Positions 1-64,000 of a DNA stretch of 64,000 bases are shown here, piece after piece (position 1 is the first letter of the stretch; each line of letters opens with the position of its first letter). Made by a program: the position numbers and the translations under genes. This stretch comes from a phage, in the sequence record PV357172.2; one strand, written 5' to 3'. The notes beneath the pieces were generated by a model. It did no database searches. It saw only the letters and a list, made by a program, of their open reading frames with translations, and had not been told where the DNA came from.

Positions 1-627
1 TATTTCTAGGAAGTTAGTGAAAGTTGTAGCCACACAATGGTGAACTTCATCAACTATAACAGTACCGAATACTTTAGAAAGATTATTCGCATGTTTATTC
101 ACTGTTTGAATATTACTGACCACAATTGGTGGATCAATATTGTATTTCCCAGAACCTATGATACCCGGTTCAAACCCAAACCATTTACGAACTTCTGCCG
201 CCCACATTTCACGAATAGATGTGTTAGTACAAATTACTAAAGTTTTCTGGCCAAATTTATACGCAAGTGCAAGGGCTAGGATAGTTTTACCAAATCCAGG
301 TTTACCATTAATAATACAGGTATCATCGCATTCTTCGTATATTGGAAGCTGATCTTCTTCACGCAGTTTGAACTTAGGTTTTGGTATATCTACCGGAGCT
401 AGTGTGCGTTTATCAACTAATTCGTATTTTACTCCTTTAGCATCTAGTAAGTCTAGACGTGTAATAGGAATCCACTTAATCTCTTTGGCAACAACACCAC
501 TATTCTTATACATAATAGGGTATTTACTAGTCATTGTCTCAATGTGATAAGTAGTTTGCTTACTACAATAATCCCAAAGTTCATCATCGGGCTTGAAATA
601 GGCTTTATTAGATATAACAACCTTCAT
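1..627 (-). CDS. SF2 DNA helicase, N-terminal part (gene continues beyond window start)
   Basis: Minus-strand ATG at 627, open to position 1; translation has Walker A GKPGFGKT and DEVHH box; ATGA overlap with upstream ORF stop. Confidence 0.6.
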   Translation of the reverse strand, partial: MKVVISNKAYFKPDDELWDYCSKQTTYHIETMTSKYPIMYKNSGVVAKEIKWIPITRLDLLDAKGVKYELVDKRTLAPVDIPKPKFKLREEDQLPIYEECDDTCIINGKPGFGKTILALALAYKFGQKTLVICTNTSIREMWAAEVRKWFGFEPGIIGSGKYNIDPPIVVSNIQTVNKHANNLSKVFGTVIVDEVHHCVATTFTNFLEI

Positions 628-1121
628 AATTTTATTCTAAGTCTAGGAATTTCAGGCTCCTCTTGATGGACTTGATAAATAACAGGGCTATTATTTACCA
701 GAATATAGCTTATATAAGCTGGAACATAGGATAATACAAATGGATAAGGGACTTTAGCCACATAGCATTGGTATTTTCCGTTATAAATTCTAGCTGAATG
801 CAAAACTTTAGAGGTGACAACATCATAGAACGTAGTTTTCTTCCAGTTAATAAGATTTCCATCAGAATCTATAAATTGGCTACGCTTTGACCCAACTAAT
901 TGAGACAACATTGATATTCTGCCCCTAATAGGATAGAGCTTGTAGGGTAATTCCTTCCGTTTCTCAAATAGAATAAGCCTACGTTGAGAAAACGTGCCAG
1001 GCAACTTCCTGTTATCTAGCACATATTTATTATACCTTGTTGTAATTACGGAATAATCACCTTCTTGCTCAATTGATACAAACGCCCGTAAAGCATATAC
1101 GGGCAATTTGAAATCAAGCAC
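624..1121 (-). CDS. hypothetical protein (165 aa)
   Basis: ORF track; 8-nt overlap with polymerase gene end suggests translational coupling. Confidence 0.45.
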   Translation of the reverse strand: MLDFKLPVYALRAFVSIEQEGDYSVITTRYNKYVLDNRKLPGTFSQRRLILFEKRKELPYKLYPIRGRISMLSQLVGSKRSQFIDSDGNLINWKKTTFYDVVTSKVLHSARIYNGKYQCYVAKVPYPFVLSYVPAYISYILVNNSPVIYQVHQEEPEIPRLRIKL

Positions 1122-3681
1122 CGAGAATCCTTCTCACGTTATCCAAATCTTTACATACAGCAATAAACTTATCATCCTTGTATTTGCTATGATCTGGATG
1201 CTCTTTATCCATTGCAGCTAGTTTCTTATACTCGAATTCTGCATCAAGTAATACACCCTTGACATAACGAGTATATTCATCATCATCAATACAAGCGATT
1301 GATGGATGCTGCTTCTTCATCTTACCACAGGAGTAGTCACGAGAACCTCCAGCCTCAGAATCAGAATCAATACCAATCGGACAGCCAGGAATACTGATAC
1401 CACGGTCTTTCTGAATATTACGAATCAGGATTTCATTGTATTGGTCGATCAAATCCTCACGAACAATAGCAACTACGGAGTCATGAACCAGCATAACAAT
1501 CTTCATCTCGTGTTCTAAGCCAAGAGAAATGATCTCATTATCTGCATCTACAGCACCTAAAAGGAGACTATCAGAAGAAGCAGACTGAATGATTGCGTTA
1601 AATCCAGAACGAATTTCTTCACCCTGAACGCCACGGTCTTCGGAGTGGATATTATGCAGACGACGTTTACGACCAAAGTGACTATAGATAAATCCATGAT
1701 TCTTGATCTGATCGTGGCACTTATCAATCCAACGCTTAAGCTGTGGGAATTGACCAAAGTAAGTCTCAATGTACTCTTTAGCATCTGCAACAGTACATTC
1801 AACAAACGGTTCCCCCGTTTTGGCTGCTTGTTCGAGCAATGCTTCGTTAACAGAATGTGCTACTTTAGCCGGGCCAGAACCGTACAAAATACCAAAGGTA
1901 ATTGCCTTAGCTGCCTGACGCAGAGCTGGGAACAGCTTCTTAACATCACGAGGTTCACATTGCAATTTAAATACCATGTGGGCGATGTTAGAGTGGAAGT
2001 CAGGGTATTTATCAGGTTCATTTCTCATGTTGATAAATACTTGTTGCATATTTCTATCACCAGATAGAACAGCAGCATAATAAACTTCCGCAGTTGTTAA
2101 GTCCCATGCGATTACACGGTATCCAGGTGGTGCAACTACACAACCCTTAATGATAGATTCATCACGAGGTAACTGTTGCAGGTTCAGTTTACCAGAAGAA
2201 CTCAGACGACCAGAAGTAGTCATATGCTCATGGAAGCCAGTACGAATGCAACCATCAGCATCAATGCTCAGAAGAATCTTCTCAACGTAAGTAGAGATCA
2301 GCTTAGTCAGCTTACGAATCTCTAGTAGGGTCTTAGCAATTGGATGCTGCGTAGACAATTCGTTCAGAGCTTCTGCATCTGTAGAGTCCGCTCCAGTATC
2401 TGTCAATTTACCTGTTGGAGTTAACCCAACATAATCAAACAGAAGAACACGTAGCTGCTTAACAGAGTTTGGGTTAAACGCTTCGTTCTGGTCTTTCTCT
2501 AGCTGAACGACTTCTGGATAAGTATACAGTTTCTCACGAGCTTTATTCAGATTATGGGTTAACTGGTACTGAGCTTCTTTTAAACGATCAATAGAAATAG
2601 GTACACCACGATCCTCAACACGTTGCAGGAACACGCAACCAGGCATTAGAACATCATAATACAGACTGCAAAGTTTTTCATTCTTCTCAATTTTTGGTAA
2701 GAAGAAGTTGTGCAAACGTATGGTGGCATCGGTATCTTTTGCAGCGTAAGGCCACATAATATCAAACGGAATTAAATCATAGGTGAAATCTTCTTTCTTG
2801 ATTTTATGTGCTTTGCAATAATCCTCCTTGAACTTATCTAGTTCAAAATCATAGTCACCCATATCGGTATACTTCATTGCTAGAGATTTCAAGCCATGAG
2901 TACCACGACGCTCATCTAGAACATAATGCTGCAACATTGTATCATGGAGCCTGCGTTCTTTATGTGCTTTATCAAAAGTAAGTCCCAGATGGTACTTATA
3001 AAAGTGCATATCAAACTTCAGGTTGTGAAAAACAATAGTGTGGTTTTCACTATCCAGAATTTTCTGGAGATAATATACTGCAACCTCTGTGAGACAATCA
3101 GAATCGATATATACACCCTGATATTCTTGGTGAGACATAGAAACACCAAGCAGATAACCATCTCGACAGTATAGTGCTGAGGTTTCGGAGTCAAATGCTA
3201 CAGGTCCGATAACCATATTATACACCATCTTGATATATTCTTCCGCCTCGTCAGGGTCAGTAATAGGACGGTAATCACCAGCTTTTGCAATCTTCTCACG
3301 ACCATTGATAATATCGTGGATATTCTCTACTGTTGCATCGAAAACTGGTTTCATTTCAGGTTTAAAGTGTAACTGGGCTGGGCTGATGCTCGCAATCCAG
3401 TTAGCATATCCATTATGCTCTACACGTTTACCAGTATAGTCACCAATGCCTTTCTTACCAGCAAAGTACAGGAAAGGTTCGGCACCTACCAGTATAACAA
3501 AATCATAATCATTCGGATCAAATGGGTTTTCCGGAGTCCCGATAGTAATATGCTTTTTGAGCAAACGACCGGATAACTTCTCATTACACATATGGAATAC
3601 ATCAACTTCCTCGCCGTATAGCTGGAAATGTTTATCGTAACGAGTGTTATTTAGAGCTTTATCAACTACTGCGATTTTCAA
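1114..3681 (-). CDS. DNA polymerase, family A (PolI-like)
   Basis: 855-aa ORF; motif B-like RQAAKAITFGILYG and motif C-like LVHDS; apparent TTG start 8 nt after GAGGAG. Confidence 0.8.
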   Translation of the reverse strand: MKIAVVDKALNNTRYDKHFQLYGEEVDVFHMCNEKLSGRLLKKHITIGTPENPFDPNDYDFVILVGAEPFLYFAGKKGIGDYTGKRVEHNGYANWIASISPAQLHFKPEMKPVFDATVENIHDIINGREKIAKAGDYRPITDPDEAEEYIKMVYNMVIGPVAFDSETSALYCRDGYLLGVSMSHQEYQGVYIDSDCLTEVAVYYLQKILDSENHTIVFHNLKFDMHFYKYHLGLTFDKAHKERRLHDTMLQHYVLDERRGTHGLKSLAMKYTDMGDYDFELDKFKEDYCKAHKIKKEDFTYDLIPFDIMWPYAAKDTDATIRLHNFFLPKIEKNEKLCSLYYDVLMPGCVFLQRVEDRGVPISIDRLKEAQYQLTHNLNKAREKLYTYPEVVQLEKDQNEAFNPNSVKQLRVLLFDYVGLTPTGKLTDTGADSTDAEALNELSTQHPIAKTLLEIRKLTKLISTYVEKILLSIDADGCIRTGFHEHMTTSGRLSSSGKLNLQQLPRDESIIKGCVVAPPGYRVIAWDLTTAEVYYAAVLSGDRNMQQVFINMRNEPDKYPDFHSNIAHMVFKLQCEPRDVKKLFPALRQAAKAITFGILYGSGPAKVAHSVNEALLEQAAKTGEPFVECTVADAKEYIETYFGQFPQLKRWIDKCHDQIKNHGFIYSHFGRKRRLHNIHSEDRGVQGEEIRSGFNAIIQSASSDSLLLGAVDADNEIISLGLEHEMKIVMLVHDSVVAIVREDLIDQYNEILIRNIQKDRGISIPGCPIGIDSDSEAGGSRDYSCGKMKKQHPSIACIDDDEYTRYVKGVLLDAEFEYKKLAAMDKEHPDHSKYKDDKFIAVCKDLDNVRRILGA

Positions 3682-3743
3682 ATTTAATCTCCTCTTGGTA
3701 AGTAAGTATAACTTCAGTGTTTCTTCTCTAACTTACCAATATA

Positions 3744-4634
3744 TTATACCAAATCTTTAAGCGATTCAGCAACTAAAATTTCAATACGTTTTGCTAACAT
3801 ATCAATTTCATCTTTGTTTAAATCACCCGGATCTTTGCCTTCGGGCAGAAGAAAGTTAGCAACTACAGGTGTTAAACGCGTTTTTGTACGAATTAACTTG
3901 GCCAATGCTTGTGCAGCTTTATTACCAGAAGCATCATTATCTAGTAAGATAACAACAACTTTTACACCGGCAATAATATAAGGACTGAACTTATCTGCAA
4001 TGTTATCCGAAGTAAACTGATGTGTACCAAAGCAGCAAGAAGCATAGTCTATACCATTATCCTCTAGGTTCAGCATATCAAAGATACCTTCAACTAGAAT
4101 AAGAACTGGAGTATTATATCGTACAGGGAAAATCGGTGGTGAAACTTGTTTTGGTTTTACTAAGTATTTAGGAGGGGCAGAACTGTTTATAGAACGACCC
4201 AAAAATAGGATATTGCGTCCAACAGCATCTGTGATTGGGAATACAATTCTGCCTTCCCAGTCTGCTTGATGTTGGAAAGCAAAATATTTCTTCAAGGTCT
4301 TAGAACTTATACCTCGGAAATCACCTTCGAAAAGGCAAGCAGATTCAGGAATTGCAAGATTCGTTGATCCATTCCTAATCTCTGAAATCTTTTTACGTAC
4401 TTGCGATAGTCTTGGGGACTGTCGGTACTGAGTCTCATTAAAATAATGGTAAATGCTCGGTATACCTTTACCGAAGCCACAACTCAAGCAGTGCATAATA
4501 CCTGTTTCAGGATCAATACGCAAACTTGGGTGTTTATCGTCATGATCTGGATTGAGACAACAGATGAGGATGTCCCCACCTGTGTCTTTATATTCAATGC
4601 CTTTCAGATCAAGTAGTTCTGTTATTCTACTCAT
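3744..4634 (-). CDS. DNA primase (zinc-binding domain plus TOPRIM)
   Basis: N-terminal Cys/His cluster (CCLNPDHDDKHPS...HCLSCG); TOPRIM-like LVEGIFDMLNLEDNG. Confidence 0.65.
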   Translation of the reverse strand: MSRITELLDLKGIEYKDTGGDILICCLNPDHDDKHPSLRIDPETGIMHCLSCGFGKGIPSIYHYFNETQYRQSPRLSQVRKKISEIRNGSTNLAIPESACLFEGDFRGISSKTLKKYFAFQHQADWEGRIVFPITDAVGRNILFLGRSINSSAPPKYLVKPKQVSPPIFPVRYNTPVLILVEGIFDMLNLEDNGIDYASCCFGTHQFTSDNIADKFSPYIIAGVKVVVILLDNDASGNKAAQALAKLIRTKTRLTPVVANFLLPEGKDPGDLNKDEIDMLAKRIEILVAESLKDLV

Positions 4635-6103
4635 ATATCGCTGGCCTGTTCACCTGTTGAATTTTCAGCTTTGTCTTTCTTAGCACGTTTAGGTTGAGCC
4701 GGCTTATCCTTCTCAATAGGGATAACGAACTCAGCTTCCATTTGAGATATATCTTCCATTGCTAGGTTGGTAGTGTTATCCATCTGCAGGGTTTCCCAGT
4801 TCATCTTAGGCATAAACTTCACGCTATCAGAAGAACGGGTCTTAACGAAGTCAAACATAATAGCACCTTGACCATTATCAGCTTTTGCAGCATTAAGATT
4901 AGCAGCCATGTCTGCGGAATCAAGAATCCCCTTTGACATACGTGTTCTACCATCTTGATCGATCTGGTAAGGAGCTACTCCAGCCACGTTATGTTTCTGG
5001 CAGATGGATTTGAAAGATGAACTAACAACCATCTGTTCTTTCCAGTCATACATATCAATGGTCTTTGAATCTGGAAGTCTTGTTTGGTTAATATAGTCTA
5101 GAAGAGCTACAGTAACCTTATCACCATATTTAGCAACTAGTTTATTTAATTCTACGTCAACCGTCGTAATAGACAGTTCAGGATCGTAAACGATGATCAT
5201 AGGAGTGTGAAGCTCATAGCCTTCAAGGAGTTTACTTTCCATATCATAGAAGTCACTCATTTTAGCCATAGTGTATTGCTTAACGAAGTTATCGAAAAGC
5301 TCTTCACCACCATTAAACATTCTAGCCCTAGTTCTGGCTAATCTCAACAGAGCAGCACCTTCAAGAGTGTTATTACGCATTGCTAATGCAGATACTCCAG
5401 CTAACATAGCCAGATTACGTCTAAACACTTCGTGCTCTTTCATCTCAATTGAGAAATATGGAGCAATGTCTCCATTCAAATATTGCTGAACCTGTATGTT
5501 TGAACAGATAATGGATTTACCAGTACCACGCCAACCACCAAGCAGTAACGTTTCTGTGCGAGCTAAACCAATTTGAGCGTCGAACTCATTACAAATACCA
5601 AGAGCGATTAAGTTCAGTTTGGTATCTTCTTCTCTCTGGAAAATACGCATTGTGTCTGCGTTGAATACCTTTCCAGTATTCGTTACTTTCTCTTCTAATT
5701 TTAAGTGAAGGGAGGCAACTCGGTTGAGAATTTCTCCCTGATCCAGCATTGTTAAATCTTGAAGCACGTCTGTTTCTAGAAGCTTCAGGAATAAATCCTG
5801 TGTATATTCGGCCTCTAGGACTTCAAGTGCCTGTTCCATGCTAACTTCTGGAATTTGAGTGTTAGCTAAAACGACTAGAGCTTGAGAAAGGCGGGCGTTC
5901 CTATTAGCCTCAAGCATCAGTGCGTCAATGGATGGCATTGTGTTATATTTTTTATAATAATTCTGGACGGCTTGGTAAATTGAGGAGAAAGCGTCATTAA
6001 AATGATCTTTATGCAGTTTTGAGAATGTTTCCAATGCTATTTGCTTCTGTTCGGAAGCTAGAAGCATCTTCAACACTACAGCTTGCACGTTAAACAAGGT
6101 CAT
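4631..6103 (-). CDS. replicative helicase-like P-loop ATPase (DnaB/RecA fold)
   Basis: Walker A GGWRGTGKS; start moved to ATG at 6103 preceded by AAAGGAGA. Confidence 0.55.
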   Translation of the reverse strand: MTLFNVQAVVLKMLLASEQKQIALETFSKLHKDHFNDAFSSIYQAVQNYYKKYNTMPSIDALMLEANRNARLSQALVVLANTQIPEVSMEQALEVLEAEYTQDLFLKLLETDVLQDLTMLDQGEILNRVASLHLKLEEKVTNTGKVFNADTMRIFQREEDTKLNLIALGICNEFDAQIGLARTETLLLGGWRGTGKSIICSNIQVQQYLNGDIAPYFSIEMKEHEVFRRNLAMLAGVSALAMRNNTLEGAALLRLARTRARMFNGGEELFDNFVKQYTMAKMSDFYDMESKLLEGYELHTPMIIVYDPELSITTVDVELNKLVAKYGDKVTVALLDYINQTRLPDSKTIDMYDWKEQMVVSSSFKSICQKHNVAGVAPYQIDQDGRTRMSKGILDSADMAANLNAAKADNGQGAIMFDFVKTRSSDSVKFMPKMNWETLQMDNTTNLAMEDISQMEAEFVIPIEKDKPAQPKRAKKDKAENSTGEQASDI

Positions 6104-6134
6104 TCTCCTTTGCACGCTTTCGTGCCTTCTAAAT

Positions 6135-6168
6135 GCAAAAAGGGGAAGGAGCATAGCCCCCTCCCCTT
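6135..6168 (-). terminator. rho-independent terminator (minus strand)
   Basis: GC-rich hairpin GGGGAGGGGG...CCTTCCCC followed by TTTTTGCATTT on minus strand, just downstream of gene ending at 6186. Confidence 0.55.
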
Positions 6169-6185
6169 AGGTTTAATTTACCAGA

Positions 6186-6953
6186 TTATTCAGCAGCCGC
6201 AGCTTTTGCATCCAGTTTAGCACGCTTAGCGGCACCATCATAGTCCTTAGCAACCAGACCACGACGAGACAGCATAGATTTAACACCGCGCTCAGATTTA
6301 CCAGTTTTCTCAGCGATCTCAGCAACAGTCATGTTAACCAGATCCAGACCTTCTAACAGATCTTCACGAGTTTTAGCACTCGAGGTTTCCTGTACCGGCA
6401 TAGCGGCGATACGACCTTCACGAAGCAGACTCAGAGCTTTACCACGGATCTGCTTGATATTACGACCGAAGTGAGCAGCGATAGCTTCAATAGTAGCACC
6501 AGCAACAACCTGATTAACAAAATCAGTTTCTTCATCCGGAGTGAAGGAACGAACAGCAGCAGCTTTTTCAGTTGGTTTAACAGAAGCGGTCATTTCCAGA
6601 CTCAGGATCTTACCCTGTACCTGCTTAGCACCGAACTGACCACCAGCTACAGCAGCAGCGATTTCAGCATAGGTATACTGACCAGCATGAGCGTTCAGGA
6701 AATCAACCAGTTCAGCTTCCTGCTCAGGAGTCCACGGAGATTTCTGCACTTCGTTAGCTTTCTGTACTTCAAAACCTTCTTTACGCAGTTTAGAGCCAAC
6801 AGAGCGGGCAGTAACATCTTTGCCAGTTTCAGCAGCCAGTTCAGCAGCAATAGCAGCTACTTGTTCTTGAGAGATTACAGCAACACCCAGAGCAGTGGCT
6901 TTTGCTTTCAGAGACTCGGTTACACCTTCTACGTTCCAGTTCAGTTTAGACAT
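6186..6953 (-). CDS. DNA-binding protein with three HTH-like repeats
   Basis: Three internal repeats (TYAEIAAAVAGG, TIEAIAAHFGRN, TVAEIAEKTGKS); GC-rich, strongly E. coli-like codon bias suggesting high expression. Confidence 0.5.
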   Translation of the reverse strand: MSKLNWNVEGVTESLKAKATALGVAVISQEQVAAIAAELAAETGKDVTARSVGSKLRKEGFEVQKANEVQKSPWTPEQEAELVDFLNAHAGQYTYAEIAAAVAGGQFGAKQVQGKILSLEMTASVKPTEKAAAVRSFTPDEETDFVNQVVAGATIEAIAAHFGRNIKQIRGKALSLLREGRIAAMPVQETSSAKTREDLLEGLDLVNMTVAEIAEKTGKSERGVKSMLSRRGLVAKDYDGAAKRAKLDAKAAAAE

Positions 6954-7728
6954 TATTATTTTTCTCCAATAGTTCTTTAATCGACAGGATTTCTATCCCA
7001 TTCGTTTCGGCTTTCTTATAAGATGAGGAAGAACGTTTTGATTCATCCTCACAGATCAGGTATTTGACGTCTTTGGTAACGGATTTCTTAACCGTATATC
7101 CTAGACCTTCTAAATAGTTTGTTGCATCCGTTCTATTTGCAAAATCTTGCAAAGATCCGGTAATACATACCGTTATTCCGTTTGGTTGGGCTACTAGACC
7201 ATCAGTGATGATGACCTCAGCTTTAGCACCTTTAATACCAGTTGTGAATTTCCACGGTAATTCGATAACATCCTTGCCTTGTGGGGAATTTAGCCAGGCT
7301 TTATAATTTTCTCCAGCCTTGCCGTCAGCCTTCACATCATGGAAGCTAGTGCAATTTTGGGATAATTTCTTTGCTGCAACCTCTCCGATTAGAGGGATTC
7401 CTAAAGAACCGAGAACTGAACCAAAGTCAATGTCTCCGCGAACTTTAGTATTTAATTCGCTAATTAACTTAGCGGCAACCTTGCTACCCACGGCTCTAAC
7501 CAAATCTTCTTCGGTTAGGTAAAATAGTTCTGAAATCTTCGTCAGCTCCAGCTTCTCAATAGTTTTTGGACCAAAGCCCTTTAACTTCATTTTTGAACAG
7601 AAGTTCTCAATTAACTTACTTGATTGCGCTGGACAGTTGGACTTATTCCGACAAAATAATTGTCCGTTGACAAGATCTAGCTTAGAACCACAAGAGGGAC
7701 ATTGTGTTGGAATTTCGATTTTCATCAA
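6946..7728 (-). CDS. NAD-dependent DNA ligase, C-terminal subunit (Zn finger, HhH, BRCT)
   Basis: N-terminal CPSCGSKL...CRNKSNC zinc finger, HhH-like GFGPKTIEKL, BRCT-like C-terminus. Confidence 0.75.
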   Translation of the reverse strand: MMKIEIPTQCPSCGSKLDLVNGQLFCRNKSNCPAQSSKLIENFCSKMKLKGFGPKTIEKLELTKISELFYLTEEDLVRAVGSKVAAKLISELNTKVRGDIDFGSVLGSLGIPLIGEVAAKKLSQNCTSFHDVKADGKAGENYKAWLNSPQGKDVIELPWKFTTGIKGAKAEVIITDGLVAQPNGITVCITGSLQDFANRTDATNYLEGLGYTVKKSVTKDVKYLICEDESKRSSSSYKKAETNGIEILSIKELLEKNNNV

Positions 7729-7929
7729 ATTTCTTCCTTATCAATTTATATAAATATTATAGCAAGTATTTAAGCATTTAGCAACTACAATTTTAACTAA
7801 CTTTGCTTACCCTCGCCATAACTTTCTATCCCTCAACTGAATGATAATAGTATATACCTAAGCGGCGAAAATGTCAATAACCACTTTATAATTCCGATAT
7901 GGTAGATGGGTAGCAAAGGGTTACATATA

Positions 7930-8904
7930 TTAATCGTATACTCGCTCTACTATGCACGGGATTACACCACCAGCACGAATCACTCGAATCTGGCAACCGA
8001 TCTCTAGATCAAGAGAGTTAATATAATCAACGTTATTAAGAGTCGCTTTAACAATTGTAGCGTCATCAATAATTACCGGTTCGAAATATCCAACAGGAGT
8101 TACTTTACCAGAAGCCCCTACCTGCCACTCAACTTTGAGAAGAGTTGTAATTTCGCCTTCTTCATCTTGTTTAATTGCATAAGCACCGCGAGGATGTTTA
8201 TTCGTCCAACCTTCACGGAAGAATTTATTGTTGTCATTAATACGAACAACTTTACCATCCGTTGGATACCAGTTGAAGTAGTTTTTAATGTTCATTACAG
8301 TGATGAAATCTTCGTTAGCCAACCAAGACATATCATCTAAATAAGAACCTGTAATACCTACAGAATCTTCTGAACACTGAATACCATAAGCTACAAAGAT
8401 TAATCCACCTTCCGCAATACGTTCGATGAAATCATCTTCTTCTTTTAAGTTAATAGCACCTGAAGCGTAGTTACGTTTGTTTTCTACTTCTTTAGTGATA
8501 AGAACTTCACCCGTGATTTGAGTTGGTACTTTTTGGGAAATCTTTTTCGGGATGTTCAGCAATCTAACGTTGCTTGTGACATCATTCCCTAGAATACCAT
8601 TACCACGAGTTAACGCTTGAACAAACGTTCCGTCGATGTACAACAGAGAAATTGCGCAACCGTCTAGCTTATCAGTTTCTACGTCTTCAAGAGTAGTGAA
8701 GGGGGCTTTATCACCACGATCGAAGTAAACTTTTTGTAAAGAATACATACGATACAGATGTGGGATATCACCTTTCGGGCCGATAGCATCTTCCGCCGTT
8801 GGGAAACGTTTTAACAGACGGTCATATTCTTCATCAGATATTAAAGACATACCCTGATAATATGCTTCTTGACAGCGTTTAATAAAGTCTTTTACATTAG
8901 TCAT
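7930..8904 (-). CDS. NAD-dependent DNA ligase, N-terminal adenylation/OB subunit
   Basis: KxDG adenylation motif TDKLDGCAISLLY; 324-aa ORF directly upstream of the Zn-finger/BRCT subunit. Confidence 0.75.
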   Translation of the reverse strand: MTNVKDFIKRCQEAYYQGMSLISDEEYDRLLKRFPTAEDAIGPKGDIPHLYRMYSLQKVYFDRGDKAPFTTLEDVETDKLDGCAISLLYIDGTFVQALTRGNGILGNDVTSNVRLLNIPKKISQKVPTQITGEVLITKEVENKRNYASGAINLKEEDDFIERIAEGGLIFVAYGIQCSEDSVGITGSYLDDMSWLANEDFITVMNIKNYFNWYPTDGKVVRINDNNKFFREGWTNKHPRGAYAIKQDEEGEITTLLKVEWQVGASGKVTPVGYFEPVIIDDATIVKATLNNVDYINSLDLEIGCQIRVIRAGGVIPCIVERVYD

Positions 8905-9177
8905 TTATTCTGCCTCATAGTACGTGGGCTGTCTAGTGGACCCGTGCCATGTATAATTTTTGCAAAGATGCAAATATGTAGTTTTTACTAGCCTATCTGA
9001 CAACGGAGAGTATATTTCAGCTGTTAATACTTCTTTTTCGTAATGAAGTGAAATCAGCTTATACCCACTTCTAGTTTTAGTATACTTTTCTCCATTAATC
9101 TTCTCCTCCCACATAAGTATAAGAGGCTGTCCGATACATGGGAAAGGTTTAAGTGTACTTATATTTATCTTTTTCAC
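8905..9177 (-). CDS. hypothetical protein (90 aa)
   Basis: ORF track; abuts ligase subunit start; promoter-like module upstream on minus strand. Confidence 0.45.
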   Translation of the reverse strand: MKKINISTLKPFPCIGQPLILMWEEKINGEKYTKTRSGYKLISLHYEKEVLTAEIYSPLSDRLVKTTYLHLCKNYTWHGSTRQPTYYEAE

Positions 9178-9263
9178 TTTGCAACCCTCTCATTAATTTA
9201 TATAAATATTATATAACAAAACTGAGTTGAAAGCAAATACATTTATAAAGAAAAAGCCAAGAA

Positions 9264-9572
9264 CTAGGCATTCTTGGCTTTGAGTTCTTCAGCTCGTTTC
9301 TGTACTTCATGTAAAACCTCAGATTCGCTAAGAATCTGTGTAAACGCATAGAAAAGCTGTGATGTTGTTTCTAGAGTGTAAGGAAAAGAGAAGCCAGATT
9401 TCGTTGGAAACCATTCATCATTAATATCAAGAAGCCAGTAACGAATACCCATGTATAGATTCCCACGAAATTCAGATACTGTTAATCTTACTTGTTCTCC
9501 CTCCTTCTCCCAAAGTATGATGGACTGGTCATCAACGTGTCCTTCATAGTTTTGATTTACCTGTTCGCTCAT
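9264..9572 (-). CDS. hypothetical protein (102 aa)
   Basis: ORF track; compact operon context. Confidence 0.45.
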   Translation of the reverse strand: MSEQVNQNYEGHVDDQSIILWEKEGEQVRLTVSEFRGNLYMGIRYWLLDINDEWFPTKSGFSFPYTLETTSQLFYAFTQILSESEVLHEVQKRAEELKAKNA

Positions 9573-9622
9573 TTACATATCCCAAATACACAAAAAGCCC
9601 CATATAGGGGCTAATTGGTTTC

Positions 9623-9919
9623 TTATCGGCCTACTGGAGAAGCACGATCTAACTCTGATTGGAGGCTAGTCACACGACGGACTTTCTCGACAGGAATAAA
9701 ACGGAAGCTATCATTAGTGCGAGAGAAGACAAGGATTTCATCATCTTTCGCTTTACGAATACGTTCACGTTTAATACGCTCAGCTAGATATTTATCTTGG
9801 GCTGGGTCAAATTCCATCGTACCCTGAAGGTACGTGGTTCCTTTCTGACGAAGTTTCTCGTAATGAAGATAAAACTCACCAAATTTTTCACATTGTGCGA
9901 TAATTTCAGCTTTGGTCAT
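9623..9919 (-). CDS. hypothetical protein (98 aa)
   Basis: ORF track; antisense ORF 9615-9827 judged spurious. Confidence 0.45.
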   Translation of the reverse strand: MTKAEIIAQCEKFGEFYLHYEKLRQKGTTYLQGTMEFDPAQDKYLAERIKRERIRKAKDDEILVFSRTNDSFRFIPVEKVRRVTSLQSELDRASPVGR

Positions 9920-9955
9920 AACTGTGTTCCTTTTGTTGGTGGATTTATCTAAAAA

Positions 9956-10366
9956 TTACTTAGTGATAGCTCGGATTGCTTCTGCCAGATGAGCAGCCGC
10001 TTTACCGGTCAGTTTGTCGATAATTGCATCATCCAGAAAATCTGGTGCTAAGCCAGCGTCAGAGAATGCTGCGCGAAGGTCGGCATGGGCTTGAGCTTTG
10101 GAGGTACGAGAACCACCGGAAGCTTTTTCTCCAGTAGATGCGCTAGATTTAGAAGTAGAACCAGCAGCTTTCTTGATATACAAACCTGCTTTAGTCAGCT
10201 TCATACGAAAACCGTTCGGAGTTACACCATTTTCCTGGGCAATTTCGCTAACAATTTCCATGCTAACACCCGGACGTTCATCCTCTGGGAATTGCTCCAT
10301 ACGAGCAACATATTCGGAAGACATTTTTTCAAACAGTTCATCAGTCCACTGAGTTGGAGTAGTCAT
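9956..10366 (-). CDS. hypothetical protein (136 aa)
   Basis: ORF track; Ser/Ala/Lys-rich low-complexity middle. Confidence 0.45.
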   Translation of the reverse strand: MTTPTQWTDELFEKMSSEYVARMEQFPEDERPGVSMEIVSEIAQENGVTPNGFRMKLTKAGLYIKKAAGSTSKSSASTGEKASGGSRTSKAQAHADLRAAFSDAGLAPDFLDDAIIDKLTGKAAAHLAEAIRAITK

Positions 10367-10472
10367 ATTTTATATTTCCTTAATTAAGAATTAAACAGAA
10401 TAGTTCTTTCAAACTATGAGAATATTATATCAAGAATTATAGGATTAAGCAACTGAAATTTTTCGGTAACTG

Positions 10473-10709
10473 CTACACATCTAGCTCAACAATCTCCCAA
10501 TCATCCGCTAGAGCTTCGTCTAGAGTTAATTCAACCTCTTCATCACTAGGCAGCAGCGTAGTATCTGAAGGCATCCACACATATTGGCGTACAGTATTGC
10601 TGTCTACATCAAATTTCAATAGTACAGTATACTCTTTATTATTTTCCCAGCTATCCCGCTGGAGATACTTTACATCTCCATCTTTAAGCAAGTCTGTTAG
10701 CTTACTCAC
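10473..10709 (-). CDS. small acidic protein
   Basis: Probable GTG start at 10709 after AAGGAAA, overlapping upstream stop; acidic C-terminus DEEVELTLDEALADDWEIVELDV. Confidence 0.4.
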   Translation of the reverse strand: MSKLTDLLKDGDVKYLQRDSWENNKEYTVLLKFDVDSNTVRQYVWMPSDTTLLPSDEEVELTLDEALADDWEIVELDV

Positions 10710-11406
10710 GGCGTTTTCCTTTTTCTTTATCAAGTTTCAGGGCAGCCTTAACAGCTTCGTTAATCAACGAAATTACTTCTTCCCGGGTCCATTTATACCC
10801 TAGAGATTTTACATCAACCCCCAGCTTTTCCAGATGTTTAACAGAGGCCAACTCGTAATTCATATAATGGACGTTCTGTTGTTTGCCTTCTGATAGGAGC
10901 CATACACGGTAACAACCAACAGGATTATCCATTGCTTTTTTGATTTCACCGATACACTGGTATCCAGGAACCCAAACAAGTTCACCAACTGCAAATTCTT
11001 CTGCTACAGCATCATCAGGAATAATTGGAGGATTCAATGGATCTACAATATCGTTCAAACGAAGCAGAGCACCATATCGTTCCAGAACAGATTTAACCAT
11101 TGCTACAGAGCGGTAATTACGATCGGCAATTTCTTCAAAAGAATCACCAGATAAATACTGCTCAATAACGTTAGCTAACTCAATACCTTCAATGAGTGTG
11201 CCACGTTTCTTTTTCTTCATTTCGGCAACTTGAATCTGGCGGTCTTGCCATTCTTCAATCATCCTTTCCATAGTTGGATTGGATGATACGCCGAGCATTT
11301 CACATGCTGCTTTCTTAGTACCACCGTTCTCCAGATGCTCTATAACTTTTTTAAAGACTTCATCCGGGATTTCATGGATATGTTTCTTTCTGCGAGAACC
11401 AGCCAT
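10702..11406 (-). CDS. putative HTH DNA-binding protein (234 aa)
   Basis: N-terminal GGTKKAACEMLGVSSNPTMERMI resembles an HTH. Confidence 0.45.
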   Translation of the reverse strand: MAGSRRKKHIHEIPDEVFKKVIEHLENGGTKKAACEMLGVSSNPTMERMIEEWQDRQIQVAEMKKKKRGTLIEGIELANVIEQYLSGDSFEEIADRNYRSVAMVKSVLERYGALLRLNDIVDPLNPPIIPDDAVAEEFAVGELVWVPGYQCIGEIKKAMDNPVGCYRVWLLSEGKQQNVHYMNYELASVKHLEKLGVDVKSLGYKWTREEVISLINEAVKAALKLDKEKGKRRE

Positions 11407-11474
11407 ATTTAAACTCCTCTCTCAAATTTATGAATCTATTATACAGAAAAATTTTCCTGAAAGCAAATAAATTT

Positions 11475-11933
11475 TTAATTTGGATAGAGTTCGGACTTAA
11501 AATTAGCCCTAACTTTTTTAGCCTCTTCTATAGTATTGCACTGCTGGTACTTACGAATAGATCCTTTCTGCATTAGCACACAATATTTATCGCCCCTCAT
11601 GTAGATATTAGGCTCGCCCAACTTATTGTCTTTACGCACATTAATATTGTGCATTTGCTTAGATCTATTGGAGTCTTCTAAATTCTCTATAAAGTTGCAA
11701 TCTTTAATCCTGTTTTTGTGGTCTATCTCTTCTGGTATGTACCCCTTATGATATAAGAATACCAGCTGATGCTCTCCCCAGTGCCTACGCTTAAACCCTA
11801 TTCTTATATACCCTTTATGTTTACCCCCGGCAAACTTACCTACTAGACTCTTCTGTCTTGTTTTCTTCCATTTAAGATGGCCTGTTTCAGGATCATACTC
11901 AAAAGCCTCTCTAACCTCTTCCTGTGTTATCAT
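11475..11933 (-). CDS. HNH homing endonuclease
   Basis: HNH motif region HKGYIPEEIDHKNRIKDCNFIENL; paralog of five other HNH genes in window. Confidence 0.7.
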   Translation of the reverse strand: MITQEEVREAFEYDPETGHLKWKKTRQKSLVGKFAGGKHKGYIRIGFKRRHWGEHQLVFLYHKGYIPEEIDHKNRIKDCNFIENLEDSNRSKQMHNINVRKDNKLGEPNIYMRGDKYCVLMQKGSIRKYQQCNTIEEAKKVRANFKSELYPN

Positions 11934-12171
11934 TTTCTTTAATCAATTCTCCTAATTCTCTATAGATTTGATCTAACTCAAAAGATATACGTAGTGATAT
12001 GCTTTGCTTTCTCTGCTTTAGCAACCATGCGCCTATGCCATTTATGGATGCTAGTCTAGCAGGAACCACCCTACATAGCTTCTCCGAAGTATCATAAACA
12101 GGAACTTTGCGTTCTTTTACTGGAAACTTCCTTGTTTCCCATTTTTTATTCTTCACTGTCATTTCTAGCAC
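11911..12171 (-). CDS. hypothetical protein (86 aa)
   Basis: ORF track; overlaps neighbours by a few codons. Confidence 0.4.
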   Translation of the reverse strand: MLEMTVKNKKWETRKFPVKERKVPVYDTSEKLCRVVPARLASINGIGAWLLKQRKQSISLRISFELDQIYRELGELIKENDNTGRG

Positions 12172-15013
12172 CTAGCTCTGACATTGCTTCCTCGTGCATC
12201 TGACGTTCTTCCTCTGTCATGAATTTGAAAGGAATTGGCATACACTCGATTTTACAATAGGTTCTGTACCAGTCTACGATATTCTCCGTGTTCATATCTT
12301 TACCAATACCCATCATACCAAGATACATTCTAGCATATTTTGGGTTAGCACTCTGACCTGTTTTAAGGAAGAAATCTTTCTTCTTACCTTTCAGAGCTTC
12401 TATGAAAGGTTTGATAGTGACATTTGAACACTTCTTAATATCTTCCCAGAACATCTCATGCATCTTATGGAAGAATGCAGCTCGATCATTCGGCTTATCT
12501 TTGATATATTGTTCAACATGCTCAACGGTTACATCTTTAATAGACTCCAGATGATAATAGCGAACAAGAAGTAGTTTAGCTTCATACGCATCCGCATGAC
12601 GTGGAGCACAATAATCAGGAGTTGAGTGCAGAATAGCTTTGATTCGCTCTTCTGTATACTCTTTACCAGCACCTTCAATAGTTCCCCAGCTTTCACTGAA
12701 AATATCAATAGTTGCACCCTGATCAAGTAAGTAATAACGTAAAGTACTAGTATAGTTCCTAGATTCCAGCTCCCTGCGACGTGCGTATAATTGCTGTGCT
12801 AACTCCAGCCAACCCTCATCAATATTATATTGTTCAGAACCTGCGGAGAATCCACTAGTGGATTTATCAATAAAATAATAGATATTCTGAGCACCACGGT
12901 CGCGCCTGATTGCTTGGAAACGCATGTTTGGCGCTTGATTACTGGTTCTAGTAATAACAAATACGTTATCAAAATAGTTGAAGTCAACTCCACTCGTTAC
13001 GGATGGACTACATAATAAGCAATCAATTTGTTGATCAATTAGCTCATTAGTTGTATAATCCAGAATACGTCGAATATCCACATCTGAGGTAGAGTTTGAA
13101 TGGATTTCCTTAACTAACGCACCCGTATTACGACGCAGTGCCATACCCTTCTCATTCAGTTCATCCGGTCCACAGTCAGATACTAGGATAGATTTTTCAC
13201 CCATCTCTAGAGATGTCTGAAGTGCAACCCAAATACTGGATTCATCCGGGAACTCATAAGCATGAGCTTTTGATAGCATTTTACGGTGATGATTATAGAA
13301 TGCAACTGGTTTATCGAACTCAATCAAAGAACCATATGCTTCAATTGTTTCAGCACTAATATCACCATCTGATAGTATAATGATTTTTGCAGTTGCAAGA
13401 ATATCACGAAGAACCTGAATACACTCACGACGTTGTTTAACAACCGGGGCGAATAATAGGTCATTCATTACTGCATCACATTCATCGATAAAGATTGCAT
13501 CAATTTGACCAATAAAACTCTTGAACTTATGCAAAGAGTGAATAGTTGTGGACATACGGTCAATAGCACCACGCTTAAAATTAAGCATATCTACAGACTT
13601 ATCATATTGTCCTGCACTAAATTTCTTGGCATTTGAAGACACCAGTGCTCTAGTATTGGTAATTGCTAAGAAATTACCTTTAATAACTCCTGAATCCAGC
13701 CAACGAACAACAGCCGTTGTTTTACCTGTGCCTAGACTTGCTTTTACAAAAGTCATATAGCCTTCTGGTGGTACAGTATTTAATTTCAAGAAGTTGTCGG
13801 TCTCTAGTGAATTAGTTTCTAGCTTTTTAAGTGGAATACCTTTTAAAATATCCGGTATATCACGTTTAGAATTATTAACAAACGCTTTCAGAGCCTGCTT
13901 ACGACCGTTGTTAAAGTAATCTTGAATATTACGACTATTATCTTTAGTTGCAATATATTCTGATAAGGCTGGACGGATTTCTTTTTCTAGCCATGCGAAG
14001 TCAACACCATCCTCTAAAGCTCTGTGATAGAGTTTAGGTATGATACGTAGGTACACTCCATCCTCAGCTTCTTCTAGTTCGCTGATAGTTTCCTCTACTT
14101 TATCAGAGGCAGCTTTTTTACCTTTAATTTGATCGAGTAAAGAGTAAAACTCCTCTTTAAACTCACCTCTAGTTGTTTCATAATCAACTAGATTATTGGG
14201 TAAGTTTACCTTAGAACCCTTAACAAATACCAGACGTGAAGCACCCTCCGCTTTAAACGGATCTACTATACCATCATTAAATAACGGATCTGCAAAATAA
14301 TGGAGCTGTACGGAAGAGTAATAAGCTAAGTCGGCAATATCAAAGCCATACTTTTGTCTACTACTTTCGTTGATAGATGTAAATAAGAATTTGATTTGAC
14401 CCTGAGTCACTTTAATATTAGATTCTAGTATTAAGTGCATTCGGATACCTGGTTTTAGCCCGGCCGAAGACGATGCATGAGCGATAAACCCTGCATCAAG
14501 AGGAAACATATCCTCACTAATACTATTTAACATTCTAATAATATGTCGAGCCATGCCAACAAGATCAAACTTGTTACAACCACCTGTATCTACAATACCA
14601 TCCACGTCCATTGCGATTATATGACTTGGGTTAGATACATTAAAGTTGCCCTTCTTACGTCGCACATTATTTTTAGGTGCAAGACATCGACCTCGTACCG
14701 CAACGATATGAGGGTCAGACGTTAAACGTCTCATAAGAGGAAGCATTTCTACTAGGGTTTGAGGATCAACTTCATCAATTACATCAAACTTGAAGGGCAT
14801 TGAAGCTGGTTTACCTTCAGGATGCTTTGAGGAAAATCTTTTAGCAAAAAGATAATCTTCTGCTTTAACTTCTCGCCAATTACCTGTGGCTAAATCGCGA
14901 TGAAATCCTGCATGACCTTGTAGGATTGAGAACACAACAATACTCCTGTGTTGGAAATGAAATAAGTTTTCTTTAGGACTATTCAGAAAGAATAGAACAA
15001 CTGTTACTGTCAA
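12146..15013 (-). CDS. large helicase-like ATPase, candidate replication initiator (start uncertain)
   Basis: 955-aa ORF (track start is TTG); Walker A SLGTGKTT and Walker B-like FIDECD; adjacent to TCAC-repeat noncoding region. Confidence 0.55.
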   Translation of the reverse strand: MTVTVVLFFLNSPKENLFHFQHRSIVVFSILQGHAGFHRDLATGNWREVKAEDYLFAKRFSSKHPEGKPASMPFKFDVIDEVDPQTLVEMLPLMRRLTSDPHIVAVRGRCLAPKNNVRRKKGNFNVSNPSHIIAMDVDGIVDTGGCNKFDLVGMARHIIRMLNSISEDMFPLDAGFIAHASSSAGLKPGIRMHLILESNIKVTQGQIKFLFTSINESSRQKYGFDIADLAYYSSVQLHYFADPLFNDGIVDPFKAEGASRLVFVKGSKVNLPNNLVDYETTRGEFKEEFYSLLDQIKGKKAASDKVEETISELEEAEDGVYLRIIPKLYHRALEDGVDFAWLEKEIRPALSEYIATKDNSRNIQDYFNNGRKQALKAFVNNSKRDIPDILKGIPLKKLETNSLETDNFLKLNTVPPEGYMTFVKASLGTGKTTAVVRWLDSGVIKGNFLAITNTRALVSSNAKKFSAGQYDKSVDMLNFKRGAIDRMSTTIHSLHKFKSFIGQIDAIFIDECDAVMNDLLFAPVVKQRRECIQVLRDILATAKIIILSDGDISAETIEAYGSLIEFDKPVAFYNHHRKMLSKAHAYEFPDESSIWVALQTSLEMGEKSILVSDCGPDELNEKGMALRRNTGALVKEIHSNSTSDVDIRRILDYTTNELIDQQIDCLLCSPSVTSGVDFNYFDNVFVITRTSNQAPNMRFQAIRRDRGAQNIYYFIDKSTSGFSAGSEQYNIDEGWLELAQQLYARRRELESRNYTSTLRYYLLDQGATIDIFSESWGTIEGAGKEYTEERIKAILHSTPDYCAPRHADAYEAKLLLVRYYHLESIKDVTVEHVEQYIKDKPNDRAAFFHKMHEMFWEDIKKCSNVTIKPFIEALKGKKKDFFLKTGQSANPKYARMYLGMMGIGKDMNTENIVDWYRTYCKIECMPIPFKFMTEEERQMHEEAMSELGARNDSEE

Positions 15014-15029
15014 TTTCTCAACAAATTAA

Positions 15030-15250
15030 TCGCAAATACTGAAGTGGGGTGGCAACTTCCACTTTCACGCTACACTGCCGCTTCACTATACCGCACAAAT
15101 CCTTGAGGATGGCCGCTAAGCCAGATTTGCTCACCTAATGCTTCATGTACTAGCTCATACTAGATGCAGTATACCTTACGTCATCACTTCTCAGAGTTTT
15201 TCACTCTTCCCGTCTCACTTCACAACCACCTCACACTAGGTTGCTTCGAG
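15030..15250. promoter_or_regulatory. candidate replication origin or regulatory region with iteron-like TCAC/TTCAC repeats
   Basis: ORF-free, GC-richer than surroundings; at least 8 copies of TTCAC/TCACTTCAC-like motifs read in sequence. Confidence 0.35.
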
Positions 15251-15470
15251 GCCTTACCAGGGTTCCTACGGGGTGTAGATCGCTAAGTATTCTATTAACT
15301 ATTTGTTTAAAAACTAACACGTAACAGTTAAAACAACCCTTAATGGGGCAGCCTAACTGTTCCGTATCGCGGATTGTAAACAAGAAAAATTAGCAAAATC
15401 AGTTTTTACTAATGTCTCTCAATTATGGGAATATTATACTATAAAATAATACTCCCTTGCAAATGAAATT

Positions 15471-15923
15471 TTACTGGATTGATTCCCTACCGTATAATTG
15501 ACCTCTAAACATCTTGGCCATAGAACATGCAACCTCATAGTTATCATATGTTCCTTTAACTATACGTTTACGGTTAATAGTAAATACTACTTGCCAGTTC
15601 TTACTACCAGAAGGGTAAACATGCATTCCTTTCTTATACTTGATATTTCTTAGATTACCGGATACTGTCTGCTCTCTAAGATTTTCAATACGATCATCAC
15701 CTTTTACAGTATTCACATGATCTACTAAATCAGGTAAGTATCCGTGATGCATTAAGAAGATAGCTCTGTGTCGGAGCATAGTTCTACTCCCTAGAGAAAT
15801 ACGGTAATAACCATTTCCCGTTGAAACACAACATTCCTTGCCTGCATTTCTTCCTGTAGTTCTAAATAATTTTCCATCTTCATATCGGAAATTATCTAAA
15901 AGTTCCTGTTGTGTGAGCGACAT
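15471..15923 (-). CDS. HNH homing endonuclease
   Basis: HNH motif HHGYLPDLVDHVNTVKGDDRIENL; start set at ATG 15923 preceded by GGAGG. Confidence 0.7.
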   Translation of the reverse strand: MSLTQQELLDNFRYEDGKLFRTTGRNAGKECCVSTGNGYYRISLGSRTMLRHRAIFLMHHGYLPDLVDHVNTVKGDDRIENLREQTVSGNLRNIKYKKGMHVYPSGSKNWQVVFTINRKRIVKGTYDNYEVACSMAKMFRGQLYGRESIQ

Positions 15924-16062
15924 CTTTACCTCCAATACATATATTATTACATAATCCACCCAATTTGTCAATGACAATTTATTCATACTGTCAATTAACT
16001 GGAAAGATTATATAATAATCCGAGCCAAAATGACTCGGTAGTCAGAGTTCAGCTAATAAAAA

Positions 16063-16455
16063 TCATTCATCATTCAGACCTGGAACATAGATCCCAACAT
16101 GGTTTAACTGTTCTTTAGCTTCTTTGAGAATATCTGGAGTGTACTCCCAAATATCATCTTCCACCTGTAAAAGATGGGGCGAACAACCATCATCAGGCAT
16201 ACGACATATAGCCAAACCACGTGGATGGAACAAAGAGAAATTTAGGGCAACAATTAAACCCATAGCAGACAACTCATTCCAATCCAATTCCCATTCCCTA
16301 GCGTAGCCTGATAGGAAAACACCAATACAGGGATCGTCTATTTGCTGCTCCGGAAAAGTGAAGGAGGCTTGTCTTACCCCCAACCAACGTTGTAGCAGCT
16401 TCTCCGCACGCTTCACCAAACTAGGATCAATCTGACGCCAATATACTTGTTCCAT
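16063..16455 (-). CDS. hypothetical protein, tandem paralog A (130 aa)
   Basis: Shares PCIG...ELD...MGL..ALN..LF.P motifs with adjacent ORF. Confidence 0.5.
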   Translation of the reverse strand: MEQVYWRQIDPSLVKRAEKLLQRWLGVRQASFTFPEQQIDDPCIGVFLSGYAREWELDWNELSAMGLIVALNFSLFHPRGLAICRMPDDGCSPHLLQVEDDIWEYTPDILKEAKEQLNHVGIYVPGLNDE

Positions 16456-16464
16456 TCTGCCTCC

Positions 16465-16893
16465 TTAAGCAGTTAAATCTGGGATCATATACCCGAAACG
16501 TCGAAGTTTCTGAATCCCCTCATTTACTTCTTCCGGTGAATAAGACCAACCATAACGTTCATTAACCTGAAAACCAGGAGATTCACTAGTTTTATAGTTA
16601 ACAACTAGGCGATGCTTAGCAGGCATAAACAGCTTATAATTTAACGCAAAAACTAAGCCCATTTCATCTAACTCTTTCCAGCCTACAATCTCTTCAAGAC
16701 CCTCCTCTACCTGAACAATTAAACCAATACAGGGGGCCTCATCAATATCATCTTTAAAAGCAAAGGAGATTTCATTATTCTCACACCATATTTTCAAGGA
16801 GTTAATAGCCTCATTATACAGGCTAGCTGGGAGAGTACGCCAAAAGTTAATCAAAATTGGATTAGCTTCTTTAGAGAATACATTATTGAACAT
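16465..16893 (-). CDS. hypothetical protein, tandem paralog B (142 aa)
   Basis: Paralog of 16063-16455. Confidence 0.5.
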   Translation of the reverse strand: MFNNVFSKEANPILINFWRTLPASLYNEAINSLKIWCENNEISFAFKDDIDEAPCIGLIVQVEEGLEEIVGWKELDEMGLVFALNYKLFMPAKHRLVVNYKTSESPGFQVNERYGWSYSPEEVNEGIQKLRRFGYMIPDLTA

Positions 16894-16895
16894 AT

Positions 16896-17402
16896 TTACA
16901 CCTTAAATTGTTGTAAGGATTTACACATTTCAAGATCTGGGCTAAATTCTAGCATATAGCTAACAGCTTTTAAATCTTGAAGATTTATCCCAGTCCTACC
17001 GTTGACTATAACCGTTGGATACTGATACATCATAGCACCCGCATCATCAAGCACACACCAATGTTTGAGCTTATGCTTTTCAACGAAACGAAGAACAGAA
17101 TTACCCCTAGATAATCCACCCCCCGTAAAATCCGTTGTACCAAGAAAACGATCGATAAGACCTAATCCGGTCATAATCTGAACGTTCTCCATCTCATTTC
17201 TAACAGAGAACCAAGATGATACCCCAACAATCATTATCGGAGAAGGACGAATAAAATCCTGAAAAGCCTTGAGAAGCGGTTTGAAAACCCAGTCACTTCC
17301 AAAGAAAATCTTTTCATTATCAGGTGCATGATGGTGGGAGATGCTCGAATTGAGCACCCCATCAATATCTAGAAAAATAATTGGAGTATTACTTATTTCC
17401 AT
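16896..17402 (-). CDS. HAD-superfamily hydrolase-like protein (putative phosphatase/nucleotidase)
   Basis: HAD motif I IIFLDIDGVL near N-terminus. Confidence 0.5.
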   Translation of the reverse strand: MEISNTPIIFLDIDGVLNSSISHHHAPDNEKIFFGSDWVFKPLLKAFQDFIRPSPIMIVGVSSWFSVRNEMENVQIMTGLGLIDRFLGTTDFTGGGLSRGNSVLRFVEKHKLKHWCVLDDAGAMMYQYPTVIVNGRTGINLQDLKAVSYMLEFSPDLEMCKSLQQFKV

Positions 17403-17571
17403 TTTTGTTCCTTTCTAAGAACGTATCATACTCAACCGTATCAACATATATGACGCCATAGTCATCGGATTTATAGTCCATTTCCCATAACTCACATCGA
17501 TAGCACCAACTACCATCTGCCCATACAAATATATCATCGGGATGTGTATATACAGATTTAACTATGGACAT
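17389..17571 (-). CDS. hypothetical protein (60 aa)
   Basis: ORF track; overlaps flanking genes by 14 nt. Confidence 0.35.
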   Translation of the reverse strand: MSIVKSVYTHPDDIFVWADGSWCYRCELWEMDYKSDDYGVIYVDTVEYDTFLERNKNGNK

Positions 17572-18394
17572 ATCTGTTTACCTTGCTTCTCGACACATAA
17601 GGTCTACCCTCTAAATGAGCTTCTACACGAGCAATAAAATCAGGATCACTGAAAGCATCTACCGCACCTTTACTCCAGTAAGGGATACCACGTTCTTCCA
17701 GCTGGTACATCTCACTACGAGTCATACCTTGATAGCCCGGTTCTGCCGCTAGGCCACTATCATAGTAGTTAACAACCATAAGTTTCGCAGCAGTCAAATT
17801 AAGAACAGGAAATAATTCCCAGTAGAAGTTAATTACTTGGTTAGAGCAACCAACCACAATGATCATATCTTGACTGGTAATACCATCAAAAACATTATAC
17901 ATTTCTGCGTATGCAGGAGCATGTTCTCCAAAGAAGATTACATTAGGTTTAACCCATTTATAATCATCTGGATCAATAGAATTATACCCTACATCAATAA
18001 TCCGTTTATTGCTACTATTGTAGCTATCAGCTACAACAACCTCTTTTAAATATCCGTGAATGTGCAGAATGTCACTATGTGGAACACCAGCACGCTCAAT
18101 AAGGTCATCAACGTTGGTAGTCAAGTTTACTACTTGACCTGGGTATTGTTTATACCATTCACCAATACGCAAATGCGCAAGATTGGGTTCAACAGTTTTT
18201 AGCTCTTCACGACGCTTGTTGTAAAACATATGGGTTTTATGATAAAAATTACCACGAAAGGCATGAATATTACATACTTCTTCTAGATCATAATCATCCC
18301 ACAATGCTTTACCACTAGCAGTATCAGTACGGAAGGCTCGTACACCACTTTCAACGCTCAAACCTGCACCGCTAATAATAATTAATCTACGCAC
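17558..18394 (-). CDS. Sir2-family (sirtuin-like) NAD-binding protein
   Basis: Sirtuin motifs ISGAGLSVESGVRAFR, TTNVDDLIERAG, HIHGYL, FFGE, VVGCS; no obvious Cys4 zinc ribbon. Confidence 0.65.
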   Translation of the reverse strand: MRRLIIISGAGLSVESGVRAFRTDTASGKALWDDYDLEEVCNIHAFRGNFYHKTHMFYNKRREELKTVEPNLAHLRIGEWYKQYPGQVVNLTTNVDDLIERAGVPHSDILHIHGYLKEVVVADSYNSSNKRIIDVGYNSIDPDDYKWVKPNVIFFGEHAPAYAEMYNVFDGITSQDMIIVVGCSNQVINFYWELFPVLNLTAAKLMVVNYYDSGLAAEPGYQGMTRSEMYQLEERGIPYWSKGAVDAFSDPDFIARVEAHLEGRPYVSRSKVNRYVHS

Positions 18395-18588
18395 TATACG
18401 ATTCCTCGCTTAAATCCTTCGATAATATTTCGGAGTAAAATTGCTTCCTCCGGGCGTACCTTTTCTTGCTTAATAAGCATATCCAATCCAGCAATACAAC
18501 TAGTTACACCAGCATTATAACCAGAGTTCCATTGCTCAATGAGCATGTTTTCTAGATTACTTTTTAGATTCTGATTCAAGAAGTCCAT
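18394..18588 (-). CDS. hypothetical protein (64 aa)
   Basis: ORF track. Confidence 0.35.
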   Translation of the reverse strand: MDFLNQNLKSNLENMLIEQWNSGYNAGVTSCIAGLDMLIKQEKVRPEEAILLRNIIEGFKRGIV

Positions 18589-18760
18589 AAAGTCTCTCCT
18601 CTAATTCCATAATACGATTTTCATAAGAGGCACGCAACTTTTCAATTGCCAGCGCACGCACTGTAACCTCATTAGAGTTAATAGCTAATTGGGCCAGATC
18701 TTCTGTTTCCATACGTCCGTTGTAAATTAAGCGATATTTAAGATGTTTTACGTTTTTCAT
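18557..18760 (-). CDS. hypothetical protein (67 aa)
   Basis: ORF track. Confidence 0.35.
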   Translation of the reverse strand: MKNVKHLKYRLIYNGRMETEDLAQLAINSNEVTVRALAIEKLRASYENRIMELEERLYGLLESESKK

Positions 18761-18769
18761 TCTTGTTCC

Positions 18770-19051
18770 TTAGTTCTGTACTGTAAATTCATTCTTATCA
18801 CAGTGAGCGTAATAATACCCATACATGCGATAAATTTTCACAGCCTTAGTAGACCCCTTCGATTCTTCATAATCAATCCAGAGCCACTTGTCTTTACCTA
18901 CATAATGTACCCGAAACTTCTTAACTTTCTTATCATTCCATGTTGCAACAACACGACGATAATCAAATCCACCCAACCAATCTAGAGCCTTACGTTCTTC
19001 ACTAGGCCCTCCAAGATGGGAGACATCTACTTTAGGAAGCAACTCGCTCAT
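18770..19051 (-). CDS. hypothetical protein (93 aa)
   Basis: ORF track; promoter-like module upstream at 19052-19150 on minus strand. Confidence 0.45.
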   Translation of the reverse strand: MSELLPKVDVSHLGGPSEERKALDWLGGFDYRRVVATWNDKKVKKFRVHYVGKDKWLWIDYEESKGSTKAVKIYRMYGYYYAHCDKNEFTVQN

Positions 19052-19150
19052 AGCTTTCTCCTCTCAAATTTATAAATCAATTATACATAAATTTTTGGCT
19101 GAAAGCAAATAAAATAAAAGCCAGGTCGACTAGCAACCTGGCTGATTAGC

Positions 19151-20977
19151 TTACTTAAGATTTAAGTGTTTTACTCTACCAAGTACTTCTTTTTGTTTCC
19201 CAGAATTGAAAGGCCTACTGCCCGGGGATCCCAGGTACCCGCAAACCCTACGTGTAACCTCTATTTCTTCAGATCCACAACTCGGACATACAAACCCACG
19301 TTCAGAGGCAACAGATTCACCCATATACCCACAGTTGAAGCACTCATCAATTGGTATATTAACACCAATATAATGACTACATTCTAGTCCCTTATCTACT
19401 ACGTATTCAAGAGCTTTATGGAACTTTTTCATTTGTGGTAGTTCCACAAACGATATATTACCACCATTAGCTATTTTGGTGAAATGAGCTTCATACTCAA
19501 ATTTAGTATCCGGAGCTACCTTCTCCCTTACGTCCAAATGATGACTATTAGTGAGATAGCCTTTATCTGTTAGCCAAGAATACTCAGGGAACCTACGTTC
19601 CAGTAGTTTATTAAAGCGATTACATAGAGACTCACTAGGAGTAGCATACAAGCTAAACCCAAGATTAGTCTCATTAGCTTTAACTTCGCAACGATTTTTT
19701 AGGTGAGTAAGAACTTCCTCTGTAAATTCAATACAGTCCCTATGAGTCTGCGGTAAACTAAACATTATTTGGCACATCTCATAGACCCCAATATACCCAA
19801 GAGATACAGAAGATCTACCCTCAAAAATTGGCCATACATACTCTTCCCTATCTAAACGCACACCAAAACCACCGTGCATATAAAGAATAGGGGCTTGTTT
19901 AGCCTTCACTTTCTTAAGTCTATCCAAGAAAAAATCATGAGCTTCAAAAGCCTCATCCACATATTTGTCCAGAATATCCCAGAAATCTTCAAAAACCCCA
20001 TCTGCCTCAGCAGCAACCATAGGTAGATTAATAGACACTACACCTAAATTATTGCGCCCTGCAATTTCTCCGGAGGGGATAGCAGATAAAAAGCTACGAC
20101 AACCCATAGGGGCTTTAAAATCACCAGTAACAGCTATAACTTTCTCATAGCTTAAATAGTCTGGGTACATACGGGTAGCAGAACACTCAAGTGCTAGCTG
20201 TTTTATATCATAGTTAGGATCGCCTGGATTTTTATTTAACCCTTCTTTAACTGAGAATACTAGTTTAGGGAAGATAGGGGTTGACTCGGCAGCACCTAAA
20301 CCTTTAATACGATTTTGGAGGATGGCTTTCTGAATCATCCTTTCCTCCCACTCCTGACCTAATCCAAAGCCAAGCGTAACAAAAGGGGTCTGCCCGTTAG
20401 AGTTAAATAATGAATTAGTTTCATACTCTAGAGCTTGGAATGCATCATAACACTCTTTTTCAGTAAGCTCAGTAGCATACACAGCAGCTTTTCTTTCATC
20501 CTTGAGCCAACGTAGCCCACGACCCAGATGTTTATTGTAAGACTTTCTGACATACGGGGCTAGAACCTCGTCGATACGATCAATAGAGGTACCACCATAC
20601 TGAGCACCAGATACTTGGGCAATAATCTGAGCAGTGATTGCACATGCAGTAGTTATGGATTTAGGAGTTTCAATATTTGCATTACCGATTTTAGTACCAT
20701 TCTTCAGCATGCCCCCCAGATCTACTAAACAACAGTTGGTGTACCCTTGTGCTCTGTAGTCCATGTCATGAATGTGTATTTTACCTAGATTATGCGCGTC
20801 TAACAGGTGTTTAGGTAATTCTTGCGATACTAAATACTTGTTAATTTCCCCAGCTAATAAGTCCCTTTGAGTATGGAACATCTCACTAGGCTTATTAGCA
20901 TTATTATGTTGTAAGTCTTTATCCGCAGTTAGAGTGAGCAGACCTTTGCAATTTTCAATTAATTCATTCTCTGTCAT
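19151..20977 (-). CDS. nrdD: anaerobic ribonucleoside-triphosphate reductase (class III)
   Basis: 608-aa ORF; C-terminal glycyl radical motif RVCGYLGS; Cys cluster CFNCGY...CPSCG. Confidence 0.85.
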   Translation of the reverse strand: MTENELIENCKGLLTLTADKDLQHNNANKPSEMFHTQRDLLAGEINKYLVSQELPKHLLDAHNLGKIHIHDMDYRAQGYTNCCLVDLGGMLKNGTKIGNANIETPKSITTACAITAQIIAQVSGAQYGGTSIDRIDEVLAPYVRKSYNKHLGRGLRWLKDERKAAVYATELTEKECYDAFQALEYETNSLFNSNGQTPFVTLGFGLGQEWEERMIQKAILQNRIKGLGAAESTPIFPKLVFSVKEGLNKNPGDPNYDIKQLALECSATRMYPDYLSYEKVIAVTGDFKAPMGCRSFLSAIPSGEIAGRNNLGVVSINLPMVAAEADGVFEDFWDILDKYVDEAFEAHDFFLDRLKKVKAKQAPILYMHGGFGVRLDREEYVWPIFEGRSSVSLGYIGVYEMCQIMFSLPQTHRDCIEFTEEVLTHLKNRCEVKANETNLGFSLYATPSESLCNRFNKLLERRFPEYSWLTDKGYLTNSHHLDVREKVAPDTKFEYEAHFTKIANGGNISFVELPQMKKFHKALEYVVDKGLECSHYIGVNIPIDECFNCGYMGESVASERGFVCPSCGSEEIEVTRRVCGYLGSPGSRPFNSGKQKEVLGRVKHLNLK

Positions 20978-21635
20978 TGATTATTTCCTCGATAAACCTT
21001 GCTACTATTTCTGGCTCAATACTAAAAAATTCTGTAGCACCATCAAAATCTTTGTACTGACAATTATATTCCTTAAACTGTAAATGGGCCTCTCTTTCAA
21101 TACGCATAGCTTTTGATCTATCTGAAAAGCTATATTCCTTAAATATTTTTAAATCATGTATGTTAGAAGAAGTTTTAATATCTCTGAGTCTATCTTTAGT
21201 TCTGCTAGACACCCCTATTTTGGTTCCCACACTACTTATTAAAATATATACGTTAGTAGGATAATTATCCTTCTCTAATAAACATATAGGACAACCAGAA
21301 TTATGATTTCTAACACTATCAAGTGTAGACTCCCATCTATGATTATTCTCACAGCTGAACATAATTTTACTCTTAGAATTGATGTATTTACCTTCCATCT
21401 TTATTCCACGAGCAGCTAAGGATTCATTTACCTCTTTAAGATCTAAAGTACGACTAGCACAATAAGGGCAACCTCTCCCACCTTTTACATTATCTACTCT
21501 AGCCTCCCAGATATGTCCATTAGAGCACTTAAATACAGCATTGGATTTAGCTGATATATACGTGCTTAGCATAATTATTCCTCTGGGAGCAAGTGTTAAG
21601 TTCACATCTTCTGTAGTTATTTTCTTTCTTACCAT
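20964..21635 (-). CDS. T5orf172/GIY-YIG-like domain protein with tandem zinc-ribbon repeats
   Basis: Two N-terminal repeats (FKCSNGHIWEARVDNVKGGRGCPYC / FSCENNHRWESTLDSVRNHNSGCPIC); C-terminal VYILISSVGTKIGVS...R...E GIY-YIG-like core. Confidence 0.5.
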   Translation of the reverse strand: MVRKKITTEDVNLTLAPRGIIMLSTYISAKSNAVFKCSNGHIWEARVDNVKGGRGCPYCASRTLDLKEVNESLAARGIKMEGKYINSKSKIMFSCENNHRWESTLDSVRNHNSGCPICLLEKDNYPTNVYILISSVGTKIGVSSRTKDRLRDIKTSSNIHDLKIFKEYSFSDRSKAMRIEREAHLQFKEYNCQYKDFDGATEFFSIEPEIVARFIEEIINDRE

Positions 21636-21953
21636 TAAATTCTCCTTAATTCACATATTATACACAATTCCACCCCATAAGTCAACTACATTTTTCTAAT
21701 ACTATTTGACTTTTGATTTTTATCAATTTTTATTGATGCTATACAGCATAATATCTTTACATATAAATAAATGATTATCTAGTATCATATTTTTACCTTT
21801 ATAAGCAAGTAAATTTTTTACTTAAAAGCAATATCATAGGTTTATTTAAAATTATACTTGCTTTTTGCTGTAAACCTTGTTATAATATATTTGTAAGTTG
21901 ATAAACAAGATCTCTTTGTTGATCCTCTGTTAGAAGCGAAGTACACTATAGGA
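21636..21953. promoter_or_regulatory. divergent promoter region between leftward and rightward gene blocks
   Basis: AT-rich 318 bp; plus-strand TTGCTT...TGTTATAAT upstream of 21963 and reverse-complement TTGCT/TATAAT elements for the minus strand. Confidence 0.55.
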
Positions 21954-21962
21954 GTGTTATTT

Positions 21963-22715
21963 ATGGGAAAAGCACGTCAAAAAAGAGAGAACCGCAATGG
22001 TTCAAGAAAGCGTGGCAACAAATATGAGAATAACGTAATTCAGGCTGATTTTTCTAATGATTACGCTAACCCAGTTGCTAAATCCCTAGTAGGTAAAAAC
22101 CGCGAGCAAAAATCATATATCAATATGATCAAGAACAACACAGTGACTGTGGGTATCGGTGAGCCAGGTACTGGTAAAACCTTTATTCCGTCCGTTCTTG
22201 CAGCTCAGGAACTCGTAGACATTCACTCAGATATTGAGCAAGTGATTCTCGTACGTCCTAATGAACCTCTAGGTAAGTCTCTTGGTATGCTTCCTGGTGA
22301 TCTGGCGGAAAAGCTAGAGCCTTGGTTAGAGCCAATAGCTGATGGTATGAAATGGGCCATCGGCGATCATGCCTATAAGGGATATGTCGAACGTCAGAAA
22401 ATTAAATTTTTGGCTGTCGAACATGCTCGTGGCAGAACTTTCAACAACTCCTATGTAATTGTCGATGAAGCTCAGAATATTTCCGTTGAGGCAATGATTT
22501 GTCTCCTAACTCGTGTAGGGCAAGACTGCCGTTTAATTATCTGCGGAGATATAGCTCAGAAAGACATTAAAGGTGACTCAGGTCTAGCACTCCTTATGGA
22601 AGTCTATGAGAAATATGAAAATGCCCCATTCTCAATGATCGAATTGATTGATAACGTTCGTTCTGTTGAGTCTAAAGCATTCTATGATATTTTTAAAGAT
22701 ATGGGAAAGGTGTAA
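21963..22715 (+). CDS. phoH: PhoH-like ATPase
   Basis: Walker A GEPGTGKTF; ATG at 21963 after GGAGTG. Confidence 0.7.
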   Translation: MGKARQKRENRNGSRKRGNKYENNVIQADFSNDYANPVAKSLVGKNREQKSYINMIKNNTVTVGIGEPGTGKTFIPSVLAAQELVDIHSDIEQVILVRPNEPLGKSLGMLPGDLAEKLEPWLEPIADGMKWAIGDHAYKGYVERQKIKFLAVEHARGRTFNNSYVIVDEAQNISVEAMICLLTRVGQDCRLIICGDIAQKDIKGDSGLALLMEVYEKYENAPFSMIELIDNVRSVESKAFYDIFKDMGKV

Positions 22716-22716
22716 T

Positions 22717-22959
22717 ATGGGAAACGTCGTTCATCTGAGCCGTAAAACTAAAATACATCGTACTTCACTGAGTGCTGCTAATATGATTACACGTAAGGAA
22801 GGGGAAGAAAGTCCTAAGACAGCCCTAGCGTGGAAAATTGTAACCTCAAATCCAAATAAACCATTCAATTATAACGAGCTGAGCACCTCTATAGATATTC
22901 TATTAAAAGAAGTAGCTAGAGCTAAAGTAATTGAACAAGCTAAAAAGCTAGACTGGTAA
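22717..22959 (+). CDS. hypothetical protein (about 81 aa)
   Basis: ATG at 22717 after GGGAAAGGTG; track ORF begins at upstream TTG. Confidence 0.45.
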   Translation: MGNVVHLSRKTKIHRTSLSAANMITRKEGEESPKTALAWKIVTSNPNKPFNYNELSTSIDILLKEVARAKVIEQAKKLDW

Positions 22960-23080
22960 TATACAGGGCCTGGGTATGAAAATACTCGGGCCTTTTCTAT
23001 CAGAAAATTTTATTTGCCTAATGACAGATAATAAAGTAGAATATTCCTTAAATCCTGATAACTATAAAAAGGAAAGCCAA

Positions 23081-25411
23081 ATGAGCCATCGCATTGAAAA
23101 AGTAATTAAACGTGACGGTACTGTAGAAGACTTTGCTCCTGAAAAACTCAATGGTTGGGCAGAGTATGGTTGCAAAACAGTTGATGTAAGTTGGTCAGCC
23201 ATTACTATGGCTGCTCAAAAAACTCTGCCTAAGGGGGTTGTAGATTCCGACACTCTGATGGACGCATTAATTAAAGCTGCTGAAAGTCTTATCAAAGATA
23301 ACCCAGCATACGATGTGCCAGCAAAGGAATTACGTCTTGCGCAAATGCGTAAACGCCTTTACGACTCTTTCGAACCACCTTCTCTACGCTTCTTCCATGA
23401 CCATATGGTTAGCGTAGGTGCATGGGAAGACATGAGTGCATGGATTACCGATGAGCAGTTCGAAGCTCTGAATCAGGTTATCGACCATGATCGTGACCGT
23501 CTTTTTACTAGTGGTGGACTGAAACAGTTCTTTGATAAGTATTCCCGTCGTAACATAGCCACTGGTGAAATTTATGAAACTCCGCAGTTTGCCTACATGG
23601 GTATGGCAATGGCGATGTTATCTCAACCTAACTGGACAATTCTAGATGCAATCGACCTCTACAACGCAATGTCACTCCACAAAATCAACGTTCCTACGCC
23701 GCCACTGGTTGGTCTGCGCTCTAGTGACCGTGGATTTGCTAGTTGCTGCCTCGTGGATTCCACTGACACGTTGGATTCAATCGACACCGCCGAGCACATC
23801 GTCTTCAAAATGGTCGCAGCCAGAGCGGGAATCGGGTATCATCTTGAAAGCCGATCAATTGCTGATCCGGTGCGAAATGGGGCATTCCCGCATTCCGGAA
23901 AACTGCCATATTATCGACACATTGACCGCTCAGTAAAGGCCAATACTCAGCAAACTCGTGGTGGTTCTGCCACAGTGTCTTATCCGTACTTCGACCCTGA
24001 AATCATTCAATTGATGCAGGTTAAGCAACAACGTGCTACAGATGAGAATAAAATCGATAAGATGGATTATTCTCTGAGCTTCAACAATCTTTTGTTAAAA
24101 CGTTATCTGAAAAATGAAGATATTACGCTAATGTCATACTTCTATGCTCCAGAAGTTCATGAAGCGTTTTATAGTGATGACGAGGCTAAATTTGAAGAAA
24201 TCTATGTGGCAGCGGAGAAACGTGTGGCATCTCTTACAAAGATCGACCATGAAGGAAAAACAGTTCCAGCAGCTCCTAAAGTCTCTGCAAAAGAAATCCT
24301 AGATACTTGGCTACGTATCCGAATGGAAACAGGACGTATGTATGCCCACCACATCGGGGAATCTAATCGTCACGGTAACTTCCTTGATCCGATCCGTATG
24401 ACAAACCTTTGTGTTGAAATTACTCAGCCTACGCGCCCGTTCCACCACATTACAGAGTTGTATAAGACAAAAGAACAACTTGATCAAATGAAGCCGGAGG
24501 ATATTGGTGAAGTATCTCTGTGTAACTTAGGTGGTGTTGTACTTGGACGCATGGAATCTCTGGCTGAGTGGGAAAAAACTTGCTACATCCTCCTGAAATT
24601 CGTTGATACAATTATTGAAATTCAGGATTACCCATTCCCAACTATGGAATATACGGCTAAGAAACGTCGTAATGTTGGTATTGGTCTGATGAACGCAGCA
24701 GGTGCAATGGCAGCAGAAGGTCTGGCTTACGAAGGTATTGAAGCACGTAACTGGATTCATCGTGAAGCTGAAAAATTGTCCTACTTCCTGCATAAAGCCT
24801 CTGTACGTCTAGCCAAAGAGCAAGGTGCATGTGAGTGGTTTGATCGTACTAAACCATCTAAAGGAATTCTGGTAATCGACACGTACAAGAAAACTGTTGA
24901 TGAACTGGTATCCGTAGGTCTAGAAATGGATTGGGAGTCTCTGCGTGCAGATATTCTGAAATACGGTATGCGTAACTCTGTTCTGACTGCGCAGATGCCG
25001 GGAGAAAGTTCTTCCGTTCTATTAGGGGTTACTAACTCTATTGAACCACCTCGTAAGATTGTATCTATCAAGGGTAGTGCAGTGAATAAAGTAATTGCAA
25101 TTGCTCCAGGTGCAACCGACTGGGAAACGTTAATGAGCTATAAACTGGCTTATGATATTGATCGCACTGAGTGGATCAAGTGGAATGCCGTTTACCAAAA
25201 ATTCTTGAGTCAGTCATCAAGTTTCCAGATGTATTATGATTACTCTAAATTCGAGAATGAAATCATCCCTGGCCCAGTAGTAATTCGTGATTTTATGACT
25301 GCGGTTAAGTATGGCATAAAAACCTGGTATTATGCTAACTTTAACACTGCGAATGGTGGAGGAGCTGGTGAGGAAGCAGCGGGTTGTGCTTCTGGTGGTT
25401 GCCAGTTATAA
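23081..25411 (+). CDS. nrdA: ribonucleotide reductase class Ia large subunit
   Basis: ATP-cone-like N-terminus; catalytic region NLCVEIT; ATG at 23081 after AAAAGGAAAG. Confidence 0.85.
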   Translation: MSHRIEKVIKRDGTVEDFAPEKLNGWAEYGCKTVDVSWSAITMAAQKTLPKGVVDSDTLMDALIKAAESLIKDNPAYDVPAKELRLAQMRKRLYDSFEPPSLRFFHDHMVSVGAWEDMSAWITDEQFEALNQVIDHDRDRLFTSGGLKQFFDKYSRRNIATGEIYETPQFAYMGMAMAMLSQPNWTILDAIDLYNAMSLHKINVPTPPLVGLRSSDRGFASCCLVDSTDTLDSIDTAEHIVFKMVAARAGIGYHLESRSIADPVRNGAFPHSGKLPYYRHIDRSVKANTQQTRGGSATVSYPYFDPEIIQLMQVKQQRATDENKIDKMDYSLSFNNLLLKRYLKNEDITLMSYFYAPEVHEAFYSDDEAKFEEIYVAAEKRVASLTKIDHEGKTVPAAPKVSAKEILDTWLRIRMETGRMYAHHIGESNRHGNFLDPIRMTNLCVEITQPTRPFHHITELYKTKEQLDQMKPEDIGEVSLCNLGGVVLGRMESLAEWEKTCYILLKFVDTIIEIQDYPFPTMEYTAKKRRNVGIGLMNAAGAMAAEGLAYEGIEARNWIHREAEKLSYFLHKASVRLAKEQGACEWFDRTKPSKGILVIDTYKKTVDELVSVGLEMDWESLRADILKYGMRNSVLTAQMPGESSSVLLGVTNSIEPPRKIVSIKGSAVNKVIAIAPGATDWETLMSYKLAYDIDRTEWIKWNAVYQKFLSQSSSFQMYYDYSKFENEIIPGPVVIRDFMTAVKYGIKTWYYANFNTANGGGAGEEAAGCASGGCQL

Positions 25412-25492
25412 TAAAAACAAGGAGATCTTCGGGTCTCCTTTTTCTTTGAAATTTTACTTGCTAATCGCTACCTGATTTGCTATAATATCTAT

Positions 25493-25990
25493 ATGAAATT
25501 AACACAGAGTAGATTAAAAGAGCTAATCTCCTATGACCCTGAAACTGGCGAATTTACCTGGCTCCCAAGAAAAACTTTAGCAAAGCATTTATGGAATGCT
25601 AAAGCAGGAACCTACGATAAATTAGGGTATCTTCGTATAAAAGTTGAAGGAGTTCAATATTTAGCTCATCGCCTAGCCTTCTTGTATATGACTGGAGAAA
25701 TACCGGAAGGAAAAATCGACCATAAAGATACTAATCCGTCTAATTGTGCCTGGGATAATCTCCGTGAAGCCACGAGTTCTCAAAATTCTATGAACTCGTG
25801 TGCAAGATCGGATAACCAGCTTGGAATGAAAAATATTCGTGTAAAAGGCACTTCATTTCAGGTTAGGATAGGCAAAGACGGCAAATCTTATACAAAAACT
25901 TTTAAAACCCTAGAAGAAGCTATAGAATGGAGAGACACCAAACTACTAGAACTTCATGGGGACTTTGCAAACAACGGAGAAGCTAAATGA
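25493..25990 (+). CDS. HNH homing endonuclease (between nrdA and nrdB)
   Basis: HNH motif GEIPEGKIDHKDTNPSNCAWDNL; own promoter-like element upstream. Confidence 0.7.
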   Translation: MKLTQSRLKELISYDPETGEFTWLPRKTLAKHLWNAKAGTYDKLGYLRIKVEGVQYLAHRLAFLYMTGEIPEGKIDHKDTNPSNCAWDNLREATSSQNSMNSCARSDNQLGMKNIRVKGTSFQVRIGKDGKSYTKTFKTLEEAIEWRDTKLLELHGDFANNGEAK

Positions 25991-27132
25991 CTACTTTACT
26001 TAACTTAGAATGGGATCATACTAACGCTGACCTTTTCCTGGGAGATTCTCTTGGTATCGCAGACTATGTTCGTGTTGCTCATCCCGAGCTAGAACGACTC
26101 GCCCTACTGCAGAGGAGCCAGTTTTGGACTGAGACAGAAATCAGTTTAGAAGCTGATAAAAAGCAGTGGGGTAATCTCCCGCGTGAAATTCAGGAAATTA
26201 CACTCCTGAACTTAGCATGGCAAACTCAAACTGATTCCTTTATCAGTCGTGCTCCTGAAGCAGCTATTATGCCACTTGTAAGTCGCCCAGAATTGGAAGG
26301 TATGCTCAAGCAGTGGAGCTACTTCGAAGATCTGCATAGCCGTGCATATAGTAATATTATTCGTAATGTGCTGACTGATCCAGCAGAATTTATTGATTCT
26401 GTAACCAAAAACCAGGAAGCATTCGCACGCATCGCTGATTCTGTTGAGCTATTTGATGAGCTATATCAGTTAGGTCAGTATTTCCTAGCAGTACGTGATC
26501 ATCGTGGCGATAATACTTACCCAGAAACCGAGTTTCCTGAAGTTAAACGTGAAACTCAGGCTAAGCTATTAGACGCTTACTTTGCAATCTACGGTCTGGA
26601 AGCAATGCAGTTTTACGCATCCTTTGCATGTACCTTTGCATTAGCGGAGAACGATATTCTGCAAGGTATTGCTAAAAACCTGCAATTAATCGCTAAAGAT
26701 GAAGCTCTGCACACTCAGATGTCCAAAGCAATCATCCAGATTATGTTTCAGCAATTTGACAAAGATCTGGTAGATGAAGCAGTGGCTAAAGCACCAGCAC
26801 AGCTCCTGAAAACTCTGAAAACTGAAATTGAATGGGGTCATTTCATTTTCAAAGGTCGTAGTCTGATTGGTTTAAATGCAGAACTTCTAGAAGAATATCT
26901 GTATTTTGTGGGACGTAATGCATTTATGCACATCGGTGTAGAATGGCCTAGTCATTTACCAGTAATCACCAAAAACCCTATTCCGTGGATCATGAACTGG
27001 TTGGATACCACTTCTTTACAGCCTGCTCCACAAGAAATCCAGATTGGTGCAGCATATCGTGTAGGTCAAGTCACCGAAACCTCTACTGATACTCTGAAAG
27101 ATCTGGGTAATGAATTTGGAGATTTCTTATGA
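25987..27132 (+). CDS. nrdB: ribonucleotide reductase class Ia small subunit
   Basis: 381-aa ORF following nrdA; helical ferritin-like sequence with conserved E/H positions. Confidence 0.75.
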   Translation: MTTLLNLEWDHTNADLFLGDSLGIADYVRVAHPELERLALLQRSQFWTETEISLEADKKQWGNLPREIQEITLLNLAWQTQTDSFISRAPEAAIMPLVSRPELEGMLKQWSYFEDLHSRAYSNIIRNVLTDPAEFIDSVTKNQEAFARIADSVELFDELYQLGQYFLAVRDHRGDNTYPETEFPEVKRETQAKLLDAYFAIYGLEAMQFYASFACTFALAENDILQGIAKNLQLIAKDEALHTQMSKAIIQIMFQQFDKDLVDEAVAKAPAQLLKTLKTEIEWGHFIFKGRSLIGLNAELLEEYLYFVGRNAFMHIGVEWPSHLPVITKNPIPWIMNWLDTTSLQPAPQEIQIGAAYRVGQVTETSTDTLKDLGNEFGDFL

Positions 27133-27662
27133 TTACAGCAATGTATGCAGTTGGGCCGAATGGGGAGTTCGGCCTCCGCGGTAAACTTCCATGGGGTTCC
27201 TTCAAAGAAGAACTAGATGCTTTCTATTCTCAACTGGACGTGTTGAATCCAGATAACATCATCATTGGTGCGGGTACTTATTTAGCACTTCCAGAAGTTG
27301 TTCGGCAACGTATGATTGGAGAATCAGACCTCTTTATTCGTGCGGATCGTCCTCTGCCTGATGATATTAAACAGGGTATCTATACCCCAATTTCAAAGAT
27401 TGGGGATACATTACCTACATTCTTAAAAGATCAGCAAACAGTAGTTCTAGGCGGTGCAACATTACTGTACGAAATGTATATTCATGGGCATATTGAAAGC
27501 GCTTTTGTATCCACAATCTTTAGTAATCAAAAACTAGAGGCAGATGTACATCTGGATAATACGATTCTAGATTACAACTATGAATCTACTCGTTTAGTTT
27601 ACGCAACTGGCGCAAACAGTGATAACAGCCTGCGATTTGTACAGGAATTGGTTACTTATTAA
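27129..27662 (+). CDS. frd: dihydrofolate reductase
   Basis: N-terminal [22 protein letters not shown] motif. Confidence 0.75.
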
Positions 27663-28516
27663 TGGATCAGTATATCGAAGTTGGAAAACGTATTCTATCA
27701 GAGGGTCAGTGGGTAACGAATCCCAGAACAGGGGTTCGTTGCCTCACCATTATTAACGCAGATTTTACTTTTAATGTAGGTGCAGGTGAATTTCCACTTA
27801 TTACTACCCGTAAGGCGTTTGCAAAACAAGCAATAATGGAAATGATTGGGTATCTACGTGGGTATGATTCAGCAGCACAATTCCGCGCTATTGGTGTTAA
27901 CACATGGAATGCTAATGCAAATGAAAACTTAGCTTGGCTAGACAATCCATACCGTAAAGGTGAGGATGATATGGGACGAGTCTATGGTGTTCAAGGACGT
28001 CAGTGGACTAATTCCGATGGTCTTATGTTTGACCAACTAGCCAAGATTTATCATAACCTGAAGAAGGGCATTGATGATCGTGGGGAAATTCTAACGTTCT
28101 GGAATCCTGGAGAGTTCTCGAAAGGTTGCTTACGTCCATGTATGCACACTCATCAGTTCTCTATTTTGGGGGATACATTATACCTGAACTCTTTCCAGAG
28201 ATCTAATGACTTCCTGTTAGGCCAAGTATTTAACATGGTTCAGTGCTACACGCTTCTAGCATTAATGGCACAGATTACAGGCCTTAAACCAGGGATTGCA
28301 CGCCAGAAGATTATCAATCTTCATATCTATGAGGATCAGTATAATGTTTTGATGGAGCATAAGCAATTCGATCGTGAACCTTTTGCACCTCCTACTCTAG
28401 AAATCAACCCAAATATCCGAACTCTAGAGGATGTATTGACCTGGGTAAGCAAGGATGACTTTACTGTTCGTGGTTACGAGCACCACCCTGCTATTGCATA
28501 TCCATTCACTGTGTAA
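27662..28516 (+). CDS. thyA: thymidylate synthase
   Basis: Catalytic region [10 protein letters not shown] and QRSNDF motifs. Confidence 0.85.
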
Positions 28517-28595
28517 TTCAAATAAAATATTACTTGCTTGATGTCTAAATTTATAATATAATATTTCCTATATGTATATTATAGGGGATTTACTT

Positions 28596-29150
28596 ATGAT
28601 TATAAAAGAAGGATGGACAAAAGAGTCCGCACGAGCTAGATTTATATACAACCCTGATACAGGGGAGATTTTTAACAGAGTAAATAGCGGACGTGCTAGA
28701 AAAGGAGAATTAGCCGGGTATATTGATAAATCTACGGGGTATGTTAGACTAGTATTATCTGGTAAAAGGATTAAAGGACATCAGCTAGCCTTCTTATATA
28801 TGGAAGGCTATATACCTGATACCATAGACCATATTAATAGAATAAAATCAGATAATAAATGGACTAATCTAAGGGAATCATCGGCTCAAGAAAATGCTAG
28901 AAATATTAGGGCAAGAAGTAAATCGGGCTATTTAGGTGTTGGTTGGTATAAGCCAACCCAAAACTGGTGTGTTTATACTAAGGATAAAGATGGAGTCCAA
29001 GTTAACGGAGGCTACTTTGCATACAAAGAACTAGAGTTAGCAGTTCAAAAGGCTAATGAACTTCGCTTACAGTTACATGGAGAAAACGCTGTTATAGAAG
29101 CTTTTGATTCCACAAAACCACTTCCCACATTAGAGGATCTTAATAAATGA
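28596..29150 (+). CDS. HNH homing endonuclease (between thyA and RNase H)
   Basis: HNH motif EGYIPDTIDHINRIKSDNKWTNL; start at ATG 28596 after AGGGGA. Confidence 0.7.
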   Translation: MIIKEGWTKESARARFIYNPDTGEIFNRVNSGRARKGELAGYIDKSTGYVRLVLSGKRIKGHQLAFLYMEGYIPDTIDHINRIKSDNKWTNLRESSAQENARNIRARSKSGYLGVGWYKPTQNWCVYTKDKDGVQVNGGYFAYKELELAVQKANELRLQLHGENAVIEAFDSTKPLPTLEDLNK

Positions 29151-29626
29151 GTACATTCCACGTTTACACAGATGGTGCTTGTAAGTCTAATCCGGGTTTA
29201 GGTGCTTGGGGATTTATTGTCTATGATGATAATGATGATCGTTTAGGTTCTAAATCTGGCTATAACCCTAAAACCACAAATAACGAGATGGAACTCACGG
29301 CTATTGTAGAGGCTCTTCGCTGGTCTGTTAAAAAAGATAATAGACCAATTGCTATCTATACTGATTCTGCTTATTGCAAAAATGGTATGGAAAGTTGGAT
29401 GTTTTCTTGGCAAAGGAAAGGCTGGAAGAAAGCAGATGGTGAAGTTCCTCTTAATCTAGAACTTTGGCAGGAAGCATTTAAATTAACACAGCAGTATATC
29501 AACTTTCATAATACTAATCCTACCTTTATTAAGGTTAAAGGACATTCTGGTATTAGTGGTAATGAAGCTGTAGACGCCTTATGTAATACAGTTATTACTG
29601 AAGCTGAAATGGCTGAGATGTTATAA
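29147..29626 (+). CDS. rnh: ribonuclease H
   Basis: RNase HI signature VYTDGACKSNPGLGAWGF...ELTAIVEAL...IYTDSAYC. Confidence 0.8.
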   Translation: MSTFHVYTDGACKSNPGLGAWGFIVYDDNDDRLGSKSGYNPKTTNNEMELTAIVEALRWSVKKDNRPIAIYTDSAYCKNGMESWMFSWQRKGWKKADGEVPLNLELWQEAFKLTQQYINFHNTNPTFIKVKGHSGISGNEAVDALCNTVITEAEMAEML

Positions 29627-29699
29627 ATAAATTAAAAATTTTCTTGCTTAAAGCCCTCTAATTTAGTATAATATTCGTATTGAAAGTGAGGAGGGCTTT

Positions 29700-29978
29700 A
29701 TGCGAATTTATAACTCAAATTCATTAGGATTTAAACCATTGAGAAAACGTGCACAATCACCTCGTCAAATAAGAAAGGCTAATATTGGTGAGCCAGAGAC
29801 ACGCCTTCCACCTCCTCCAGAACAACGTTTAGTTTATCTGGACGAAGAATTAGCTGAACGCGAAAGAAAAGCTCAAGAAGAGATTGAGCGTAAGAAAATG
29901 TGTACTGCTCCAGCGTATAATAAAGGGGCGTATCAATACGTCTCAGATGCCGAACAAGCTAAGATGGTTGGTAGATAA
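29700..29978 (+). CDS. hypothetical protein (92 aa)
   Basis: ORF track; GAGGAGGG RBS; promoter module upstream. Confidence 0.5.
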   Translation: MRIYNSNSLGFKPLRKRAQSPRQIRKANIGEPETRLPPPPEQRLVYLDEELAERERKAQEEIERKKMCTAPAYNKGAYQYVSDAEQAKMVGR

Positions 29979-29984
29979 TTTTTA

Positions 29985-30030
29985 AAAAATTCATTTGCTA
30001 AACGCTTCAAATTCTTGTATAATATACTTC
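29985..30030 (+). promoter_or_regulatory. sigma70-like strong early promoter
   Basis: TTGCTA at 29995-30000, 17-nt spacer, TGTATAAT at 30016-30023, A/T-rich upstream. Confidence 0.6.
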
Positions 30031-30061
30031 ATAAATTGATAAACAAAAAGGAAAACAAATA

Positions 30062-30577
30062 ATGGCTAAGCAGAAAAACGCAAAAACTCAAGCAGCTCCG
30101 GCAGTTAAAACTTTCCCGAAGACTGAGGCTAATCGCAAAGCTCGGCTGGAACGTCACCTGCGTAAGCATCCTACCGATGCTCAGGCTGCGCAAGCACTGA
30201 ATAATCCGGCTCCGATTCGTAAGAAGCCTAAAGCTAAAAATGCCACCCGTAAATCCTACAAAATGGTTATGTATGTAGAAAATTACGGCCACAAATCTGT
30301 CCCAGTTTCCCTGAGCTTCAACGCTGGAGCTGAATTGTTCTCTCGTAATGGTATGTCTATGAAAGACTATGAGAAGGCAGTTAACCAGAAGCGTAAACCA
30401 ACAGCAGATGTATTGCGTGATACTCGTGGACAGTTTGGTTCTGTTAAGCCAAATATCTTTGGCGTAGAGTATAGTAAAGATAATGTTCGTGCTCTGTGTT
30501 ACGGTGTAGGCATTAAGTTCACGGGTGATTCTGCTCGTAAATCTGCTAAACCAGCTCGTAAACGTAAAGCGAAGTAA
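30062..30577 (+). CDS. basic Lys/Arg/Ala-rich protein, possibly nucleic-acid binding
   Basis: 171-aa ORF; strong codon bias; basic termini. Confidence 0.5.
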   Translation: MAKQKNAKTQAAPAVKTFPKTEANRKARLERHLRKHPTDAQAAQALNNPAPIRKKPKAKNATRKSYKMVMYVENYGHKSVPVSLSFNAGAELFSRNGMSMKDYEKAVNQKRKPTADVLRDTRGQFGSVKPNIFGVEYSKDNVRALCYGVGIKFTGDSARKSAKPARKRKAK

Positions 30578-30641
30578 TAGATAAATAGGGGCAGAAGCCC
30601 CTACAATCTACTAATTCTCTAACTAATCAAGGATATTTTTT

Positions 30642-30857
30642 ATGTTCTCTAAGAAACCACGTTCCGTTACTGAAATCGTTGCTTCCTTTACCACTATCAC
30701 TGATGAGCTTCAAGCTCGTATTGAGGCTGATCAAAAAATTGCGGCGGATATTCAGAAACAGCAGGAAGAACTCGCTTTAAAGTTGGCTGAAACCAACAAG
30801 AGTGAAAAATCTGCCCAAACTATTATGGAAAATATTCTTAAACTGCTGGGCGAGTAA
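30642..30857 (+). CDS. hypothetical protein (71 aa)
   Basis: ORF track; flanked by GC hairpins. Confidence 0.45.
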   Translation: MFSKKPRSVTEIVASFTTITDELQARIEADQKIAADIQKQQEELALKLAETNKSEKSAQTIMENILKLLGE

Positions 30858-30899
30858 TTTAAGTTAGGGGGCGAAAGCCCCTCTTAGTTTGGAGAAACT

Positions 30900-31136
30900 A
30901 TGCGTAATTTTGTAGCAAAGAATGATTTTAACCGTGCTAGCACTCATAAGTCCGCTAGAGATTATACACGACTTTCTAGTCACGAGGTAATGGATACCTG
31001 TTATGAAGAGCTGGAAGGTAGCTGGGATGAATGGCCCGACTTCTCTATGGAAGAGAACTGGGATGTCAGTGAGGATATGCTTCCTGGTTTTAAAGACCCC
31101 AAGAAGTGGGAGTCTATTAAAGAGACAGCTCTTTAA
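30900..31136 (+). CDS. hypothetical protein (78 aa)
   Basis: ORF track; GGAGAAACT RBS. Confidence 0.45.
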   Translation: MRNFVAKNDFNRASTHKSARDYTRLSSHEVMDTCYEELEGSWDEWPDFSMEENWDVSEDMLPGFKDPKKWESIKETAL

Positions 31137-31164
31137 TAGTTTTCTACACAGTAAAGGATAAGTT

Positions 31165-31866
31165 ATGAAAGTAAAACCATTTGGTATGCTAGATATTGAA
31201 TCTCTAGGAACTCCAGGAGATTGTGGTACTACTCATATCGTAATGCCTTCTTTCGCTTTTGTGGCTATGCATGGGGTTGATAAAGACCCTGATCTAGTAT
31301 TTGTTACTTTGGATGTGCAGGATCAGCTTAATTCTGGTGCCAAAGTTACAGCATCTACTCTAGCATTCTGGATGGATCAAGCTAAAAATAGCCCGTCTGC
31401 TATCCACATTATGGAAGCTATGAAGGAACGTAATCCAAAACTGATTGCCTTCCAAAATGGTAAACATCATTGCACTAATAAATTAGGCTCAAACTATGCT
31501 GCCTTCTCTATGGCTCAAAATATTATGGAGTTGGCTCTAGGCGAAAATGCTTTGTATTATGGCAATGGCCCAGAGTTTGATATGACTATCTACTCTGCAA
31601 ATACGTTCCATGCTGGAACCAATGAAGAGGTAGTTCCGTGGAAATTCTGGAATTTGGGCAATGTTCGATCTCTTCGTAATCTCTGGATGCAAGCTGGATA
31701 CAGTTATAAGGCTCTAGAGACCGAAGGTATTAGCTGGGCAATAGCTAAAATGGAGAAGATGGACACTATTCGTTATGGGATATATCCGGTTAAGCACGAC
31801 CCAGCATTCGATGCCTTAGTTGAGAGCTATTGTGTTGCGGCTATGATCGAAAAAATGAAAATTTGA
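31165..31866 (+). CDS. putative DEDDh-family 3'-5' exonuclease
   Basis: Exo I-like MLDIESLG and Exo III-like HDPAFDALVESY motifs. Confidence 0.5.
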   Translation: MKVKPFGMLDIESLGTPGDCGTTHIVMPSFAFVAMHGVDKDPDLVFVTLDVQDQLNSGAKVTASTLAFWMDQAKNSPSAIHIMEAMKERNPKLIAFQNGKHHCTNKLGSNYAAFSMAQNIMELALGENALYYGNGPEFDMTIYSANTFHAGTNEEVVPWKFWNLGNVRSLRNLWMQAGYSYKALETEGISWAIAKMEKMDTIRYGIYPVKHDPAFDALVESYCVAAMIEKMKI

Positions 31867-31936
31867 TTTGCTTCCGGCTCCAAAATTCTGTATAATATAT
31901 TCATAAATTTGAGAAAACAATAAAAGGAAAACAAAT

Positions 31937-32119
31937 ATGCCAGTATCTAAAAATGTTCGTAAAAATGGTAAGAAAGCTACTCGTAATCTGGGTATCCGTC
32001 GTATGGCTGAACGTCAATCAGGTATCCAGAAAATCTTTGATCTGTTAAATCGTGCTAATCCTAAAATTGATAACAGTAAAGATACTGTTCTGCGTACCTT
32101 ACTGGCAATGGGTCTGTAA
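31937..32119 (+). CDS. small basic protein (60 aa)
   Basis: ORF track; promoter module and AAAAGGAAAACAAAT leader upstream. Confidence 0.45.
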   Translation: MPVSKNVRKNGKKATRNLGIRRMAERQSGIQKIFDLLNRANPKIDNSKDTVLRTLLAMGL

Positions 32120-32171
32120 TAGACCAACTTTAAACAAATTCAAATCTTAAACTTCATATAAGGAAGAAACA

Positions 32172-32810
32172 ATGACTACTCGTATTTCTAAAACTCGCGA
32201 TCTGGCAACTATCAAATCTCTGGAAGCTAAAATCCGTAAAGCTACTGAACAACAGCTTCTGATCGCTGTTGGTGAAGGTAAGGATAAAAATAAGGTTGTA
32301 GTTGGCGCTGCAATCGAAGTAGACGATCTGTCTGCTCGTATTAAGGCAGATTTCCAATCTCTCCTAGATATGATGTCCCAGCGTGATCGTATCAAAGCTG
32401 CTCTGATTAAGAGCAATGCGGAAACAGTAGTTGAGATTGGTTCTCGTAAAATGACTGTTGCAGAAGCAATTGAAGCTAAGCGTTCTATGGAGCTTAAAGC
32501 TCAGTTGCTGGCTAATATGCGTAAGCAGTTCCATGCCGCTACGGTTAAGTTTAATACGCAGAAAGCACAGTTTGATGCTAAATATGAGCGTTTGCAGGAT
32601 AGCATGGCTACCCGCGATAAGAAAACTTCCGAAGATGAAGTTAAAATGCAGCTCAACCTGCTGGAACTCAAGAATACTCCATTCTTGATTGATCCGCTGG
32701 AGCTGGAGAAGCTGATCAAGCAGCACGACGAAGAATATCAGGACTTTGCAACTAATGTTGACTTTGTTCTGTCTGAGTCTAATGCCTCTACTTTCATTGA
32801 AGTAGAGTAA
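32172..32810 (+). CDS. coiled-coil protein of unknown function (212 aa)
   Basis: ORF track; strong codon bias; heptad-like sequence. Confidence 0.5.
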   Translation: MTTRISKTRDLATIKSLEAKIRKATEQQLLIAVGEGKDKNKVVVGAAIEVDDLSARIKADFQSLLDMMSQRDRIKAALIKSNAETVVEIGSRKMTVAEAIEAKRSMELKAQLLANMRKQFHAATVKFNTQKAQFDAKYERLQDSMATRDKKTSEDEVKMQLNLLELKNTPFLIDPLELEKLIKQHDEEYQDFATNVDFVLSESNASTFIEVE

Positions 32811-33252
32811 TAATTTAAAAGCTAGTAAATCGGTAGACGAAAGCCCAAGCATCTTACCTCGCAGCAGCGGTTGAAATACGAGGTTAAATAAGACCGCTGA
32901 CCATACTATAAAGTATAATCTATTGGAGATTATGTTTATTACATCAGACATTTAATCTGACACGTAAAAACAAAGAGTCGTTGATATTACCGACACAACT
33001 TCAAAGATCAACATTTAAGTATGAAAGCTGAAAAGTTTAAAGAACTCAAACTTCTAAACTTCTAAAGCTAAAAGATGCAAAGTATTCGTTGATGATTCAA
33101 ACCCTAGATCAAAGGTACATGGCTCATAAGATATGGCCTGTGGCGCCTCTAGGCTGTTTATCGGTTTACTAGTTTCACAATTTAAAAATGTATTTGCTAA
33201 TCTACTAAATTATATGTATAATATATTTTTAAATTGATGAAACGAGGCTATT

Positions 33253-34074
33253 ATGGGTAAATTACAAAAACAAATACTACCACATATAGATTATATTCGA
33301 GAAATTATAGAGTATAATCCTTATACTGGTAAATTATTTTATAAGCCTAATAAATACAAGAATAAAACTTGGCACACCCTATATGCTGGGAGAGAAATAT
33401 GTAGTAAGAACTCTGATGGGTATATCAGAGTTAGTTTGCTCTTAGATAATAAACCCACAATTATTTATGGACACCGAATAGCGTGGTTGCTCCATTATGG
33501 TGAAGAGCCTCCTTATATGATCGACCATATAAATACCATACCGTGGGATAACAGAATTGTTAATCTAAGAGAGACAAATTTTAAGTTAAATAGGATTAAT
33601 ACTAATAAAACCGTAGGTGTAGAACTCCTCCCCGAGGGTTTTGTGTATAGCATTACATTAGGTGGAAAGTTTTTCGTATCTCCTGGCTTCACCACTTTCG
33701 AACAAGCTAAAGGGGAAAGAGAAAAACTAGTAAATGGTTTATGTAATGCAGAAATTGGGAAGCAGACCAATATTCTAATAGACGATGTTAGAGATCTACC
33801 TGAAATGTCCATTATTTGTCGTACAGTTATAGGTGCGCTGGAACTATCAGATATGTTTAGTTTTACTGGTTCCTACCTATTTATGGACTCAGATCTAGGA
33901 GACCCAGAAGTACAAGGAAAAGACTTATTAGATTATATACTCTTTTTAGGTCAAAGACCTTTGAAAGTAGTTCTAGTAACATCCAACCCTGTTGACGCAG
34001 AGTACATGAGAGGTACTCTTACGTCTTATGGTTATCGAGAAAATCCCAATAGGTTAGAATATGACCTATTTTAA
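33253..34074 (+). CDS. HNH endonuclease with C-terminal extension
   Basis: HNH motif YGHRIAWLLHYGEEPPYMIDHINTIPWDNRIVNL in N-terminal half. Confidence 0.65.
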   Translation: MGKLQKQILPHIDYIREIIEYNPYTGKLFYKPNKYKNKTWHTLYAGREICSKNSDGYIRVSLLLDNKPTIIYGHRIAWLLHYGEEPPYMIDHINTIPWDNRIVNLRETNFKLNRINTNKTVGVELLPEGFVYSITLGGKFFVSPGFTTFEQAKGEREKLVNGLCNAEIGKQTNILIDDVRDLPEMSIICRTVIGALELSDMFSFTGSYLFMDSDLGDPEVQGKDLLDYILFLGQRPLKVVLVTSNPVDAEYMRGTLTSYGYRENPNRLEYDLF

Positions 34075-34086
34075 GGAGTAAAAAGA

Positions 34087-34536
34087 ATGAAGGCAGCTTT
34101 GCTTTTAGTAGCTGCCCTTACCTTCAGCTTTAGTAGTCAGGCATCGCACGATGCAAAAGAAATAGATTGCATTGCTAAAAATATCTATTTTGAAAGTCGT
34201 GGTGAGGGCATAAATGGAATGATGGCGATTGCACATGTTACTAAAAACCGTGTAAACTCCGGTAAATTCCCAGATTCCTACTGTAAAGTAGTATATCAGT
34301 CTACCCAGTTCTCTTGGGTATCTAAGAGACCAAAAGTTGATAAAACGGATGAGGCTTGGCAAACCGCTAAGAATTTAGCTAGAGTGATATACTACGTTGA
34401 TTTACCACAAGATCCAACACATGGAGCACTATACTTCCATAGTGGTAAAGATAAACCTTACTGGACAAAGAAGTTTAAGAAAACAACGAAGATTCAAGGC
34501 CATACGTTCTACAAGCCTGCGGTCACTAAAACTTAA
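34087..34536 (+). CDS. secreted SleB-like cell wall hydrolase
   Basis: Signal peptide MKAALLLVAALTFSFSSQA; motif NIYFESRGEG...AIAHVTKNR typical of the SleB/Hydrolase_2 family. Confidence 0.55.
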   Translation: MKAALLLVAALTFSFSSQASHDAKEIDCIAKNIYFESRGEGINGMMAIAHVTKNRVNSGKFPDSYCKVVYQSTQFSWVSKRPKVDKTDEAWQTAKNLARVIYYVDLPQDPTHGALYFHSGKDKPYWTKKFKKTTKIQGHTFYKPAVTKT

Positions 34537-34605
34537 AAATTTATTTGCTTAAATACTTAAACTTCTGTATAATACTTTCATAAATTAATGAGAGGAAGCG
34601 AAATA

Positions 34606-34776
34606 TGAAGAACTTGATCGTCATTGGTGTTAACACTCGCGGTATTCGTACTACGAAAACTATTAAAACTTCTAACGTTGCTGAAATCACTACGAACCCT
34701 AAAAAGTTTGATTTCGCCAAAGTCTCAGCAGTTATGACGGAGCAATCTTTTAACCAAGCGTTAGGACTGAAATAAT
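34606..34776 (+). CDS. small protein (about 56 aa)
   Basis: Below track threshold; ATG at 34606 directly after promoter module and GAGAGGAAG RBS. Confidence 0.4.
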
Positions 34777-35218
34777 GGAAGAGAATATTTTAGATGTTTT
34801 GCGTAGAGCTTTGCAGGATTCTAAGTTTAATGGTTCTGATAAAGAAGTCGCTAAAAGCTATCAGACCATAATCGGGGATCTTCAGCGTATTGATAAAGAT
34901 TTCATCACTTCTGAACAATTTGTGTCTTATCTCAAAGCTCAACTAAAAAGCATTAACCAGATGAAAGCTAAACTTCATGGTCAAGATCTTGATAGTTATA
35001 GCTTGCAGTCCGCTCAGTATGAATACATTCTAAATAAGTGGTTGCAGGAGTATCTGCCTCCTCAGTTATCTGATACTGAGATTCGTAAATACTTTGCAGA
35101 ATTAGTTAAGCTAAACCCTGGAATTACAAAAGGTATGCTGATGAAAGCGATTAAGGAAGAATTTCCTGGGCGTTATGATGGTGGTACTGCTGCTCAGATT
35201 GCTGGCGAATTTAATTAA
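34775..35218 (+). CDS. hypothetical protein (147 aa)
   Basis: ORF track; ATGA start-stop overlap with preceding small ORF. Confidence 0.5.
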   Translation: MEENILDVLRRALQDSKFNGSDKEVAKSYQTIIGDLQRIDKDFITSEQFVSYLKAQLKSINQMKAKLHGQDLDSYSLQSAQYEYILNKWLQEYLPPQLSDTEIRKYFAELVKLNPGITKGMLMKAIKEEFPGRYDGGTAAQIAGEFN

Positions 35219-35478
35219 AAATTTACTTGCTAAATGCTTATAAATTCTGTATAATATATTCATAAATTAGGGAACAGCGAGCCGATTACGCTGAGTGCAG
35301 AATCCCAACCGGAGCGCATTGAATAGAGTCGGTGGGTTAGTTGTAAAACTAGTACACAGGGGGCGGCAATCCCGGTTAGTGGCTAGAACGTGTAAAATGA
35401 GGCGTCTGAAACCTCTCCCCTAAACTCTTCTCTAATTTATAAATAGTGGGGTGTGGAAATCACTTATGTAGTAACACT

Positions 35479-35550
35479 GCCGTCCTAGTATAATTGGTAT
35501 TATCAAGCCGTAACTGGTGGAAGATGTAGGTTCGAATCCTACGGTCGGTA
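35479..35550 (+). tRNA. tRNA-like element (possibly degenerate; anticodon not resolved)
   Basis: T-arm GTAGG-TTCGAAT-CCTAC and a 7-bp acceptor with one mismatch; anticodon stem does not fold cleanly. Confidence 0.3.
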
Positions 35551-36052
35551 AGAACTGGATAACTGATGCTTTTAACGTAAAAGCTTCCGAGGTTAGTTGC
35601 GCACTGCCTAAACCACGCGGTAGTTGGTTCCAGACTAACCAACCAGTCTGCTGAATAGTTTTATTACGATTTAACTATGCCCAGGCTAAAGAAGAACTTT
35701 AGAAGGTATTCTAGGATAGTGAAGTTCTTTCTCCATATCGGAGTAGTTTTTCAAGCTATCCACAAAGTGGGAAATGCTGACATGAGAGATGTCACTAATG
35801 GTGCACAATAGCACAGGTAATTCGCGATAACCCCTGTTGAGTAGCAGCAAAAGGCGGGAAGTCATGACCCCAAGCCTAACCGAGTCCTCAATATACCGCA
35901 GGACATAACCACTAAGTCCCCCTGACTTAAACTGGAAAATAATAGACGTTACTGTATTTTGTCTTGAAATACTTAATGAGTGAGACTTATGACTCTCCCG
36001 GTATCGTCTGTATTTTTAAGAGTTTTTACGAGAGTTCTTAAAAATACTTAAA

Positions 36053-36127
36053 CGGGGTGTAGTCTAAGGGAGAGGCAGGAGTCTTCTAAATTCCTTTATG
36101 CAGGTTCGAATCCTGTCACCTCGGCCA
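36053..36127 (+). tRNA. tRNA-Arg (anticodon TCT)
   Basis: Hand-folded cloverleaf: acceptor CGGGGTG/CACCTCG, anticodon loop CTTCTAA, T-arm GCAGG-TTCGAAT-CCTGT, encoded CCA. Confidence 0.65.
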
Positions 36128-36161
36128 ATTTTATTAACTGTAGCTAAAACAAAGGAAATAT

Positions 36162-37109
36162 ATGTTTAATACTAAAAATATGAAAGAACTGACTTCTGAG
36201 CAGAAAGTAATTCGTACTATTAAACGTTGGGGTATTGGTGCTGTAGTTGGTTTAGCAGGTTTAATCCTAGCTTTTAATTCATATACTGTTGTTCAAGACG
36301 GTACTGTTAAAACCCAGACTTTCCTGGGTAAAGTTGACCCTAGCCCAGTATTACCCGGCTTTCATATTGTAAATCCTTTTGCTTCTTTCGATACTTTTAG
36401 TACTAAAGATATTGCCCTAAAATTAGATAAACTTCAGGTTCCTAGCCAGGATAAGTTTAAATCCACTGTTGACCTGACTGTTATGTTGCAGTTTGATGGT
36501 TCTAAGGCACCAATTAACCGTATTAACGCAGGTACTCAGGATCAGGCGTTAGACAAGTATGTAACTGAAAAATTACTGTCTACTATTCGTGAGTTTGGTA
36601 AGTCTGTACCTAAAGCACAAGATTTGTTTGATGCTAAAATTCAGGCTCAATTGCAAACTGCAATTCAACAGGAAGTTGAAGAGTATGCACGCCCATATGG
36701 TTACACAGTTAAGCAGGTATTCCTTCAGGATATTACTTTGCCACCGGTAATCATGGAACAGGTACAGAATACCAAAGTTCGTGAAGAGCAAGTTAATGCT
36801 GCGAAAGCTGAACTGGCCCGCGTTGAACAAGAAGCGCAGCAAAAGGTTAAACAAGCAGAAGCAGACCGTGAAGCTCGCAACAACCAAGCTATTGCTAATG
36901 AACGTGACGCAGATGCTAAACTGTACGCAGCTAAGAAAGAAGCTGAAGCTAACGCCGCATTGCAACGTACCATTACTCCTGAGATGATTCGCTGGAAGCA
37001 ACTGGAAGTTGAAATGCTTCGTGCTGAAAAATACCAAGGTGGTGTACCGCAAACAGTAGTGGGAACTGGTTACGATGGCCAGATGATCATGGATATGCGT
37101 AATAAGTAA
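36162..37109 (+). CDS. SPFH/band-7 (prohibitin/HflK-like) membrane protein
   Basis: N-terminal TM segment, SPFH-like core, Ala/Glu/Gln-rich coiled-coil tail. Confidence 0.55.
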   Translation: MFNTKNMKELTSEQKVIRTIKRWGIGAVVGLAGLILAFNSYTVVQDGTVKTQTFLGKVDPSPVLPGFHIVNPFASFDTFSTKDIALKLDKLQVPSQDKFKSTVDLTVMLQFDGSKAPINRINAGTQDQALDKYVTEKLLSTIREFGKSVPKAQDLFDAKIQAQLQTAIQQEVEEYARPYGYTVKQVFLQDITLPPVIMEQVQNTKVREEQVNAAKAELARVEQEAQQKVKQAEADREARNNQAIANERDADAKLYAAKKEAEANAALQRTITPEMIRWKQLEVEMLRAEKYQGGVPQTVVGTGYDGQMIMDMRNK

Positions 37110-37145
37110 TATCCGCATGTAATCTCTGAAGTAAGCCCTGTGTTC

Positions 37146-37175
37146 CCTGGAGAGCGCAGGGCTTTTCTGTATTTA
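37146..37175 (+). terminator. rho-independent terminator
   Basis: Hairpin CCCTG-GAGAGCG-CAGGG followed by CTTTTCTGTATTT. Confidence 0.55.
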
Positions 37176-37299
37176 AGGCAAAAGAAAAAGCCCATAAGTT
37201 ATTCAACTAAGGTCTTTAGTATTTAATTCTTTAGAATCATATAATATTATTGCAGCAACAACGTGCTAACCTTAAGTGCCCTGCAATTTTCCTCTAAAA

Positions 37300-37350
37300 A
37301 GTTAAAAAATTCGATTGCTTGAATGCTAAATTCTCTGTATAATATATTTA
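37300..37350 (+). promoter_or_regulatory. sigma70-like strong early promoter
   Basis: TTGCTT at 37315-37320, 17-nt spacer, TGTATAAT ending at 37343. Confidence 0.6.
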
Positions 37351-37373
37351 TAAATTTGAGAGAGGAATCAAAT

Positions 37374-38429
37374 ATGATTAAGACTGGTCTAGTAATTGGT
37401 AAGTTCGCACCATTAACGCGTGGTCATATTAACCTAATAAACACAGCAGCAACTATGTGTGAACGAGTTATTGTTGTAGTTAGTCATGATAATCGTTGGC
37501 TGGATAAGCAGAACACACGTGATCAGGAAGTATTACAGTTAAAGAATCGACTTCGTTGGTTAGAACAAACTTACGCGGATATTGAGCACATTTCGGTAGA
37601 GTACATTATTGAAGATGATATTCCTGAATATCCGAATGGTTGGCCGGAATATGCTAGAATCCTTAATGAAAATTACGGACATTTGCCTGAGATCACCGTT
37701 TTCTCTAGCGAACTAGACTATGATGCAGAATATAAGAAATATCTGCCGAAGTTTGGTCATTATATTGTAGATTCTGATCGGACTCGTGTTCCAATCTCAG
37801 CTACAATGATTCGTAATGATCTTATGAAGTATTGGGAGTTTCTTCCTAGCTTAGTTCGTAAAGATTACGTGCGTAAGGTTGTAATCATTGGGACTGAAAG
37901 CTCGGGAAAGACTACTTTAACAAAATACCTTGCGAAGCTATACAACACTTCGTGGGTAGAAGAATATGGCCGAACGTATTGTGAAGTTGATCTAGTTGGT
38001 AACGAAAATCTACTTACCAGTGAAGATTACAGTAAAATTGCGTTCAGACACAAAGAGCTAGAGTTTGAAGCAGAACGTACTGCAAATAAGATCATGTTTG
38101 TGGATACAAATGCTTTTATTACTGAGTTCTACCACAGACTTTATGAACATAGTAAGAACCCTGTGGTTACAGCAATTGCAAAAGTAGAACATTACGATTT
38201 AGTAATTGTTCTAGCGCCTACTGTCAAGTGGGTAGATGATGATTTACGTATTAACTCCGATCGTTCAATTACTTCTGAACTGTTCGAGCAGATGAAGAAA
38301 GAATTTCCAAATCAGTTCCCTGAAGGGCGTACTGTTTACATCGACTCTCCGGACTACAAAGTTCGTATGGACGAAGCAGTAAACGCAGTAGACTGGCTGA
38401 TTCATCACTTTAACGTTGGAGAGTTTTAA
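37374..38429 (+). CDS. NadR-like bifunctional NMN adenylyltransferase / ribosylnicotinamide kinase
   Basis: N-terminal nucleotidyltransferase motif GKFAPLTRGHINLI; C-terminal P-loop IIGTESSGKTTL. Confidence 0.65.
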   Translation: MIKTGLVIGKFAPLTRGHINLINTAATMCERVIVVVSHDNRWLDKQNTRDQEVLQLKNRLRWLEQTYADIEHISVEYIIEDDIPEYPNGWPEYARILNENYGHLPEITVFSSELDYDAEYKKYLPKFGHYIVDSDRTRVPISATMIRNDLMKYWEFLPSLVRKDYVRKVVIIGTESSGKTTLTKYLAKLYNTSWVEEYGRTYCEVDLVGNENLLTSEDYSKIAFRHKELEFEAERTANKIMFVDTNAFITEFYHRLYEHSKNPVVTAIAKVEHYDLVIVLAPTVKWVDDDLRINSDRSITSELFEQMKKEFPNQFPEGRTVYIDSPDYKVRMDEAVNAVDWLIHHFNVGEF

Positions 38430-38430
38430 T

Positions 38431-39108
38431 ATGACTAACTATCTCGTAAATGACTTTAAAAACTGGAAACCTCTGGAATATCTGTGGCTGCTCATAGCGG
38501 TTGTCTTCATTAGTTTAGCAAACTATAATGGTACAGCTCTAGATTGGGCTACTGCAATAACCAATGTGGTTTGTGTTATTCTGGTTGCAAAAGGACGTGT
38601 TTCCAACTATATTTGGGGCTTAGTGGGTGTTCTTACATATGGTATTACAGCTTTAAACGCAGATCTTTATGGTAACGCTGCACTAAACCTGCTATACTAC
38701 GTTCCTATGCAGTTTTATGGAATGTACTTATGGCATAAAAATAAACCAAGTAATCTGCCAGACGTTCCAACTAAGGTTCTGACTAAAGCTCAGGCTTTAT
38801 TAACTCTTGGGATTCTAGCAGTAGCTACTCTAGGCTATGGCAGCTTCCTCGCTACCACAGCAGATCCGTTCCCAATGCTCGATGCATTTACTGCGGTTGG
38901 TAGTGTAATTGCTATGTGGCTTATGGTCAAGCAGTATGCTGAACAATGGCTAATCTGGATTGCCATTAATATTGGTACTGTATACATTTGGTTTGTAACT
39001 GCTCAGTCTACAGGTGCTTCTTATGCAATCCTAGCAATGTGGCTGGTATTCTTTGGTAACTCTGTACTTGGAGCCTATAAAGGGTACTTTGTACGCGTTA
39101 ACAAATAA
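38431..39108 (+). CDS. PnuC-like nicotinamide riboside transporter
   Basis: Multi-TM protein immediately downstream of NadR-like gene; ATG at 38431 after GGAGAG. Confidence 0.55.
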   Translation: MTNYLVNDFKNWKPLEYLWLLIAVVFISLANYNGTALDWATAITNVVCVILVAKGRVSNYIWGLVGVLTYGITALNADLYGNAALNLLYYVPMQFYGMYLWHKNKPSNLPDVPTKVLTKAQALLTLGILAVATLGYGSFLATTADPFPMLDAFTAVGSVIAMWLMVKQYAEQWLIWIAINIGTVYIWFVTAQSTGASYAILAMWLVFFGNSVLGAYKGYFVRVNK

Positions 39109-39116
39109 AATAGTTA

Positions 39117-39150
39117 TAGCCCTCAAAGCGAGGGCTATTATCCAGAAAAT
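39117..39150 (+). terminator. rho-independent terminator (weak U-tract)
   Basis: Hairpin AGCCCTC-AAAGC-GAGGGCT followed by ATTATCC. Confidence 0.4.
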
Positions 39151-39151
39151 T

Positions 39152-39192
39152 TCACTTGCTAAATGCCGAGATTTTCTGTATAATATATTTAT
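39152..39192 (+). promoter_or_regulatory. sigma70-like promoter driving tRNA transcription
   Basis: TTGCTA at 39156-39161, 17-nt spacer, TGTATAAT ending at 39184; tRNA-Ser begins about 15 nt downstream. Confidence 0.6.
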
Positions 39193-39198
39193 AAATTC

Positions 39199-39290
39199 GG
39201 AAGATTAACCCTAATTGGTAAGGGAGCATCTTGCTAAGTTGCCAGTAGCTGTGGAAACACGGTGTATCGGTTCAAGTCCGATATCTTCCT
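39199..39290 (+). tRNA. tRNA-Ser (anticodon GCT), long variable arm
   Basis: Perfect acceptor GGAAGAT/ATCTTCC, anticodon loop TTGCTAA, variable-arm hairpin, T-arm ATCGG-TTCAAGT-CCGAT, encoded CCA. Confidence 0.7.
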
Positions 39291-39298
39291 CCAAATTT

Positions 39299-39373
39299 GG
39301 TTCTCAAGCTCATTTGGTATGAGCCGTCGCCTCATAAGCGAAAGGTAGGTAGGTTCGAATCCTCCGGGAGCCA
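39299..39373 (+). tRNA. tRNA with CAT anticodon (Met or Ile2)
   Basis: Acceptor GGTTCTC/GGGAGCC with G-U pairs, D-stem GCTC/GAGC, anticodon loop CTCATAA, T-loop TTCGAAT, encoded CCA. Confidence 0.65.
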
Positions 39374-39393
39374 CCAGATAACTAGGAGACTTT

Positions 39394-39582
39394 ATGTCAC
39401 GCTTTCACGAAATTAAGCAAGAACTGGAAGAACTCGCCTGTCCTGAATGCTTTGGGACAGGTGAATGGAATGATGCTGAACCCGGGGATACGCGGTTTAA
39501 CACTTACGTTTGCACTCACTGTGAAGGTACTGGTGTAAACCCTCTTTACACTATTTCTCTTTTTGTAGGGGTTGCTAAATAA
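39394..39582 (+). CDS. small zinc-ribbon protein (62 aa)
   Basis: CPECFGTGEW...CTHCEGTG DnaJ-like Cys motifs. Confidence 0.45.
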   Translation: MSRFHEIKQELEELACPECFGTGEWNDAEPGDTRFNTYVCTHCEGTGVNPLYTISLFVGVAK

Positions 39583-39588
39583 TGCACT

Positions 39589-39936
39589 TTGAAGATGATG
39601 AAAAAAGAAGCGTTCTACACTGTCCCAGCAATTAATCTGCTCGGTACTGTACTATTTCAGATTAAGTTCTACCTGCGAGACGACTACACTGAAGTGGTAA
39701 ACGCTATTGTACCTGAGTTCTTCGTAAATAATTTCCAAAAGGACTTTAAGTTCTTTATTGATGATGTTTACGATGGTGTGGTTGATCCGGCAGTAGCTCC
39801 AGCTATATACAATGTATTTAATTCTCTGCCAGATCTAGATTTTGATCTAGGACTTATTGAGTCTGGTGAGATTATCTGGGCACTTAATGTTCCAGTGACT
39901 GGATTCCCTGGTTGGCTGCAAGGTTACGAACTCTAA
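39589..39936 (+). CDS. hypothetical protein (115 aa)
   Basis: ORF track. Confidence 0.45.
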   Translation: MKMMKKEAFYTVPAINLLGTVLFQIKFYLRDDYTEVVNAIVPEFFVNNFQKDFKFFIDDVYDGVVDPAVAPAIYNVFNSLPDLDFDLGLIESGEIIWALNVPVTGFPGWLQGYEL

Positions 39937-39944
39937 CAAAATTT

Positions 39945-40027
39945 GGATCTGTGGTGGAATTGGCAATACACACCATGCTTAAAACGTGGCGCTTAAATGA
40001 TTGAGGGTTCGAGCCCCTCCAGATCCA
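39945..40027 (+). tRNA. tRNA-Leu (anticodon TAA), long variable arm
   Basis: Perfect acceptor GGATCTG/CAGATCC, anticodon arm CCATG-CTTAAAA-CGTGG, T-arm GAGGG-TTCGAGC-CCCTC, encoded CCA. Confidence 0.7.
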
Positions 40028-40182
40028 CCAAATTAAGGAAGTAAAAATGAAATCTATTAAGAAAGCACTGCGTAAATTTATGTATTGTCGTTTTCATAGC
40101 ATCAAGGCTTCAACTAATGGTACTACTTACGATCGCTATGATCCTAAGTTTGGCTTACATTCTAAATAACTGGAGAAAACAA

Positions 40183-40389
40183 ATGGCTAATCCTGAAATT
40201 ACGGCACAACGCTTTATGCTGAAAGGAATTATTGCTGAAGCAGGCATGACAGAAGAAGTTGCAGATTTTCAAAAGCAATTCCTCAATATTCTCACTCAAG
40301 CCAAAGAGCTAGGAGAGAAAGAACATGGCGCGGCTATTATGGCAATCACATTGGTTGGGCTTGATCTGGCTGAAGAATCAGGAGTTTAA
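40183..40389 (+). CDS. hypothetical protein (about 68 aa)
   Basis: ATG at 40183 after GGAGAAAACAA; track ORF starts upstream. Confidence 0.45.
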   Translation: MANPEITAQRFMLKGIIAEAGMTEEVADFQKQFLNILTQAKELGEKEHGAAIMAITLVGLDLAEESGV

Positions 40390-40478
40390 CTCCTCCAAGC
40401 AGAAATTTTAAAAATGTACTTGCTTTTTACTTAAGATTTCTGCTATAATAGTTATATAAGTTGATGAGAGGAATCAGA

Positions 40479-40754
40479 ATGTTAAAACGTTTTGCAGCAA
40501 CTGGTATTGAAAGCTCAGTATGTAAATCCTGGGGTGGTTGGGAAGGTGAGATCGAGTGGCTTTATTTCTACAATGTAGAACTTCTTCCAGAGATCAAAGC
40601 TCAATGTATTGAGGCTGGTATGGCTCCTGATGCTACGGCTGATGTTGAAATCAGCATGAATAAGCTAGAGGGTCGAGTAGTCACTGTTACTGATGAAGGT
40701 GAAGAGGTATTCGAACTTCCATTCACTTTGAAAGTCACTCCTTCATTTGATTAA
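40479..40754 (+). CDS. hypothetical protein (about 91 aa)
   Basis: ATG at 40479 after promoter module and GAGAGG. Confidence 0.5.
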   Translation: MLKRFAATGIESSVCKSWGGWEGEIEWLYFYNVELLPEIKAQCIEAGMAPDATADVEISMNKLEGRVVTVTDEGEEVFELPFTLKVTPSFD

Positions 40755-40882
40755 CTGATACAGCACTGAGCAAGTTCTTTAAAATTTGACTTGCTCAGTA
40801 CCTTAAAACTTGGTATAATAGTTATCTAATTTGGAAACATATTTAAAAGTATTCAAATACTAGTTTAAACACTTTTAAATGT

Positions 40883-40966
40883 ACATCGTTGGCAGAATGG
40901 CTATTGTAGCGGTCTGTAAATCCGTGCCCTTCGGGATTGGTGGTTCGAATCTTACACGGCCCGCCA
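40883..40966 (+). tRNA. tRNA-Tyr-like element (GTA anticodon loop), possibly degenerate
   Basis: D-arm and anticodon arm (loop CTGTAAA) fold, variable-arm hairpin GCCC-TTC-GGG, TTCGAAT T-loop, CCA present; T-stem and acceptor pair poorly in my reading. Confidence 0.3.
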
Positions 40967-41068
40967 AATTCTGTGTAGAGTTAAGTAAACCGGTAGCCAA
41001 CCAGCTATCATTGCTGACATCGAATTCAGCCACAGATACCATTTTCATTAATAACTGAGGAAATAGAT

Positions 41069-41254
41069 ATGACAACTCGTGCAATTGCTCGACTAGAAGC
41101 TGATCGTGATAATCTGATTAATAATATTAAGGTTCGTGGTAATATTATTAAGGCTCTGAAAGCTGAACTTCTTGAAGAACTTCAAGGTCAAGTAGAGCGT
41201 CGTGAAGCTCTAAAAGAGGTTGAGGAAGCTATCGAAAAACTCAAAGCTGAGTAA
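41069..41254 (+). CDS. small coiled-coil protein (61 aa)
   Basis: ORF track; GAGGAAATAGAT RBS. Confidence 0.45.
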   Translation: MTTRAIARLEADRDNLINNIKVRGNIIKALKAELLEELQGQVERREALKEVEEAIEKLKAE

Positions 41255-41257
41255 ATT

Positions 41258-41839
41258 ATGCACGGAATATCCTTACCAATTCCAGGGTTTGAGGAGTACT
41301 TAGTAAGTTTGGATGGGTTAGTATTTAGTATCAAATCAAACAAAATACTAACCCCAATAACCAGTAATTACGGATACTTATCTATACGTCTCCATAAAAA
41401 TGGTCAACAGAGAAATACCGGTGTACATAGGATTTTAGCATGTGCATTTAAGAAATTACCAAGTCTAGACTCTGAACTAGAAGTTGACCATATTAACACA
41501 GACATTACTTATTGGGGTCTTAATAACTTACAAGTGCTCACAAAAGAGCAGCATCTAGAAAAGACTTTAAAAGATAAAGGATTTAGTAAACTAAACCATG
41601 ATAATTGTTGTAAGGATTGTGGTAAAGCTATTTCTTTAAAAGCTGAAAAATGTCAGGAGTGCTCTTCACATAAACCAAAAGATATCTCTATAACTAAAGA
41701 AATAATCGAGGTTACAGTAAGAGAGCTAGGCTGGTCAGGTGCAGGGAGAAAGTTAAGTTATTCAGATAATGGGTTGCGTAAAAGATACACTTCTTTAGGA
41801 GGCAATCCTAAAGAACTTAAAAAGTTAAAGGTACTATAG
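41258..41839 (+). CDS. HNH endonuclease with zinc finger and C-terminal HTH
   Basis: HNH region ELEVDHINTDITYWGLNNLQVLTKEQH; CKDCG...CQEC zinc finger; paralog of 43929-44513. Confidence 0.65.
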   Translation: MHGISLPIPGFEEYLVSLDGLVFSIKSNKILTPITSNYGYLSIRLHKNGQQRNTGVHRILACAFKKLPSLDSELEVDHINTDITYWGLNNLQVLTKEQHLEKTLKDKGFSKLNHDNCCKDCGKAISLKAEKCQECSSHKPKDISITKEIIEVTVRELGWSGAGRKLSYSDNGLRKRYTSLGGNPKELKKLKVL

Positions 41840-41901
41840 TCTAACGGTTAGGATACTCCCCTGTCACGGGAGAGGTAGGGTTTCGATTACCCTTAGTACC
41901 G
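41830..41901 (+). tRNA. tRNA-Asp (anticodon GTC)
   Basis: Perfect acceptor GGTACTA/TAGTACC, anticodon arm CTCCC-CTGTCAC-GGGAG, T-arm AGGGT-TTCGATT-ACCCT, CCA; 5' end overlaps HNH stop codon. Confidence 0.7.
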
Positions 41902-41910
41902 CCAAATTAT

Positions 41911-41984
41911 ACATCCATAGCTCAATTGGTTAGAGCTACCGCCTCTTAAGCGGTAGGTTCTAGGTTCAAGTCCTAGTGGGTGTA
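41911..41984 (+). tRNA. tRNA-Lys (anticodon CTT)
   Basis: Acceptor ACATCCA/TGGGTGT, D-stem GCTC/GAGC, anticodon arm ACCGC-CTCTTAA-GCGGT, T-arm CTAGG-TTCAAGT-CCTAG, CCA. Confidence 0.7.
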
Positions 41985-41987
41985 CCA

Positions 41988-42200
41988 AACATCAGAGCAG
42001 CGTGATGTACTGCAAAGACCCAAAGTCCGGGGTGGACTTCTTGATTCAAAGGAGCAGGCACTAATTATCATTCTAGCGTGGTGGAGAGGGGACACCAGCT
42101 TGCCGAGGGTAGAAGCTCGTTCGATTCGAGTGAAAGAATGGTTCTCGTAAATCCGCACAAGTGATAGCAGGTTCAAGTCCTGCCTAGATTGACTTATTAT
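41988..42200 (+). ncRNA. structured noncoding segment with two orphan T-arm-like hairpins (pseudo-tRNAs or small RNA)
   Basis: GCTCG-TTCGATT-CGAGT and GCAGG-TTCAAGT-CCTGC T-arm-like elements with no pairing acceptor stems found; no credible ORF. Confidence 0.3.
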
Positions 42201-42271
42201 GCGTTCGTAGTTAAAAGGTATAATTTTTGGTTGCCAACCAGAAGTTGAGGGTTCGATTCCCTCCGACCGCA
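42201..42271 (+). tRNA. tRNA-Gly (anticodon GCC)
   Basis: Acceptor GCGTTCG/CGACCGC (one mismatch), anticodon arm TTTGG-TTGCCAA-CCAGA, T-arm GAGGG-TTCGATT-CCCTC, CCA. Confidence 0.65.
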
Positions 42272-42587
42272 CCAAATTTAGGTTTCTGCTTCCTAGAGAA
42301 CGGACTCCTAGATAAACAAGGCGATGAGTTTCCGGCCGGTTCTAGTCGCTGAAAATCCTCCCGACCAGGTAGGTGTAAGTAAATGAAAGTTTACTTATTG
42401 AGTAGGTTCCGATAGACCGGCGGGTCTATTCTGGCATTTAAGAGAGGTCTCGCAAACTTCTTTGTCAGCCGTGGGGTTGGTAGCCTCCAGGTGGCCTACA
42501 CAATAAGTAAATTTATTAAAAATTCATTTGCTATTCTGCTTAATTCTCTGTATAATATATTTTATAAAGTGAGTTAACAAAAATTAA

Positions 42588-42660
42588 CAGTGCGTAGCGC
42601 AGTTGGTAGCGTGGGAGCCTTGGGTGCTTCGGGTCGCAGGTTCGAGTCCTGCCGCACTGA
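42588..42660 (+). tRNA. tRNA-Pro (anticodon TGG)
   Basis: Perfect acceptor CAGTGCG/CGCACTG, anticodon arm GGAGC-CTTGGGT-GCTTC, T-arm GCAGG-TTCGAGT-CCTGC, CCA; directly after promoter module. Confidence 0.7.
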
Positions 42661-42669
42661 CCAAACAAT

Positions 42670-42744
42670 TGCGGGTTAGATCTCTGGTAGAGATCGCTAG
42701 TCTCATAAGCTAGAAAGAGGTAGGTTCGATTCCTGCACCCGCTT
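42670..42744 (+). tRNA. tRNA with CAT anticodon (Met/fMet or Ile2)
   Basis: Anticodon loop CTCATAA, T-arm GTAGG-TTCGATT-CCTGC, CCA; position 1-72 appears unpaired (U-U) in my fold. Confidence 0.6.
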
Positions 42745-42767
42745 CCATTTTAATAGAGGATTTCGAA

Positions 42768-42931
42768 ATGAAAGTATTTCGATTAGTAGTAAGTGACAAA
42801 CGGTTAGGTAAGAATACATCAAAATCCTTACTTGCTCATTATGGTAAAAATTGGGATGAAGTAATGGCAGAGTTTAATACTAATCACCCTTACTTGAAAG
42901 TTCACTCTATTAAGGAAGTTTATGCTTATTA
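42768..42931 (+). CDS. small protein (about 54 aa)
   Basis: Below track threshold; ATG at 42768 after AGAGGA; overlaps start of next gene. Confidence 0.35.
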
Positions 42932-43395
42932 ACAGGGTGCTTCAAGCTCTAGATCTTCCAGAGCTCTTTACTATTACCGACCCCTTAATACATCGGTATA
43001 TGGAAAAGTATAATGAAATCTCTGGTAAAAAAGGGAAACTAAAATCCTCAGAATTTAAGTTCTGTTATAGAATGGCAGCATTAAACCTCTTAAAGTACAA
43101 GAGGGAGCATAAAATCCCTATAACAGAAGGATTTGTCTATGTAATAGGTAGTCCAGCATGGCCTGGACTATATAAGATAGGTATGACAGTAGATGTGAAT
43201 GAAAGACTGTCTAGTTATCAAACATATTCGCCTTATCGTGATTACAAGTTATACCATTTCAGATTCTCCTCGGACAAGAGAAGAACTGAAAAAGCATTAC
43301 ATAACCTTCTGAAGGACTACAAAGTATCAGGAGAATGGTTTGAAGTACCTCTGTTAGACGCCTTCAAACTATTAGTAGAAAATTTGGATTGCTAA
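42922..43395 (+). CDS. T5orf172/GIY-YIG-like domain protein
   Basis: Motif GFVYVIGSPAWPGLYKIGMT...R...E; AAGGAAG RBS. Confidence 0.5.
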   Translation: MLINRVLQALDLPELFTITDPLIHRYMEKYNEISGKKGKLKSSEFKFCYRMAALNLLKYKREHKIPITEGFVYVIGSPAWPGLYKIGMTVDVNERLSSYQTYSPYRDYKLYHFRFSSDKRRTEKALHNLLKDYKVSGEWFEVPLLDAFKLLVENLDC

Positions 43396-43460
43396 CTCAA
43401 CTGGATAAGAGTACCGGACCTTTAATCCGTCAGTTCTGGGTTCGAATCCCAGGCAATCCA
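43386..43460 (+). tRNA. tRNA-Lys (anticodon TTT)
   Basis: Perfect acceptor GGATTGC/GCAATCC, anticodon loop CCTTTAA, T-arm CTGGG-TTCGAAT-CCCAG, CCA; 5' end overlaps last codons of upstream CDS. Confidence 0.65.
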
Positions 43461-43748
43461 CCAATTTCAAGAAAAACTCAGTTGCTTGATGCTTAATTTC
43501 TTGTTATAATATTTATATAAATTGATGAGGAGAAATCCTCATCATAGTTCACTAAGGTATTAGCTCGACCTAGGACTGGCTGCCAAAAAGCACGATCCCT
43601 ACGATTTGGGAGAAGTTCTAGATTAGTCCACTAGATTCAGCGGCAACTGAATAGTGTATCGGTTTTGCGAGATGACGCGGTTCCTTCCGCTCGAAGCGAA
43701 GGTGCTGTAGTTACGCCGAGCTAATAGCCTTAGTAAACTAAGGAATTT

Positions 43749-43819
43749 GGGGATATAGTTTAATGGTAGAACATCTGCTTTGCACGCAGAAGACGAGGGT
43801 TCAACTCCCTCTTTCTCCA
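43749..43819 (+). tRNA. tRNA-Ala (anticodon TGC)
   Basis: Acceptor GGGGATA/TTTCTCC (one mismatch), anticodon arm TCTGC-TTTGCAC-GCAGA, T-arm GAGGG-TTCAACT-CCCTC, CCA. Confidence 0.65.
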
Positions 43820-43827
43820 CCAAATTT

Positions 43828-43909
43828 GGGGCTATGCTGGAACTGGTAGACAATACGGCCTTAGATTCCGTAGCTTAAATGCGTGGGAGTTCGAGTCTCC
43901 CTAGCCCCA
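43828..43909 (+). tRNA. tRNA-Leu (anticodon TAG), long variable arm
   Basis: Perfect acceptor GGGGCTA/TAGCCCC, anticodon loop CTTAGAT, T-arm GGGAG-TTCGAGT-CTCCC, CCA. Confidence 0.65.
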
Positions 43910-43928
43910 CCAACTTATAGGGTAATGT

Positions 43929-44513
43929 ATGCAGTTTGTACCAATAAAAGATGCACCAGGGTATTTAGTAAATGAAACAGGGGATGTGTTATCTACATTT
44001 ACTAATAAAATCTTATCAAGATATATAGTTGATGGGTACCCTGCTGTAAAATTACAGATAAATGGTAAGCAAACTTCGGTACTTATACACCGAATTATTT
44101 CTCATGTATTTGGGGACTTATATAATCTATTTGACCCTGAATTAGAAGTAGATCACAAGGATAGAGATAGGCTGAATCTATCTAAAGATAATCTTCAAGT
44201 TTTATCAAAAATAGAACATCAGAAGAAAACTAATAAAGATAATGGATGGTCTGATAGTAGAGTACCTTGCCCCTTATGTGGAAATCTAATGCTTCAGAGA
44301 TCAGTAACATGTACAAATTGTAAGCCAAAACCTACAGGAAAGTTAATAAAACCAGAATTGTCCTTAGAAGACATAACTGAAAAGGTTTTATTAATGGGGT
44401 GGGTTAAGGCAGCTAAAGATCTAGAAGTATCAGAGTCCACTTTACGTAGACGATATACTAAACTAACCGGATTAAGCCCGAAAGTATTAACAGAACAACG
44501 GAAAAGCAAATAG
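43929..44513 (+). CDS. HNH endonuclease with zinc finger and C-terminal HTH
   Basis: HNH region ELEVDHKDRDRLNLSKDNLQVL; CPLCG...CTNC zinc finger; paralog of 41258-41839. Confidence 0.65.
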   Translation: MQFVPIKDAPGYLVNETGDVLSTFTNKILSRYIVDGYPAVKLQINGKQTSVLIHRIISHVFGDLYNLFDPELEVDHKDRDRLNLSKDNLQVLSKIEHQKKTNKDNGWSDSRVPCPLCGNLMLQRSVTCTNCKPKPTGKLIKPELSLEDITEKVLLMGWVKAAKDLEVSESTLRRRYTKLTGLSPKVLTEQRKSK

Positions 44514-44590
44514 ACTGGTGACTAAACCCGATTGGAAATCGGTTGAGTGGTAGCAATACCGCCTTATGGGTTCAACTCCCATCTTTTCCG
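44500..44590 (+). tRNA. tRNA-Ser (anticodon GGA), long variable arm
   Basis: Perfect acceptor GGAAAAG/CTTTTCC, anticodon loop TTGGAAA, T-arm ATGGG-TTCAACT-CCCAT, CCA; 5' end lies inside last codons of HNH gene. Confidence 0.6.
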
Positions 44591-44605
44591 CCAAACAATT
44601 TATAT

Positions 44606-44697
44606 GGTAGGTCAATCCAATGGCTGGCGCTGGACTCCGACTTGAAATCGGTTGATCGTAGTGATACGGTGTAAGGGTTCGATCCCCTTACCTACCT
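44606..44697 (+). tRNA. tRNA-Ser (anticodon TGA), long variable arm
   Basis: Perfect acceptor GGTAGGT/ACCTACC, anticodon loop CTTGAAA, T-arm AAGGG-TTCGATC-CCCTT, CCA. Confidence 0.65.
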
Positions 44698-44955
44698 CCA
44701 AATCTTGAAGTATGCCGGAATCGGTAGACGGGGCTGCCTAAAAGGTTTATAGGGAACATCCACTCCCTGCAACATACCTCATAAAGCGGCTGAGATAAAT
44801 GGTCTATCTCGTGAAGGTTCAAGTCCTTCTGCTTCTTGATACATCTATGGCTCAAAGTGTAACGGTGCTATTTGATGCTCTTGGTAAGACTTCCCCGACA
44901 TGCGTTCGGGAGTAAGCTGCTAAGACTAGAGTAGAAGAGTTTCTGAGAGCCGCCA

Positions 44956-45070
44956 CAATTGAAAATTCGTACTCGTCTTGAGCTGCGTGCAATAGGAGAT
45001 AACTTGATTAGTATTCTAGAACATGCTAATTGAGGATGGTTTCGCTAACCCTGCGAGTTTTCAATTGTGG
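44956..45070. repeat. 14-bp perfect inverted repeat GCCACAATTGAAAA / TTTTCAATTGTGGC separated by about 88 nt
   Basis: Read directly; distal arm overlaps the 5' acceptor of tRNA-His. Confidence 0.5.
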
Positions 45071-45140
45071 CTATATCATAATTGGTTAATGATCCTGATT
45101 GTGAATCAGGCCTATGTGGATTCGAATTCCACTAGCCACC
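45067..45140 (+). tRNA. tRNA-His (anticodon GTG)
   Basis: Perfect acceptor GTGGCTA/TAGCCAC, anticodon arm CCTGA-TTGTGAA-TCAGG, T-arm GTGGA-TTCGAAT-TCCAC, C discriminator, CCA. Confidence 0.65.
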
Positions 45141-45168
45141 CCAAATTAACTTAAATAGGAAATAAAAT

Positions 45169-45369
45169 ATGGCTGATTTCTGCAAGCAATGCTCCCTTGA
45201 TATGTGGGGCAGAGATACTGGTGACTTATCTGGTCTGATTACAGAAGCCGAAGTCAAAGAAGGTTATAGTGCAGTTGTGATTTGTGAAGGCTGCGGTGTT
45301 ATCCGTGTAGACCACACCGGTAAGCGTTTGGAAGAACCAGTTCCAATTGCGCAAGTTCCTGTAGAATAA
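45169..45369 (+). CDS. hypothetical protein (66 aa)
   Basis: ORF track; Cys pairs CKQC...CEGC suggest a zinc ribbon. Confidence 0.45.
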   Translation: MADFCKQCSLDMWGRDTGDLSGLITEAEVKEGYSAVVICEGCGVIRVDHTGKRLEEPVPIAQVPVE

Positions 45370-45377
45370 AAAATTAT

Positions 45378-45450
45378 TGGAGTGTAGCTCAACTGGCAGA
45401 GCGACGGTTTCTGACACCGTAGGTTTCTAGTTCGATCCTAGACATTCCAG
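45378..45450 (+). tRNA. tRNA-Gln (anticodon CTG)
   Basis: Acceptor TGGAGTG/CATTCCA, D-stem GCTC/GAGC, anticodon arm ACGGT-TTCTGAC-ACCGT, T-arm TCTAG-TTCGATC-CTAGA, CCA. Confidence 0.65.
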
Positions 45451-45459
45451 CCAAACAAT

Positions 45460-45534
45460 TGGGGATTAGCTTAGCTTGGCCTAAAGCTTCGGCCTTTGAA
45501 GTCGAGATCATTGGTTCAAATCCAATATCCCCTG
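45460..45534 (+). tRNA. tRNA-Gln (anticodon TTG)
   Basis: Anticodon arm TCGGC-CTTTGAA-GTCGA, T-arm ATTGG-TTCAAAT-CCAAT, CCA; first acceptor pair mismatched in my fold. Confidence 0.6.
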
Positions 45535-45545
45535 CCAAACAATAA

Positions 45546-45618
45546 GCGATTAAGCACACGGGTTGTGCCGCAGGCCTTCCAAGCCCCGCTGAGTAGGGTT
45601 CGATTCCCTCTAGCCGCT
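45546..45618 (+). tRNA. tRNA, anticodon uncertain (possibly TCC, Gly)
   Basis: T-arm with TTCGATT loop, acceptor with one mismatch, CCA; anticodon stem weak in my fold. Confidence 0.4.
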
Positions 45619-45638
45619 CCAACTTTAAGGAAACATTT

Positions 45639-45860
45639 ATGCACGTTTTTGAGTTTCGTGATAAAAGTAACAATAAACGAGTTATTGTTATTGGAGAAAC
45701 ATACCTAGCATACGAACAAACTGATGGCTCTGTTATCTTGAATGATGAGAAAGCAAATTTTAGCTTTTATCCAGAAGAACCTTATGAAGAGTTTCGTACT
45801 AAGTTTCTTTTACCAGACTGGCTAGCAGTAGCCGAGCAACGAGAATCCGAAGATGGCTGA
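45639..45860 (+). CDS. hypothetical protein (73 aa)
   Basis: ORF track; AAGGAAACATTT RBS. Confidence 0.45.
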   Translation: MHVFEFRDKSNNKRVIVIGETYLAYEQTDGSVILNDEKANFSFYPEEPYEEFRTKFLLPDWLAVAEQRESEDG

Positions 45861-46014
45861 TAACCTAAAATTAAGGGTTGACAAACAAAAGAAATACGTT
45901 GAGGTTGAATTAGGCGAAGAACGCTTAAAGCTAACTTTCGAGTTTCTTCAGCAGTTGGCTATGACAGTCATGACTGATAAGTCTCCTGTTATTGAAAAAG
46001 AAATCCCGTTGAAA
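45853..46014 (+). CDS. small protein (about 53 aa)
   Basis: Below track threshold; ATG overlaps upstream stop (ATGGCTGA). Confidence 0.35.
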
Positions 46015-46025
46015 TAGGAAGCAAC

Positions 46026-46418
46026 ATGGAGTTTACTTGTTTAAATTGCGGAATCACAAAACCTAAAAGTAGGGGTTCCGCAGGTAAGTATTGTGGTGCT
46101 GCTTGTCAGCAGGAGTACCAGACAAAGCAAAAAGTATTAAAGTGGCTGGCAGGTGAAGAACCTGGTTATACTGGTAAAGCTGCACAATTAAAACCTTTTG
46201 TTAGGAAGTGGCTGTGGGATACTCGTGGTACTGCTTGTGAAGTATGTGGTTGGGATGGGAAACATCCAATTGACGGAGCAGTTTTAACTGAGGTAGATCA
46301 TATAGATGGAGATGCAACTAACTGTTCTCCAGAAAATCTAAAGATTCTCTGCCCTAACTGTCACTCTATGACACCTACGCATAGGGCCAGAAATAGAGTT
46401 TCAACAAGACAACGATAG
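46026..46418 (+). CDS. small HNH endonuclease (130 aa)
   Basis: HNH/zinc motifs TEVDHIDGDATNCSPENLKILCPNCH. Confidence 0.6.
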   Translation: MEFTCLNCGITKPKSRGSAGKYCGAACQQEYQTKQKVLKWLAGEEPGYTGKAAQLKPFVRKWLWDTRGTACEVCGWDGKHPIDGAVLTEVDHIDGDATNCSPENLKILCPNCHSMTPTHRARNRVSTRQR

Positions 46419-46489
46419 CTCTTAAAGCATTGCTGGCGATGCAACGGTCTTGTAAACCGTGGAACCGGGTTCGATTCCTGGTGGGAGCA
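46418..46489 (+). tRNA. tRNA-Thr (anticodon TGT)
   Basis: Acceptor GCTCTTA/TGGGAGC, D-stem GCAT/ATGC, anticodon arm ACGGT-CTTGTAA-ACCGT, T-arm CCGGG-TTCGATT-CCTGG, CCA; first base is last base of HNH stop codon. Confidence 0.7.
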
Positions 46490-46567
46490 CCAAAATTAAA
46501 AAATTCATTTGCCTTCTCTCTTATTTCTTGTTATAATATTTATATAAATTAATGAGAGGGAAACCAA

Positions 46568-46861
46568 ATGAAACGTTATCTTTCTGTCGTGTTCCAAACT
46601 GGTGGTCAACGCTACACTTATGAATTTCCTGAGTCCTGGAAAATTAAAGAAGGTGATCAAGTTGTTGTATTAACACCTCGTGAAGGCTTCAAAGTAGTAA
46701 CGGTTAAACAAGTATTTCCAAAAGATCACGAACCATCTAAGGCTATTCAGTACAAGATGATTCATGGTCTGGTACGAAAAGTACCTAGAACAGAAGTCGA
46801 AGTAGATAAAACTGGGGAAGCTAAATACCAGTATACCTCTTACTTAGATGAAATGATGTAA
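46568..46861 (+). CDS. hypothetical protein (97 aa)
   Basis: ORF track; promoter module and GAGAGGGAAACC RBS upstream. Confidence 0.5.
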   Translation: MKRYLSVVFQTGGQRYTYEFPESWKIKEGDQVVVLTPREGFKVVTVKQVFPKDHEPSKAIQYKMIHGLVRKVPRTEVEVDKTGEAKYQYTSYLDEMM

Positions 46862-46862
46862 T

Positions 46863-46935
46863 GCTCTGATAGTTCAACAGGTTAGAACAGACGACCGATA
46901 ATCGTCAAATCTTGGTTCGATCCCAAGTCGGAGTA
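46863..46935 (+). tRNA. tRNA-Ile (anticodon GAT)
   Basis: Acceptor GCTCTGA/TCGGAGT, D-stem GTTC/GAAC, anticodon arm GACGA-CCGATAA-TCGTC, T-arm CTTGG-TTCGATC-CCAAG, CCA. Confidence 0.7.
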
Positions 46936-46944
46936 CCAAATTAT

Positions 46945-47017
46945 AGTTAGTTGGCAGAGTGGTTATGCACCTCCTTCATACGGAGCGACTACAGTGGTTC
47001 AAATCCACTACTAACTA
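46945..47017 (+). tRNA. tRNA with CAT anticodon (Met or Ile2)
   Basis: Perfect acceptor AGTTAGT/ACTAACT, anticodon loop TTCATAC, T-arm AGTGG-TTCAAAT-CCACT, CCA. Confidence 0.6.
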
Positions 47018-47023
47018 CCAAAC

Positions 47024-47062
47024 AGAGGATCTGGTCATTGTACCAGATCTCTGTGTTTATTA
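47024..47062 (+). terminator. rho-independent terminator closing the tRNA cluster
   Basis: Hairpin GATCTGGT-CATTGT-ACCAGATC followed by TCTGTGTTTATT. Confidence 0.55.
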
Positions 47063-47203
47063 AACTGAATGGGACTATCAATCCACAAGCCGGACTACGA
47101 GCGATTATCGGGTATTCACTTAATAAACAGCCTGCCCCCCAGTTTTTATCTTGCTTCTGGGTTAACAAAAAGCTGAGCCAAATTCTAATATCAGGGAGAT
47201 CTA

Positions 47204-47572
47204 ATGAAAGCATATCAAAATCTTAAATCCGGCGTAATTAACCTTGTTCATGAAAATCAGATCATTCAGCTATACTCTAAAGACGGTGAACTTAAACAGA
47301 AAGTTCTAGTTGAAGATCTAGAAGGTATCACACCTCACTTTGACCCTGAAGCCTTTCGCATTGTAGATGTGGAAGTGGTTCCCCAAGTCGAGGGTGGTCA
47401 GCACCTAAATGTCAATGTGTTAAGCCGTGATCAGCTTTTAGATGCACAGAAACATCCTGAAAAATATCCTCAGTTGACCATCCGTGTCTCTGGCTATGCT
47501 GTTCGATTTAACGCATTGACGCGTGAACAACAGAACGACGTTATTAGTCGTACATTTACTCAGGCGATATAA
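47204..47572 (+). CDS. autonomous glycyl radical cofactor (GrcA/YfiD-like)
   Basis: C-terminal glycyl radical signature [29 protein letters not shown]; size 122 aa. Confidence 0.65.
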
Positions 47573-47653
47573 TGGGGTTTGGATACGATTTCTCCCAGCT
47601 ACGCAAGGTAGTCGAGCAAACTCCGTTTATCTCCCAAGTTTTAGGAGAAATGT

Positions 47654-47968
47654 GTGGATCGAGCATTAAGACGCCATCACCGGCAACGTGTGAAGAACAA
47701 CCGCAAGAAGTATTGGACAGTCTTTCCACATGAAGAAAGCCCTAAGCGATTAGGTATTATCACTACTACTCCTTGCATCTGTTCTTGCTGGATGTGTGGG
47801 AACCCTCGCAAATATTATAAGAATAGTAAAGCAGGTATGAAAACCTCGGAGATCAGGAAAATGGGAGCAATGATTATGGGCATCTCAAATGATGAATTTG
47901 ATGGCTTTGTAGGATTCGGAGAAGGAACTAGCTCAGGCTGTTTCGAATATGAACTCCCCGATCTGTGA
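47654..47968 (+). CDS. Cys-rich hypothetical protein (104 aa)
   Basis: ORF track (GTG start); my reading differs from the track by 2 nt here, so boundaries follow the track. Confidence 0.4.
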   Translation: MDRALRRHHRQRVKNNRKKYWTVFPHEESPKRLGIITTTPCICSCWMCGNPRKYYKNSKAGMKTSEIRKMGAMIMGISNDEFDGFVGFGEGTSSGCFEYELPDL

Positions 47969-48089
47969 TTAACAACAAACCCCAGCTATGGAATAAGTAG
48001 TCTGGGGTTTTTCTATATACAGGTAAATAATTTATGTATAATAAAATTCACCCACATTAGGTTAATTCAAAAGACTTAATGGAGGTAAT

Positions 48090-48437
48090 ATGAGCCGTAC
48101 TTATCGTAGACAAACTGGTGATCAGTGGTGGAAGTCTAAAGCTAATTACACCCAGGGGTATACTTTCCTCAAAGCAAGTGGCTACTGGATTCGTGTTATT
48201 TATGCTAAATCCTGGGATGATGTAGAACAGGAAATGAAGGAAGCAACTGTTCGTAATGAGAAAAAGGATGGTTATAACTGGAATTCTATTAGTAAGAATG
48301 TTAAGTGGCATTCTAATAAAATGGTTCGTCAAGGGAATCGTCAAGAACTCCACCGCGTGATGAAAGATCCAGAAAATTATGATTATAATCGCGATCATGA
48401 CATGCGTAAGCGTGGATTATGGTGGTGCTATGACTAA
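48090..48437 (+). CDS. hypothetical protein (115 aa)
   Basis: ATG at 48090 after GGAGGTAAT. Confidence 0.5.
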   Translation: MSRTYRRQTGDQWWKSKANYTQGYTFLKASGYWIRVIYAKSWDDVEQEMKEATVRNEKKDGYNWNSISKNVKWHSNKMVRQGNRQELHRVMKDPENYDYNRDHDMRKRGLWWCYD

Positions 48438-48513
48438 ATTCTGAAATAATTCATTTGCTAAACCTCTCTTTTCTTGCTATAATATATTTATAAATTGATG
48501 AGAGAGGTTTGAA

Positions 48514-48795
48514 ATGAAAACTCGTCTAGACTGTGCTGTTCATGTTCTTGAACATGATGTTGTGGGAACCTGTATGTCTTACCACGAAGCAGGTCGTTTA
48601 ATTAAAGAACGTGTGGCAGATGTGTGCGGATTGAAGATTACTGCTGAGGAAGCTGATGATCTTTTAGGTCAAGCACTAGAGAAAACCGAAATGTTTCTCT
48701 GCGATTCTTGTTCTTGGTGGTGTGAAGCTCACGAACGTTCTTTCAACGATTATGATGTATGTCGTGATTGTAGTGGGGAGGATGAAGATGAATAA
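48514..48795 (+). CDS. Cys-rich small protein with acidic tail (93 aa)
   Basis: Promoter module upstream; CDSCSWWC...CRDC motifs; tail GEDEDE. Confidence 0.5.
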   Translation: MKTRLDCAVHVLEHDVVGTCMSYHEAGRLIKERVADVCGLKITAEEADDLLGQALEKTEMFLCDSCSWWCEAHERSFNDYDVCRDCSGEDEDE

Positions 48796-49087
48796 GTTTA
48801 TTATTGCACTGATGATCTCCGCAGTTAGTTTCGGTTCTCTGGCATCTACCAAAGTTTCTATGAAAAATGGTAATGTTAAAGTCCAACAGAACGGCATTAT
48901 TACTGAGTATGGTAAAGTTCGTGATGTTAAGGAACGTAACGGCAGAGTAGAAATATATACTAATAAAAACTTCTCTACTCCGGCTGTTACTGTTAGCAAA
49001 CGTGGTGAGATAACTACTCAACGTACTAATAGCTCTAGTTCTTTTACTTGTCGTTATGATTGCGACTTTGAAGGTGAAGATGAATAA
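48782..49087 (+). CDS. secreted small protein (about 101 aa)
   Basis: ATG after GGGGAGG; signal-peptide-like MKMNKFIIALMISAVSFGSLAS; tail FEGEDE. Confidence 0.45.
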   Translation: MKMNKFIIALMISAVSFGSLASTKVSMKNGNVKVQQNGIITEYGKVRDVKERNGRVEIYTNKNFSTPAVTVSKRGEITTQRTNSSSSFTCRYDCDFEGEDE

Positions 49088-49475
49088 TTTAGATCCTAGA
49101 ATTAAATTTGCAATTACAGAAATCCAAGATCAAATTGATGAGGATTTCACTGTTTGGTCAAGGTCTGGTAATGGAGAATATTGCCAGCTTTATAGCATGA
49201 AAATGGGTATCTCAATTGAGCTTAATATCAACTCTGAAGGTAGAGTAGAAGCCCAACCCATGTTCAGTGTTCCAGGCTTCTCTGGGTTTGTTGCGGGTAT
49301 GAAATTATGCCTACCAAATAACCATCTTCATCGAGTTATTTGTCAGCTAGAGACTATTAAGCATTTCTTGCCAGAAGATAATATTAATGACTACTATCAT
49401 GAAGTTGTAGCAGCTCATATGATGAAAGAATGCAAACGTCGGAGAGAAGAGCGTGAAAAAGCTAAACATCAATAG
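49080..49475 (+). CDS. hypothetical protein (about 131 aa)
   Basis: ATG at 49080 after GAAGGTGAAG; overlaps upstream stop. Confidence 0.45.
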   Translation: MNNLDPRIKFAITEIQDQIDEDFTVWSRSGNGEYCQLYSMKMGISIELNINSEGRVEAQPMFSVPGFSGFVAGMKLCLPNNHLHRVICQLETIKHFLPEDNINDYYHEVVAAHMMKECKRRREEREKAKHQ

Positions 49476-49749
49476 CACAGTGCAGATTCCAGCAACTAAG
49501 GACATCTTAACATTCCTGCGTAGTGAGAATGCACAATTTTGGCATGATCATGTTACAAAGAATGGTAGCACTCCAGATGTAGTTGCCTTTGCTAAAAAAC
49601 GTATCGAGGAGTATAAAGATCCAGAGATTAAAGATGGCATGATTACTATGCAGTTGTGGGTAGCTATGCAAACTTTTGGCCCCACCATGTGTTTAGGAAA
49701 TACTCCATTATTTACAAATATTTTAATTAATGAAAAGGATCTGAAATGA
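49453..49749 (+). CDS. hypothetical protein (98 aa)
   Basis: GTG start after GGAGAGAAGAGC. Confidence 0.4.
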   Translation: MKKLNINSTVQIPATKDILTFLRSENAQFWHDHVTKNGSTPDVVAFAKKRIEEYKDPEIKDGMITMQLWVAMQTFGPTMCLGNTPLFTNILINEKDLK

Positions 49750-50030
49750 TTGTTTCTCCATTTGCTCTTTGGTTCGTCATTGGATCTGTGGTTGCTATTT
49801 ACAGTCTAATAGATGATTTATTCATCTCCAAGAATAAAGATGTAATATTATACGTTATACATAAAACTCGACCGTTAGATCTGCCACCTCTTGATGACAA
49901 AACATTACTCAGATGTGCTAGATCTGTGATATTTATTGTGGATATTCTTCTAGGCCCAACATCTGTGTTTTTCTTTTATAGAAAAACTCGTAATATGAAA
50001 AAATTTAAAGCTGAAATGCAGAATACTTAA
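49746..50030 (+). CDS. small membrane protein (94 aa)
   Basis: Hydrophobic N-terminus; ATGA overlap with upstream gene. Confidence 0.45.
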   Translation: MIVSPFALWFVIGSVVAIYSLIDDLFISKNKDVILYVIHKTRPLDLPPLDDKTLLRCARSVIFIVDILLGPTSVFFFYRKTRNMKKFKAEMQNT

Positions 50031-50140
50031 AGAACTCGCGTAGGACCGAGTTGCGTCACCTGCAACTGTTACGGATAAGGGAGTCGTGCCCCTTAGTGCG
50101 GTAAGTGGTGAGGTGGCTGCTAGCCCTAACTGGAGATAAT

Positions 50141-50485
50141 ATGACTATATTACTAATTCTTGTTACAACTTGGTTTTTAATCGGTGCTGGATATGCAATA
50201 GCTATTATTAGACATTTGGATGAACATTCTGCTGAATGGTTTGTTAAATATCTACGCATTGATGATCAAGAACAGAAGTTTAAAGATGAAAAGCAGAAAA
50301 AAGCAGTAAATAATATGACAGCCAAAGAATGCTTGTTCTACATGCGTATTGTAGGGTTCTTTGGACTATTAGTTGCTGGCCCAATTGGTTCTACCATTGC
50401 TCCATATAAAGAAACAGTTGCTGACATCAAGTTGTGGAGAAATGCAGGGGTACTACGCAAAGCTAGAGAAACTAATATTACATAA
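50141..50485 (+). CDS. small membrane protein (about 114 aa)
   Basis: ATG at 50141 after CTGGAGATAAT; predicted TM helices. Confidence 0.45.
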   Translation: MTILLILVTTWFLIGAGYAIAIIRHLDEHSAEWFVKYLRIDDQEQKFKDEKQKKAVNNMTAKECLFYMRIVGFFGLLVAGPIGSTIAPYKETVADIKLWRNAGVLRKARETNIT

Positions 50486-50527
50486 GATTGACACTAAGTC
50501 AGCTTACTAGCAAAAGCAAATAATGAC

Positions 50528-50570
50528 AAAGCCCAGCCTGCACTTTTGCGACTGGGCTATTTTTATAATA
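50528..50570 (+). terminator. rho-independent terminator
   Basis: Hairpin GCCCAGCC...GACTGGGC followed by TATTTTTA. Confidence 0.45.
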
Positions 50571-50639
50571 AAATTTTAGTTGCTTAGATGCCCAAACTTT
50601 TGTATAATATGTTTATAGATTGAGGCAAGAGGATTAAAT

Positions 50640-51338
50640 ATGAGGATTATTTCTAAGTTCGCCGATGTGTATGATTTGCAGAACAGTTTGTTCGACCCAG
50701 ATCGTGTGTGGGAACGTAAAACTGAGGAGTTGCTGGTTAAAGTAACCGATGATGCAGAAAAGAATATTGTGCATACTCGCCAGGTATTTCGTGATGGTTC
50801 GCTATCTTTCCGTGGTGATTTCGAATACTTCGTAAACCCCCTATTTGTTGCAGGTGAAGTTTACTGGTTACATGAGCTGTACTGCTGGCATCCAGCATTT
50901 AGCTTCAAAACGTTCGACCTCGACACTATGTTCGATAAAATGGAAGAGATGGGATTGCATGCTCGCTCTTACTTAATGGATAAGAGTCGTGGAGATGTTC
51001 GTGAAACAATGCGTGATCTGCTCGCTGAAGCAAAACCTAAAGCAGAACGTATCTTATCCGAACTGCGTGTACCGATTGCATATGTGAAAGGTATTAAAAA
51101 GAACGATAACGATGATGTTCGTAACTTCGTAATTCAGACTAACATTCGTTTCCATCAGTCCGGTATTCCGTGGCAGGAAATTGAAAGTAACTTATACCGT
51201 TTACACCAAGTTCTCGAACAGTATATCTTCGGTGTACTAGGAACTGGTGAGCCTGATATGATTAAAGTATCAGATAAAGACAGGTTAGCAGCGCATGGAT
51301 TTGATACAAAAACTTCTTTCAGGAATATGGCACGGTAA
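50640..51338 (+). CDS. hypothetical protein (232 aa)
   Basis: Promoter module and GAGGATTAAAT leader upstream. Confidence 0.5.
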   Translation: MRIISKFADVYDLQNSLFDPDRVWERKTEELLVKVTDDAEKNIVHTRQVFRDGSLSFRGDFEYFVNPLFVAGEVYWLHELYCWHPAFSFKTFDLDTMFDKMEEMGLHARSYLMDKSRGDVRETMRDLLAEAKPKAERILSELRVPIAYVKGIKKNDNDDVRNFVIQTNIRFHQSGIPWQEIESNLYRLHQVLEQYIFGVLGTGEPDMIKVSDKDRLAAHGFDTKTSFRNMAR

Positions 51339-51744
51339 GTGGTATATCCTGGGAGCAGGTCTAGCGATAGGCATCGGGTTCGGTGCTTATCACTTAGTAG
51401 ATAAAGTGGAGACTTTAGCAGGAGATCTTGCGGTAGCTACTAAAAAGATTTCTTCTCTAGAGACTTCCCTCAATAAGGTGAAAGCTGAAAGCGAACTTCG
51501 TGAGACTAGAATGAATCAGTATTTCACAATGAATAATATTTTGCAAGCAGATCTAGACAAAAAGATTAAGCAGTTAGACAAAGCTCTTAGTCGCCAAGAT
51601 ATTATAGCTGCAAAGCCTGGATTGGTAACATTAATTGCTAAAAAGCAGAGTAAAGAGTTCGAGGAAAGATTAGCGTGTTTAACTGGAAACTTGGAATACT
51701 GCTCGCAGCCGCAATCACAATCACAGGCTGTGCAGAAGAAATAA
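51295..51744 (+). CDS. putative i-spanin (inner-membrane spanin component)
   Basis: N-terminal TM WYILGAGLAIGIGFGAYHLV followed by coiled coil; overlaps downstream lipoprotein gene; start uncertain. Confidence 0.45.
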   Translation: MDLIQKLLSGIWHGKWYILGAGLAIGIGFGAYHLVDKVETLAGDLAVATKKISSLETSLNKVKAESELRETRMNQYFTMNNILQADLDKKIKQLDKALSRQDIIAAKPGLVTLIAKKQSKEFEERLACLTGNLEYCSQPQSQSQAVQKK

Positions 51745-52028
51745 AACCAGAGCCATCTCATGAGTTAAAGCAAGCTCATGTAGACTGGCCTAAAGGACTT
51801 CAGCCTTGTAGCTTTGATTTCAAATTCGAAAAGAAATTAGCTACAAATGGCGAAGATGGCGTAGTAGTTGTTGTACCATATAAAGATTGGAATGCAAAAG
51901 CAAAATGTGAGGAAGCAGTTTACTCTTACATTTCACGACTGACTGGTATGGTCTGCTTCTATCGTCAAGATTTACAAGAAAAACGTTGCTTAGTTTACTA
52001 TCCACCCATTACAAATAGGAAAGATTAA
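51675..52028 (+). CDS. putative o-spanin (outer-membrane lipoprotein)
   Basis: Signal peptide with lipobox ITGC (LLAAAITITGCAEE); overlaps 3' end of preceding gene in another frame. Confidence 0.5.
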   Translation: MFNWKLGILLAAAITITGCAEEIKPEPSHELKQAHVDWPKGLQPCSFDFKFEKKLATNGEDGVVVVVPYKDWNAKAKCEEAVYSYISRLTGMVCFYRQDLQEKRCLVYYPPITNRKD

Positions 52029-52699
52029 TGTCAGTATTAGTCGGTTTACATGGTGAAGCTGGTTCGGGAAAAGATACCGTTGCAAAATTAATTATCGATT
52101 GGTGTAATGACACGTATCCAACGTGTTTACCCCGTCGTTACAGTTTTGCTAAGCCCGTTTATGAACTTGCATCCGTAATCCTCGGTGTAACTCCAGAGTT
52201 TCTAGGAGAGCGCAGGGGAAAAGAGATTGATCAATGGTTTACGGTCACACAATCTCAATTGGAGCGAGCCAGAGATGTGTGGTTTAAGTACGGTATCGAT
52301 AAGTTTGAAGACTTCTCGTACGTTTGGCCTATTTTTGAGGAAAAATATCTTAATCCCCAACAACTTATCTCAGAGAGTAAAGAAGACGGACTTTATAGTT
52401 TATTTATTTCTCCGAGAAAAATGTTACAGCTCGTAGGAACAGAGCTAGGAAGGCAGCTGGTGCATGAACGCATTTGGCTCATAATTCTGGAGCAATCCAT
52501 CGCTAAAGACGACCCAGACGTCGCCGTAATAACAGATGTTAGATTCCCCAATGAAGGAAAGCTACTCAGAGAAACAAACCATTTAGATATGGATTCTTTG
52601 ATAGTAAATGTAGTACCGCTGAGCAGAAGTTTACTATTAAATCAGATCATCCATCTGAAAGTGGTATTCCTGCAAATATATTACTCACGAATTAGTTAA
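52028..52699 (+). CDS. deoxynucleoside monophosphate kinase-like P-loop kinase
   Basis: N-terminal P-loop GLHGEAGSGKDTVAKL. Confidence 0.55.
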   Translation: MSVLVGLHGEAGSGKDTVAKLIIDWCNDTYPTCLPRRYSFAKPVYELASVILGVTPEFLGERRGKEIDQWFTVTQSQLERARDVWFKYGIDKFEDFSYVWPIFEEKYLNPQQLISESKEDGLYSLFISPRKMLQLVGTELGRQLVHERIWLIILEQSIAKDDPDVAVITDVRFPNEGKLLRETNHLDMDSLIVNVVPLSRSLLLNQIIHLKVVFLQIYYSRIS

Positions 52700-52790
52700 T
52701 AAATTCGATGGTATCAATAACCTTAAACTAGAAGTTTATAACTTCTGTGACTTAGAGCTAGAACCACTAGTTGGATAATCAAGGATCGCT

Positions 52791-53390
52791 ATGACTAATA
52801 AAAAAGAAGAAAAGACTAACCTGTTTCACTCCATTCGCCAATCTAACGAGTATACCTTTTTCTTTGATGAAGAGTTAGGCCCGCCGGATGAATACCGTGA
52901 TTTATCAATGGTACTTATGCAGGCACATGAGGACGACGAAATTAATCTGATGATTAATGGCCCGGGTGGTTATGTTGATACTGCTGCACAGTTATCTAAC
53001 TTAATTGCTAATTGCCGTGGAACAGTTATAGGACACCTGATTGGTCCTAGTGCTTCTGCTTACTGCACAATTTTCCTATCCTGTCATGGATGGGTAGTAC
53101 ATCCACATGCTACGCTAATGGGACACACGTTCTCTGGCGGATTCTGTGAGAAGGGTCAAGAAATCAAGAAAGCCTATGAATCTTACAACAAGTTCGTAGA
53201 AGATATGATGCTAGATGTCTACTATCCGTTCTTCTCAATAGACGAAATCGACGAGATGGTAAAAGACAACAAAAATATCTATCTAGATAGCAAAGAAATC
53301 CATAAGCGTATTGAAATCTTGGCAAAATATCGATCTGAGCAATATAATAAAGCCCAGTTACCTCAATCAGAGGAGCATAACGAAGAGTAA
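52791..53390 (+). CDS. ClpP-like (S14 family) serine peptidase
   Basis: ClpP-like core INGPGGYVDTA...IGPSASAYCTIF...HPHATLMGH. Confidence 0.45.
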   Translation: MTNKKEEKTNLFHSIRQSNEYTFFFDEELGPPDEYRDLSMVLMQAHEDDEINLMINGPGGYVDTAAQLSNLIANCRGTVIGHLIGPSASAYCTIFLSCHGWVVHPHATLMGHTFSGGFCEKGQEIKKAYESYNKFVEDMMLDVYYPFFSIDEIDEMVKDNKNIYLDSKEIHKRIEILAKYRSEQYNKAQLPQSEEHNEE

Positions 53391-53401
53391 GTAATTTTAA
53401 G

Positions 53402-53436
53402 CCAGGGTTTAACGACCCTGGCTTTTCTTTTATCTA
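53402..53436 (+). terminator. rho-independent terminator
   Basis: Hairpin GCCAGGGTT-TAACGA-CCCTGGC followed by TTTTCTTTT. Confidence 0.6.
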
Positions 53437-53546
53437 AAATTCTTCTTGACAACGACAAAATTTTATGCTCCAGAAGTGATCTTTAAAAACACATTGTAAT
53501 TTTCCTCCAAAATTAGTATAATGGTACTGGTTAGAGGAGGTTACAA

Positions 53547-54203
53547 TTGGAAAAGTTCTTACAATTATTAACGGTACTGCTCCAAGAAGCGAAAGATCCA
53601 GCATCGCTTCTTAAACGTCTGCTAACTATCTTAGTTGCTGTCATTATTTTCTTATTTGTTAGTAATACTAGCGAGGTGATGTCATTCTTAAAGACTTTCT
53701 CCACGTCTGCGGTTCTACAGGATGTTCAAACTCAAAGGATAGATAACTTTCCTAATGTAGCTAGAGAAAAGAGCATGGTACTTTTTTCTCAAACGGGTGC
53801 GGATGCTGTTTTTGTCGTCAAGTATAAACCAGATGCTATTAATGATTATTCTAACATTATTGCATGGGAAAGCAATGCGCAATTAGATAGGGCTGACTTG
53901 GCCGATAAAGCGGTAAATAAAACGTCTGAGCTATATAGACGTCACTTGGAGGGCTTTAACTACGCATCGGATTTAAGTGTAAAAGTAAATAAATACATGG
54001 GGTTAAATATACCTGCGTTTAAGAACGTTACTTTTAATTACATATACACTTGTCCGTATTTCAATCTAAACAATATCTATGCTGGATATATTGGTATTGC
54101 TTGGAAAGATAACCCTGTAGATGCAGCCGATTCTGAGAAATTTAAGGAATATTTAACAAAGCTCTGTTCACCACAACAGAGATCTTTAGGTAGATCAATA
54201 TGA
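53547..54203 (+). CDS. putative T-type holin (single N-terminal TM, large periplasmic domain)
   Basis: 218 aa, one TM (LLTILVAVIIFLFV); TTG start after GAGGAGGT; immediately precedes endolysin with ATGA overlap. Confidence 0.5.
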   Translation: MEKFLQLLTVLLQEAKDPASLLKRLLTILVAVIIFLFVSNTSEVMSFLKTFSTSAVLQDVQTQRIDNFPNVAREKSMVLFSQTGADAVFVVKYKPDAINDYSNIIAWESNAQLDRADLADKAVNKTSELYRRHLEGFNYASDLSVKVNKYMGLNIPAFKNVTFNYIYTCPYFNLNNIYAGYIGIAWKDNPVDAADSEKFKEYLTKLCSPQQRSLGRSI

Positions 54204-54613
54204 GTTTTAAATTTGGTAAAAATAGCGAAAAACAATTAGCTACCGTTAAGCCAGAGCTACAAAAAGTAGCTCGTAGAGCTTTAGAATTATCTCCATATGA
54301 TTTCACGATCGTACAAGGTATTCGTACAGTAGCACAAAGTGCCCAGAATATTGCTAATGGTACTTCATTTTTAAAAGATCCTAGTAAAAGTAAGCATATT
54401 ACTGGGGATGCCCTTGATTTTGCTCCATACATTAATGGCAAAATTGATTGGAATGACTTAGAAGCATTTTGGGCAGTTAAAAAGGCTTTTGAACAGGCCG
54501 GTAAAGAACTAGGCGTTAAACTTCGTTTTGGTGCTGATTGGAATGCTTCGGGAGATTATCACGATGAAATAAAACGTGGTACCTATGATGGCGGTCATGT
54601 CGAACTAGTTTAA
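54200..54613 (+). CDS. endolysin, zinc L-alanyl-D-glutamate peptidase (M15 family)
   Basis: 137 aa; metal-binding motifs SKHITGDALDF and DGGHVE. Confidence 0.7.
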   Translation: MSFKFGKNSEKQLATVKPELQKVARRALELSPYDFTIVQGIRTVAQSAQNIANGTSFLKDPSKSKHITGDALDFAPYINGKIDWNDLEAFWAVKKAFEQAGKELGVKLRFGADWNASGDYHDEIKRGTYDGGHVELV

Positions 54614-54623
54614 TTAATAACTG

Positions 54624-54648
54624 AGGCGGGAATACTCCCGCCTTTTTA
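54624..54648 (+). terminator. rho-independent terminator
   Basis: Hairpin GGCGGGA-ATAC-TCCCGCC followed by TTTTT. Confidence 0.65.
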
Positions 54649-54690
54649 GGCAAAGGGGGCTTTAATAATTTTTAAAGATAGGAGAAAGCC

Positions 54691-55107
54691 ATGTTTGCAG
54701 AACTATTCACTATGATGCTGCTAGGTATCTGGAAAATAAGTCTAGTAGTATTCGTTTTAATGATAGTCTTTACTATCCTTGCATTAACTACCCGAAATAG
54801 CTTATTAATAAAGGTTATTCACGGACTAGAGTATATAATTATGGGTTCATTCGGCGTTTGTAAATGCAATTGCCATAGAGATACGAAATATTGTTGGTTA
54901 TGGATGGAACTAGAGAATCCTATATCCATAGCTTTGGCTGTTTCATTCGGTATGATTCTTATGGCCCTTACTCTAGCATTAATACCTTTGATGTTAGCTG
55001 GGGGAGTTACAGCGTATTTCACCCTTTTCTCCCCGATACTTATGTACTCAATTTACCCAATAACTATGTATCTAGTTAGGAAAAGATTTATACATGCAGT
55101 AGATTAA
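54691..55107 (+). CDS. multi-pass membrane protein (138 aa)
   Basis: ATG after AGGAGAAAGCC; three to four hydrophobic segments. Confidence 0.45.
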   Translation: MFAELFTMMLLGIWKISLVVFVLMIVFTILALTTRNSLLIKVIHGLEYIIMGSFGVCKCNCHRDTKYCWLWMELENPISIALAVSFGMILMALTLALIPLMLAGGVTAYFTLFSPILMYSIYPITMYLVRKRFIHAVD

Positions 55108-55182
55108 GATAAAAAAGTAGTTGACTTTTAGCCCTAGTTATTATATAATATATACATAAATTAGTTAAGAGAGGTATATATT

Positions 55183-55614
55183 ATGTCTGATCGTTTCTAT
55201 ACTCAAATGGCGGAACATTTTCGTATACCACATTACGAGCTAAACATTGCACTCCGTGATCATGACTCTCCTGAGTACAAAAAGCTCGAAAAGAAAGCGG
55301 AAAAATCTATTGATACAAAGGTAGGTGCATCTATGTCTAAGGGCAAAAAGTTAACTCGTCTTGATCTTAATAAAATTTTAACTGAACTTTTGGGTACTGA
55401 TATTGAAGGTGCTAAATTACCGCTTCTTGTACTAGAGACTATGATTAAAAAGGTCAAAAATAAAGAGTATAAAAAGGTAGAAGTCCCAGAAGGCAGATTG
55501 AAAGCTCCTTATCAGGAGGCATTAACCGAGTGTTTGGGTGTAAATCTTGATCTAAGCACCGCAACCGTAAAAACTATGAGAAACTTCTTAGAGGCCATTA
55601 ATAACTATGAGTAA
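55183..55614 (+). CDS. hypothetical protein (143 aa)
   Basis: TTGACT/TATAAT promoter upstream; GAGAGG RBS. Confidence 0.5.
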   Translation: MSDRFYTQMAEHFRIPHYELNIALRDHDSPEYKKLEKKAEKSIDTKVGASMSKGKKLTRLDLNKILTELLGTDIEGAKLPLLVLETMIKKVKNKEYKKVEVPEGRLKAPYQEALTECLGVNLDLSTATVKTMRNFLEAINNYE

Positions 55615-55897
55615 ATTAGTATATCTATTAAAAGGTTCCACCTGTAACCCGTGTAAACTTTTCGAGCCAGTATTTGATAAAGTAGTCAATGAATATAATT
55701 TGGAAGTCCATAAAGAGACTGATAATACAGAATTAATGCAGAAATTTGGCGTACGCCAAGTTCCTGTAGTAGTTCTGGCGGATCGCTTACCTAATGGTCG
55801 AGTAGAAGCTAATCATATTTTGATTGGACGTCAGCTTCGTAAAGAAACTATGCACGAAGCTATTAAAAATTTCCTGGATGATAATCCAGAGGATTAA
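55607..55897 (+). CDS. thioredoxin/glutaredoxin-like redoxin
   Basis: CxxC active-site-like CNPC near N-terminus; 96 aa. Confidence 0.5.
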   Translation: MSKLVYLLKGSTCNPCKLFEPVFDKVVNEYNLEVHKETDNTELMQKFGVRQVPVVVLADRLPNGRVEANHILIGRQLRKETMHEAIKNFLDDNPED

Positions 55898-55928
55898 TAA
55901 ACCAAGCCTGATCTTAGCGGATCAGGCT
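55894..55928 (+). terminator. rho-independent terminator
   Basis: Hairpin AAGCCTGATC-TTAGCG-GATCAGGCTT followed by TTATTTT. Confidence 0.6.
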
Positions 55929-55994
55929 TTTATTTTACTTGCTTTCAGCTAAAAATTTTGGTATAATACTTATATAAATTGATAGGAGGATTAA

Positions 55995-56240
55995 ATGTTA
56001 GCGGAACAAGCAAAACGTTTAGCTAGGATAAATAGAGCCGCGTCCCTCAAGAGCCGAAAGAAAACGTATAGATGGGTTAAGCGGAGGATAGTATCTTCTG
56101 TCGAGATTGGAGGTTCTTTTGTACAGCTTAATCGTGACGAAATTAGTTATGAAGCTATAAAAGCCCTCAATAAAGAGGGTTATACTCTCAAACTATCAAA
56201 TAATTATGGTACAACTATTTTAAATGTTATTTGGGAATAA
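55995..56240 (+). CDS. hypothetical protein (81 aa)
   Basis: Promoter module upstream; GGAGGATTAA RBS. Confidence 0.45.
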   Translation: MLAEQAKRLARINRAASLKSRKKTYRWVKRRIVSSVEIGGSFVQLNRDEISYEAIKALNKEGYTLKLSNNYGTTILNVIWE

Positions 56241-56242
56241 TT

Positions 56243-57106
56243 ATGAAAAAAGAATTTAATGTGCATAAAACACTAGTAGTACCTGATGATGTTAACTTAT
56301 TCTTTGTTGGTGATATTCATGGATGCAACGATTTACTAGAAGATGCACTACAATTAGCTGGCTATAACGGCAAGAAAGATTGCGTTGTATGCGTGGGAGA
56401 TTTAATTGATCGAGGCACGCAGAACCTACAAGTTTTAGCCAAATTCCTGTATAATCCACGCTTTATCAGTGTACGTGGTAATCATGACCAATTTATGATT
56501 GTGGGAGATTGGGCTAACTGGATGTATAACGGTGGTATGTGGGCCATGAATGAACTAGATGCAGATACCATTAAAAATATTGCTGAAGACATGGCTGAAA
56601 AAATGCCAGTATTTCTGACTGTATTGCATCGTGGTAAAAAGTATGGTGTTGTTCATGGTGGTGTACCTTTTACGTACAAAGAATGCGGTAACGAAGTAGA
56701 AACCCCAGTATGGGATAGCCTTATTGCACAAGTAGAAGCAGCTAAGGAAGACCCACATGACCATCCTGGATACCATGTTGAGCCATACTTATGGGATCGA
56801 GATGTAATCCAAGAAATAGGTTTTCACTTAGCTAAAAATGGTGAAGAACACTCACATTTCCAGCGTTATGCAGGGTTTAAAGAGAAATACATGGTAGAAG
56901 TACCTCCGGTTAATGGAGTAGACTTTGTATTTCATGGGCATACCGGAGTACCTTACCCGATTTTATACCAGAACCGTGTTTACCTAGATACTGGCGGTGT
57001 TTTCAACGGGCAGTTGACGGTTGCGCAGGTTAACGATGAAACTGGCAAAATCACCACATTTACCACAGACAAAAATGATAGCTGCGGTGTACAGAGGATC
57101 CTTTAA
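56243..57106 (+). CDS. Ser/Thr protein phosphatase (calcineurin-like metallophosphoesterase)
   Basis: Motifs GDIHG, GDLIDRG, GNHD; ATG at 56243. Confidence 0.7.
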   Translation: MKKEFNVHKTLVVPDDVNLFFVGDIHGCNDLLEDALQLAGYNGKKDCVVCVGDLIDRGTQNLQVLAKFLYNPRFISVRGNHDQFMIVGDWANWMYNGGMWAMNELDADTIKNIAEDMAEKMPVFLTVLHRGKKYGVVHGGVPFTYKECGNEVETPVWDSLIAQVEAAKEDPHDHPGYHVEPYLWDRDVIQEIGFHLAKNGEEHSHFQRYAGFKEKYMVEVPPVNGVDFVFHGHTGVPYPILYQNRVYLDTGGVFNGQLTVAQVNDETGKITTFTTDKNDSCGVQRIL

Positions 57107-57393
57107 TGAATGATAGAATGAAAGAAGTACAAGAAGAATTACGAGCAATGCGTATTGATGCCCTTCGTTGGAGGGCATTAGTTAATGCTTTCGTCAAAGG
57201 AGATACCGGAGTAATATATTCTGGAATAGCAGTCAATTTTTGTTTTAATTCTCCTGCTGAAATAGAGATAGAAACAAGGCTTACTACCTACCTTAATGAG
57301 GTAGACCTTAAGGAAGGAGAGACTCCCGAGGAGTTTAAAACTAGAGTATTAACTACCTGGGTTGATAATTTAATACAAAAAAGGAGTAAGTGA
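57106..57393 (+). CDS. hypothetical protein (95 aa)
   Basis: ORF track; start and stop overlaps with neighbours. Confidence 0.4.
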   Translation: MNDRMKEVQEELRAMRIDALRWRALVNAFVKGDTGVIYSGIAVNFCFNSPAEIEIETRLTTYLNEVDLKEGETPEEFKTRVLTTWVDNLIQKRSK

Positions 57394-57983
57394 TGAAGGT
57401 TAAATTCTGGTCAGACTTGCACTTAGACCACCCTGGAGCACTACGTTTCCGTCCGTGGTTTAAGAACATGAAAGAGCACGATGAGTATATTCTAGATACT
57501 TTGTCCAAGCATATTGGTAAACGAACAAAACTTATTTTGCTAGGAGATATTGCAGTAGGTCGTGAAGGTCTGGCCAAATTAAAGTCGGTTATCCACAATG
57601 TCCCTAATCAACTCATTATGGGTAATCATGATGCGGAGCGTCAAGGACTGAGTATTAGGGACTTAGCGGAAGTTTATGATGATATTCAGGCTCTAGGTAA
57701 ACAGACTGGAGGTGGCAAAAAGTTTTGGCTATCTCACTGCCCTTTGCATCCCAATGAACTTCGTGGCAAACTAAATATTCATGGACACGTACATACTACT
57801 TCTCTACGTGATCCACGTTATATCAATGTTTCATTTGAAATGAGTAAAACTCCAATTCCTCTAGAGGATATTGTGTCTGGTAAGTTTACTAGCTATGATA
57901 AAGTAGTTAATTGTACTACCGGCGAGGTATTACAAATAGGGGAAGACGTAGCTGCTGTATTACGTGGGGATATAAATGTCTGA
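57393..57983 (+). CDS. calcineurin-like metallophosphoesterase (second copy)
   Basis: Motifs DLHLDHP, GDIAVG, GNHD, GHVH; ATG at 57393 after AAGGAG. Confidence 0.6.
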   Translation: MKVKFWSDLHLDHPGALRFRPWFKNMKEHDEYILDTLSKHIGKRTKLILLGDIAVGREGLAKLKSVIHNVPNQLIMGNHDAERQGLSIRDLAEVYDDIQALGKQTGGGKKFWLSHCPLHPNELRGKLNIHGHVHTTSLRDPRYINVSFEMSKTPIPLEDIVSGKFTSYDKVVNCTTGEVLQIGEDVAAVLRGDINV

Positions 57984-58150
57984 GTATATAGCTGAGGCTA
58001 TTATTAAACGAATCATACAAGCGATAGCAATACTTATAATCATTTGTATTGCTATTGGTACAGGATTAGGCATTTTAATTAAAAGTTTTATTTGCTAAAA
58101 TGCTTAAGTTTCTGTATAATTACTTTATAAATTGATGAGAAGGAATCAAA

Positions 58151-58582
58151 ATGAACAAAGTTGATAAAGCTCTAGTTTTCGCAGCAGCAGATAAGTTTGA
58201 ACAAGTTAAGGCAACTTTCCGAACCTTGTTCCAGTCTTACGTTCAGGATAAGTCTAATCCTATCTCTGAACGTTTGATGGTCTGGGAATGTCATGCTTGC
58301 AATGCCCTATTAATTGCGGATTATCGTAGCGATATAGATAAAGATCTGTGCGAAATTCTTATCGCTGAGGAGGCAGAACGTTATCAGTTAATCTCTTTCC
58401 AAGATTTGGCGGAGCATATCATTCCTGATGATCTTTGGGATAAATACTACGGTGATCCTGAGGACGAAGGATTGACTCCAGAAGCCTGTATTGAGCTAAT
58501 CTGCAAAGATCATCCTGAAATTGCAGAGAAATTTGAAAAAGTTTTTGCTTCTGAGTTCTCCGGCGTTGTTAACGATTGGTAA
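58151..58582 (+). CDS. hypothetical acidic protein (143 aa)
   Basis: Promoter module and GAGAAGGAATC leader upstream. Confidence 0.5.
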   Translation: MNKVDKALVFAAADKFEQVKATFRTLFQSYVQDKSNPISERLMVWECHACNALLIADYRSDIDKDLCEILIAEEAERYQLISFQDLAEHIIPDDLWDKYYGDPEDEGLTPEACIELICKDHPEIAEKFEKVFASEFSGVVNDW

Positions 58583-58660
58583 GTAATTAAAAAATTCAGT
58601 TGCTTTAAGCCTTAAAATTCTGTATAATAAGTTCATAAATTAATGAGAGAGGAAATTCTA

Positions 58661-58939
58661 ATGGAAAACATGACTAAAGACTTCGACGCCTCTAACCTTA
58701 CCAAGACTGAAATGGCCAATGTATTAGCAATTCTCCTCGACATGCAAGGATTTGAGGGGCAACTGATGAAAATGTCTATTCCGGCGATGAAGAAGATGTA
58801 TGATTCTCTTAACAAGAACGCTATGGCCTTTAACTTAGCAAAACAAGAGGCACGCTTTGCTAAGGAGCATCAAGCAGTGGCAGAACGCCGAGCAGCTAGC
58901 TTTGAGCGTGAAGTCAAGCAATTAAAGAAAAAATGCTAA
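58661..58939 (+). CDS. hypothetical protein (about 92 aa)
   Basis: ATG at 58661 after GAGAGAGGAAATTCT. Confidence 0.45.
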   Translation: MENMTKDFDASNLTKTEMANVLAILLDMQGFEGQLMKMSIPAMKKMYDSLNKNAMAFNLAKQEARFAKEHQAVAERRAASFEREVKQLKKKC

Positions 58940-59466
58940 CACAAGAAAGATTAAAAGAGTTATTTGAATACCGCCCGGAAACGGGCGAGTTTATAAGGAA
59001 AGTCAGTAGAGGACGAGGTAAAGCAGGTAGTATTGCTGGTAGTCCTGATAGGGATGGTTATATATTTATTGGGATAAATAGAAAAAGATATGCAGCCCAT
59101 AGGTTAGCCTTTTTGTACATGGAGGGGTATATTCCAAATCTAGTACACCACTTAAATAATATAAGAAAAGATAATAGATGGTGTAATTTAAAAGATTGTA
59201 CGTCCCAAGAAAATAATCGTAGCAAAATCGCTCAATCTAATTCGGGGTACTTAGGAGTTACCTGGAAAAAGATCGACAACAATGGAGAGTCCAGGCCAGA
59301 AGCGCCGAAAGCATTACAGTACACGGAGGCTATTTTAGGTATCTAGATTTAGAGTTGGCAGTTCAAAGAGCTAATGAACTACGTTTAGAACTACATGGGC
59401 CTAATGCTGTTATAGAAACTTTTGATCATACAAAACCCTTACCTACTTTAGAGGACTTAAATAAAT
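58933..59466 (+). pseudogene. HNH homing endonuclease, frameshifted
   Basis: Residues 1-113 match the HNH paralogs in one frame; the conserved C-terminus GGYF..LELAVQ.ANELRL.LHG.NAVIE.F..TKPLPTLEDLNK continues in a different frame from about 59290 to 59463. Confidence 0.55.
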
Positions 59467-59746
59467 GATTACAGAAATTCTCATTGGATTGCTAGTTCTT
59501 ACTACACTAGTAGCGATTGGCGGAGTTATTGGGATTGTGAATGCACGAAAAAGCATGGAAAATATGCTTATTACTAATGATGGACTACACCACCGTTTGC
59601 TAGAGCAAGAGCAGGATATTGAATTAGCACAAAGACGCTCGGATATTCTTAAGGAAAAATTAAATAATATAGAAGCAATAGTTGGGAATAATAAATTACC
59701 TGCTAAAGTAATGCGTACCCAGATAATCACGGAGATTAAAAAATGA
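59465..59746 (+). CDS. small membrane protein (93 aa)
   Basis: N-terminal TM; coiled-coil C-terminus. Confidence 0.4.
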   Translation: MITEILIGLLVLTTLVAIGGVIGIVNARKSMENMLITNDGLHHRLLEQEQDIELAQRRSDILKEKLNNIEAIVGNNKLPAKVMRTQIITEIKK

Positions 59747-59988
59747 TGATGTTTATTCTAGCACTTTACCTAATCGTGGTGGGAGTTCTAGTTACTAAGT
59801 ATCACACATGGACACCAAAGAATATAGCTAAGGTAGCATTATTTGTTATTCCAGTACCACTTATTATCTTTTCTATGTTACTGGTGATGTTAATTGGTAG
59901 AGTAACAAAGACCGATGTTAAGCGCATTGCTGACGAATTGCAACAGTCCTGTGATATGATTGAGGATATTATTAAAGATGAAACTTAA
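59743..59988 (+). CDS. small membrane protein (81 aa)
   Basis: Two hydrophobic segments; ATGA overlap. Confidence 0.4.
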   Translation: MMMFILALYLIVVGVLVTKYHTWTPKNIAKVALFVIPVPLIIFSMLLVMLIGRVTKTDVKRIADELQQSCDMIEDIIKDET

Positions 59989-60304
59989 TTTCAATGAGTT
60001 AAATACTTTGCATGAGCTGTTACAGTTTGTAAATAATAATATTAGTATTCCAGATGATACACTAGAAGTTCTCATGTTAATCGAGAAAAAGGTAGGGGTT
60101 GAAATTGAGGATTCTTGGAAACCACTTTCTACATTAACACCTCTTAATATGAAAGTGATTGTTAAAAATATTCATACTGGTGAAGAGTATGAAATGACTC
60201 GTAAAGAATTAGCTAACAGCTATTCACCAGAGTCTGTAGTGATGCACCATAGTGATACCCCTACGGTTCTACAGACAGCTAATTACGTATGGCGTCTCCC
60301 ATGA
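59978..60304 (+). CDS. hypothetical protein (about 108 aa)
   Basis: ATG at 59978 overlapping upstream stop. Confidence 0.4.
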   Translation: MKLNFNELNTLHELLQFVNNNISIPDDTLEVLMLIEKKVGVEIEDSWKPLSTLTPLNMKVIVKNIHTGEEYEMTRKELANSYSPESVVMHHSDTPTVLQTANYVWRLP

Positions 60305-60403
60305 TTGATTTAGTACCAATTACTGCGGGGCTAATAGCACTATTAGTGCTCACAGTTTTCATTATTGTGGAGCAGGCCAAAGTAATAAGGAGACTTAAAA
60401 ACA

Positions 60404-60604
60404 ATGATAAAACGTCTTGTTTATCAGGCACCAAAGATTGTAACTGAGTATTTTGTATTACTGCCTCAGATTGTATTTCTAACAGCGTTATTTAACATAC
60501 TTTTTCGACATCTAGGAATAACGGAAAATATATTCTATACTTCTGGGTTACTTCCTTTTATGTATGAAGGCATTATCATGGCAATTAACGGGGTTCGTAA
60601 ATGA
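60404..60604 (+). CDS. small membrane protein (66 aa)
   Basis: ORF track; AAGGAGACTTAAAAACA RBS. Confidence 0.4.
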   Translation: MIKRLVYQAPKIVTEYFVLLPQIVFLTALFNILFRHLGITENIFYTSGLLPFMYEGIIMAINGVRK

Positions 60605-61062
60605 CAGCACTACAACAACTACAGAATTACTGGTTTGATAACCAATTTAACGATCTTTTCATCCAGTTGTTTGTCGAAACGAACGGACGCTTCAACTACC
60701 GATTCTTTAATAAGTTTCATGAAACAAAATTCTCACATACGGAAATTAACGCAGCGATCCAAGACCTAACTGGTTCTAAAGTAGTTCAATATCGCGAAGT
60801 AGACTTTACTCCAGATTGTTTTGGATTTGAATTGTTTAAGAAAGCATATAAATTTGGTAAGTTTGAAGATGCTCGTCAATGGGTTCACGATTTTTGGTAT
60901 AACACCGATATTGTTCCTAGTCGCGTGCTGATTCTTAACTGGATTGCTAAGCAACATCCACCTAAAACGCAATCATCCTTCTTACCGACTGACACAGGAA
61001 ACCTCTACCATGACAGAAAAGAAAAATCCATTATTGGAGCAGATGAAGGAGTGGGAGAGTAA
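60601..61062 (+). CDS. hypothetical protein (153 aa)
   Basis: ATGA overlap with upstream gene. Confidence 0.45.
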   Translation: MTALQQLQNYWFDNQFNDLFIQLFVETNGRFNYRFFNKFHETKFSHTEINAAIQDLTGSKVVQYREVDFTPDCFGFELFKKAYKFGKFEDARQWVHDFWYNTDIVPSRVLILNWIAKQHPPKTQSSFLPTDTGNLYHDRKEKSIIGADEGVGE

Positions 61063-61381
61063 TATTGAAACTGGTCTAATAGACGGTGAAGATATTGTCA
61101 ACTCCATGCTAGAAGTAACAGTAGATAATATTAATCCTATTTTGGCCGGAGAAACCTCAGATCTTATAGGACTCTCTAGCACATTTGATTCTTTGGCTAA
61201 ATTAGCTTTAGACGATGAAGAGATAACCAAAGAAGATCTCGCTACAGCTATGAATATGGCTATTAATGCTTACATCAGTAAACGTACTGATGAACTTGGT
61301 AAACAGATCAATAAGCGTGATGCTACGCTAGGTCTTATGGAAACGGCCACTATGTTAAGAAGTGGTAAACAACTTCATTAA
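61010..61381 (+). CDS. hypothetical protein (about 123 aa)
   Basis: ATG at 61010 after AGGAAACC; overlaps previous gene in another frame. Confidence 0.4.
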   Translation: MTEKKNPLLEQMKEWESNIETGLIDGEDIVNSMLEVTVDNINPILAGETSDLIGLSSTFDSLAKLALDDEEITKEDLATAMNMAINAYISKRTDELGKQINKRDATLGLMETATMLRSGKQLH

Positions 61382-61388
61382 TTTTAGG

Positions 61389-61425
61389 AGGCCAGGACTT
61401 ATTTGTTCTGGCCTTTTATGTTTTC
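61389..61425 (+). terminator. rho-independent terminator
   Basis: Hairpin GGCCAGGAC-TTATTTGTT-CTGGCC followed by TTTTATGTTTT. Confidence 0.55.
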
Positions 61426-61437
61426 AAGGAACTTCAA

Positions 61438-61641
61438 ATGCAAGTATATGTCCTTACCAGAGATATAAATGAGTATAATCAGGATGGTGAGTATTTTGTA
61501 AAAGTATTCGCTGAAAAGCCAAGTAAACAACAGTTATTAGATGCTGGAGTACCGGAAGACCAAGCTAAGTGTTTACTACAAGATAAAGAGTTTACTGGAG
61601 ATGCTTACGAATGCTTCTACCTTAACTGTGAGACTATTTAA
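61438..61641 (+). CDS. hypothetical protein (67 aa)
   Basis: ORF track; AAGGAACTTCAA RBS. Confidence 0.45.
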   Translation: MQVYVLTRDINEYNQDGEYFVKVFAEKPSKQQLLDAGVPEDQAKCLLQDKEFTGDAYECFYLNCETI

Positions 61642-61642
61642 T

Positions 61643-62089
61643 ATGAGAGAGAAAGTAAATGAATTATTAATCGAGGAAGCTAACAACTTTCCAATAAATA
61701 GGTTCATTAAATCGGATGGTTCTATTAATAGAACTAAGATTAAGCAGCTACATCCCGACTTTCAACAAGAAGCGCTAAACCTTATATTTATCAAGAAAGC
61801 TGTTGCAGCTCATGGGGCTTTCTTCGGGTATGAGCGTGTAAATTATAAGACAATGCAACAGCAAGTCGAGATCTATTGTCCAGACCATGATGGCTATTAC
61901 TGGCAAACTGCTAGATCTCATTTAGAAGGGCATGGTTGTCGACTGTGTGCACACAAGGTTGTGCAGCGTGTCACGGATTATGGAACTTATACCGTACCAG
62001 CATGTTACCATAAATTTGTAATTGACGATAATCACATAGTTTGGTATAATAAGTTTTCAAAGCTAAGAATGGAGATAAGTAGTGAGTAG
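61643..62089 (+). CDS. zinc-finger protein (about 148 aa)
   Basis: ATG at 61643; Cys/His cluster CPDHDGYYWQTARSHLEGHGCRLCAHK. Confidence 0.45.
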   Translation: MREKVNELLIEEANNFPINRFIKSDGSINRTKIKQLHPDFQQEALNLIFIKKAVAAHGAFFGYERVNYKTMQQQVEIYCPDHDGYYWQTARSHLEGHGCRLCAHKVVQRVTDYGTYTVPACYHKFVIDDNHIVWYNKFSKLRMEISSE

Positions 62090-62372
62090 CTATATTATAT
62101 GGTCAAATCCATTAGCAGCACTTAGTAACAAACTATTTAAAACAACGTGGGGGTATAATGAAATAGACTTAGGTAGTCGCCCAATACCAAACAAACACCC
62201 CTTAGTTCCAGAGCTGTATAGGGTAGTAATAAATGACACAGAGTATTTGGTTGATAAATTTGACAGAAAACGTTTACTAGAGGGTATCTACGATAATTCT
62301 ATATCGATAAATGAATTAGTAGAACATGCCCAAATATACGATAAGAGCTGGATGTTAATATGGAGATCATAG
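62082..62372 (+). CDS. hypothetical protein (96 aa)
   Basis: ORF track. Confidence 0.4.
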   Translation: MSSYIIWSNPLAALSNKLFKTTWGYNEIDLGSRPIPNKHPLVPELYRVVINDTEYLVDKFDRKRLLEGIYDNSISINELVEHAQIYDKSWMLIWRS

Positions 62373-62593
62373 TAATTATTTTAGCAGTTATGTTATTTAT
62401 TGTAACATTAGTATCGTTTGCTATTATGCGCAGAGCTAAAGAACTAGCGGAAGATCTAACAAAATTACGCGGTGAGTTAGCTGCTCTTAAATTACAGCGT
62501 GAGGCTTTAAAGTTGTTTGTGGTTCAGGGTAGCGTAGAACATACAACGGAAGACTTCATCACGTATCTCAAACGTTACATGGGAATTAAATAA
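62360..62593 (+). CDS. small membrane protein (77 aa)
   Basis: N-terminal TM IVIILAVMLFIVTLVSFAIM. Confidence 0.4.
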   Translation: MEIIVIILAVMLFIVTLVSFAIMRRAKELAEDLTKLRGELAALKLQREALKLFVVQGSVEHTTEDFITYLKRYMGIK

Positions 62594-62778
62594 TGGAAAC
62601 TCTTTTTCTTTTAATGCTAGTAGGTTCCTTGCTAGTTATATTAGCACTTCTACTGATCTGCAATATTCTTAATAATAAGAATCTAGAGCTAAAGTGTGAA
62701 AACCAAATCCTTAATCGTGAACTTAAACAATATAACATAGCAGCGCACAAGCTACTAGACAAATTGGAGAATAAGTAA
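62593..62778 (+). CDS. small membrane protein (61 aa)
   Basis: N-terminal TM LFLLMLVGSLLVILALLLI; ATGA overlap. Confidence 0.4.
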   Translation: METLFLLMLVGSLLVILALLLICNILNNKNLELKCENQILNRELKQYNIAAHKLLDKLENK

Positions 62779-63383
62779 TGACTTTATATGCACAACAACC
62801 TGTTCAAGTAGTACCAGACCATGAATTAAATACATGGGATTATGATTTTAAAGACTTAACTGCCACTGTACAGTTCAAATCTATGAAATTAACCTTTGCG
62901 CACACTGATATTAAAGCCTGTAAAGATCTTGAGCATAAATTAAAAGAAGCTCGTAAGATCTTTGGCAAGGCTCGGATTCCAGCTGATAACCTTATTAACG
63001 CATTAATAGATGCTGGTTATAAACTCGTAAAGACTGAGGTGAACCGCCCTAGTACTCCTGTGACTGTTGGAGGTTCCTGGACCAAAAGTGGTATCGCATT
63101 TAATCCTAAAATAACGTCGGATTTGCACAATGTTCCATGTGGTGGCGTTATAGAAAATAATTCCTCATATCGAGTTGGTGAAGATTACGGCCCTTCTGTA
63201 CAGTTGCAACATACTCAAGAAGCTTTTGAATCTGATATGCGAAGCGTAGCACCTGTGGATACTGAAGGTTTTAGAAGTCCCAGCTATGTTACTCACTTTA
63301 ATAATCTTAGGCCTGGGAGTATAAATGATACTATCCTTGAGGCGTTGGGAGCTGCTCTTAACGAAGATAAGAGAGGTAGTTAA
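62778..63383 (+). CDS. hypothetical protein (201 aa)
   Basis: ORF track; ATGA overlap with previous gene. Confidence 0.45.
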   Translation: MTLYAQQPVQVVPDHELNTWDYDFKDLTATVQFKSMKLTFAHTDIKACKDLEHKLKEARKIFGKARIPADNLINALIDAGYKLVKTEVNRPSTPVTVGGSWTKSGIAFNPKITSDLHNVPCGGVIENNSSYRVGEDYGPSVQLQHTQEAFESDMRSVAPVDTEGFRSPSYVTHFNNLRPGSINDTILEALGAALNEDKRGS

Positions 63384-63460
63384 TCCTCTAATACATGAGC
63401 CTCTACAGAGGCTCTAAAATAAAAAGAAGGTCGTCCAGACCTTAAAAACGGGAGATAATA

Positions 63461-64000
63461 ATGTATAACTTTAAAGATAAACTAAGACAAAATGCTGGTA
63501 AAACAAAACCTAAAGAGAACAATAATGTTCCTAATGCCAAAGTATTACCATTTCCAGAACTATCCCAAGAAGAAAAAGATAAGTTAGCATTTATGTTTGA
63601 TGCACTTATAGGGCTAAATGGACGTTTATATTCCTCTCTCAATATTAATGAGAAACGTTTAGTAGAGATGTTTTGTAAACGTTACCAAGTTACTTCAAAG
63701 GGCAATTCTTATAAAGAAGGTGAGAAAGCATTTACAGTCTTAAAGATTAGCGCATATGCACATCGTTTCTTAGTTTATGGGTTGCAAATGGAATACTTTA
63801 CTATCCCATCATTTAGCTCTTTCCATATCTTTGAAGATGAACGAATGAATATTGATGATCTCTACGGGGATACATACAAATACTCAGGAAGTCCATTCCA
63901 CGATGCATTAAGGAGTTACCCATCTAACTATTTACCCATTAGAGCATCTCAAGGTAAAGCTAGCATCTTTGCTGTATACTCAGGATCTAAAGCATCGGAT
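63461..64000 (+). CDS. hypothetical protein, 5' part (continues beyond window end)
   Basis: ATG at 63461 after GGGAGATAAT; open frame with no stop to position 64000. Confidence 0.45.
   Translation, partial: MYNFKDKLRQNAGKTKPKENNNVPNAKVLPFPELSQEEKDKLAFMFDALIGLNGRLYSSLNINEKRLVEMFCKRYQVTSKGNSYKEGEKAFTVLKISAYAHRFLVYGLQMEYFTIPSFSSFHIFEDERMNIDDLYGDTYKYSGSPFHDALRSYPSNYLPIRASQGKASIFAVYSGSKASD

What the first reader, a model, noticed from the sequence alone, without database searches (positions are those of the whole stretch)
35219..47062. Large tRNA cluster (about 22 genes) interleaved with HNH endonucleases; several tRNAs overlap CDS 3' ends
Hand folding gives tRNAs for Arg, Ser (three), Leu (two), Asp, Lys (two), Gly, Pro, Ala, His, Gln (two), Thr, Ile and three CAT-anticodon species, most with encoded CCA. 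Four tRNAs begin within or at the stop codon of an upstream gene (41830, 43386, 44500, 46418), so tRNA processing would cleave those mRNAs at their 3' ends. Three HNH genes sit inside the cluster, suggesting endonuclease-mediated mobility of tRNA cassettes.
Basis: partly seen in the sequence, partly recalled or inferred. Interest (0 to 1): 0.55.

Follow-up and report, generated by a model that had tools for sequence, protein, structure and literature searches.

The report
T5-type phage tRNA gene cluster
This is the long-known transfer-RNA gene region of a T5-like bacteriophage: 21 tRNA genes, eight small stable RNAs and four selfish homing-endonuclease genes, each sitting directly in front of a tRNA gene. 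It is real and correctly read, but ordinary for this phage family.

Summary
ARAGORN and Rfam each find 19 tRNAs, 20 in union. A relaxed ARAGORN run plus homology to curated T5 genes adds Ser(UGA) and Gly(UCC). That gives 21 tRNA genes, all with encoded CCA, between 36053 and 47020. A tRNA-like module also lies at 35479-35550.

All four claimed tRNA/CDS overlaps are exact: 10, 10, 14 and 1 nt. The four overlapped ORFs are the cluster's four endonuclease genes. Three are HNH; the fourth (42922-43395) is T5orf172/GIY-YIG-like, not HNH.

The window is a T5-like phage (Demerecviridae). Its layout matches feature for feature the curated tRNA regions of T5 (AY543070) and phage 5 (AJ604531), including promoters and the stable RNAs RNAX, RNA1-3, RNAI, RNAIII, RNAIV and RNA2H. 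HE3 is the T5 F-TflI orthologue (96% aa) with the same 14-nt overlap.

The idea that tRNA processing truncates these endonuclease mRNAs is already published for T4 segB and the T5 F-Tfl enzymes.

Comparison shows the endonuclease genes are sporadic, precise insertions into spacers 5' of tRNA genes. Each is tightly linked to one divergent allele of the downstream tRNA.

Verdict: already known; low interest.

The parts
35216..35270 (+). Early promoter, counterpart of T5 P16-17 (TTGCTA-17-TATAAT at 35227-35255)
   Evidence: Consensus scan. 96% identical to the annotated T5 promoter.
35268..36052 (+). RNAX, a 785-nt 'stable RNA with unknown functions', ending at the first base of tRNA-Arg. It contains a tRNA-like module at 35479-35550.
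   Evidence: 99.2% identical over its full length to rnaX of phage 5, AJ604531. Rfam tRNA model 35.5 bits for 35479-35550. The whole RNA is not unusually stable when folded (z -1.1).
36053..36127 (+). tRNA-Arg(UCU)
   Evidence: 99-100% identical in 10 relatives.
36162..39108 (+). Protein-coding interruption of the cluster: SPFH/Band 7 protein (36162-37109), terminator (37133-37164), NadR-like protein (37323-38429) and PnuC (38416-39108)
   Evidence: Pfam, terminator scan, annotations of relatives.
39199..39376 (+). tRNA-Ser(GCU) 39199-39293 and tRNA-Ile2(CAU) 39299-39376, downstream of a TTGCTA-17-TATAAT promoter at 39156-39184
   Evidence: The CAT species is assigned to Ile2 by position and 86-88% identity to curated tRNAI2.
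39945..40030 (+). tRNA-Leu(UAA)
40881..40965 (+). Degenerate tRNA-like remnant at the deletion junction where relatives carry Tyr-Glu-(Trp)-Phe-Cys-Asn. It has a GUA anticodon loop and a tRNA-Asn 3' end, and its top three acceptor pairs are broken.
   Evidence: Not called by ARAGORN or Rfam. Fold z +0.63. The same junction occurs in DT57C, DT571/2 and Gostya9.
40969..41041 (+). RNA3, a putative tRNA-like stable RNA
   Evidence: 100% identical to T5 and phage 5 rna3. Fold z -2.9.
41258..41839 (+). HE1: HNH homing endonuclease of the F-Tfl family (193 aa). Its last 10 nt lie inside tRNA-Asp.
   Evidence: Pfam NUMOD4 plus HNH_3. 37-43% aa identity to F-TflI, F-TflII and F-TflIII, and 100% to the IrmaTschudi 'putative homing endonuclease'. 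Present in 58 of 233 matching records.
41830..41987 (+). tRNA-Asp(GUC) 41830-41904 (the HE1-linked allele) and tRNA-Lys(CUU) 41911-41987
42069..42193 (+). RNA2, a tRNA-like stable RNA. It overlaps the mechanical ORF 41980-42150 and a weak ARAGORN 'Ala' call.
   Evidence: 91-92% identical to T5 and phage 5 rna2..
42201..42274 (+). tRNA-Gly(GCC)
42400..42572 (+). RNAIV stable RNA (42400-42502) and promoter P13a (42509-42572)
   Evidence: 97-98% and 91% identical to the annotated T5 and phage 5 features. TTGCTA-17-TATAAT at 42528-42556.
42588..42747 (+). tRNA-Pro(UGG) 42588-42663 and initiator tRNA-fMet(CAU) 42670-42747
   Evidence: The fMet gene is 100% identical to curated T5 tRNAfM.
42922..43395 (+). 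HE2: T5orf172/GIY-YIG-type endonuclease gene (157 aa). Its last 10 nt lie inside tRNA-Lys(UUU).
   Evidence: Pfam MUG113 at 2.8e-19 and T5orf172 at 3e-14. 48% aa identity to T5.069, which overlaps tRNA-Asn in T5. Present in 85 of 241 matching records.
43386..43463 (+). tRNA-Lys(UUU), the HE2-linked allele
43472..43729 (+). Promoter P13b (43472-43536) and RNA2H stable RNA (43558-43729)
   Evidence: 97% and 97-98% identical to the annotated T5 and phage 5 features.
43749..43912 (+). tRNA-Ala(UGC) 43749-43822 and tRNA-Leu(UAG) 43828-43912
43929..44513 (+). HE3: orthologue of T5 hegC (HNH endonuclease F-TflI, 194 aa). Its last 14 nt lie inside tRNA-Ser(GGA).
   Evidence: 95.9% aa identity to T5 hegC, with the same position and the same 14-nt overlap. 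Pfam HNH_3. The empty site in Kenya-K41 is CCA|AACAAC|GGAAAAG.
44500..44700 (+). tRNA-Ser(GGA) 44500-44593 and tRNA-Ser(UGA) 44606-44700
44704..45065 (+). Stable RNAs RNA1 (44704-44848, tRNA-like), RNAI (44849-44955, ends in GCCGCCA) and RNAIII (44960-45065)
   Evidence: 86-100% identical to the annotated T5 and phage 5 features. Folds.
45067..45143 (+). tRNA-His(GUG) with encoded G-1
45378..45621 (+). tRNA-Gln(CUG) 45378-45453, tRNA-Gln(UUG) 45460-45537 and tRNA-Gly(UCC) 45546-45621
   Evidence: Gly(UCC) is 96-99% identical to curated tRNAG1 and carries a G4A change that breaks pair 4:69.
46026..46418 (+). HE4: small HNH endonuclease gene (130 aa). The G of its TAG stop codon is G1 of tRNA-Thr.
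   Evidence: Pfam HNH and HNH_3. Present in only 8 of 369 matching records. Relatives have a 9-10-nt spacer at this site.
46418..46492 (+). tRNA-Thr(UGU), a variant allele with a fully compensated anticodon stem
46499..46563 (+). Promoter P11
   Evidence: 94% identical to T5 P11. TTGCCT-17-TATAAT with a TG extension.
46863..47050 (+). tRNA-Ile(GAU) 46863-46938, elongator tRNA-Met(CAU) 46945-47020 and a terminator-like hairpin at 47027-47050

Best explanation
This is the early-region tRNA gene cluster of a T5-like phage (Demerecviridae, Markadamsvirinae).

Host sigma-70 RNA polymerase starts at strong T5-type promoters, the counterparts of P16-17, P15, P14, P13 and P11. It makes long primary transcripts that carry tRNAs, small stable RNAs and short ORFs together. 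Host RNase P and 3' trimming enzymes release 21 tRNAs whose CCA ends are already encoded.

The tRNAs favour codons that are common in the AT-rich phage and rare in the host (AUA, CUA, UUA, AGA, ACA, GGA, UCA). They probably also keep translation going when host tRNAs are depleted or cleaved.

Four free-standing homing-endonuclease genes (three HNH, one T5orf172/GIY-YIG-like) have inserted precisely into the short spacer 5' of a tRNA gene. None has a stop codon of its own before the tRNA, so each reads into the tRNA and stops there. The overlap is therefore the footprint of the insertion.

The inferred consequence is that RNase P cleavage at the tRNA 5' end removes the stop codon from the endonuclease mRNA. 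This would leave a non-stop message and keep expression of a potentially toxic nuclease low.

The endonuclease genes spread between co-infecting T5-like phages by cleavage and repair. They drag the adjacent tRNA allele or alleles with them, which helps make the region a fine-grained mosaic.

Shown here: the identity of the region, the tRNAs, the endonuclease families, the insertion boundaries, the sporadic distribution and the allele linkage. Inferred: processing-coupled down-regulation, homing activity, and the physiological role of the tRNAs.
For: Identity of the region
- 634 phage records match, nearly all T5-like phages of Salmonella, Escherichia and Klebsiella. The best cover 80% at 91% identity.
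- The layout corresponds feature by feature to the curated T5 and phage 5 tRNA regions. RNAX is 99.2% identical, RNA3 and RNAIII 100%, RNA2H 98%, RNAIV 97-98%, and tRNAfM and tRNAM 100%. Promoters are 88-99% identical where the T5 feature aligns in full; P15b aligns over only 26 nt.

tRNAs
-.

Endonucleases
- Pfam assignments.
- HE3 is 95.9% identical to T5 F-TflI. HE1 is 37-43% identical to F-TflI, II and III. HE2 is 48% identical to T5.069.

Insertion footprints
- Relatives without the endonuclease keep the upstream ORF or tRNA and the downstream tRNA, separated by only 6-10 nt.
- The final codons and the stop of HE3 are made of spacer plus tRNA sequence that already exists in the empty site of Kenya-K41.

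Sporadic distribution
- HE1 is in 58 of 233 matching records, HE2 in 85 of 241, HE3 in 27 of 174 and HE4 in 8 of 369.

The overlap rule
- In this window all 4 endonuclease ORFs overlap a tRNA. The 3 PHROG-supported ORFs that precede a tRNA end 1-8 nt before it.
- Across 11 genomes, 21 of 25 endonuclease-like ORFs end 1-24 nt inside the next tRNA, against 21 of 88 other ORFs.

Linkage and conversion tracts
- HE1 is present in 58 of the 75 records that carry its Asp allele. HE2 is present in 86 of the 87 that carry its Lys(UUU) allele.
- A tract of 98-100% identity to Shin27 and IrmaTschudi spans orf61, HE1, Asp, Lys(CUU), RNA2 and Gly(GCC). Identity then falls to 92% at RNAIV and 57-62% at tRNA-Pro downstream, and to 78% at orf97a upstream in IrmaTschudi. 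In Shin27 the near-identity extends further upstream.

Codon usage
- Relative to an E. coli sample, AUA is 4.1x, CUA 4.8x, UUA 2.9x and AGA 2.9x as frequent in the phage.

Literature
- Processing-coupled control was proposed for segB and the T5 F-Tfl genes, and SegB drives inheritance of the T4 tRNA region (PMC2330249).
- Homing endonucleases are the main source of differences among T5-like genomes, and phage tRNAs have codon-supply and anti-defence roles (PMC10644984).
- T5orf172 is a GIY-YIG subfamily of homing-endonuclease genes that is abundant in T5-like phages (PMC10448857).
Against: - There are no RNA-end, expression or cleavage data for this phage. RNase P truncation and its effect on endonuclease levels are inference only.
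- HE1's HNH_3 score (18.5 bits) is below the Pfam cut-off, so its family assignment rests on NUMOD4 and on homology to the F-Tfl proteins.
- The codon-usage association over all codons is weak (one-sided Mann-Whitney p = 0.08).
- The allele-linkage counts come from megablast, which finds only endonuclease variants of about 80% identity or more, and from records that are not phylogenetically independent and include GenBank/RefSeq duplicates.
- Some short non-endonuclease ORFs in relatives also overlap tRNA starts, so overlap is not exclusive to endonuclease genes.
- Many tRNAs that are not next to an endonuclease in this window are equally dimorphic, so endonucleases cannot be the only driver of the mosaic.
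Confidence: 0.82

Rival explanations
1. The tRNA/CDS overlaps are neutral leftovers of insertion and have no regulatory consequence. The endonucleases would be translated from unprocessed precursors, or would hardly be needed at all, and tRNA processing would be irrelevant to them.
For: - The stop codons are supplied by target-site sequence that already exists in empty sites, so no selection needs to be invoked.
- Overlap lengths vary from 1 to 24 nt, with no conserved motif.
- Some short non-endonuclease ORFs overlap too.
Against: - Twenty-one of 25 endonuclease-like ORFs, at about 12 different tRNA sites and from at least three protein families, lack an upstream stop. Conserved non-endonuclease ORFs typically stop 1-21 nt before the tRNA.
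- RNase P cleavage at a tRNA 5' end is efficient and would necessarily remove the stop codon.
- The same arrangement is seen for T4 segB, where it has been proposed to be regulatory (PMC2330249).
Confidence: 0.3
2. The tRNA genes are true cargo: endonuclease-plus-tRNA cassettes are the units by which T5-like phages gain and lose tRNAs, so the endonucleases built the cluster.
For: - Each endonuclease is tightly linked to one divergent tRNA allele.
- Near-identical tracts are centred on HE1, HE2 and HE3 in otherwise ~90% identical genomes.
- Same-anticodon tRNAs fall into alleles of 95-100% versus 60-77% identity, in a mosaic pattern.
- SegB does this for the T4 tRNA region.
Against: - At all four sites a tRNA of the same anticodon is present in genomes without the endonuclease. 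What is exchanged is an allele, not a new specificity.
- The one large change in tRNA content here is loss of Tyr through Asn. It is a deletion with a degenerate tRNA remnant at the junction and no endonuclease beside it.
- Arg, His, fMet and Met are invariant.
Confidence: 0.3
3. The main job of the tRNA set is counter-defence rather than codon supply. It would replace host tRNAs destroyed by anticodon nucleases, retron or PARIS-type effectors, or phage-induced host shut-off.
For: - Literature: T5 tRNA-Tyr rescues retron Eco7 toxicity, and phage tRNAs are predicted to resist anticodon nucleases (PMC10644984 and PMC10264068).
- The set includes frequently targeted species such as Lys(UUU), Gln, Arg and fMet.
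- The overall codon-usage signal is only weak (p = 0.08).
Against: - This phage has lost tRNA-Tyr, along with Glu, Trp, Phe, Cys, Asn and Val, so at least the Tyr-based counter-defence is absent.
- The U34 tRNAs that are kept match exactly the codons most enriched in the phage relative to the host.
- The two roles are not mutually exclusive.
Confidence: 0.35
4. The hand-folded tRNAs are mostly chance cloverleaves or pseudogenes.
For: Two elements are only tRNA-like: 35479-35550 has no CCA and a weak anticodon arm, and 40881-40965 has a broken acceptor stem. Gly(UCC) has an A4.C69 mismatch.
Against: - Nineteen calls reach Rfam gathering score, with E-values down to 7e-14.
- All 21 have CCA ends and orthologues in curated records. 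For the T5 and phage 5 versions of many of these tRNAs, those records carry experimental notes on conversion to amber suppressors.
Confidence: 0.01

Closest known systems
tRNA gene region of bacteriophage T5 (GenBank AY543070, features T5.055-T5.081) and of Salmonella phage 5 (AJ604531), curated annotation
   Same: - Same order of modules: P16-17, RNAX, tRNA-Arg, the SPFH ORF and so on to tRNA-Ile, tRNA-Met and the GrcA-like ORF.
- Same promoters and the same eight stable RNAs.
- Same endonuclease in the same place: hegC (F-TflI) between tRNA-Leu(UAG) and tRNA-Ser(GGA), with a 14-nt overlap.
- Other T5 and phage 5 endonuclease genes also end inside tRNAs: hegD in Gln by 23 nt, T5.069 in Asn by 24 nt, and hegB in Pro by 8 nt.
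   Different: - 21 tRNAs against 24 in T5. Tyr, Glu, Trp, Phe, Cys, Asn and Val are missing, while Lys(CUU), Gly(GCC), Leu(UAA) and an intact Gln(CUG) are present.
- A NadR-PnuC module of the Epseptimavirus type replaces T5.076-T5.079.
- HE1, HE2 and HE4 occupy sites that are empty in T5.
- Many tRNAs are alternative alleles, only 60-77% identical to the T5 copies.
Epseptimavirus phages IrmaTschudi (MZ501076), Shin27 (LC788709) and SE24 (MK972707)
   Same: - Best overall nucleotide matches, at about 91%.
- HE1 is 99.5-100% identical and at the same site in IrmaTschudi and Shin27 (SE24 lacks it). HE2 is 85% identical and at the same site in all three. The 10-nt overlaps are the same.
- They share the NadR-PnuC module.
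   Different: - They carry 28-29 annotated tRNAs, including the Tyr-to-Asn block, Val, a second Ala and Arg(ACG).
- They lack HE4. All but SE24 lack HE3.
- They have protein-coding sequence, including another endonuclease gene, where this window has Tequintavirus-type RNAX.
Phage T4 tRNA gene cluster with the GIY-YIG homing endonuclease SegB (PMC2330249)
   Same: - A free-standing homing endonuclease gene lies inside a phage tRNA cluster.
- The stop codon sits at the 5' edge of the next tRNA, so tRNA maturation cuts between the last sense codon and the stop. HE4 has exactly this geometry.
- The endonuclease targets tRNA genes and drives preferential inheritance of the flanking tRNA genes.
- Two stable RNAs of unknown function lie in the cluster.
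   Different: - The phage family is unrelated.
- T4 has 8 tRNAs and one endonuclease. Here there are 21 tRNAs and four endonucleases from two superfamilies.
- Cleavage and homing are shown experimentally for SegB and are not shown for the proteins in this window.
Reduced tRNA sets of the Tequintaviruses DT57C, DT571/2 and Gostya9
   Same: They have the same deletion junction that removes Tyr through Asn. The same degenerate tRNA-like remnant (91% identical) is followed by RNA3.
   Different: DT57C keeps only 16 tRNAs and has no endonuclease genes in the cluster.

Membership tests
T5-type (Markadamsvirinae) early tRNA gene region | Nucleotide homology and collinearity with the T5 and phage 5 tRNA regions | tested here: met
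   634 matching phage records. Collinear blastn blocks. Annotated features map at 86-100% identity.
T5-type (Markadamsvirinae) early tRNA gene region | T5 early promoters (TTGCTA-17-TATAAT) driving mixed tRNA/ORF transcription units, all on one strand | tested here: met
   Consensus sites at 35227, 39156, 42528 and 46509. Homologues of P16-17, P15a, P15c, P14a, P13a, P13b and P11. Promoter activity itself was not tested.
T5-type (Markadamsvirinae) early tRNA gene region | Presence of the non-tRNA stable RNAs (RNAX, RNA1, RNA2, RNA3, RNAI, RNAIII, RNAIV, RNA2H) | tested here: met
   All eight map to the window. None matches an Rfam family.
tRNA (Rfam RF00005) | Covariance-model score at or above the gathering threshold (29 bits) | tested here: met
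   19 hits at 35.5-72.3 bits. Ser(GGA) and Ser(UGA) score best against the related tRNA-Sec model, at 43.9 and 37.6 bits, because of their long variable arms. Gly(UCC) is supported only by relaxed ARAGORN and by 96-99% identity to curated tRNAG1.
tRNA (Rfam RF00005) | Functional 3' end (CCA) and an intact acceptor stem | tested here: met
   All 21 have encoded CCA. Exceptions: A4.C69 in Gly(UCC). The elements at 35479-35550 and 40881-40965 fail this feature and are not counted as tRNAs.
HNH (His-Me finger) free-standing homing endonucleases, T5 F-Tfl group | HNH catalytic motif or domain | tested here: met
   HE3 scores 26.0 bits on HNH_3, above the 24.8 cut-off. HE4 scores 23.5 bits on HNH, above 21.4. 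HE1 is below the HNH_3 cut-off (18.5 bits) but passes NUMOD4, has the EVDH...N...H motif, and is 37-43% identical to F-TflI, II and III.
HNH (His-Me finger) free-standing homing endonucleases, T5 F-Tfl group | Sporadic presence at an otherwise conserved intergenic site, with precise boundaries | tested here: met
   58/233, 27/174 and 8/369 records. Empty sites have 6-10-nt spacers.
HNH (His-Me finger) free-standing homing endonucleases, T5 F-Tfl group | Site-specific cleavage of the endonuclease-less allele, and super-Mendelian inheritance in crosses | not testable with these tools
   Activity is reported in the literature for T5 F-TflI, II and IV (Akulenko et al. 2004, cited). That paper is not held. 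HE3 is 96% identical to F-TflI.
T5orf172 (GIY-YIG subfamily) homing endonuclease genes | T5orf172/MUG113 domain above the Pfam threshold | tested here: met
   HE2 scores 69.9 bits on MUG113 (cut-off 22.3) and 53.8 bits on T5orf172 (cut-off 20). It is 48% identical to T5.069 (172 aa), presumably the ORF that gave the Pfam family its name (the naming link is my inference).
T5orf172 (GIY-YIG subfamily) homing endonuclease genes | Recognisable DNA-binding domain (CapR, DUF723 or DUF4397 zinc finger), as in most family members | tested here: not met
   Pfam shows no domain in residues 1-69 of HE2 at E <= 0.01. Absence of a hit is weak evidence. Sporadic distribution (85/241) still fits a mobile gene.

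The most novel reading that the evidence does not exclude
Endonuclease genes in T5-like tRNA clusters may follow a general, selected rule. They carry no stop codon of their own and terminate inside the next tRNA: 21 of 25 cases, at about 12 different tRNA sites, in 11 genomes. Each is locked to one strongly divergent allele of that tRNA.

On this reading the tRNA genes themselves are the homing targets. The striking dimorphism of same-anticodon tRNAs (60-77% versus 95-100% identity) would be the trace of an arms race between endonucleases and cleavage-resistant tRNA alleles. RNase P processing would act as an obligatory brake, producing a non-stop mRNA and SsrA tagging of the nuclease.

The individual ideas exist in the literature for T4 segB, and as a personal communication for T5. 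The family-wide rule and the allele linkage have not, as far as the searchable literature shows, been documented.
Probability: 0.3. Interest if true: 0.4.

Novelty: already known. Interest (0 to 1): 0.15.

Why it matters
There is little new biology. T5's tRNA region, its stable RNAs and its F-Tfl endonucleases were mapped decades ago and are annotated in GenBank.

The practical value is a correct annotation of this window:
- 21 tRNAs and their isotypes;
- four endonuclease genes, one of them not HNH;
- eight stable-RNA loci that automatic pipelines miss or overwrite with spurious ORFs;
- a loss of seven tRNA specificities, including tRNA-Tyr, which in T5 counters a retron defence.

The comparative by-products may interest people who work on selfish nucleases and phage mosaicism. 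These are the endonuclease-stops-in-tRNA rule, the linkage between endonucleases and tRNA alleles, and the module-by-module mosaic. They extend known principles rather than overturn them.

Tried and rejected
- IMG/VR pattern scan with the HE1-linked tRNA-Asp allele. It returned only two contigs, whose lengths match GenBank phages already in the 'phages' collection, so it added nothing. I used the 'phages' collection for linkage counts instead.
- Folding all of RNAX. It is not more stable than shuffled sequence (z -1.1), so there is no support for one global structure. ARAGORN run with introns allowed gives only dubious calls in RNA1, RNA2 and RNAX.
- Reading the element at 40881-40965 as a clean Tyr(5')/Asn(3') recombinant. 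Its 5' part matches Tyr and Asn alleles equally well (37 versus 36 of 56 positions). I therefore report it only as a degenerate tRNA-like remnant with an Asn 3' end.
- Global codon-usage test. The trend is in the expected direction but not significant (p = 0.08). It used mechanical long ORFs and a 50-kb E. coli sample, so it is only indicative.
- Akulenko et al. 2004, the primary paper on F-TflI, II and IV, is not in the held library. What I say about those enzymes comes from citing papers and GenBank notes.
- A high-accuracy global MAFFT alignment of the whole cluster timed out. I replaced it with a faster mode, so per-feature identities in strongly rearranged stretches are approximate.
- I considered and rejected the idea that the endonuclease ORFs are decayed pseudogenes. 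They are full length, 96-100% identical in protein to annotated orthologues, and keep their catalytic motifs.

Full report

Yes. ARAGORN at default settings reports 19 tRNA genes. All are on the + strand between 36053 and 47020, and there are none elsewhere in the 64-kb window. The Rfam tRNA covariance model at its gathering threshold also reports 19, with E-values from 7e-14 to 1e-3. Eighteen calls are shared. ARAGORN alone finds Ser(GGA) at 44500-44593, which scores best against the related tRNA-Sec model because of its long variable arm. Rfam alone finds a tRNA-like element at 35479-35550.

A relaxed ARAGORN run adds Ser(UGA) at 44606-44700 and Gly(UCC) at 45546-45621. Both carry CCA. Both are 95-99% identical to tRNAs in related T5-like phages: tRNA-Gly(UCC) is 96% identical to the curated T5 gene, and Ser(UGA) is 95% identical to the SB9 and K41 copies but only 68% to T5's.

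The count is therefore 21 tRNA genes. All have an encoded CCA followed by short AA-rich spacers.

By position and identity to curated T5 and phage 5 genes, the three CAU-anticodon tRNAs are:
- tRNA-Ile2 at 39299 (86-88% identical);
- initiator tRNA-fMet at 42670 (100%);
- elongator tRNA-Met at 46945 (100%).

The four overlaps are exact:
- ORF 41258-41839 ends 10 nt inside tRNA-Asp.
- ORF 42922-43395 ends 10 nt inside tRNA-Lys(UUU).
- ORF 43929-44513 ends 14 nt inside tRNA-Ser(GGA).
- The final G of the TAG stop of ORF 46026-46418 is G1 of tRNA-Thr.

**2. What the overlapped genes are**

All four are endonuclease genes, and they are the only four in the cluster. Pfam gives the following:
- 41258-41839 (HE1): NUMOD4 plus HNH_3.
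- 43929-44513 (HE3): HNH_3.
- 46026-46418 (HE4): HNH and HNH_3.
- 42922-43395 (HE2): MUG113/T5orf172, which is not HNH.

T5orf172 is a GIY-YIG subfamily of homing-endonuclease genes that is abundant in T5-like phages (PMC10448857).

Protein comparisons place them as follows:
- HE3 is 95.9% identical to T5 hegC (F-TflI).
- HE1 is a 37-43% paralogue of F-TflI, F-TflII and F-TflIII, and is 100% identical to a 'putative homing endonuclease' of phage IrmaTschudi.
- HE2 is 48% identical to T5.069 (172 aa), presumably the ORF after which the Pfam family is named; that link is my inference.
- HE4 is a small HNH protein with only local similarity to TflIV.

**3. What the region is**

The window comes from a T5-like phage (Demerecviridae, Markadamsvirinae). 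Megablast of 35000-47200 hits 634 phage records. Almost all are T5-like phages of Salmonella, Escherichia and Klebsiella, and the best cover 80% of the query at 91% identity.

Two curated records annotate this region in detail: T5 (AY543070) and the 'tRNA gene region' of Salmonella phage 5 (AJ604531). Their features map onto the window directly.

| Feature | Window coordinates | Identity |
|---|---|---|
| RNAX | 35268-36052 | 99.2% to phage 5, full length |
| RNA3 | 40969-41041 | 100% |
| RNA2 | 42069-42193 | 91-92% |
| RNAIV | 42400-42502 | 97-98% |
| RNA2H | 43558-43729 | 97-98% |
| RNA1 | 44704-44848 | 86-98% |
| RNAI | 44849-44955 | 92-93% |
| RNAIII | 44960-45065 | 98-100% |
| P16-17 | 35216-35270 | 96% |
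| P15a | 37295-37369 | 99% |
| P15c | 40401-40467 | 88% |
| P14a | 40773-40842 | 97% |
| P13a | 42509-42572 | 91% |
| P13b | 43472-43536 | 97% |
| P11 | 46499-46563 | 94% |

The consensus scan independently finds TTGCTA-17-TATAAT sites at 35227, 39156 and 42528, and a TTGCCT-17-TATAAT site with a TG extension at 46509. The small ORFs between the tRNAs all belong to phage protein families of unknown function.

The end coordinate (47062) is just past a hairpin that follows the last tRNA.

**4. The overlaps are already on record**

- In T5, hegC overlaps tRNA-Ser(GGA) by the same 14 nt, hegD overlaps tRNA-Gln(CUG) by 23 nt, and T5.069 overlaps tRNA-Asn by 24 nt.
- In phage 5, hegB (F-TflIII) overlaps tRNA-Pro by 8 nt.
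- In IrmaTschudi, the HE1 and HE2 orthologues overlap tRNA-Asp and tRNA-Lys by 10 nt each.

The regulatory reading is also published. Brok-Volchanskaya et al. (PMC2330249) propose that maturation of tRNA-Arg cuts the T4 segB mRNA between its last sense codon and its stop codon. They state that similar lowering of expression by transcript processing was proposed for the T5 F-Tfl endonucleases. They also show experimentally that SegB cleaves tRNA genes and drives preferential inheritance of the T4 tRNA region.

**5. What the comparison with relatives adds**

*Sporadic, precise insertions.* Among records that match each locus, the endonuclease is present in these numbers:

| Gene | Records with it | Records matching the locus |
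|---|---|---|
| HE1 | 58 | 233 |
| HE2 | 85 | 241 |
| HE3 | 27 | 174 |
| HE4 | 8 | 369 |

Genomes without the endonuclease keep the upstream ORF or tRNA and the downstream tRNA, separated by only 6-10 nt. In Kenya-K41 the HE3 site reads CCA|AACAAC|GGAAAAG. At the HE4 site, relatives have a 9-10-nt spacer. The last codons and stop of HE3 are made of spacer and tRNA sequence that already exists in the empty site. The overlap is thus the footprint of inserting a gene with no stop codon of its own.

*The overlap is a rule for endonuclease genes.* In this window all 4 endonuclease ORFs overlap a tRNA. The three family-supported ORFs that precede a tRNA end 8, 8 and 1 nt before it. Across this window and 10 relatives, 21 of 25 endonuclease-like ORFs end 1-24 nt inside the next tRNA. 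These lie upstream of about 12 different tRNA genes. Among other mechanical ORFs near a tRNA start, 21 of 88 overlap. The genomes are related, so the nominal p of 7e-8 overstates the evidence.

*Linkage to one allele of the downstream tRNA.* Same-anticodon tRNAs in these phages fall into sharply different alleles, 95-100% versus 60-77% identical, in a mosaic pattern. Arg, His, fMet and Met are invariant.
- The HE1-linked tRNA-Asp allele is found in 75 records, and 58 of them have HE1. No record has HE1 without it.
- The HE2-linked tRNA-Lys(UUU) allele is found in 87 records, and 86 of them have HE2.
- The two Asp alleles share an identical 20-nt anticodon arm but differ almost everywhere else.
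- The HE4-linked tRNA-Thr differs from the common allele mainly by a fully compensated anticodon stem.

*Near-identity tracts centred on the endonucleases.* From orf61 through HE1, Asp, Lys(CUU) and RNA2 to Gly(GCC), identity to Shin27 and IrmaTschudi is 98-100%. It then falls to 92% at RNAIV and 57-62% at tRNA-Pro downstream, and to 78% at orf97a upstream in IrmaTschudi; in Shin27 the near-identity extends further upstream. The unit Leu(UAG)-HE3-Ser(GGA) behaves the same way against SE24 and T5.

Taken together, this is what homing with co-conversion of flanks predicts. However, a tRNA of the same anticodon is present at every site with or without the endonuclease. What moves is an allele-replacement tract, not a new tRNA specificity. 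Many tRNAs that are not next to an endonuclease here are equally dimorphic.

**6. tRNA content**

All nine relatives first sampled carry Tyr, Glu, Phe, Cys and Asn (and most carry Trp) between Leu(UAA) and Asp. This window does not, and it also lacks Val and Arg(ACG). Against Shin27, 1.2 kb is missing, from the start of tRNA-Tyr to inside tRNA-Asn.

At the junction (40881-40965), directly downstream of promoter P14a, lies a tRNA-like remnant:
- It has a GUA anticodon loop.
- Its 3' end is that of tRNA-Asn.
- Its top three acceptor pairs are broken.
- Neither ARAGORN nor Rfam calls it, and it does not fold better than shuffled sequence.

The same junction exists, at 91% identity, in DT57C, DT571/2 and Gostya9. 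DT57C has only 16 tRNAs. Reduced sets are therefore known too.

**7. How it most likely works**

*Shown or directly readable:* the tRNAs, stable RNAs and short ORFs lie on one strand behind strong sigma-70-type promoters, so they must be co-transcribed and then cut apart.

*From established knowledge:* RNase P makes the tRNA 5' ends, and encoded CCA makes 3' maturation simple.

*Supported by sequence statistics:* the U34 tRNAs read the codons that are most over-represented in the phage relative to an E. coli sample. AUA is 4.1x, CUA 4.8x, UUA 2.9x, AGA 2.9x, ACA 2.4x, GGA 1.9x and UCA 1.9x as frequent. The test over all codons is only a trend (p = 0.08).

*From the literature:* a second role is rescue from host tRNA-targeting defences (PMC10644984 and PMC10264068).

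*Inferred:* RNase P cleavage would remove the stop codon from each of the four endonuclease mRNAs. The messages would end ...AAAGUUAAA...AGAAAAUUU...CAGAACAAC and ...ACAACGAUA. This would give non-stop messages and low nuclease levels. The nucleases would cut endonuclease-less or alternative alleles in co-infecting relatives, and repair would copy the endonuclease gene together with its tRNA allele. None of these inferred steps was or could be tested here.

**8. Novelty and verdict**

Every element of the finding is already annotated or published for T5-like phages: the cluster, the interleaved endonucleases, the overlaps, the processing idea and the mobility idea. The window is a new mosaic of known modules. 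It combines a Tequintavirus-type RNAX (99.5% to OSYSP), an Epseptimavirus-type NadR-PnuC module, and endonuclease-centred tracts that are 99.4-99.8% identical to three different phages.

The family-wide 'stop inside the tRNA' rule and the linkage between endonucleases and tRNA alleles are tidy extensions that I did not find stated in the searchable literature. They are incremental.

Novelty: already known. Interest: 0.15.

Noticed in passing
window 35268-36052, 40969-41041, 42069-42193, 42400-42502, 43558-43729, 44704-45065: Eight non-tRNA 'stable RNAs with unknown functions' take up about 1.6 kb of the cluster: RNAX, RNA3, RNA2, RNAIV, RNA2H, RNA1, RNAI and RNAIII. They are annotated only in a few curated GenBank records. 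None matches an Rfam family, and I found no open-access paper on them. RNA1 and RNA2 have tRNA-like T arms and acceptor stems with 27-41-nt insertions. RNAI has an acceptor-like terminal helix and ends in GCCGCCA.
   Followed up: partly
window 44960-45065; L001, L004, L005, L006 and L009 upstream of tRNA-His: RNAIII exists in three alleles of about 68, 111 and 126 nt with unrelated interiors. All are framed by AATTGA...TCAATT. Each closes with a 12-15-bp terminal helix of different sequence that abuts G-1 of tRNA-His. RNAI likewise has two alleles with identical ends and a replaced interior. The terminal helix, rather than the sequence, appears to be what is conserved.
   Followed up: partly
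window 40754-41069: This phage lacks the Tyr-Glu-Trp-Phe-Cys-Asn block found in most relatives, and also lacks Val and Arg(ACG). tRNA-Tyr is the T5 tRNA reported to counter retron Eco7 (PMC10644984). A degenerate tRNA-like remnant sits at the junction (40881-40965), downstream of an intact P14a promoter. The same junction occurs in DT57C, DT571/2 and Gostya9.
   Followed up: yes
window 36053-47020 compared with L001-L010: The mosaic is extremely fine-grained. Adjacent 75-300-bp modules (single tRNAs, small ORFs, stable RNAs) switch between about 100% and about 55-65% identity to any given relative. Arg, His, fMet and Met are invariant. Chimeric tRNA-Asp alleles, apparently recombined at the shared anticodon arm, seem to exist in Kenya-K45 and JLBYU43, where only the 5' or the 3' half matches.
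   Followed up: partly
window 45546-45621: tRNA-Gly(UCC) carries G4A, which creates an A4.C69 mismatch in the acceptor stem. All eight relatives that share this Gly(UCC) allele have G4. The tRNA is also atypical for covariance models (below the Rfam threshold), although the T5 version is a documented functional tRNA.
   Followed up: partly
window 41980-42150: This 56-aa ORF is annotated as a hypothetical protein in IrmaTschudi. It starts inside the 3' end of tRNA-Lys(CUU) and runs across the stable RNA RNA2, so it is probably a spurious gene call. Several related GenBank records annotate no tRNAs at all in this region, for example SE24.
   Followed up: no
window 37295-39108: A NadR-like adenylyltransferase/kinase and a PnuC nicotinamide riboside transporter sit inside the tRNA region, behind a copy of promoter P15a that is 98.7% identical to T5's. 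They replace T5.076 and the oppositely oriented T5.077-079 module of T5. This is an NAD+ salvage module typical of Epseptimavirus, next to a Tequintavirus-type RNAX.
   Followed up: no
window 34775-35218: The ORF just upstream of the cluster gives a weak YqeY-like (GatB/Yqey) Pfam hit, below the cut-off. Related records label it variously as 'recombination-related exonuclease' or 'tRNA amidotransferase'. A tRNA-related role would be interesting, but it is unsupported here.
   Followed up: no
window 1-64000: GC skew changes sign near 22 kb, negative before and positive after. This fits a switch in coding strand between divergently transcribed gene blocks. The whole tRNA cluster lies in the + strand block.
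   Followed up: no

What the first reader, a model, noticed from the sequence alone, without database searches (positions are those of the whole stretch)
35270..36050. About 780 nt of promoter-driven noncoding sequence with a degenerate tRNA-like element
A strong promoter at about 35222-35260 fires into a segment without any credible ORF. It contains one tRNA-like element whose anticodon stem does not fold, plus GC-rich hairpins, before the tRNA-Arg gene. Transcribed noncoding sequence of this length in a compact phage genome suggests small RNAs or tRNA-derived regulatory fragments.
Basis: seen in the sequence. Interest (0 to 1): 0.5.

Follow-up and report, generated by a model that had tools for sequence, protein, structure and literature searches.

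The report
T5-type RNAX structured noncoding RNA
This stretch is the counterpart of phage T5's annotated but unstudied 'RNAX': a roughly 790-base non-coding RNA made from an early promoter. Comparison with relatives shows it folds into a conserved, modular structure with a tRNA-shaped side arm, and its job is still unknown.

Summary
The window is a T5-like phage (Tequintavirus). Positions 35262-36052 (+) are the orthologue of T5 'rnaX', annotated in NC_005859 as a 'stable RNA with unknown functions' driven by promoter 'P 16-17' and abutting tRNA-Arg(UCU).

The ORFs inside are not coding. They show no third-position bias and carry frameshifts or stops in relatives.

The tRNA-like element (35479-35550) scores 35.5 bits on the Rfam tRNA model. 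It has a 3-4-bp arm with a 6-nt loop where the anticodon arm should be. It lacks the 3'-CCA that all 19 genuine tRNAs of the window encode.

It is not a decaying pseudogene. It sits on top of a 12-bp helix inside a closed 171-nt domain with strong covariation (98.5% of cells paired, against 26-42% in slid controls). In some relatives a plain hairpin replaces it.

The 3' domain also keeps its helices, invariant loops and a 38-nt AU-rich terminal hairpin.

One copy per genome was found in members of at least five named Demerecviridae genera, always upstream of tRNA-Arg. Nothing similar turned up in E. coli genomes, and Rfam gave only the tRNA match.

So this is one large modular structured RNA, not a set of tRNA fragments. 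Its existence is already known. Its structure and function are undescribed. The closest analogues are GOLLD and ROOL, but it is not a member of either.

The parts
35227..35255 (+). Sigma-70 early promoter, the orthologue of T5 'P 16-17': -35 TTGCTA at 35227-32 and -10 TATAAT at 35250-55. The transcription start is inferred at about 35262.
   Evidence: Consensus scan gives 10/12. Homologous to the annotated T5 promoter and similar to 8 other annotated T5 promoters. Conserved in all clades examined.
35262..36052 (+). The whole RNAX non-coding RNA gene (about 790 nt here, 719 nt as annotated in T5).
   Evidence: T5 misc_RNA rnaX, 'stable RNA with unknown functions'. 91-98% identical to T5 over 35423-36160. 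339 phage records cover at least 80% of the query. Not coding.
35262..35440 (+). Variable 5' leader. The terminal stem P0 (35262-35274 with 35428-35440) encloses a 149-nt insert (35274-35422) that T5 lacks. Hairpin CAGCG-AGCCGAUUA-CGCUG lies at 35275-35293.
   Evidence: MFE fold. The T5 gap. The leader start and hairpin are conserved in Tequinta-, Epseptima- and Sugarlandvirus and in phiR2-01. Leader length is 35-486 nt, with an HNH ORF inside it in some phages.
35446..35616 (+). Closed 5' domain. P1 is 35446-49 with 35613-16. P2 (12 bp) is 35459-72 with 35554-67. P3 hairpin is 35568-72 with 35580-84. There is a variable hairpin at about 35592-35608. Invariant joints are GGUGUSGAA, AACACUG and AAGA.
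   Evidence: 22 distinct sequences: 98.5% of cells paired against 26-42% when partners are slid; 18 of 30 pairs have changes on both sides against 0-4; 0 of 500 shuffles reach this. Model R1 finds one copy per genome.
35479..35550 (+). Nested tRNA-like module on top of P2. It has an acceptor-like stem (G.U at 1-72, U.U at 5-68), a D arm with GG, and a perfect T arm GUAGG-UUCGAAU-CCUAC. In place of the anticodon arm is a 3-4-bp stem with the 6-nt loop GUAACU. There is no 3'-CCA.
   Evidence: Rfam tRNA 35.5 bits with an 18-nt insertion for the anticodon arm. No ARAGORN call. All 19 real tRNAs encode CCA, whereas this element is followed by AGAACU. The short arm covaries by eye (GCC/GGU, GGC/GCC, ACC/GGU).
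35623..35650 (+). Candidate H-type pseudoknot in the linker. Stem GUUGGUU (35623-29) pairs with AACCAAC (35637-43). Loop CAGAC (35631-35) pairs with GUCUG (35646-50).
   Evidence: Read from the sequence. One compensatory change in L087 (GUUGAUU/AAUCAAC) and an A-to-G change giving G.U in L092/L080. Weak evidence; not tested formally.
35738..35883 (+). Body of the 3' domain. The closing helix is 35738-41 with 35880-83. Hairpins are 35760-63/35767-70, 35778-83/35789-94 and 35801-04/35811-14.
   Evidence: RNAalifold and pair counts on 15 sequences: 97.1% paired against 28-43% slid; 10 pairs with changes on both sides against 1-5.
35852..35877 (+). Hairpin presenting the invariant loop (A)AGUCAUGA (35859-67), which holds the palindrome UCAUGA/GUCAUGAC (35861-68). 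Stems are 35852-55/35874-77 and 35856-58/35868-70.
   Evidence: The loop is invariant in every clade, including Proteus phage Stubb, while the closing pairs covary (GGG/CCC, GGG/CCU, AGG/CCU, UGG/CCA; AGGC/GCCU against AGAC/GUCU).
35884..35937 (+). Hairpin 35884-89/35898-904; AUAACCAC (35905-12); invariant hairpin AGUC(A/C)-CCY-UGACU (35914-19/35923-28); UAAACUGGAA (35928-37).
   Evidence: T5 carries a duplicated copy of this motif.
35944..36009 (+). Terminal three-way-junction module: an outer stem AGACG.../...CGUCU and two inner hairpins separated by CUUAAU.
   Evidence: Three versions that share little beyond CUUAAU (window, S114 and L092 types) fold on their own into the same architecture. 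The modules are exchanged between otherwise near-identical phages (L084, L075).
36010..36047 (+). AU-rich 17-bp hairpin with a UACG loop. It is the 3'-terminal structure of RNAX, 5 nt before tRNA-Arg.
   Evidence: About 90% identical from Tequintavirus to Myunavirus. One copy per genome. It contains G.U pairs, and its only changes are G.U to A-U or C-G and U-A to C-G. That fits an RNA hairpin on the + strand.
36053..36127 (+). tRNA-Arg(UCU), co-transcribed with RNAX. Its 5' maturation would set the RNAX 3' end.
   Evidence: ARAGORN and Rfam, 49.3 bits. RNAX lies upstream of tRNA-Arg(tct) in every relative examined.

Best explanation
Positions 35262-36052 encode the orthologue of phage T5 RNAX. 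It is one large non-coding RNA (about 790 nt here) transcribed early from a strong sigma-70 promoter, in one unit with tRNA-Arg(UCU) and the SPFH-protein gene.

Shown here:
- It is not translated.
- It folds into a conserved multi-domain structure. This comprises a closed four-way-junction 5' domain, a 3' domain with invariant loops, a terminal three-way junction and an AU-rich hairpin.
- The scaffold is constant while peripheral modules are exchanged between phages.
- One such module is an L-shaped tRNA mimic that cannot decode. It has a 6-nt loop on a short stem, and no CCA.

Inferred from standard bacterial tRNA processing and RNA decay:
- RNase P cleavage at the 5' end of tRNA-Arg releases RNAX.
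- Both ends are locked in helices (P0 and the AU hairpin), which would explain why T5's annotators call it 'stable'.

Most likely mode of action, by inference only: a trans-acting structural RNA of early infection that works through its invariant loops and junctions. It could act as an RNP, or as an RNA-RNA assembly in the manner of the large 'ornate' phage RNAs GOLLD and ROOL. The tRNA-like arm would be an optional handle for tRNA-binding factors or a folding and processing aid. RNAX would not be a source of tRNA fragments.
For: Identity with T5 rnaX and its promoter.

Non-coding.

Covariation. 5' domain: 98.5% paired against 26-42% slid, 18 of 30 pairs with double changes, 0 of 500 shuffles reach this. 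3' domain: 97.1% against 28-43%. Proteus phage Stubb, which was not in the model, adds further compensatory changes in P1 and P2.

Strand: G.U pairs in P2 and in the AU hairpin exist only in the + strand RNA.

Modularity: the tRNA-like arm comes in at least four forms and is replaced by a plain hairpin in L024, L025, L100 and Stubb. Three unrelated versions of the terminal module share one fold.

Copy number and linkage: one copy per genome, and always upstream of tRNA-Arg(UCU).

Not a real tRNA: no CCA against 19 of 19 real tRNAs with CCA.

Transcription unit: no + strand terminator before 37133-37164, which matches T5's annotated terminator.
Against: No expression or end-mapping data were available. 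'Stable RNA' rests on a GenBank note whose primary data I could not find.

Minimum-free-energy z-scores are unremarkable (-1.2 on both strands, -0.5 for the leader).

The middle linker (35617-35737) is poorly aligned, and its structure is not established.

The function is not shown by anything here.

The order of domains differs in Proteus phage Stubb, so 'one rigid architecture' is an over-simplification.

The strict linkage to tRNA-Arg could mean a cis role instead.
Confidence: 0.7

Rival explanations
1. tRNA-mimic decoy. RNAX exists to display a tRNA-shaped arm. That arm would soak up or distract a host factor that binds tRNAs: an anticodon nuclease or other tRNA-targeting defence, RNase P, the CCA-adding enzyme, or modification enzymes. 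This would protect phage translation, in line with the counter-defence roles shown for T5 tRNA-Lys and tRNA-Tyr.
For: The elbow-forming parts are conserved in most clades: D-loop GG, T loop UUCGAAU and the acceptor stack. The element lies in the T5 tRNA region, where tRNA-Lys neutralises PARIS and tRNA-Tyr counters retron Eco7 (PMC11464382). The upstream gene has a weak YqeY-type match, a family with a tRNA-binding tail (25.4 bits, below the cut-off of 27).
Against: The tRNA-like arm is dispensable in nature. A simple hairpin replaces it in several viable Epseptimavirus isolates and in Proteus phage Stubb, while the scaffold stays. The 'anticodon' arm is the least conserved part and resembles no normal anticodon loop, so a decoy for anticodon nucleases is unlikely. 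Most of the conserved sequence lies outside the tRNA-like arm.
Confidence: 0.12
2. Cis-acting leader only. RNAX is a long structured 5' leader or spacer whose sole role is to control the synthesis, folding or processing of the downstream tRNA-Arg(UCU) and the SPFH mRNA. After cleavage it is waste.
For: It is invariably linked to tRNA-Arg(UCU) in members of at least five named genera, while the rest of the tRNA region is reshuffled. It belongs to the same transcription unit.
Against: A processing signal does not need 600-900 nt with invariant loops, a closed four-way junction and conserved module architecture. HNH genes or small ORFs of 300-550 nt sit between RNAX and tRNA-Arg in many phages without loss of RNAX. 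The RNAX motifs do not covary with the tRNA-Arg sequence: tRNA-Arg of L032 (My1-like) and of Stubb starts GCGCCC while RNAX keeps GGGGUGU or GGGUGUGU. T5's annotators list it as a stable RNA.
Confidence: 0.13
3. Debris. The region is a graveyard of decayed tRNA genes and homing-endonuclease scars that is transcribed only because it lies behind a promoter.
For: A tRNA-like element with a defective anticodon arm is present. HNH insertions and module swaps are frequent here.
Against: Helices outside the tRNA-like part are kept by compensatory changes. Several motifs are invariant across genera. The flanks of the tRNA-like element are more conserved than the element itself. None of the relatives examined has lost the region.
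Confidence: 0.03
4. A DNA-level element or small protein genes. The conserved palindromes would be protein-binding or replication/recombination sites in DNA, or the short ORFs that some records annotate would be real genes.
For: GTCATGAC and the AU-rich inverted repeat are palindromic in DNA too. Several GenBank records annotate 'hypothetical proteins' here.
Against: G.U pairs and their G.U to A-U or C-G exchanges make sense only in the + strand RNA. The ORFs lack third-position bias, and most are broken by a frameshift or stop in relatives. T5 lacks the segment that holds the 42-aa ORF.
Confidence: 0.02

Closest known systems
Phage T5 'rnaX' (T5s08; NC_005859 40848..41566, misc_RNA 'RNAX, stable RNA with unknown functions') with promoter 'P 16-17'
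   Same: Same locus, same neighbours (YqeY-like gene upstream; tRNA-Arg and SPFH gene downstream) and same promoter. 91-98% identity over 35423-36160.
   Different: The window copy has a 149-nt stem-enclosed insert in the leader (35274-35422) that T5 lacks. T5 has an insert of about 82 nt that duplicates the AGUCACCUUGAC-UAAACUGGAA motif. In T5 the acceptor stem is perfect at pair 5-68, and ARAGORN calls the element 'tRNA-Ser(act)'.
GOLLD and ROOL large 'ornate' RNAs of phages and prophages
   Same: All are phage-encoded, several hundred nucleotides long, non-coding and multi-helix, with conserved junctions. All lie next to tRNA genes. GOLLD sometimes has tRNAs in its linker region, and the function of GOLLD and ROOL is unknown (bioRxiv 10.1101/2024.12.08.627333). 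RNAX likewise nests a tRNA-shaped module and sits at the head of a tRNA region.
   Different: There is no match to any Rfam family except tRNA, even at E up to 10. The sequences and helices are unrelated. The nested element here is a non-decoding mimic attached through its acceptor end. Homo-oligomeric cages are proven for GOLLD and ROOL and untested here.
MALAT1 mascRNA-type tRNA-like elements in long non-coding RNAs (from my own knowledge)
   Same: In both, a tRNA-shaped element with a non-functional anticodon arm is embedded in a long non-coding transcript, where tRNA-processing enzymes can act as maturation signals.
   Different: Those are eukaryotic and sit at the 3' end of the transcript. 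Here the module is internal, its acceptor stem continues into a conserved 12-bp helix, and it is optional. Cleavage is untested.
Bacterial Y-RNA-like YrlA and tmRNA (tRNA-like domains in larger RNAs; from my own knowledge)
   Same: All contain acceptor, T-arm and D-arm mimicry without a decoding anticodon arm.
   Different: In YrlA and tmRNA the rest of the RNA replaces the anticodon arm. In RNAX the rest of the RNA is attached at the acceptor end. ARAGORN reports no tmRNA, and Rfam reports neither family.
Small stable RNAs of phage tRNA clusters (T5 RNAI, RNAIII, RNAIV, RNA1-3, RNA2H; T4 species 1 and 2, the T4 pair from my own knowledge)
   Same: All are co-transcribed with phage tRNAs and released by tRNA processing. 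Their function is unknown, and some are tRNA-like.
   Different: Those RNAs are 70-170 nt long. RNAX is five to ten times longer and multi-domain.

Membership tests
T5 RNAX (rnaX) locus | Sequence homology to the T5 misc_RNA rnaX | tested here: met
   Window 35423-35937 is 91% identical and 35915-36160 is 98% identical to T5. The feature table of NC_005859 lists rnaX.
T5 RNAX (rnaX) locus | Synteny: promoter P 16-17 upstream, tRNA-Arg immediately downstream, between the T5.081-like and T5.080-like genes | tested here: met
T5 RNAX (rnaX) locus | Accumulates as a stable RNA in infected cells | not testable with these tools
No paper was found.
tRNA (Rfam tRNA family), for element 35479-35550 | Covariance-model score above the gathering threshold | tested here: met
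   35.5 bits against a threshold of 29.
tRNA (Rfam tRNA family), for element 35479-35550 | 5-bp anticodon stem with a 7-nt loop that presents an anticodon | tested here: not met
   The model skips the arm as an 18-nt insertion. The best pairing is 3-4 bp with the 6-nt loop GUAACU. Other phages have UUCACC, GUAAAU or a long extended arm. ARAGORN makes no call in the window.
tRNA (Rfam tRNA family), for element 35479-35550 | 3'-CCA encoded, as in every genuine tRNA gene of this phage | tested here: not met
   All 19 tRNAs end in CCA. This element is followed by AGAACU, a conserved joint of the larger fold.
GOLLD / ROOL | Match to the family covariance model | tested here: not met
   No hit at E up to 1 over 33000-48000, and none at E up to 10 over 35200-36160.
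GOLLD / ROOL | Large structured non-coding RNA of phages, located at tRNA islands | tested here: met
.
GOLLD / ROOL | Homo-oligomeric RNA-only cage | not testable with these tools
   The only hint is an invariant hairpin loop that contains a palindrome.
tmRNA | tRNA-like domain formed by the 5' and 3' ends, plus a tag reading frame | tested here: not met
   ARAGORN reports no tmRNA. Rfam gives no hit.

The most novel reading that the evidence does not exclude
RNAX is a new class of large 'ornate' phage RNA that works as an assembly. The invariant hairpin loop AGUCAUGA, which holds the palindrome UCAUGA/GUCAUGAC, would mediate kissing-loop self-association. This would give an RNA-only or RNA-protein particle comparable to ROOL and GOLLD cages, possibly including the neighbouring YqeY-like protein. 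The particle would display tRNA-shaped arms and act on the tRNA or translation machinery early in infection. Because T5 and E. coli are fully tractable, this would make the unknown function of large phage RNAs at tRNA islands directly testable.
Probability: 0.15. Interest if true: 0.8.

Novelty: already known. Interest (0 to 1): 0.5.

Why it matters
The existence of this RNA is on record only as a one-line annotation in the T5 genome. I found no paper and no Rfam family for it.

The analysis here shows that it is a conserved, covarying, modular RNA of 600-900 nt. It is present once per genome across Demerecviridae, it is always tied to tRNA-Arg(UCU), and its tRNA mimic is an exchangeable part.

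Large structured phage RNAs next to tRNA genes (GOLLD, ROOL) are a recognised open problem: their structures are solved but their functions are not. An analogous RNA in one of the best-studied E. coli phages would allow genetics, pull-downs and cryo-EM in a standard system.

There is also a practical point for annotation. Many GenBank records call spurious 'hypothetical proteins', 'tRNA-OTHER', 'tRNA-Sec', 'tRNA-Ser' or 'tRNA-Gln' in this region.

Tried and rejected
- Rfam at permissive thresholds: only tRNA hits. The other matches (Hrs13, snoRNAs, a miRNA) are noise far below their thresholds.
- tmRNA or permuted tmRNA, suggested by the 5' GGGGUGU: ARAGORN finds none.
- A resemblance by eye of GGGAAGUCAUG and ACAGGUAAUUCGCG to RNase P RNA conserved regions: Rfam gives no RNase P hit, so I dropped it.
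- Pairing of GGUGU with ACACU around the 5' strand of P2: there is no compensatory change (L088 has GGUGC with the partner unchanged), and it is sterically incompatible with the well-supported P2.
- Thermodynamic stability as evidence: z-scores of -1.2 on both strands are uninformative.
- Paralogues within the genome, or distant homologues next to YqeY-like genes in metagenomic viral contigs: none found with model R1.
- Host origin or mimicry: no blastn match in 5,426 E. coli genomes, and no match of a 3'-motif pattern in 185,579 species genomes.
- A functional link between the RNAX 'GGGGUGU' motif and the identical 5' acceptor strand of tRNA-Arg: rejected, because tRNA-Arg of L032 (My1-like) and of Stubb differs while the RNAX motif stays.
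- Literature searches for RNAX or T5 stable RNAs: nothing relevant.
- The YqeY neighbour as a partner: only a sub-threshold, partial Pfam match, and the gene is absent upstream of RNAX in Sugarlandvirus. I keep it only as a lead.
Full report
WHAT THE WINDOW IS. The query region is 99.5% identical to Salmonella phage VSe12 and to many other Tequintavirus genomes. 579 phage records match it, and 339 of them cover at least 80% of the query. The window is therefore a T5-like phage (Demerecviridae). ARAGORN finds 19 tRNA genes on the + strand, the first being tRNA-Arg(tct) at 36053-36127.

- A sigma-70 promoter (TTGCTA, 17 nt, TATAAT; 35227-35255) is the best consensus match in 34500-37500.
- The number of promoter-like sites in that region is not above chance. 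The case for this site rests on homology. It aligns with the promoter that the T5 reference genome annotates as 'P 16-17'. The same 60 nt also resemble eight other annotated T5 promoters.
- Between this promoter and tRNA-Arg there are only ORFs of 25-60 aa. They show no excess of third-position substitutions. Five of the six are broken by a frameshift or stop in at least one homologue. The two flanking genes show the expected pattern (79/30/238 and 353/126/1992) and are always intact.
- Rfam's tRNA model matches 35479-35550 at 35.5 bits, above its threshold of 29, but treats the entire anticodon arm as an insertion. ARAGORN does not call the element.

IT IS ALREADY ANNOTATED IN T5. NC_005859 lists misc_RNA 'rnaX' (T5s08, 40848..41566) as 'stable RNA with unknown functions'. 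It starts inside promoter P 16-17 and ends one base before tRNA-Arg. The window is 91-98% identical to it from 35423 onwards. T5 lacks window 35274-35422. I found no paper on RNAX in the library and no Rfam family other than tRNA. Existence is therefore known, and nothing else is.

THE 5' DOMAIN IS A REAL STRUCTURE.
- The sequences on either side of the tRNA-like element are more conserved across genera than the element itself.
- I aligned 22 distinct sequences from Tequintavirus, Epseptimavirus, Sugarlandvirus, Myunavirus and Yersinia phage phiR2-01. RNAalifold predicts the following helices. P1 is 35446-49 with 35613-16 and closes the domain. P2 has 12 bp, 35459-72 with 35554-67. The acceptor-like stem and T arm of the tRNA-like element stack on P2. 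Hairpin P3 (35568-72 with 35580-84) abuts P2. Of 31 predicted pairs, 18 have compensatory changes.
- Counting on the named structure gives 98.5% of cells paired, against 26-42% when partners are slid by 1-3 columns. 18 pairs have changes on both sides, against 0-4 in the slid controls. No shuffle of 500 reaches the observed values.
- U.G pairs in P2 exist only on the + strand.
- A covariance model of this domain finds exactly one copy per genome. Its other hits are ordinary tRNAs.
- The model also recovers the domain in genomes that were not used to build it: Enterobacter phage KKP_3711 (198 bits), Salmonella phage 1-29 (117 bits) and Proteus phage Stubb of the genus Novosibvirus (74.7 bits, E 1e-18). 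These add new compensatory changes in P1 and P2.

THE tRNA-LIKE ELEMENT IS AN ACCESSORY MODULE.
- In the window it has an acceptor-like stem with G.U and U.U, a D arm with the GG needed for the elbow, and a canonical T arm. Where the anticodon arm should be there is a 3-4-bp stem with the loop GUAACU.
- That short stem covaries (GCC/GGU, GGC/GCC, ACC/GGU).
- All 19 genuine tRNAs of the window encode CCA. This element is followed by AGAACU, which is part of the invariant AAGA joint to P2.
- Other phages carry a long extended arm instead (L063, L066, L076, L080, L082, L090, L091), with GGGG/CCCC against GGAGAU/AUCUCC. Others have different 6-nt loops (L087, L088). One metagenomic copy has a D-arm deletion (L086). 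phiR2-01 and My1 carry forms that ARAGORN calls tRNA-Ser(cga) or tRNA-Leu(tag) although they also lack CCA.
- In Epseptimavirus isolates L024, L025 and L100, and in Proteus phage Stubb, the module is replaced by a plain hairpin between the same conserved flanks. Rfam sees no tRNA there.
- The conserved entity is therefore the scaffold. The tRNA shape is optional.

THE REST OF THE RNA.
- From the start of the 5' domain to the terminal hairpin, 46 distinct sequences measure 594-896 nt.
- For the 3' domain I aligned 15 sequences of the Tequintavirus and Epseptimavirus types. 97.1% of cells are paired, against 28-43% slid. Ten pairs have changes on both sides, against 1-5.
- A hairpin at 35852-35877 presents the loop (A)AGUCAUGA. 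The loop is invariant in every clade, including Stubb, while its closing pairs covary.
- AUAACCAC, the hairpin AGUCA-CCY-UGACU and UAAACUGGAA are nearly invariant.
- The last module before the terminal hairpin exists in at least three versions that share little beyond CUUAAU. Each folds on its own into the same three-way junction, with CUUAAU between the inner hairpins. These versions are swapped between otherwise near-identical phages.
- The 38-nt AU-rich hairpin at 36010-36047 has a 17-bp stem and a UACG loop. It is about 90% identical from Tequintavirus to Myunavirus and occurs once per genome. Its only changes are G.U to A-U or C-G and U-A to C-G exchanges. That pattern fits an RNA hairpin on the + strand.
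- The 5' leader is variable, at 35-486 nt. It begins with a conserved stretch and hairpin (35275-35293) and holds an HNH endonuclease gene in some phages. In the window and in T5 its first 11-13 nt pair with the last nucleotides before the 5' domain.

WHAT I COULD NOT ESTABLISH.
- Minimum-free-energy z-scores are ordinary.
- The linker 35617-35737 aligns poorly. A pseudoknot at 35623-35650 is only a candidate.
- In Proteus phage Stubb the AGUCAUGAC motif lies upstream of the 5' domain, so the order of domains is not fixed.
- No expression data were available.

MECHANISM.
- Shown: a non-coding, single-copy, conserved and covarying modular RNA on the + strand, behind an early promoter. It lies in one unit with tRNA-Arg(UCU) and the SPFH gene, up to the terminator at 37133-37164.
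- Inferred from standard bacterial RNA processing: RNase P cleavage at the 5' end of tRNA-Arg sets the RNAX 3' end five bases after the AU hairpin. Helices at both ends would protect the RNA, which fits the label 'stable'.
- Inferred with low confidence: RNAX acts in trans through its invariant loops and junctions, as an RNP or an RNA assembly.
- The palindromic invariant loop is what a kissing-loop dimer would require. However, the chance of a 6-nt palindrome in a fixed 8-nt loop is about 5%, so this is a lead and not a result.
- Rivals:
  - A tRNA-mimic decoy is weakened by the natural loss of the tRNA-like arm.
  - A purely cis-acting leader of tRNA-Arg fits the strict linkage. It does not fit the size, the invariant loops, or the genes that many phages carry between RNAX and tRNA-Arg.
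  - Debris, DNA sites or small proteins are contradicted by covariation, G.U pairs and the codon-position test.

COMPARISON WITH KNOWN SYSTEMS.
- As a locus this is T5 rnaX, and its membership features are met.
- As a kind of RNA it works most like GOLLD and ROOL. Those are large structured phage RNAs at tRNA islands. GOLLD sometimes has tRNAs in its linker, and the function of both is unknown. RNAX is not a member of either, because no covariance-model match exists.
- The tRNA-like arm passes the Rfam tRNA score but fails two defining features of a working tRNA of this phage: the anticodon arm and the encoded CCA.
- It differs from tmRNA and YrlA in being joined to the rest of the RNA through its acceptor end.

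DISTRIBUTION. RNAX was found in Tequintavirus, Epseptimavirus, Sugarlandvirus, Myunavirus, Pectobacterium phage DU_PP_V, Novosibvirus and an unassigned Markadamsvirinae phage. It is always upstream of tRNA-Arg(UCU). It was not found in E. coli genomes or, by pattern, in a collection of one genome per prokaryotic species. The published viable T5 deletions in the tRNA region (delta 30661-38625 and delta 29191-32442; PMC11464382) stop short of rnaX, so its dispensability is untested.

VERDICT. The finding is a real feature, correctly spotted. It is already on record as T5 RNAX, so its existence is not new. The structure-level description given here is new to the extent that the library and Rfam could be searched. 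That description covers the closed 5' domain, the optional tRNA mimic, the invariant palindromic loop, the modular 3' end and the family-wide linkage to tRNA-Arg. It makes this a well-defined, testable unknown in a model phage.

Noticed in passing
window 44606-44696 and 45545-45618 (+): Two further tRNA-like elements that ARAGORN does not call. They match the Rfam tRNA-Sec model at 37.6 and 23.3 bits, both below its threshold of 47. T5 annotates 'tRNA-like stable RNAs' RNA1, RNA2 and RNA3 in its tRNA region, so these may be their counterparts.
   Followed up: no
L089 663-1145, L092 663-1145, L022 leader; L100 3409-3918, L087 1636-2145, L088 1626-2135: Extra ORFs are polymorphic around RNAX in relatives. 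One site is in the leader directly behind the promoter, where the ORFs are annotated as HNH or homing endonucleases. The other is between the AU-rich hairpin and tRNA-Arg, where they are annotated only as hypothetical proteins. Module swaps inside RNAX between near-identical phages (L084, L075) suggest recombination that such endonucleases could drive.
   Followed up: partly
L002 (T5) 12986-13051 region, minus strand: T5 carries an insert of about 82 nt in the RNAX 3' domain that duplicates the motif AGUCACCUUGAC-UAAACUGGAA. It lacks the 149-nt leader insert present in the window (35274-35422).
   Followed up: partly
window 36053-36059 vs 35448-35454; L003 1857-1874 vs window 36098-36115: The RNAX joint GGGGUGU is identical to positions 2-8 of the adjacent tRNA-Arg. 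The T arm of the tRNA-like module in phage S114 is 18/18 identical to the T arm of tRNA-Arg. This hints that parts of RNAX arose from a tRNA-Arg duplication. The two do not covary in L032 (My1-like) or Stubb.
   Followed up: partly
many GenBank records of T5-like phages: The RNAX region is variously annotated as 'hypothetical protein' (up to four ORFs), 'tRNA-OTHER', 'tRNA-Sec', 'tRNA-Ser', 'tRNA-Gln' or 'tRNA-Pseudo'. The upstream YqeY-like gene is annotated as 'recombination related exonuclease' or 'tRNA amidotransferase'. The annotation is inconsistent and probably wrong in many records.
   Followed up: no
MG065692.1 (Campylobacter phage C13) and OR848534.1 (Listeria phage LM 4-14-1): Records labelled as Campylobacter or Listeria phages carry T5-like sequence at 92-98% identity. 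The host labels look doubtful, and contamination or mislabelling is possible.
   Followed up: no
window 33253-34074 (+): A 273-aa ORF. VSe12, the closest relative, annotates nothing across the corresponding gap (L001 1123-1564). By eye the ORF contains an HNH-like stretch (IDHINTIPWDNRIVNLR), so it may be another mobile endonuclease insertion.
   Followed up: no
window 37323-39108 (+): Downstream of the terminator lie a 368-aa ORF and a 230-aa membrane ORF. Homologues of the first are annotated as NadR-type nicotinamide-nucleotide adenylyltransferase. Together they look like an NAD salvage pair (NadR plus a PnuC-like transporter) at the head of the tRNA region.
   Followed up: no
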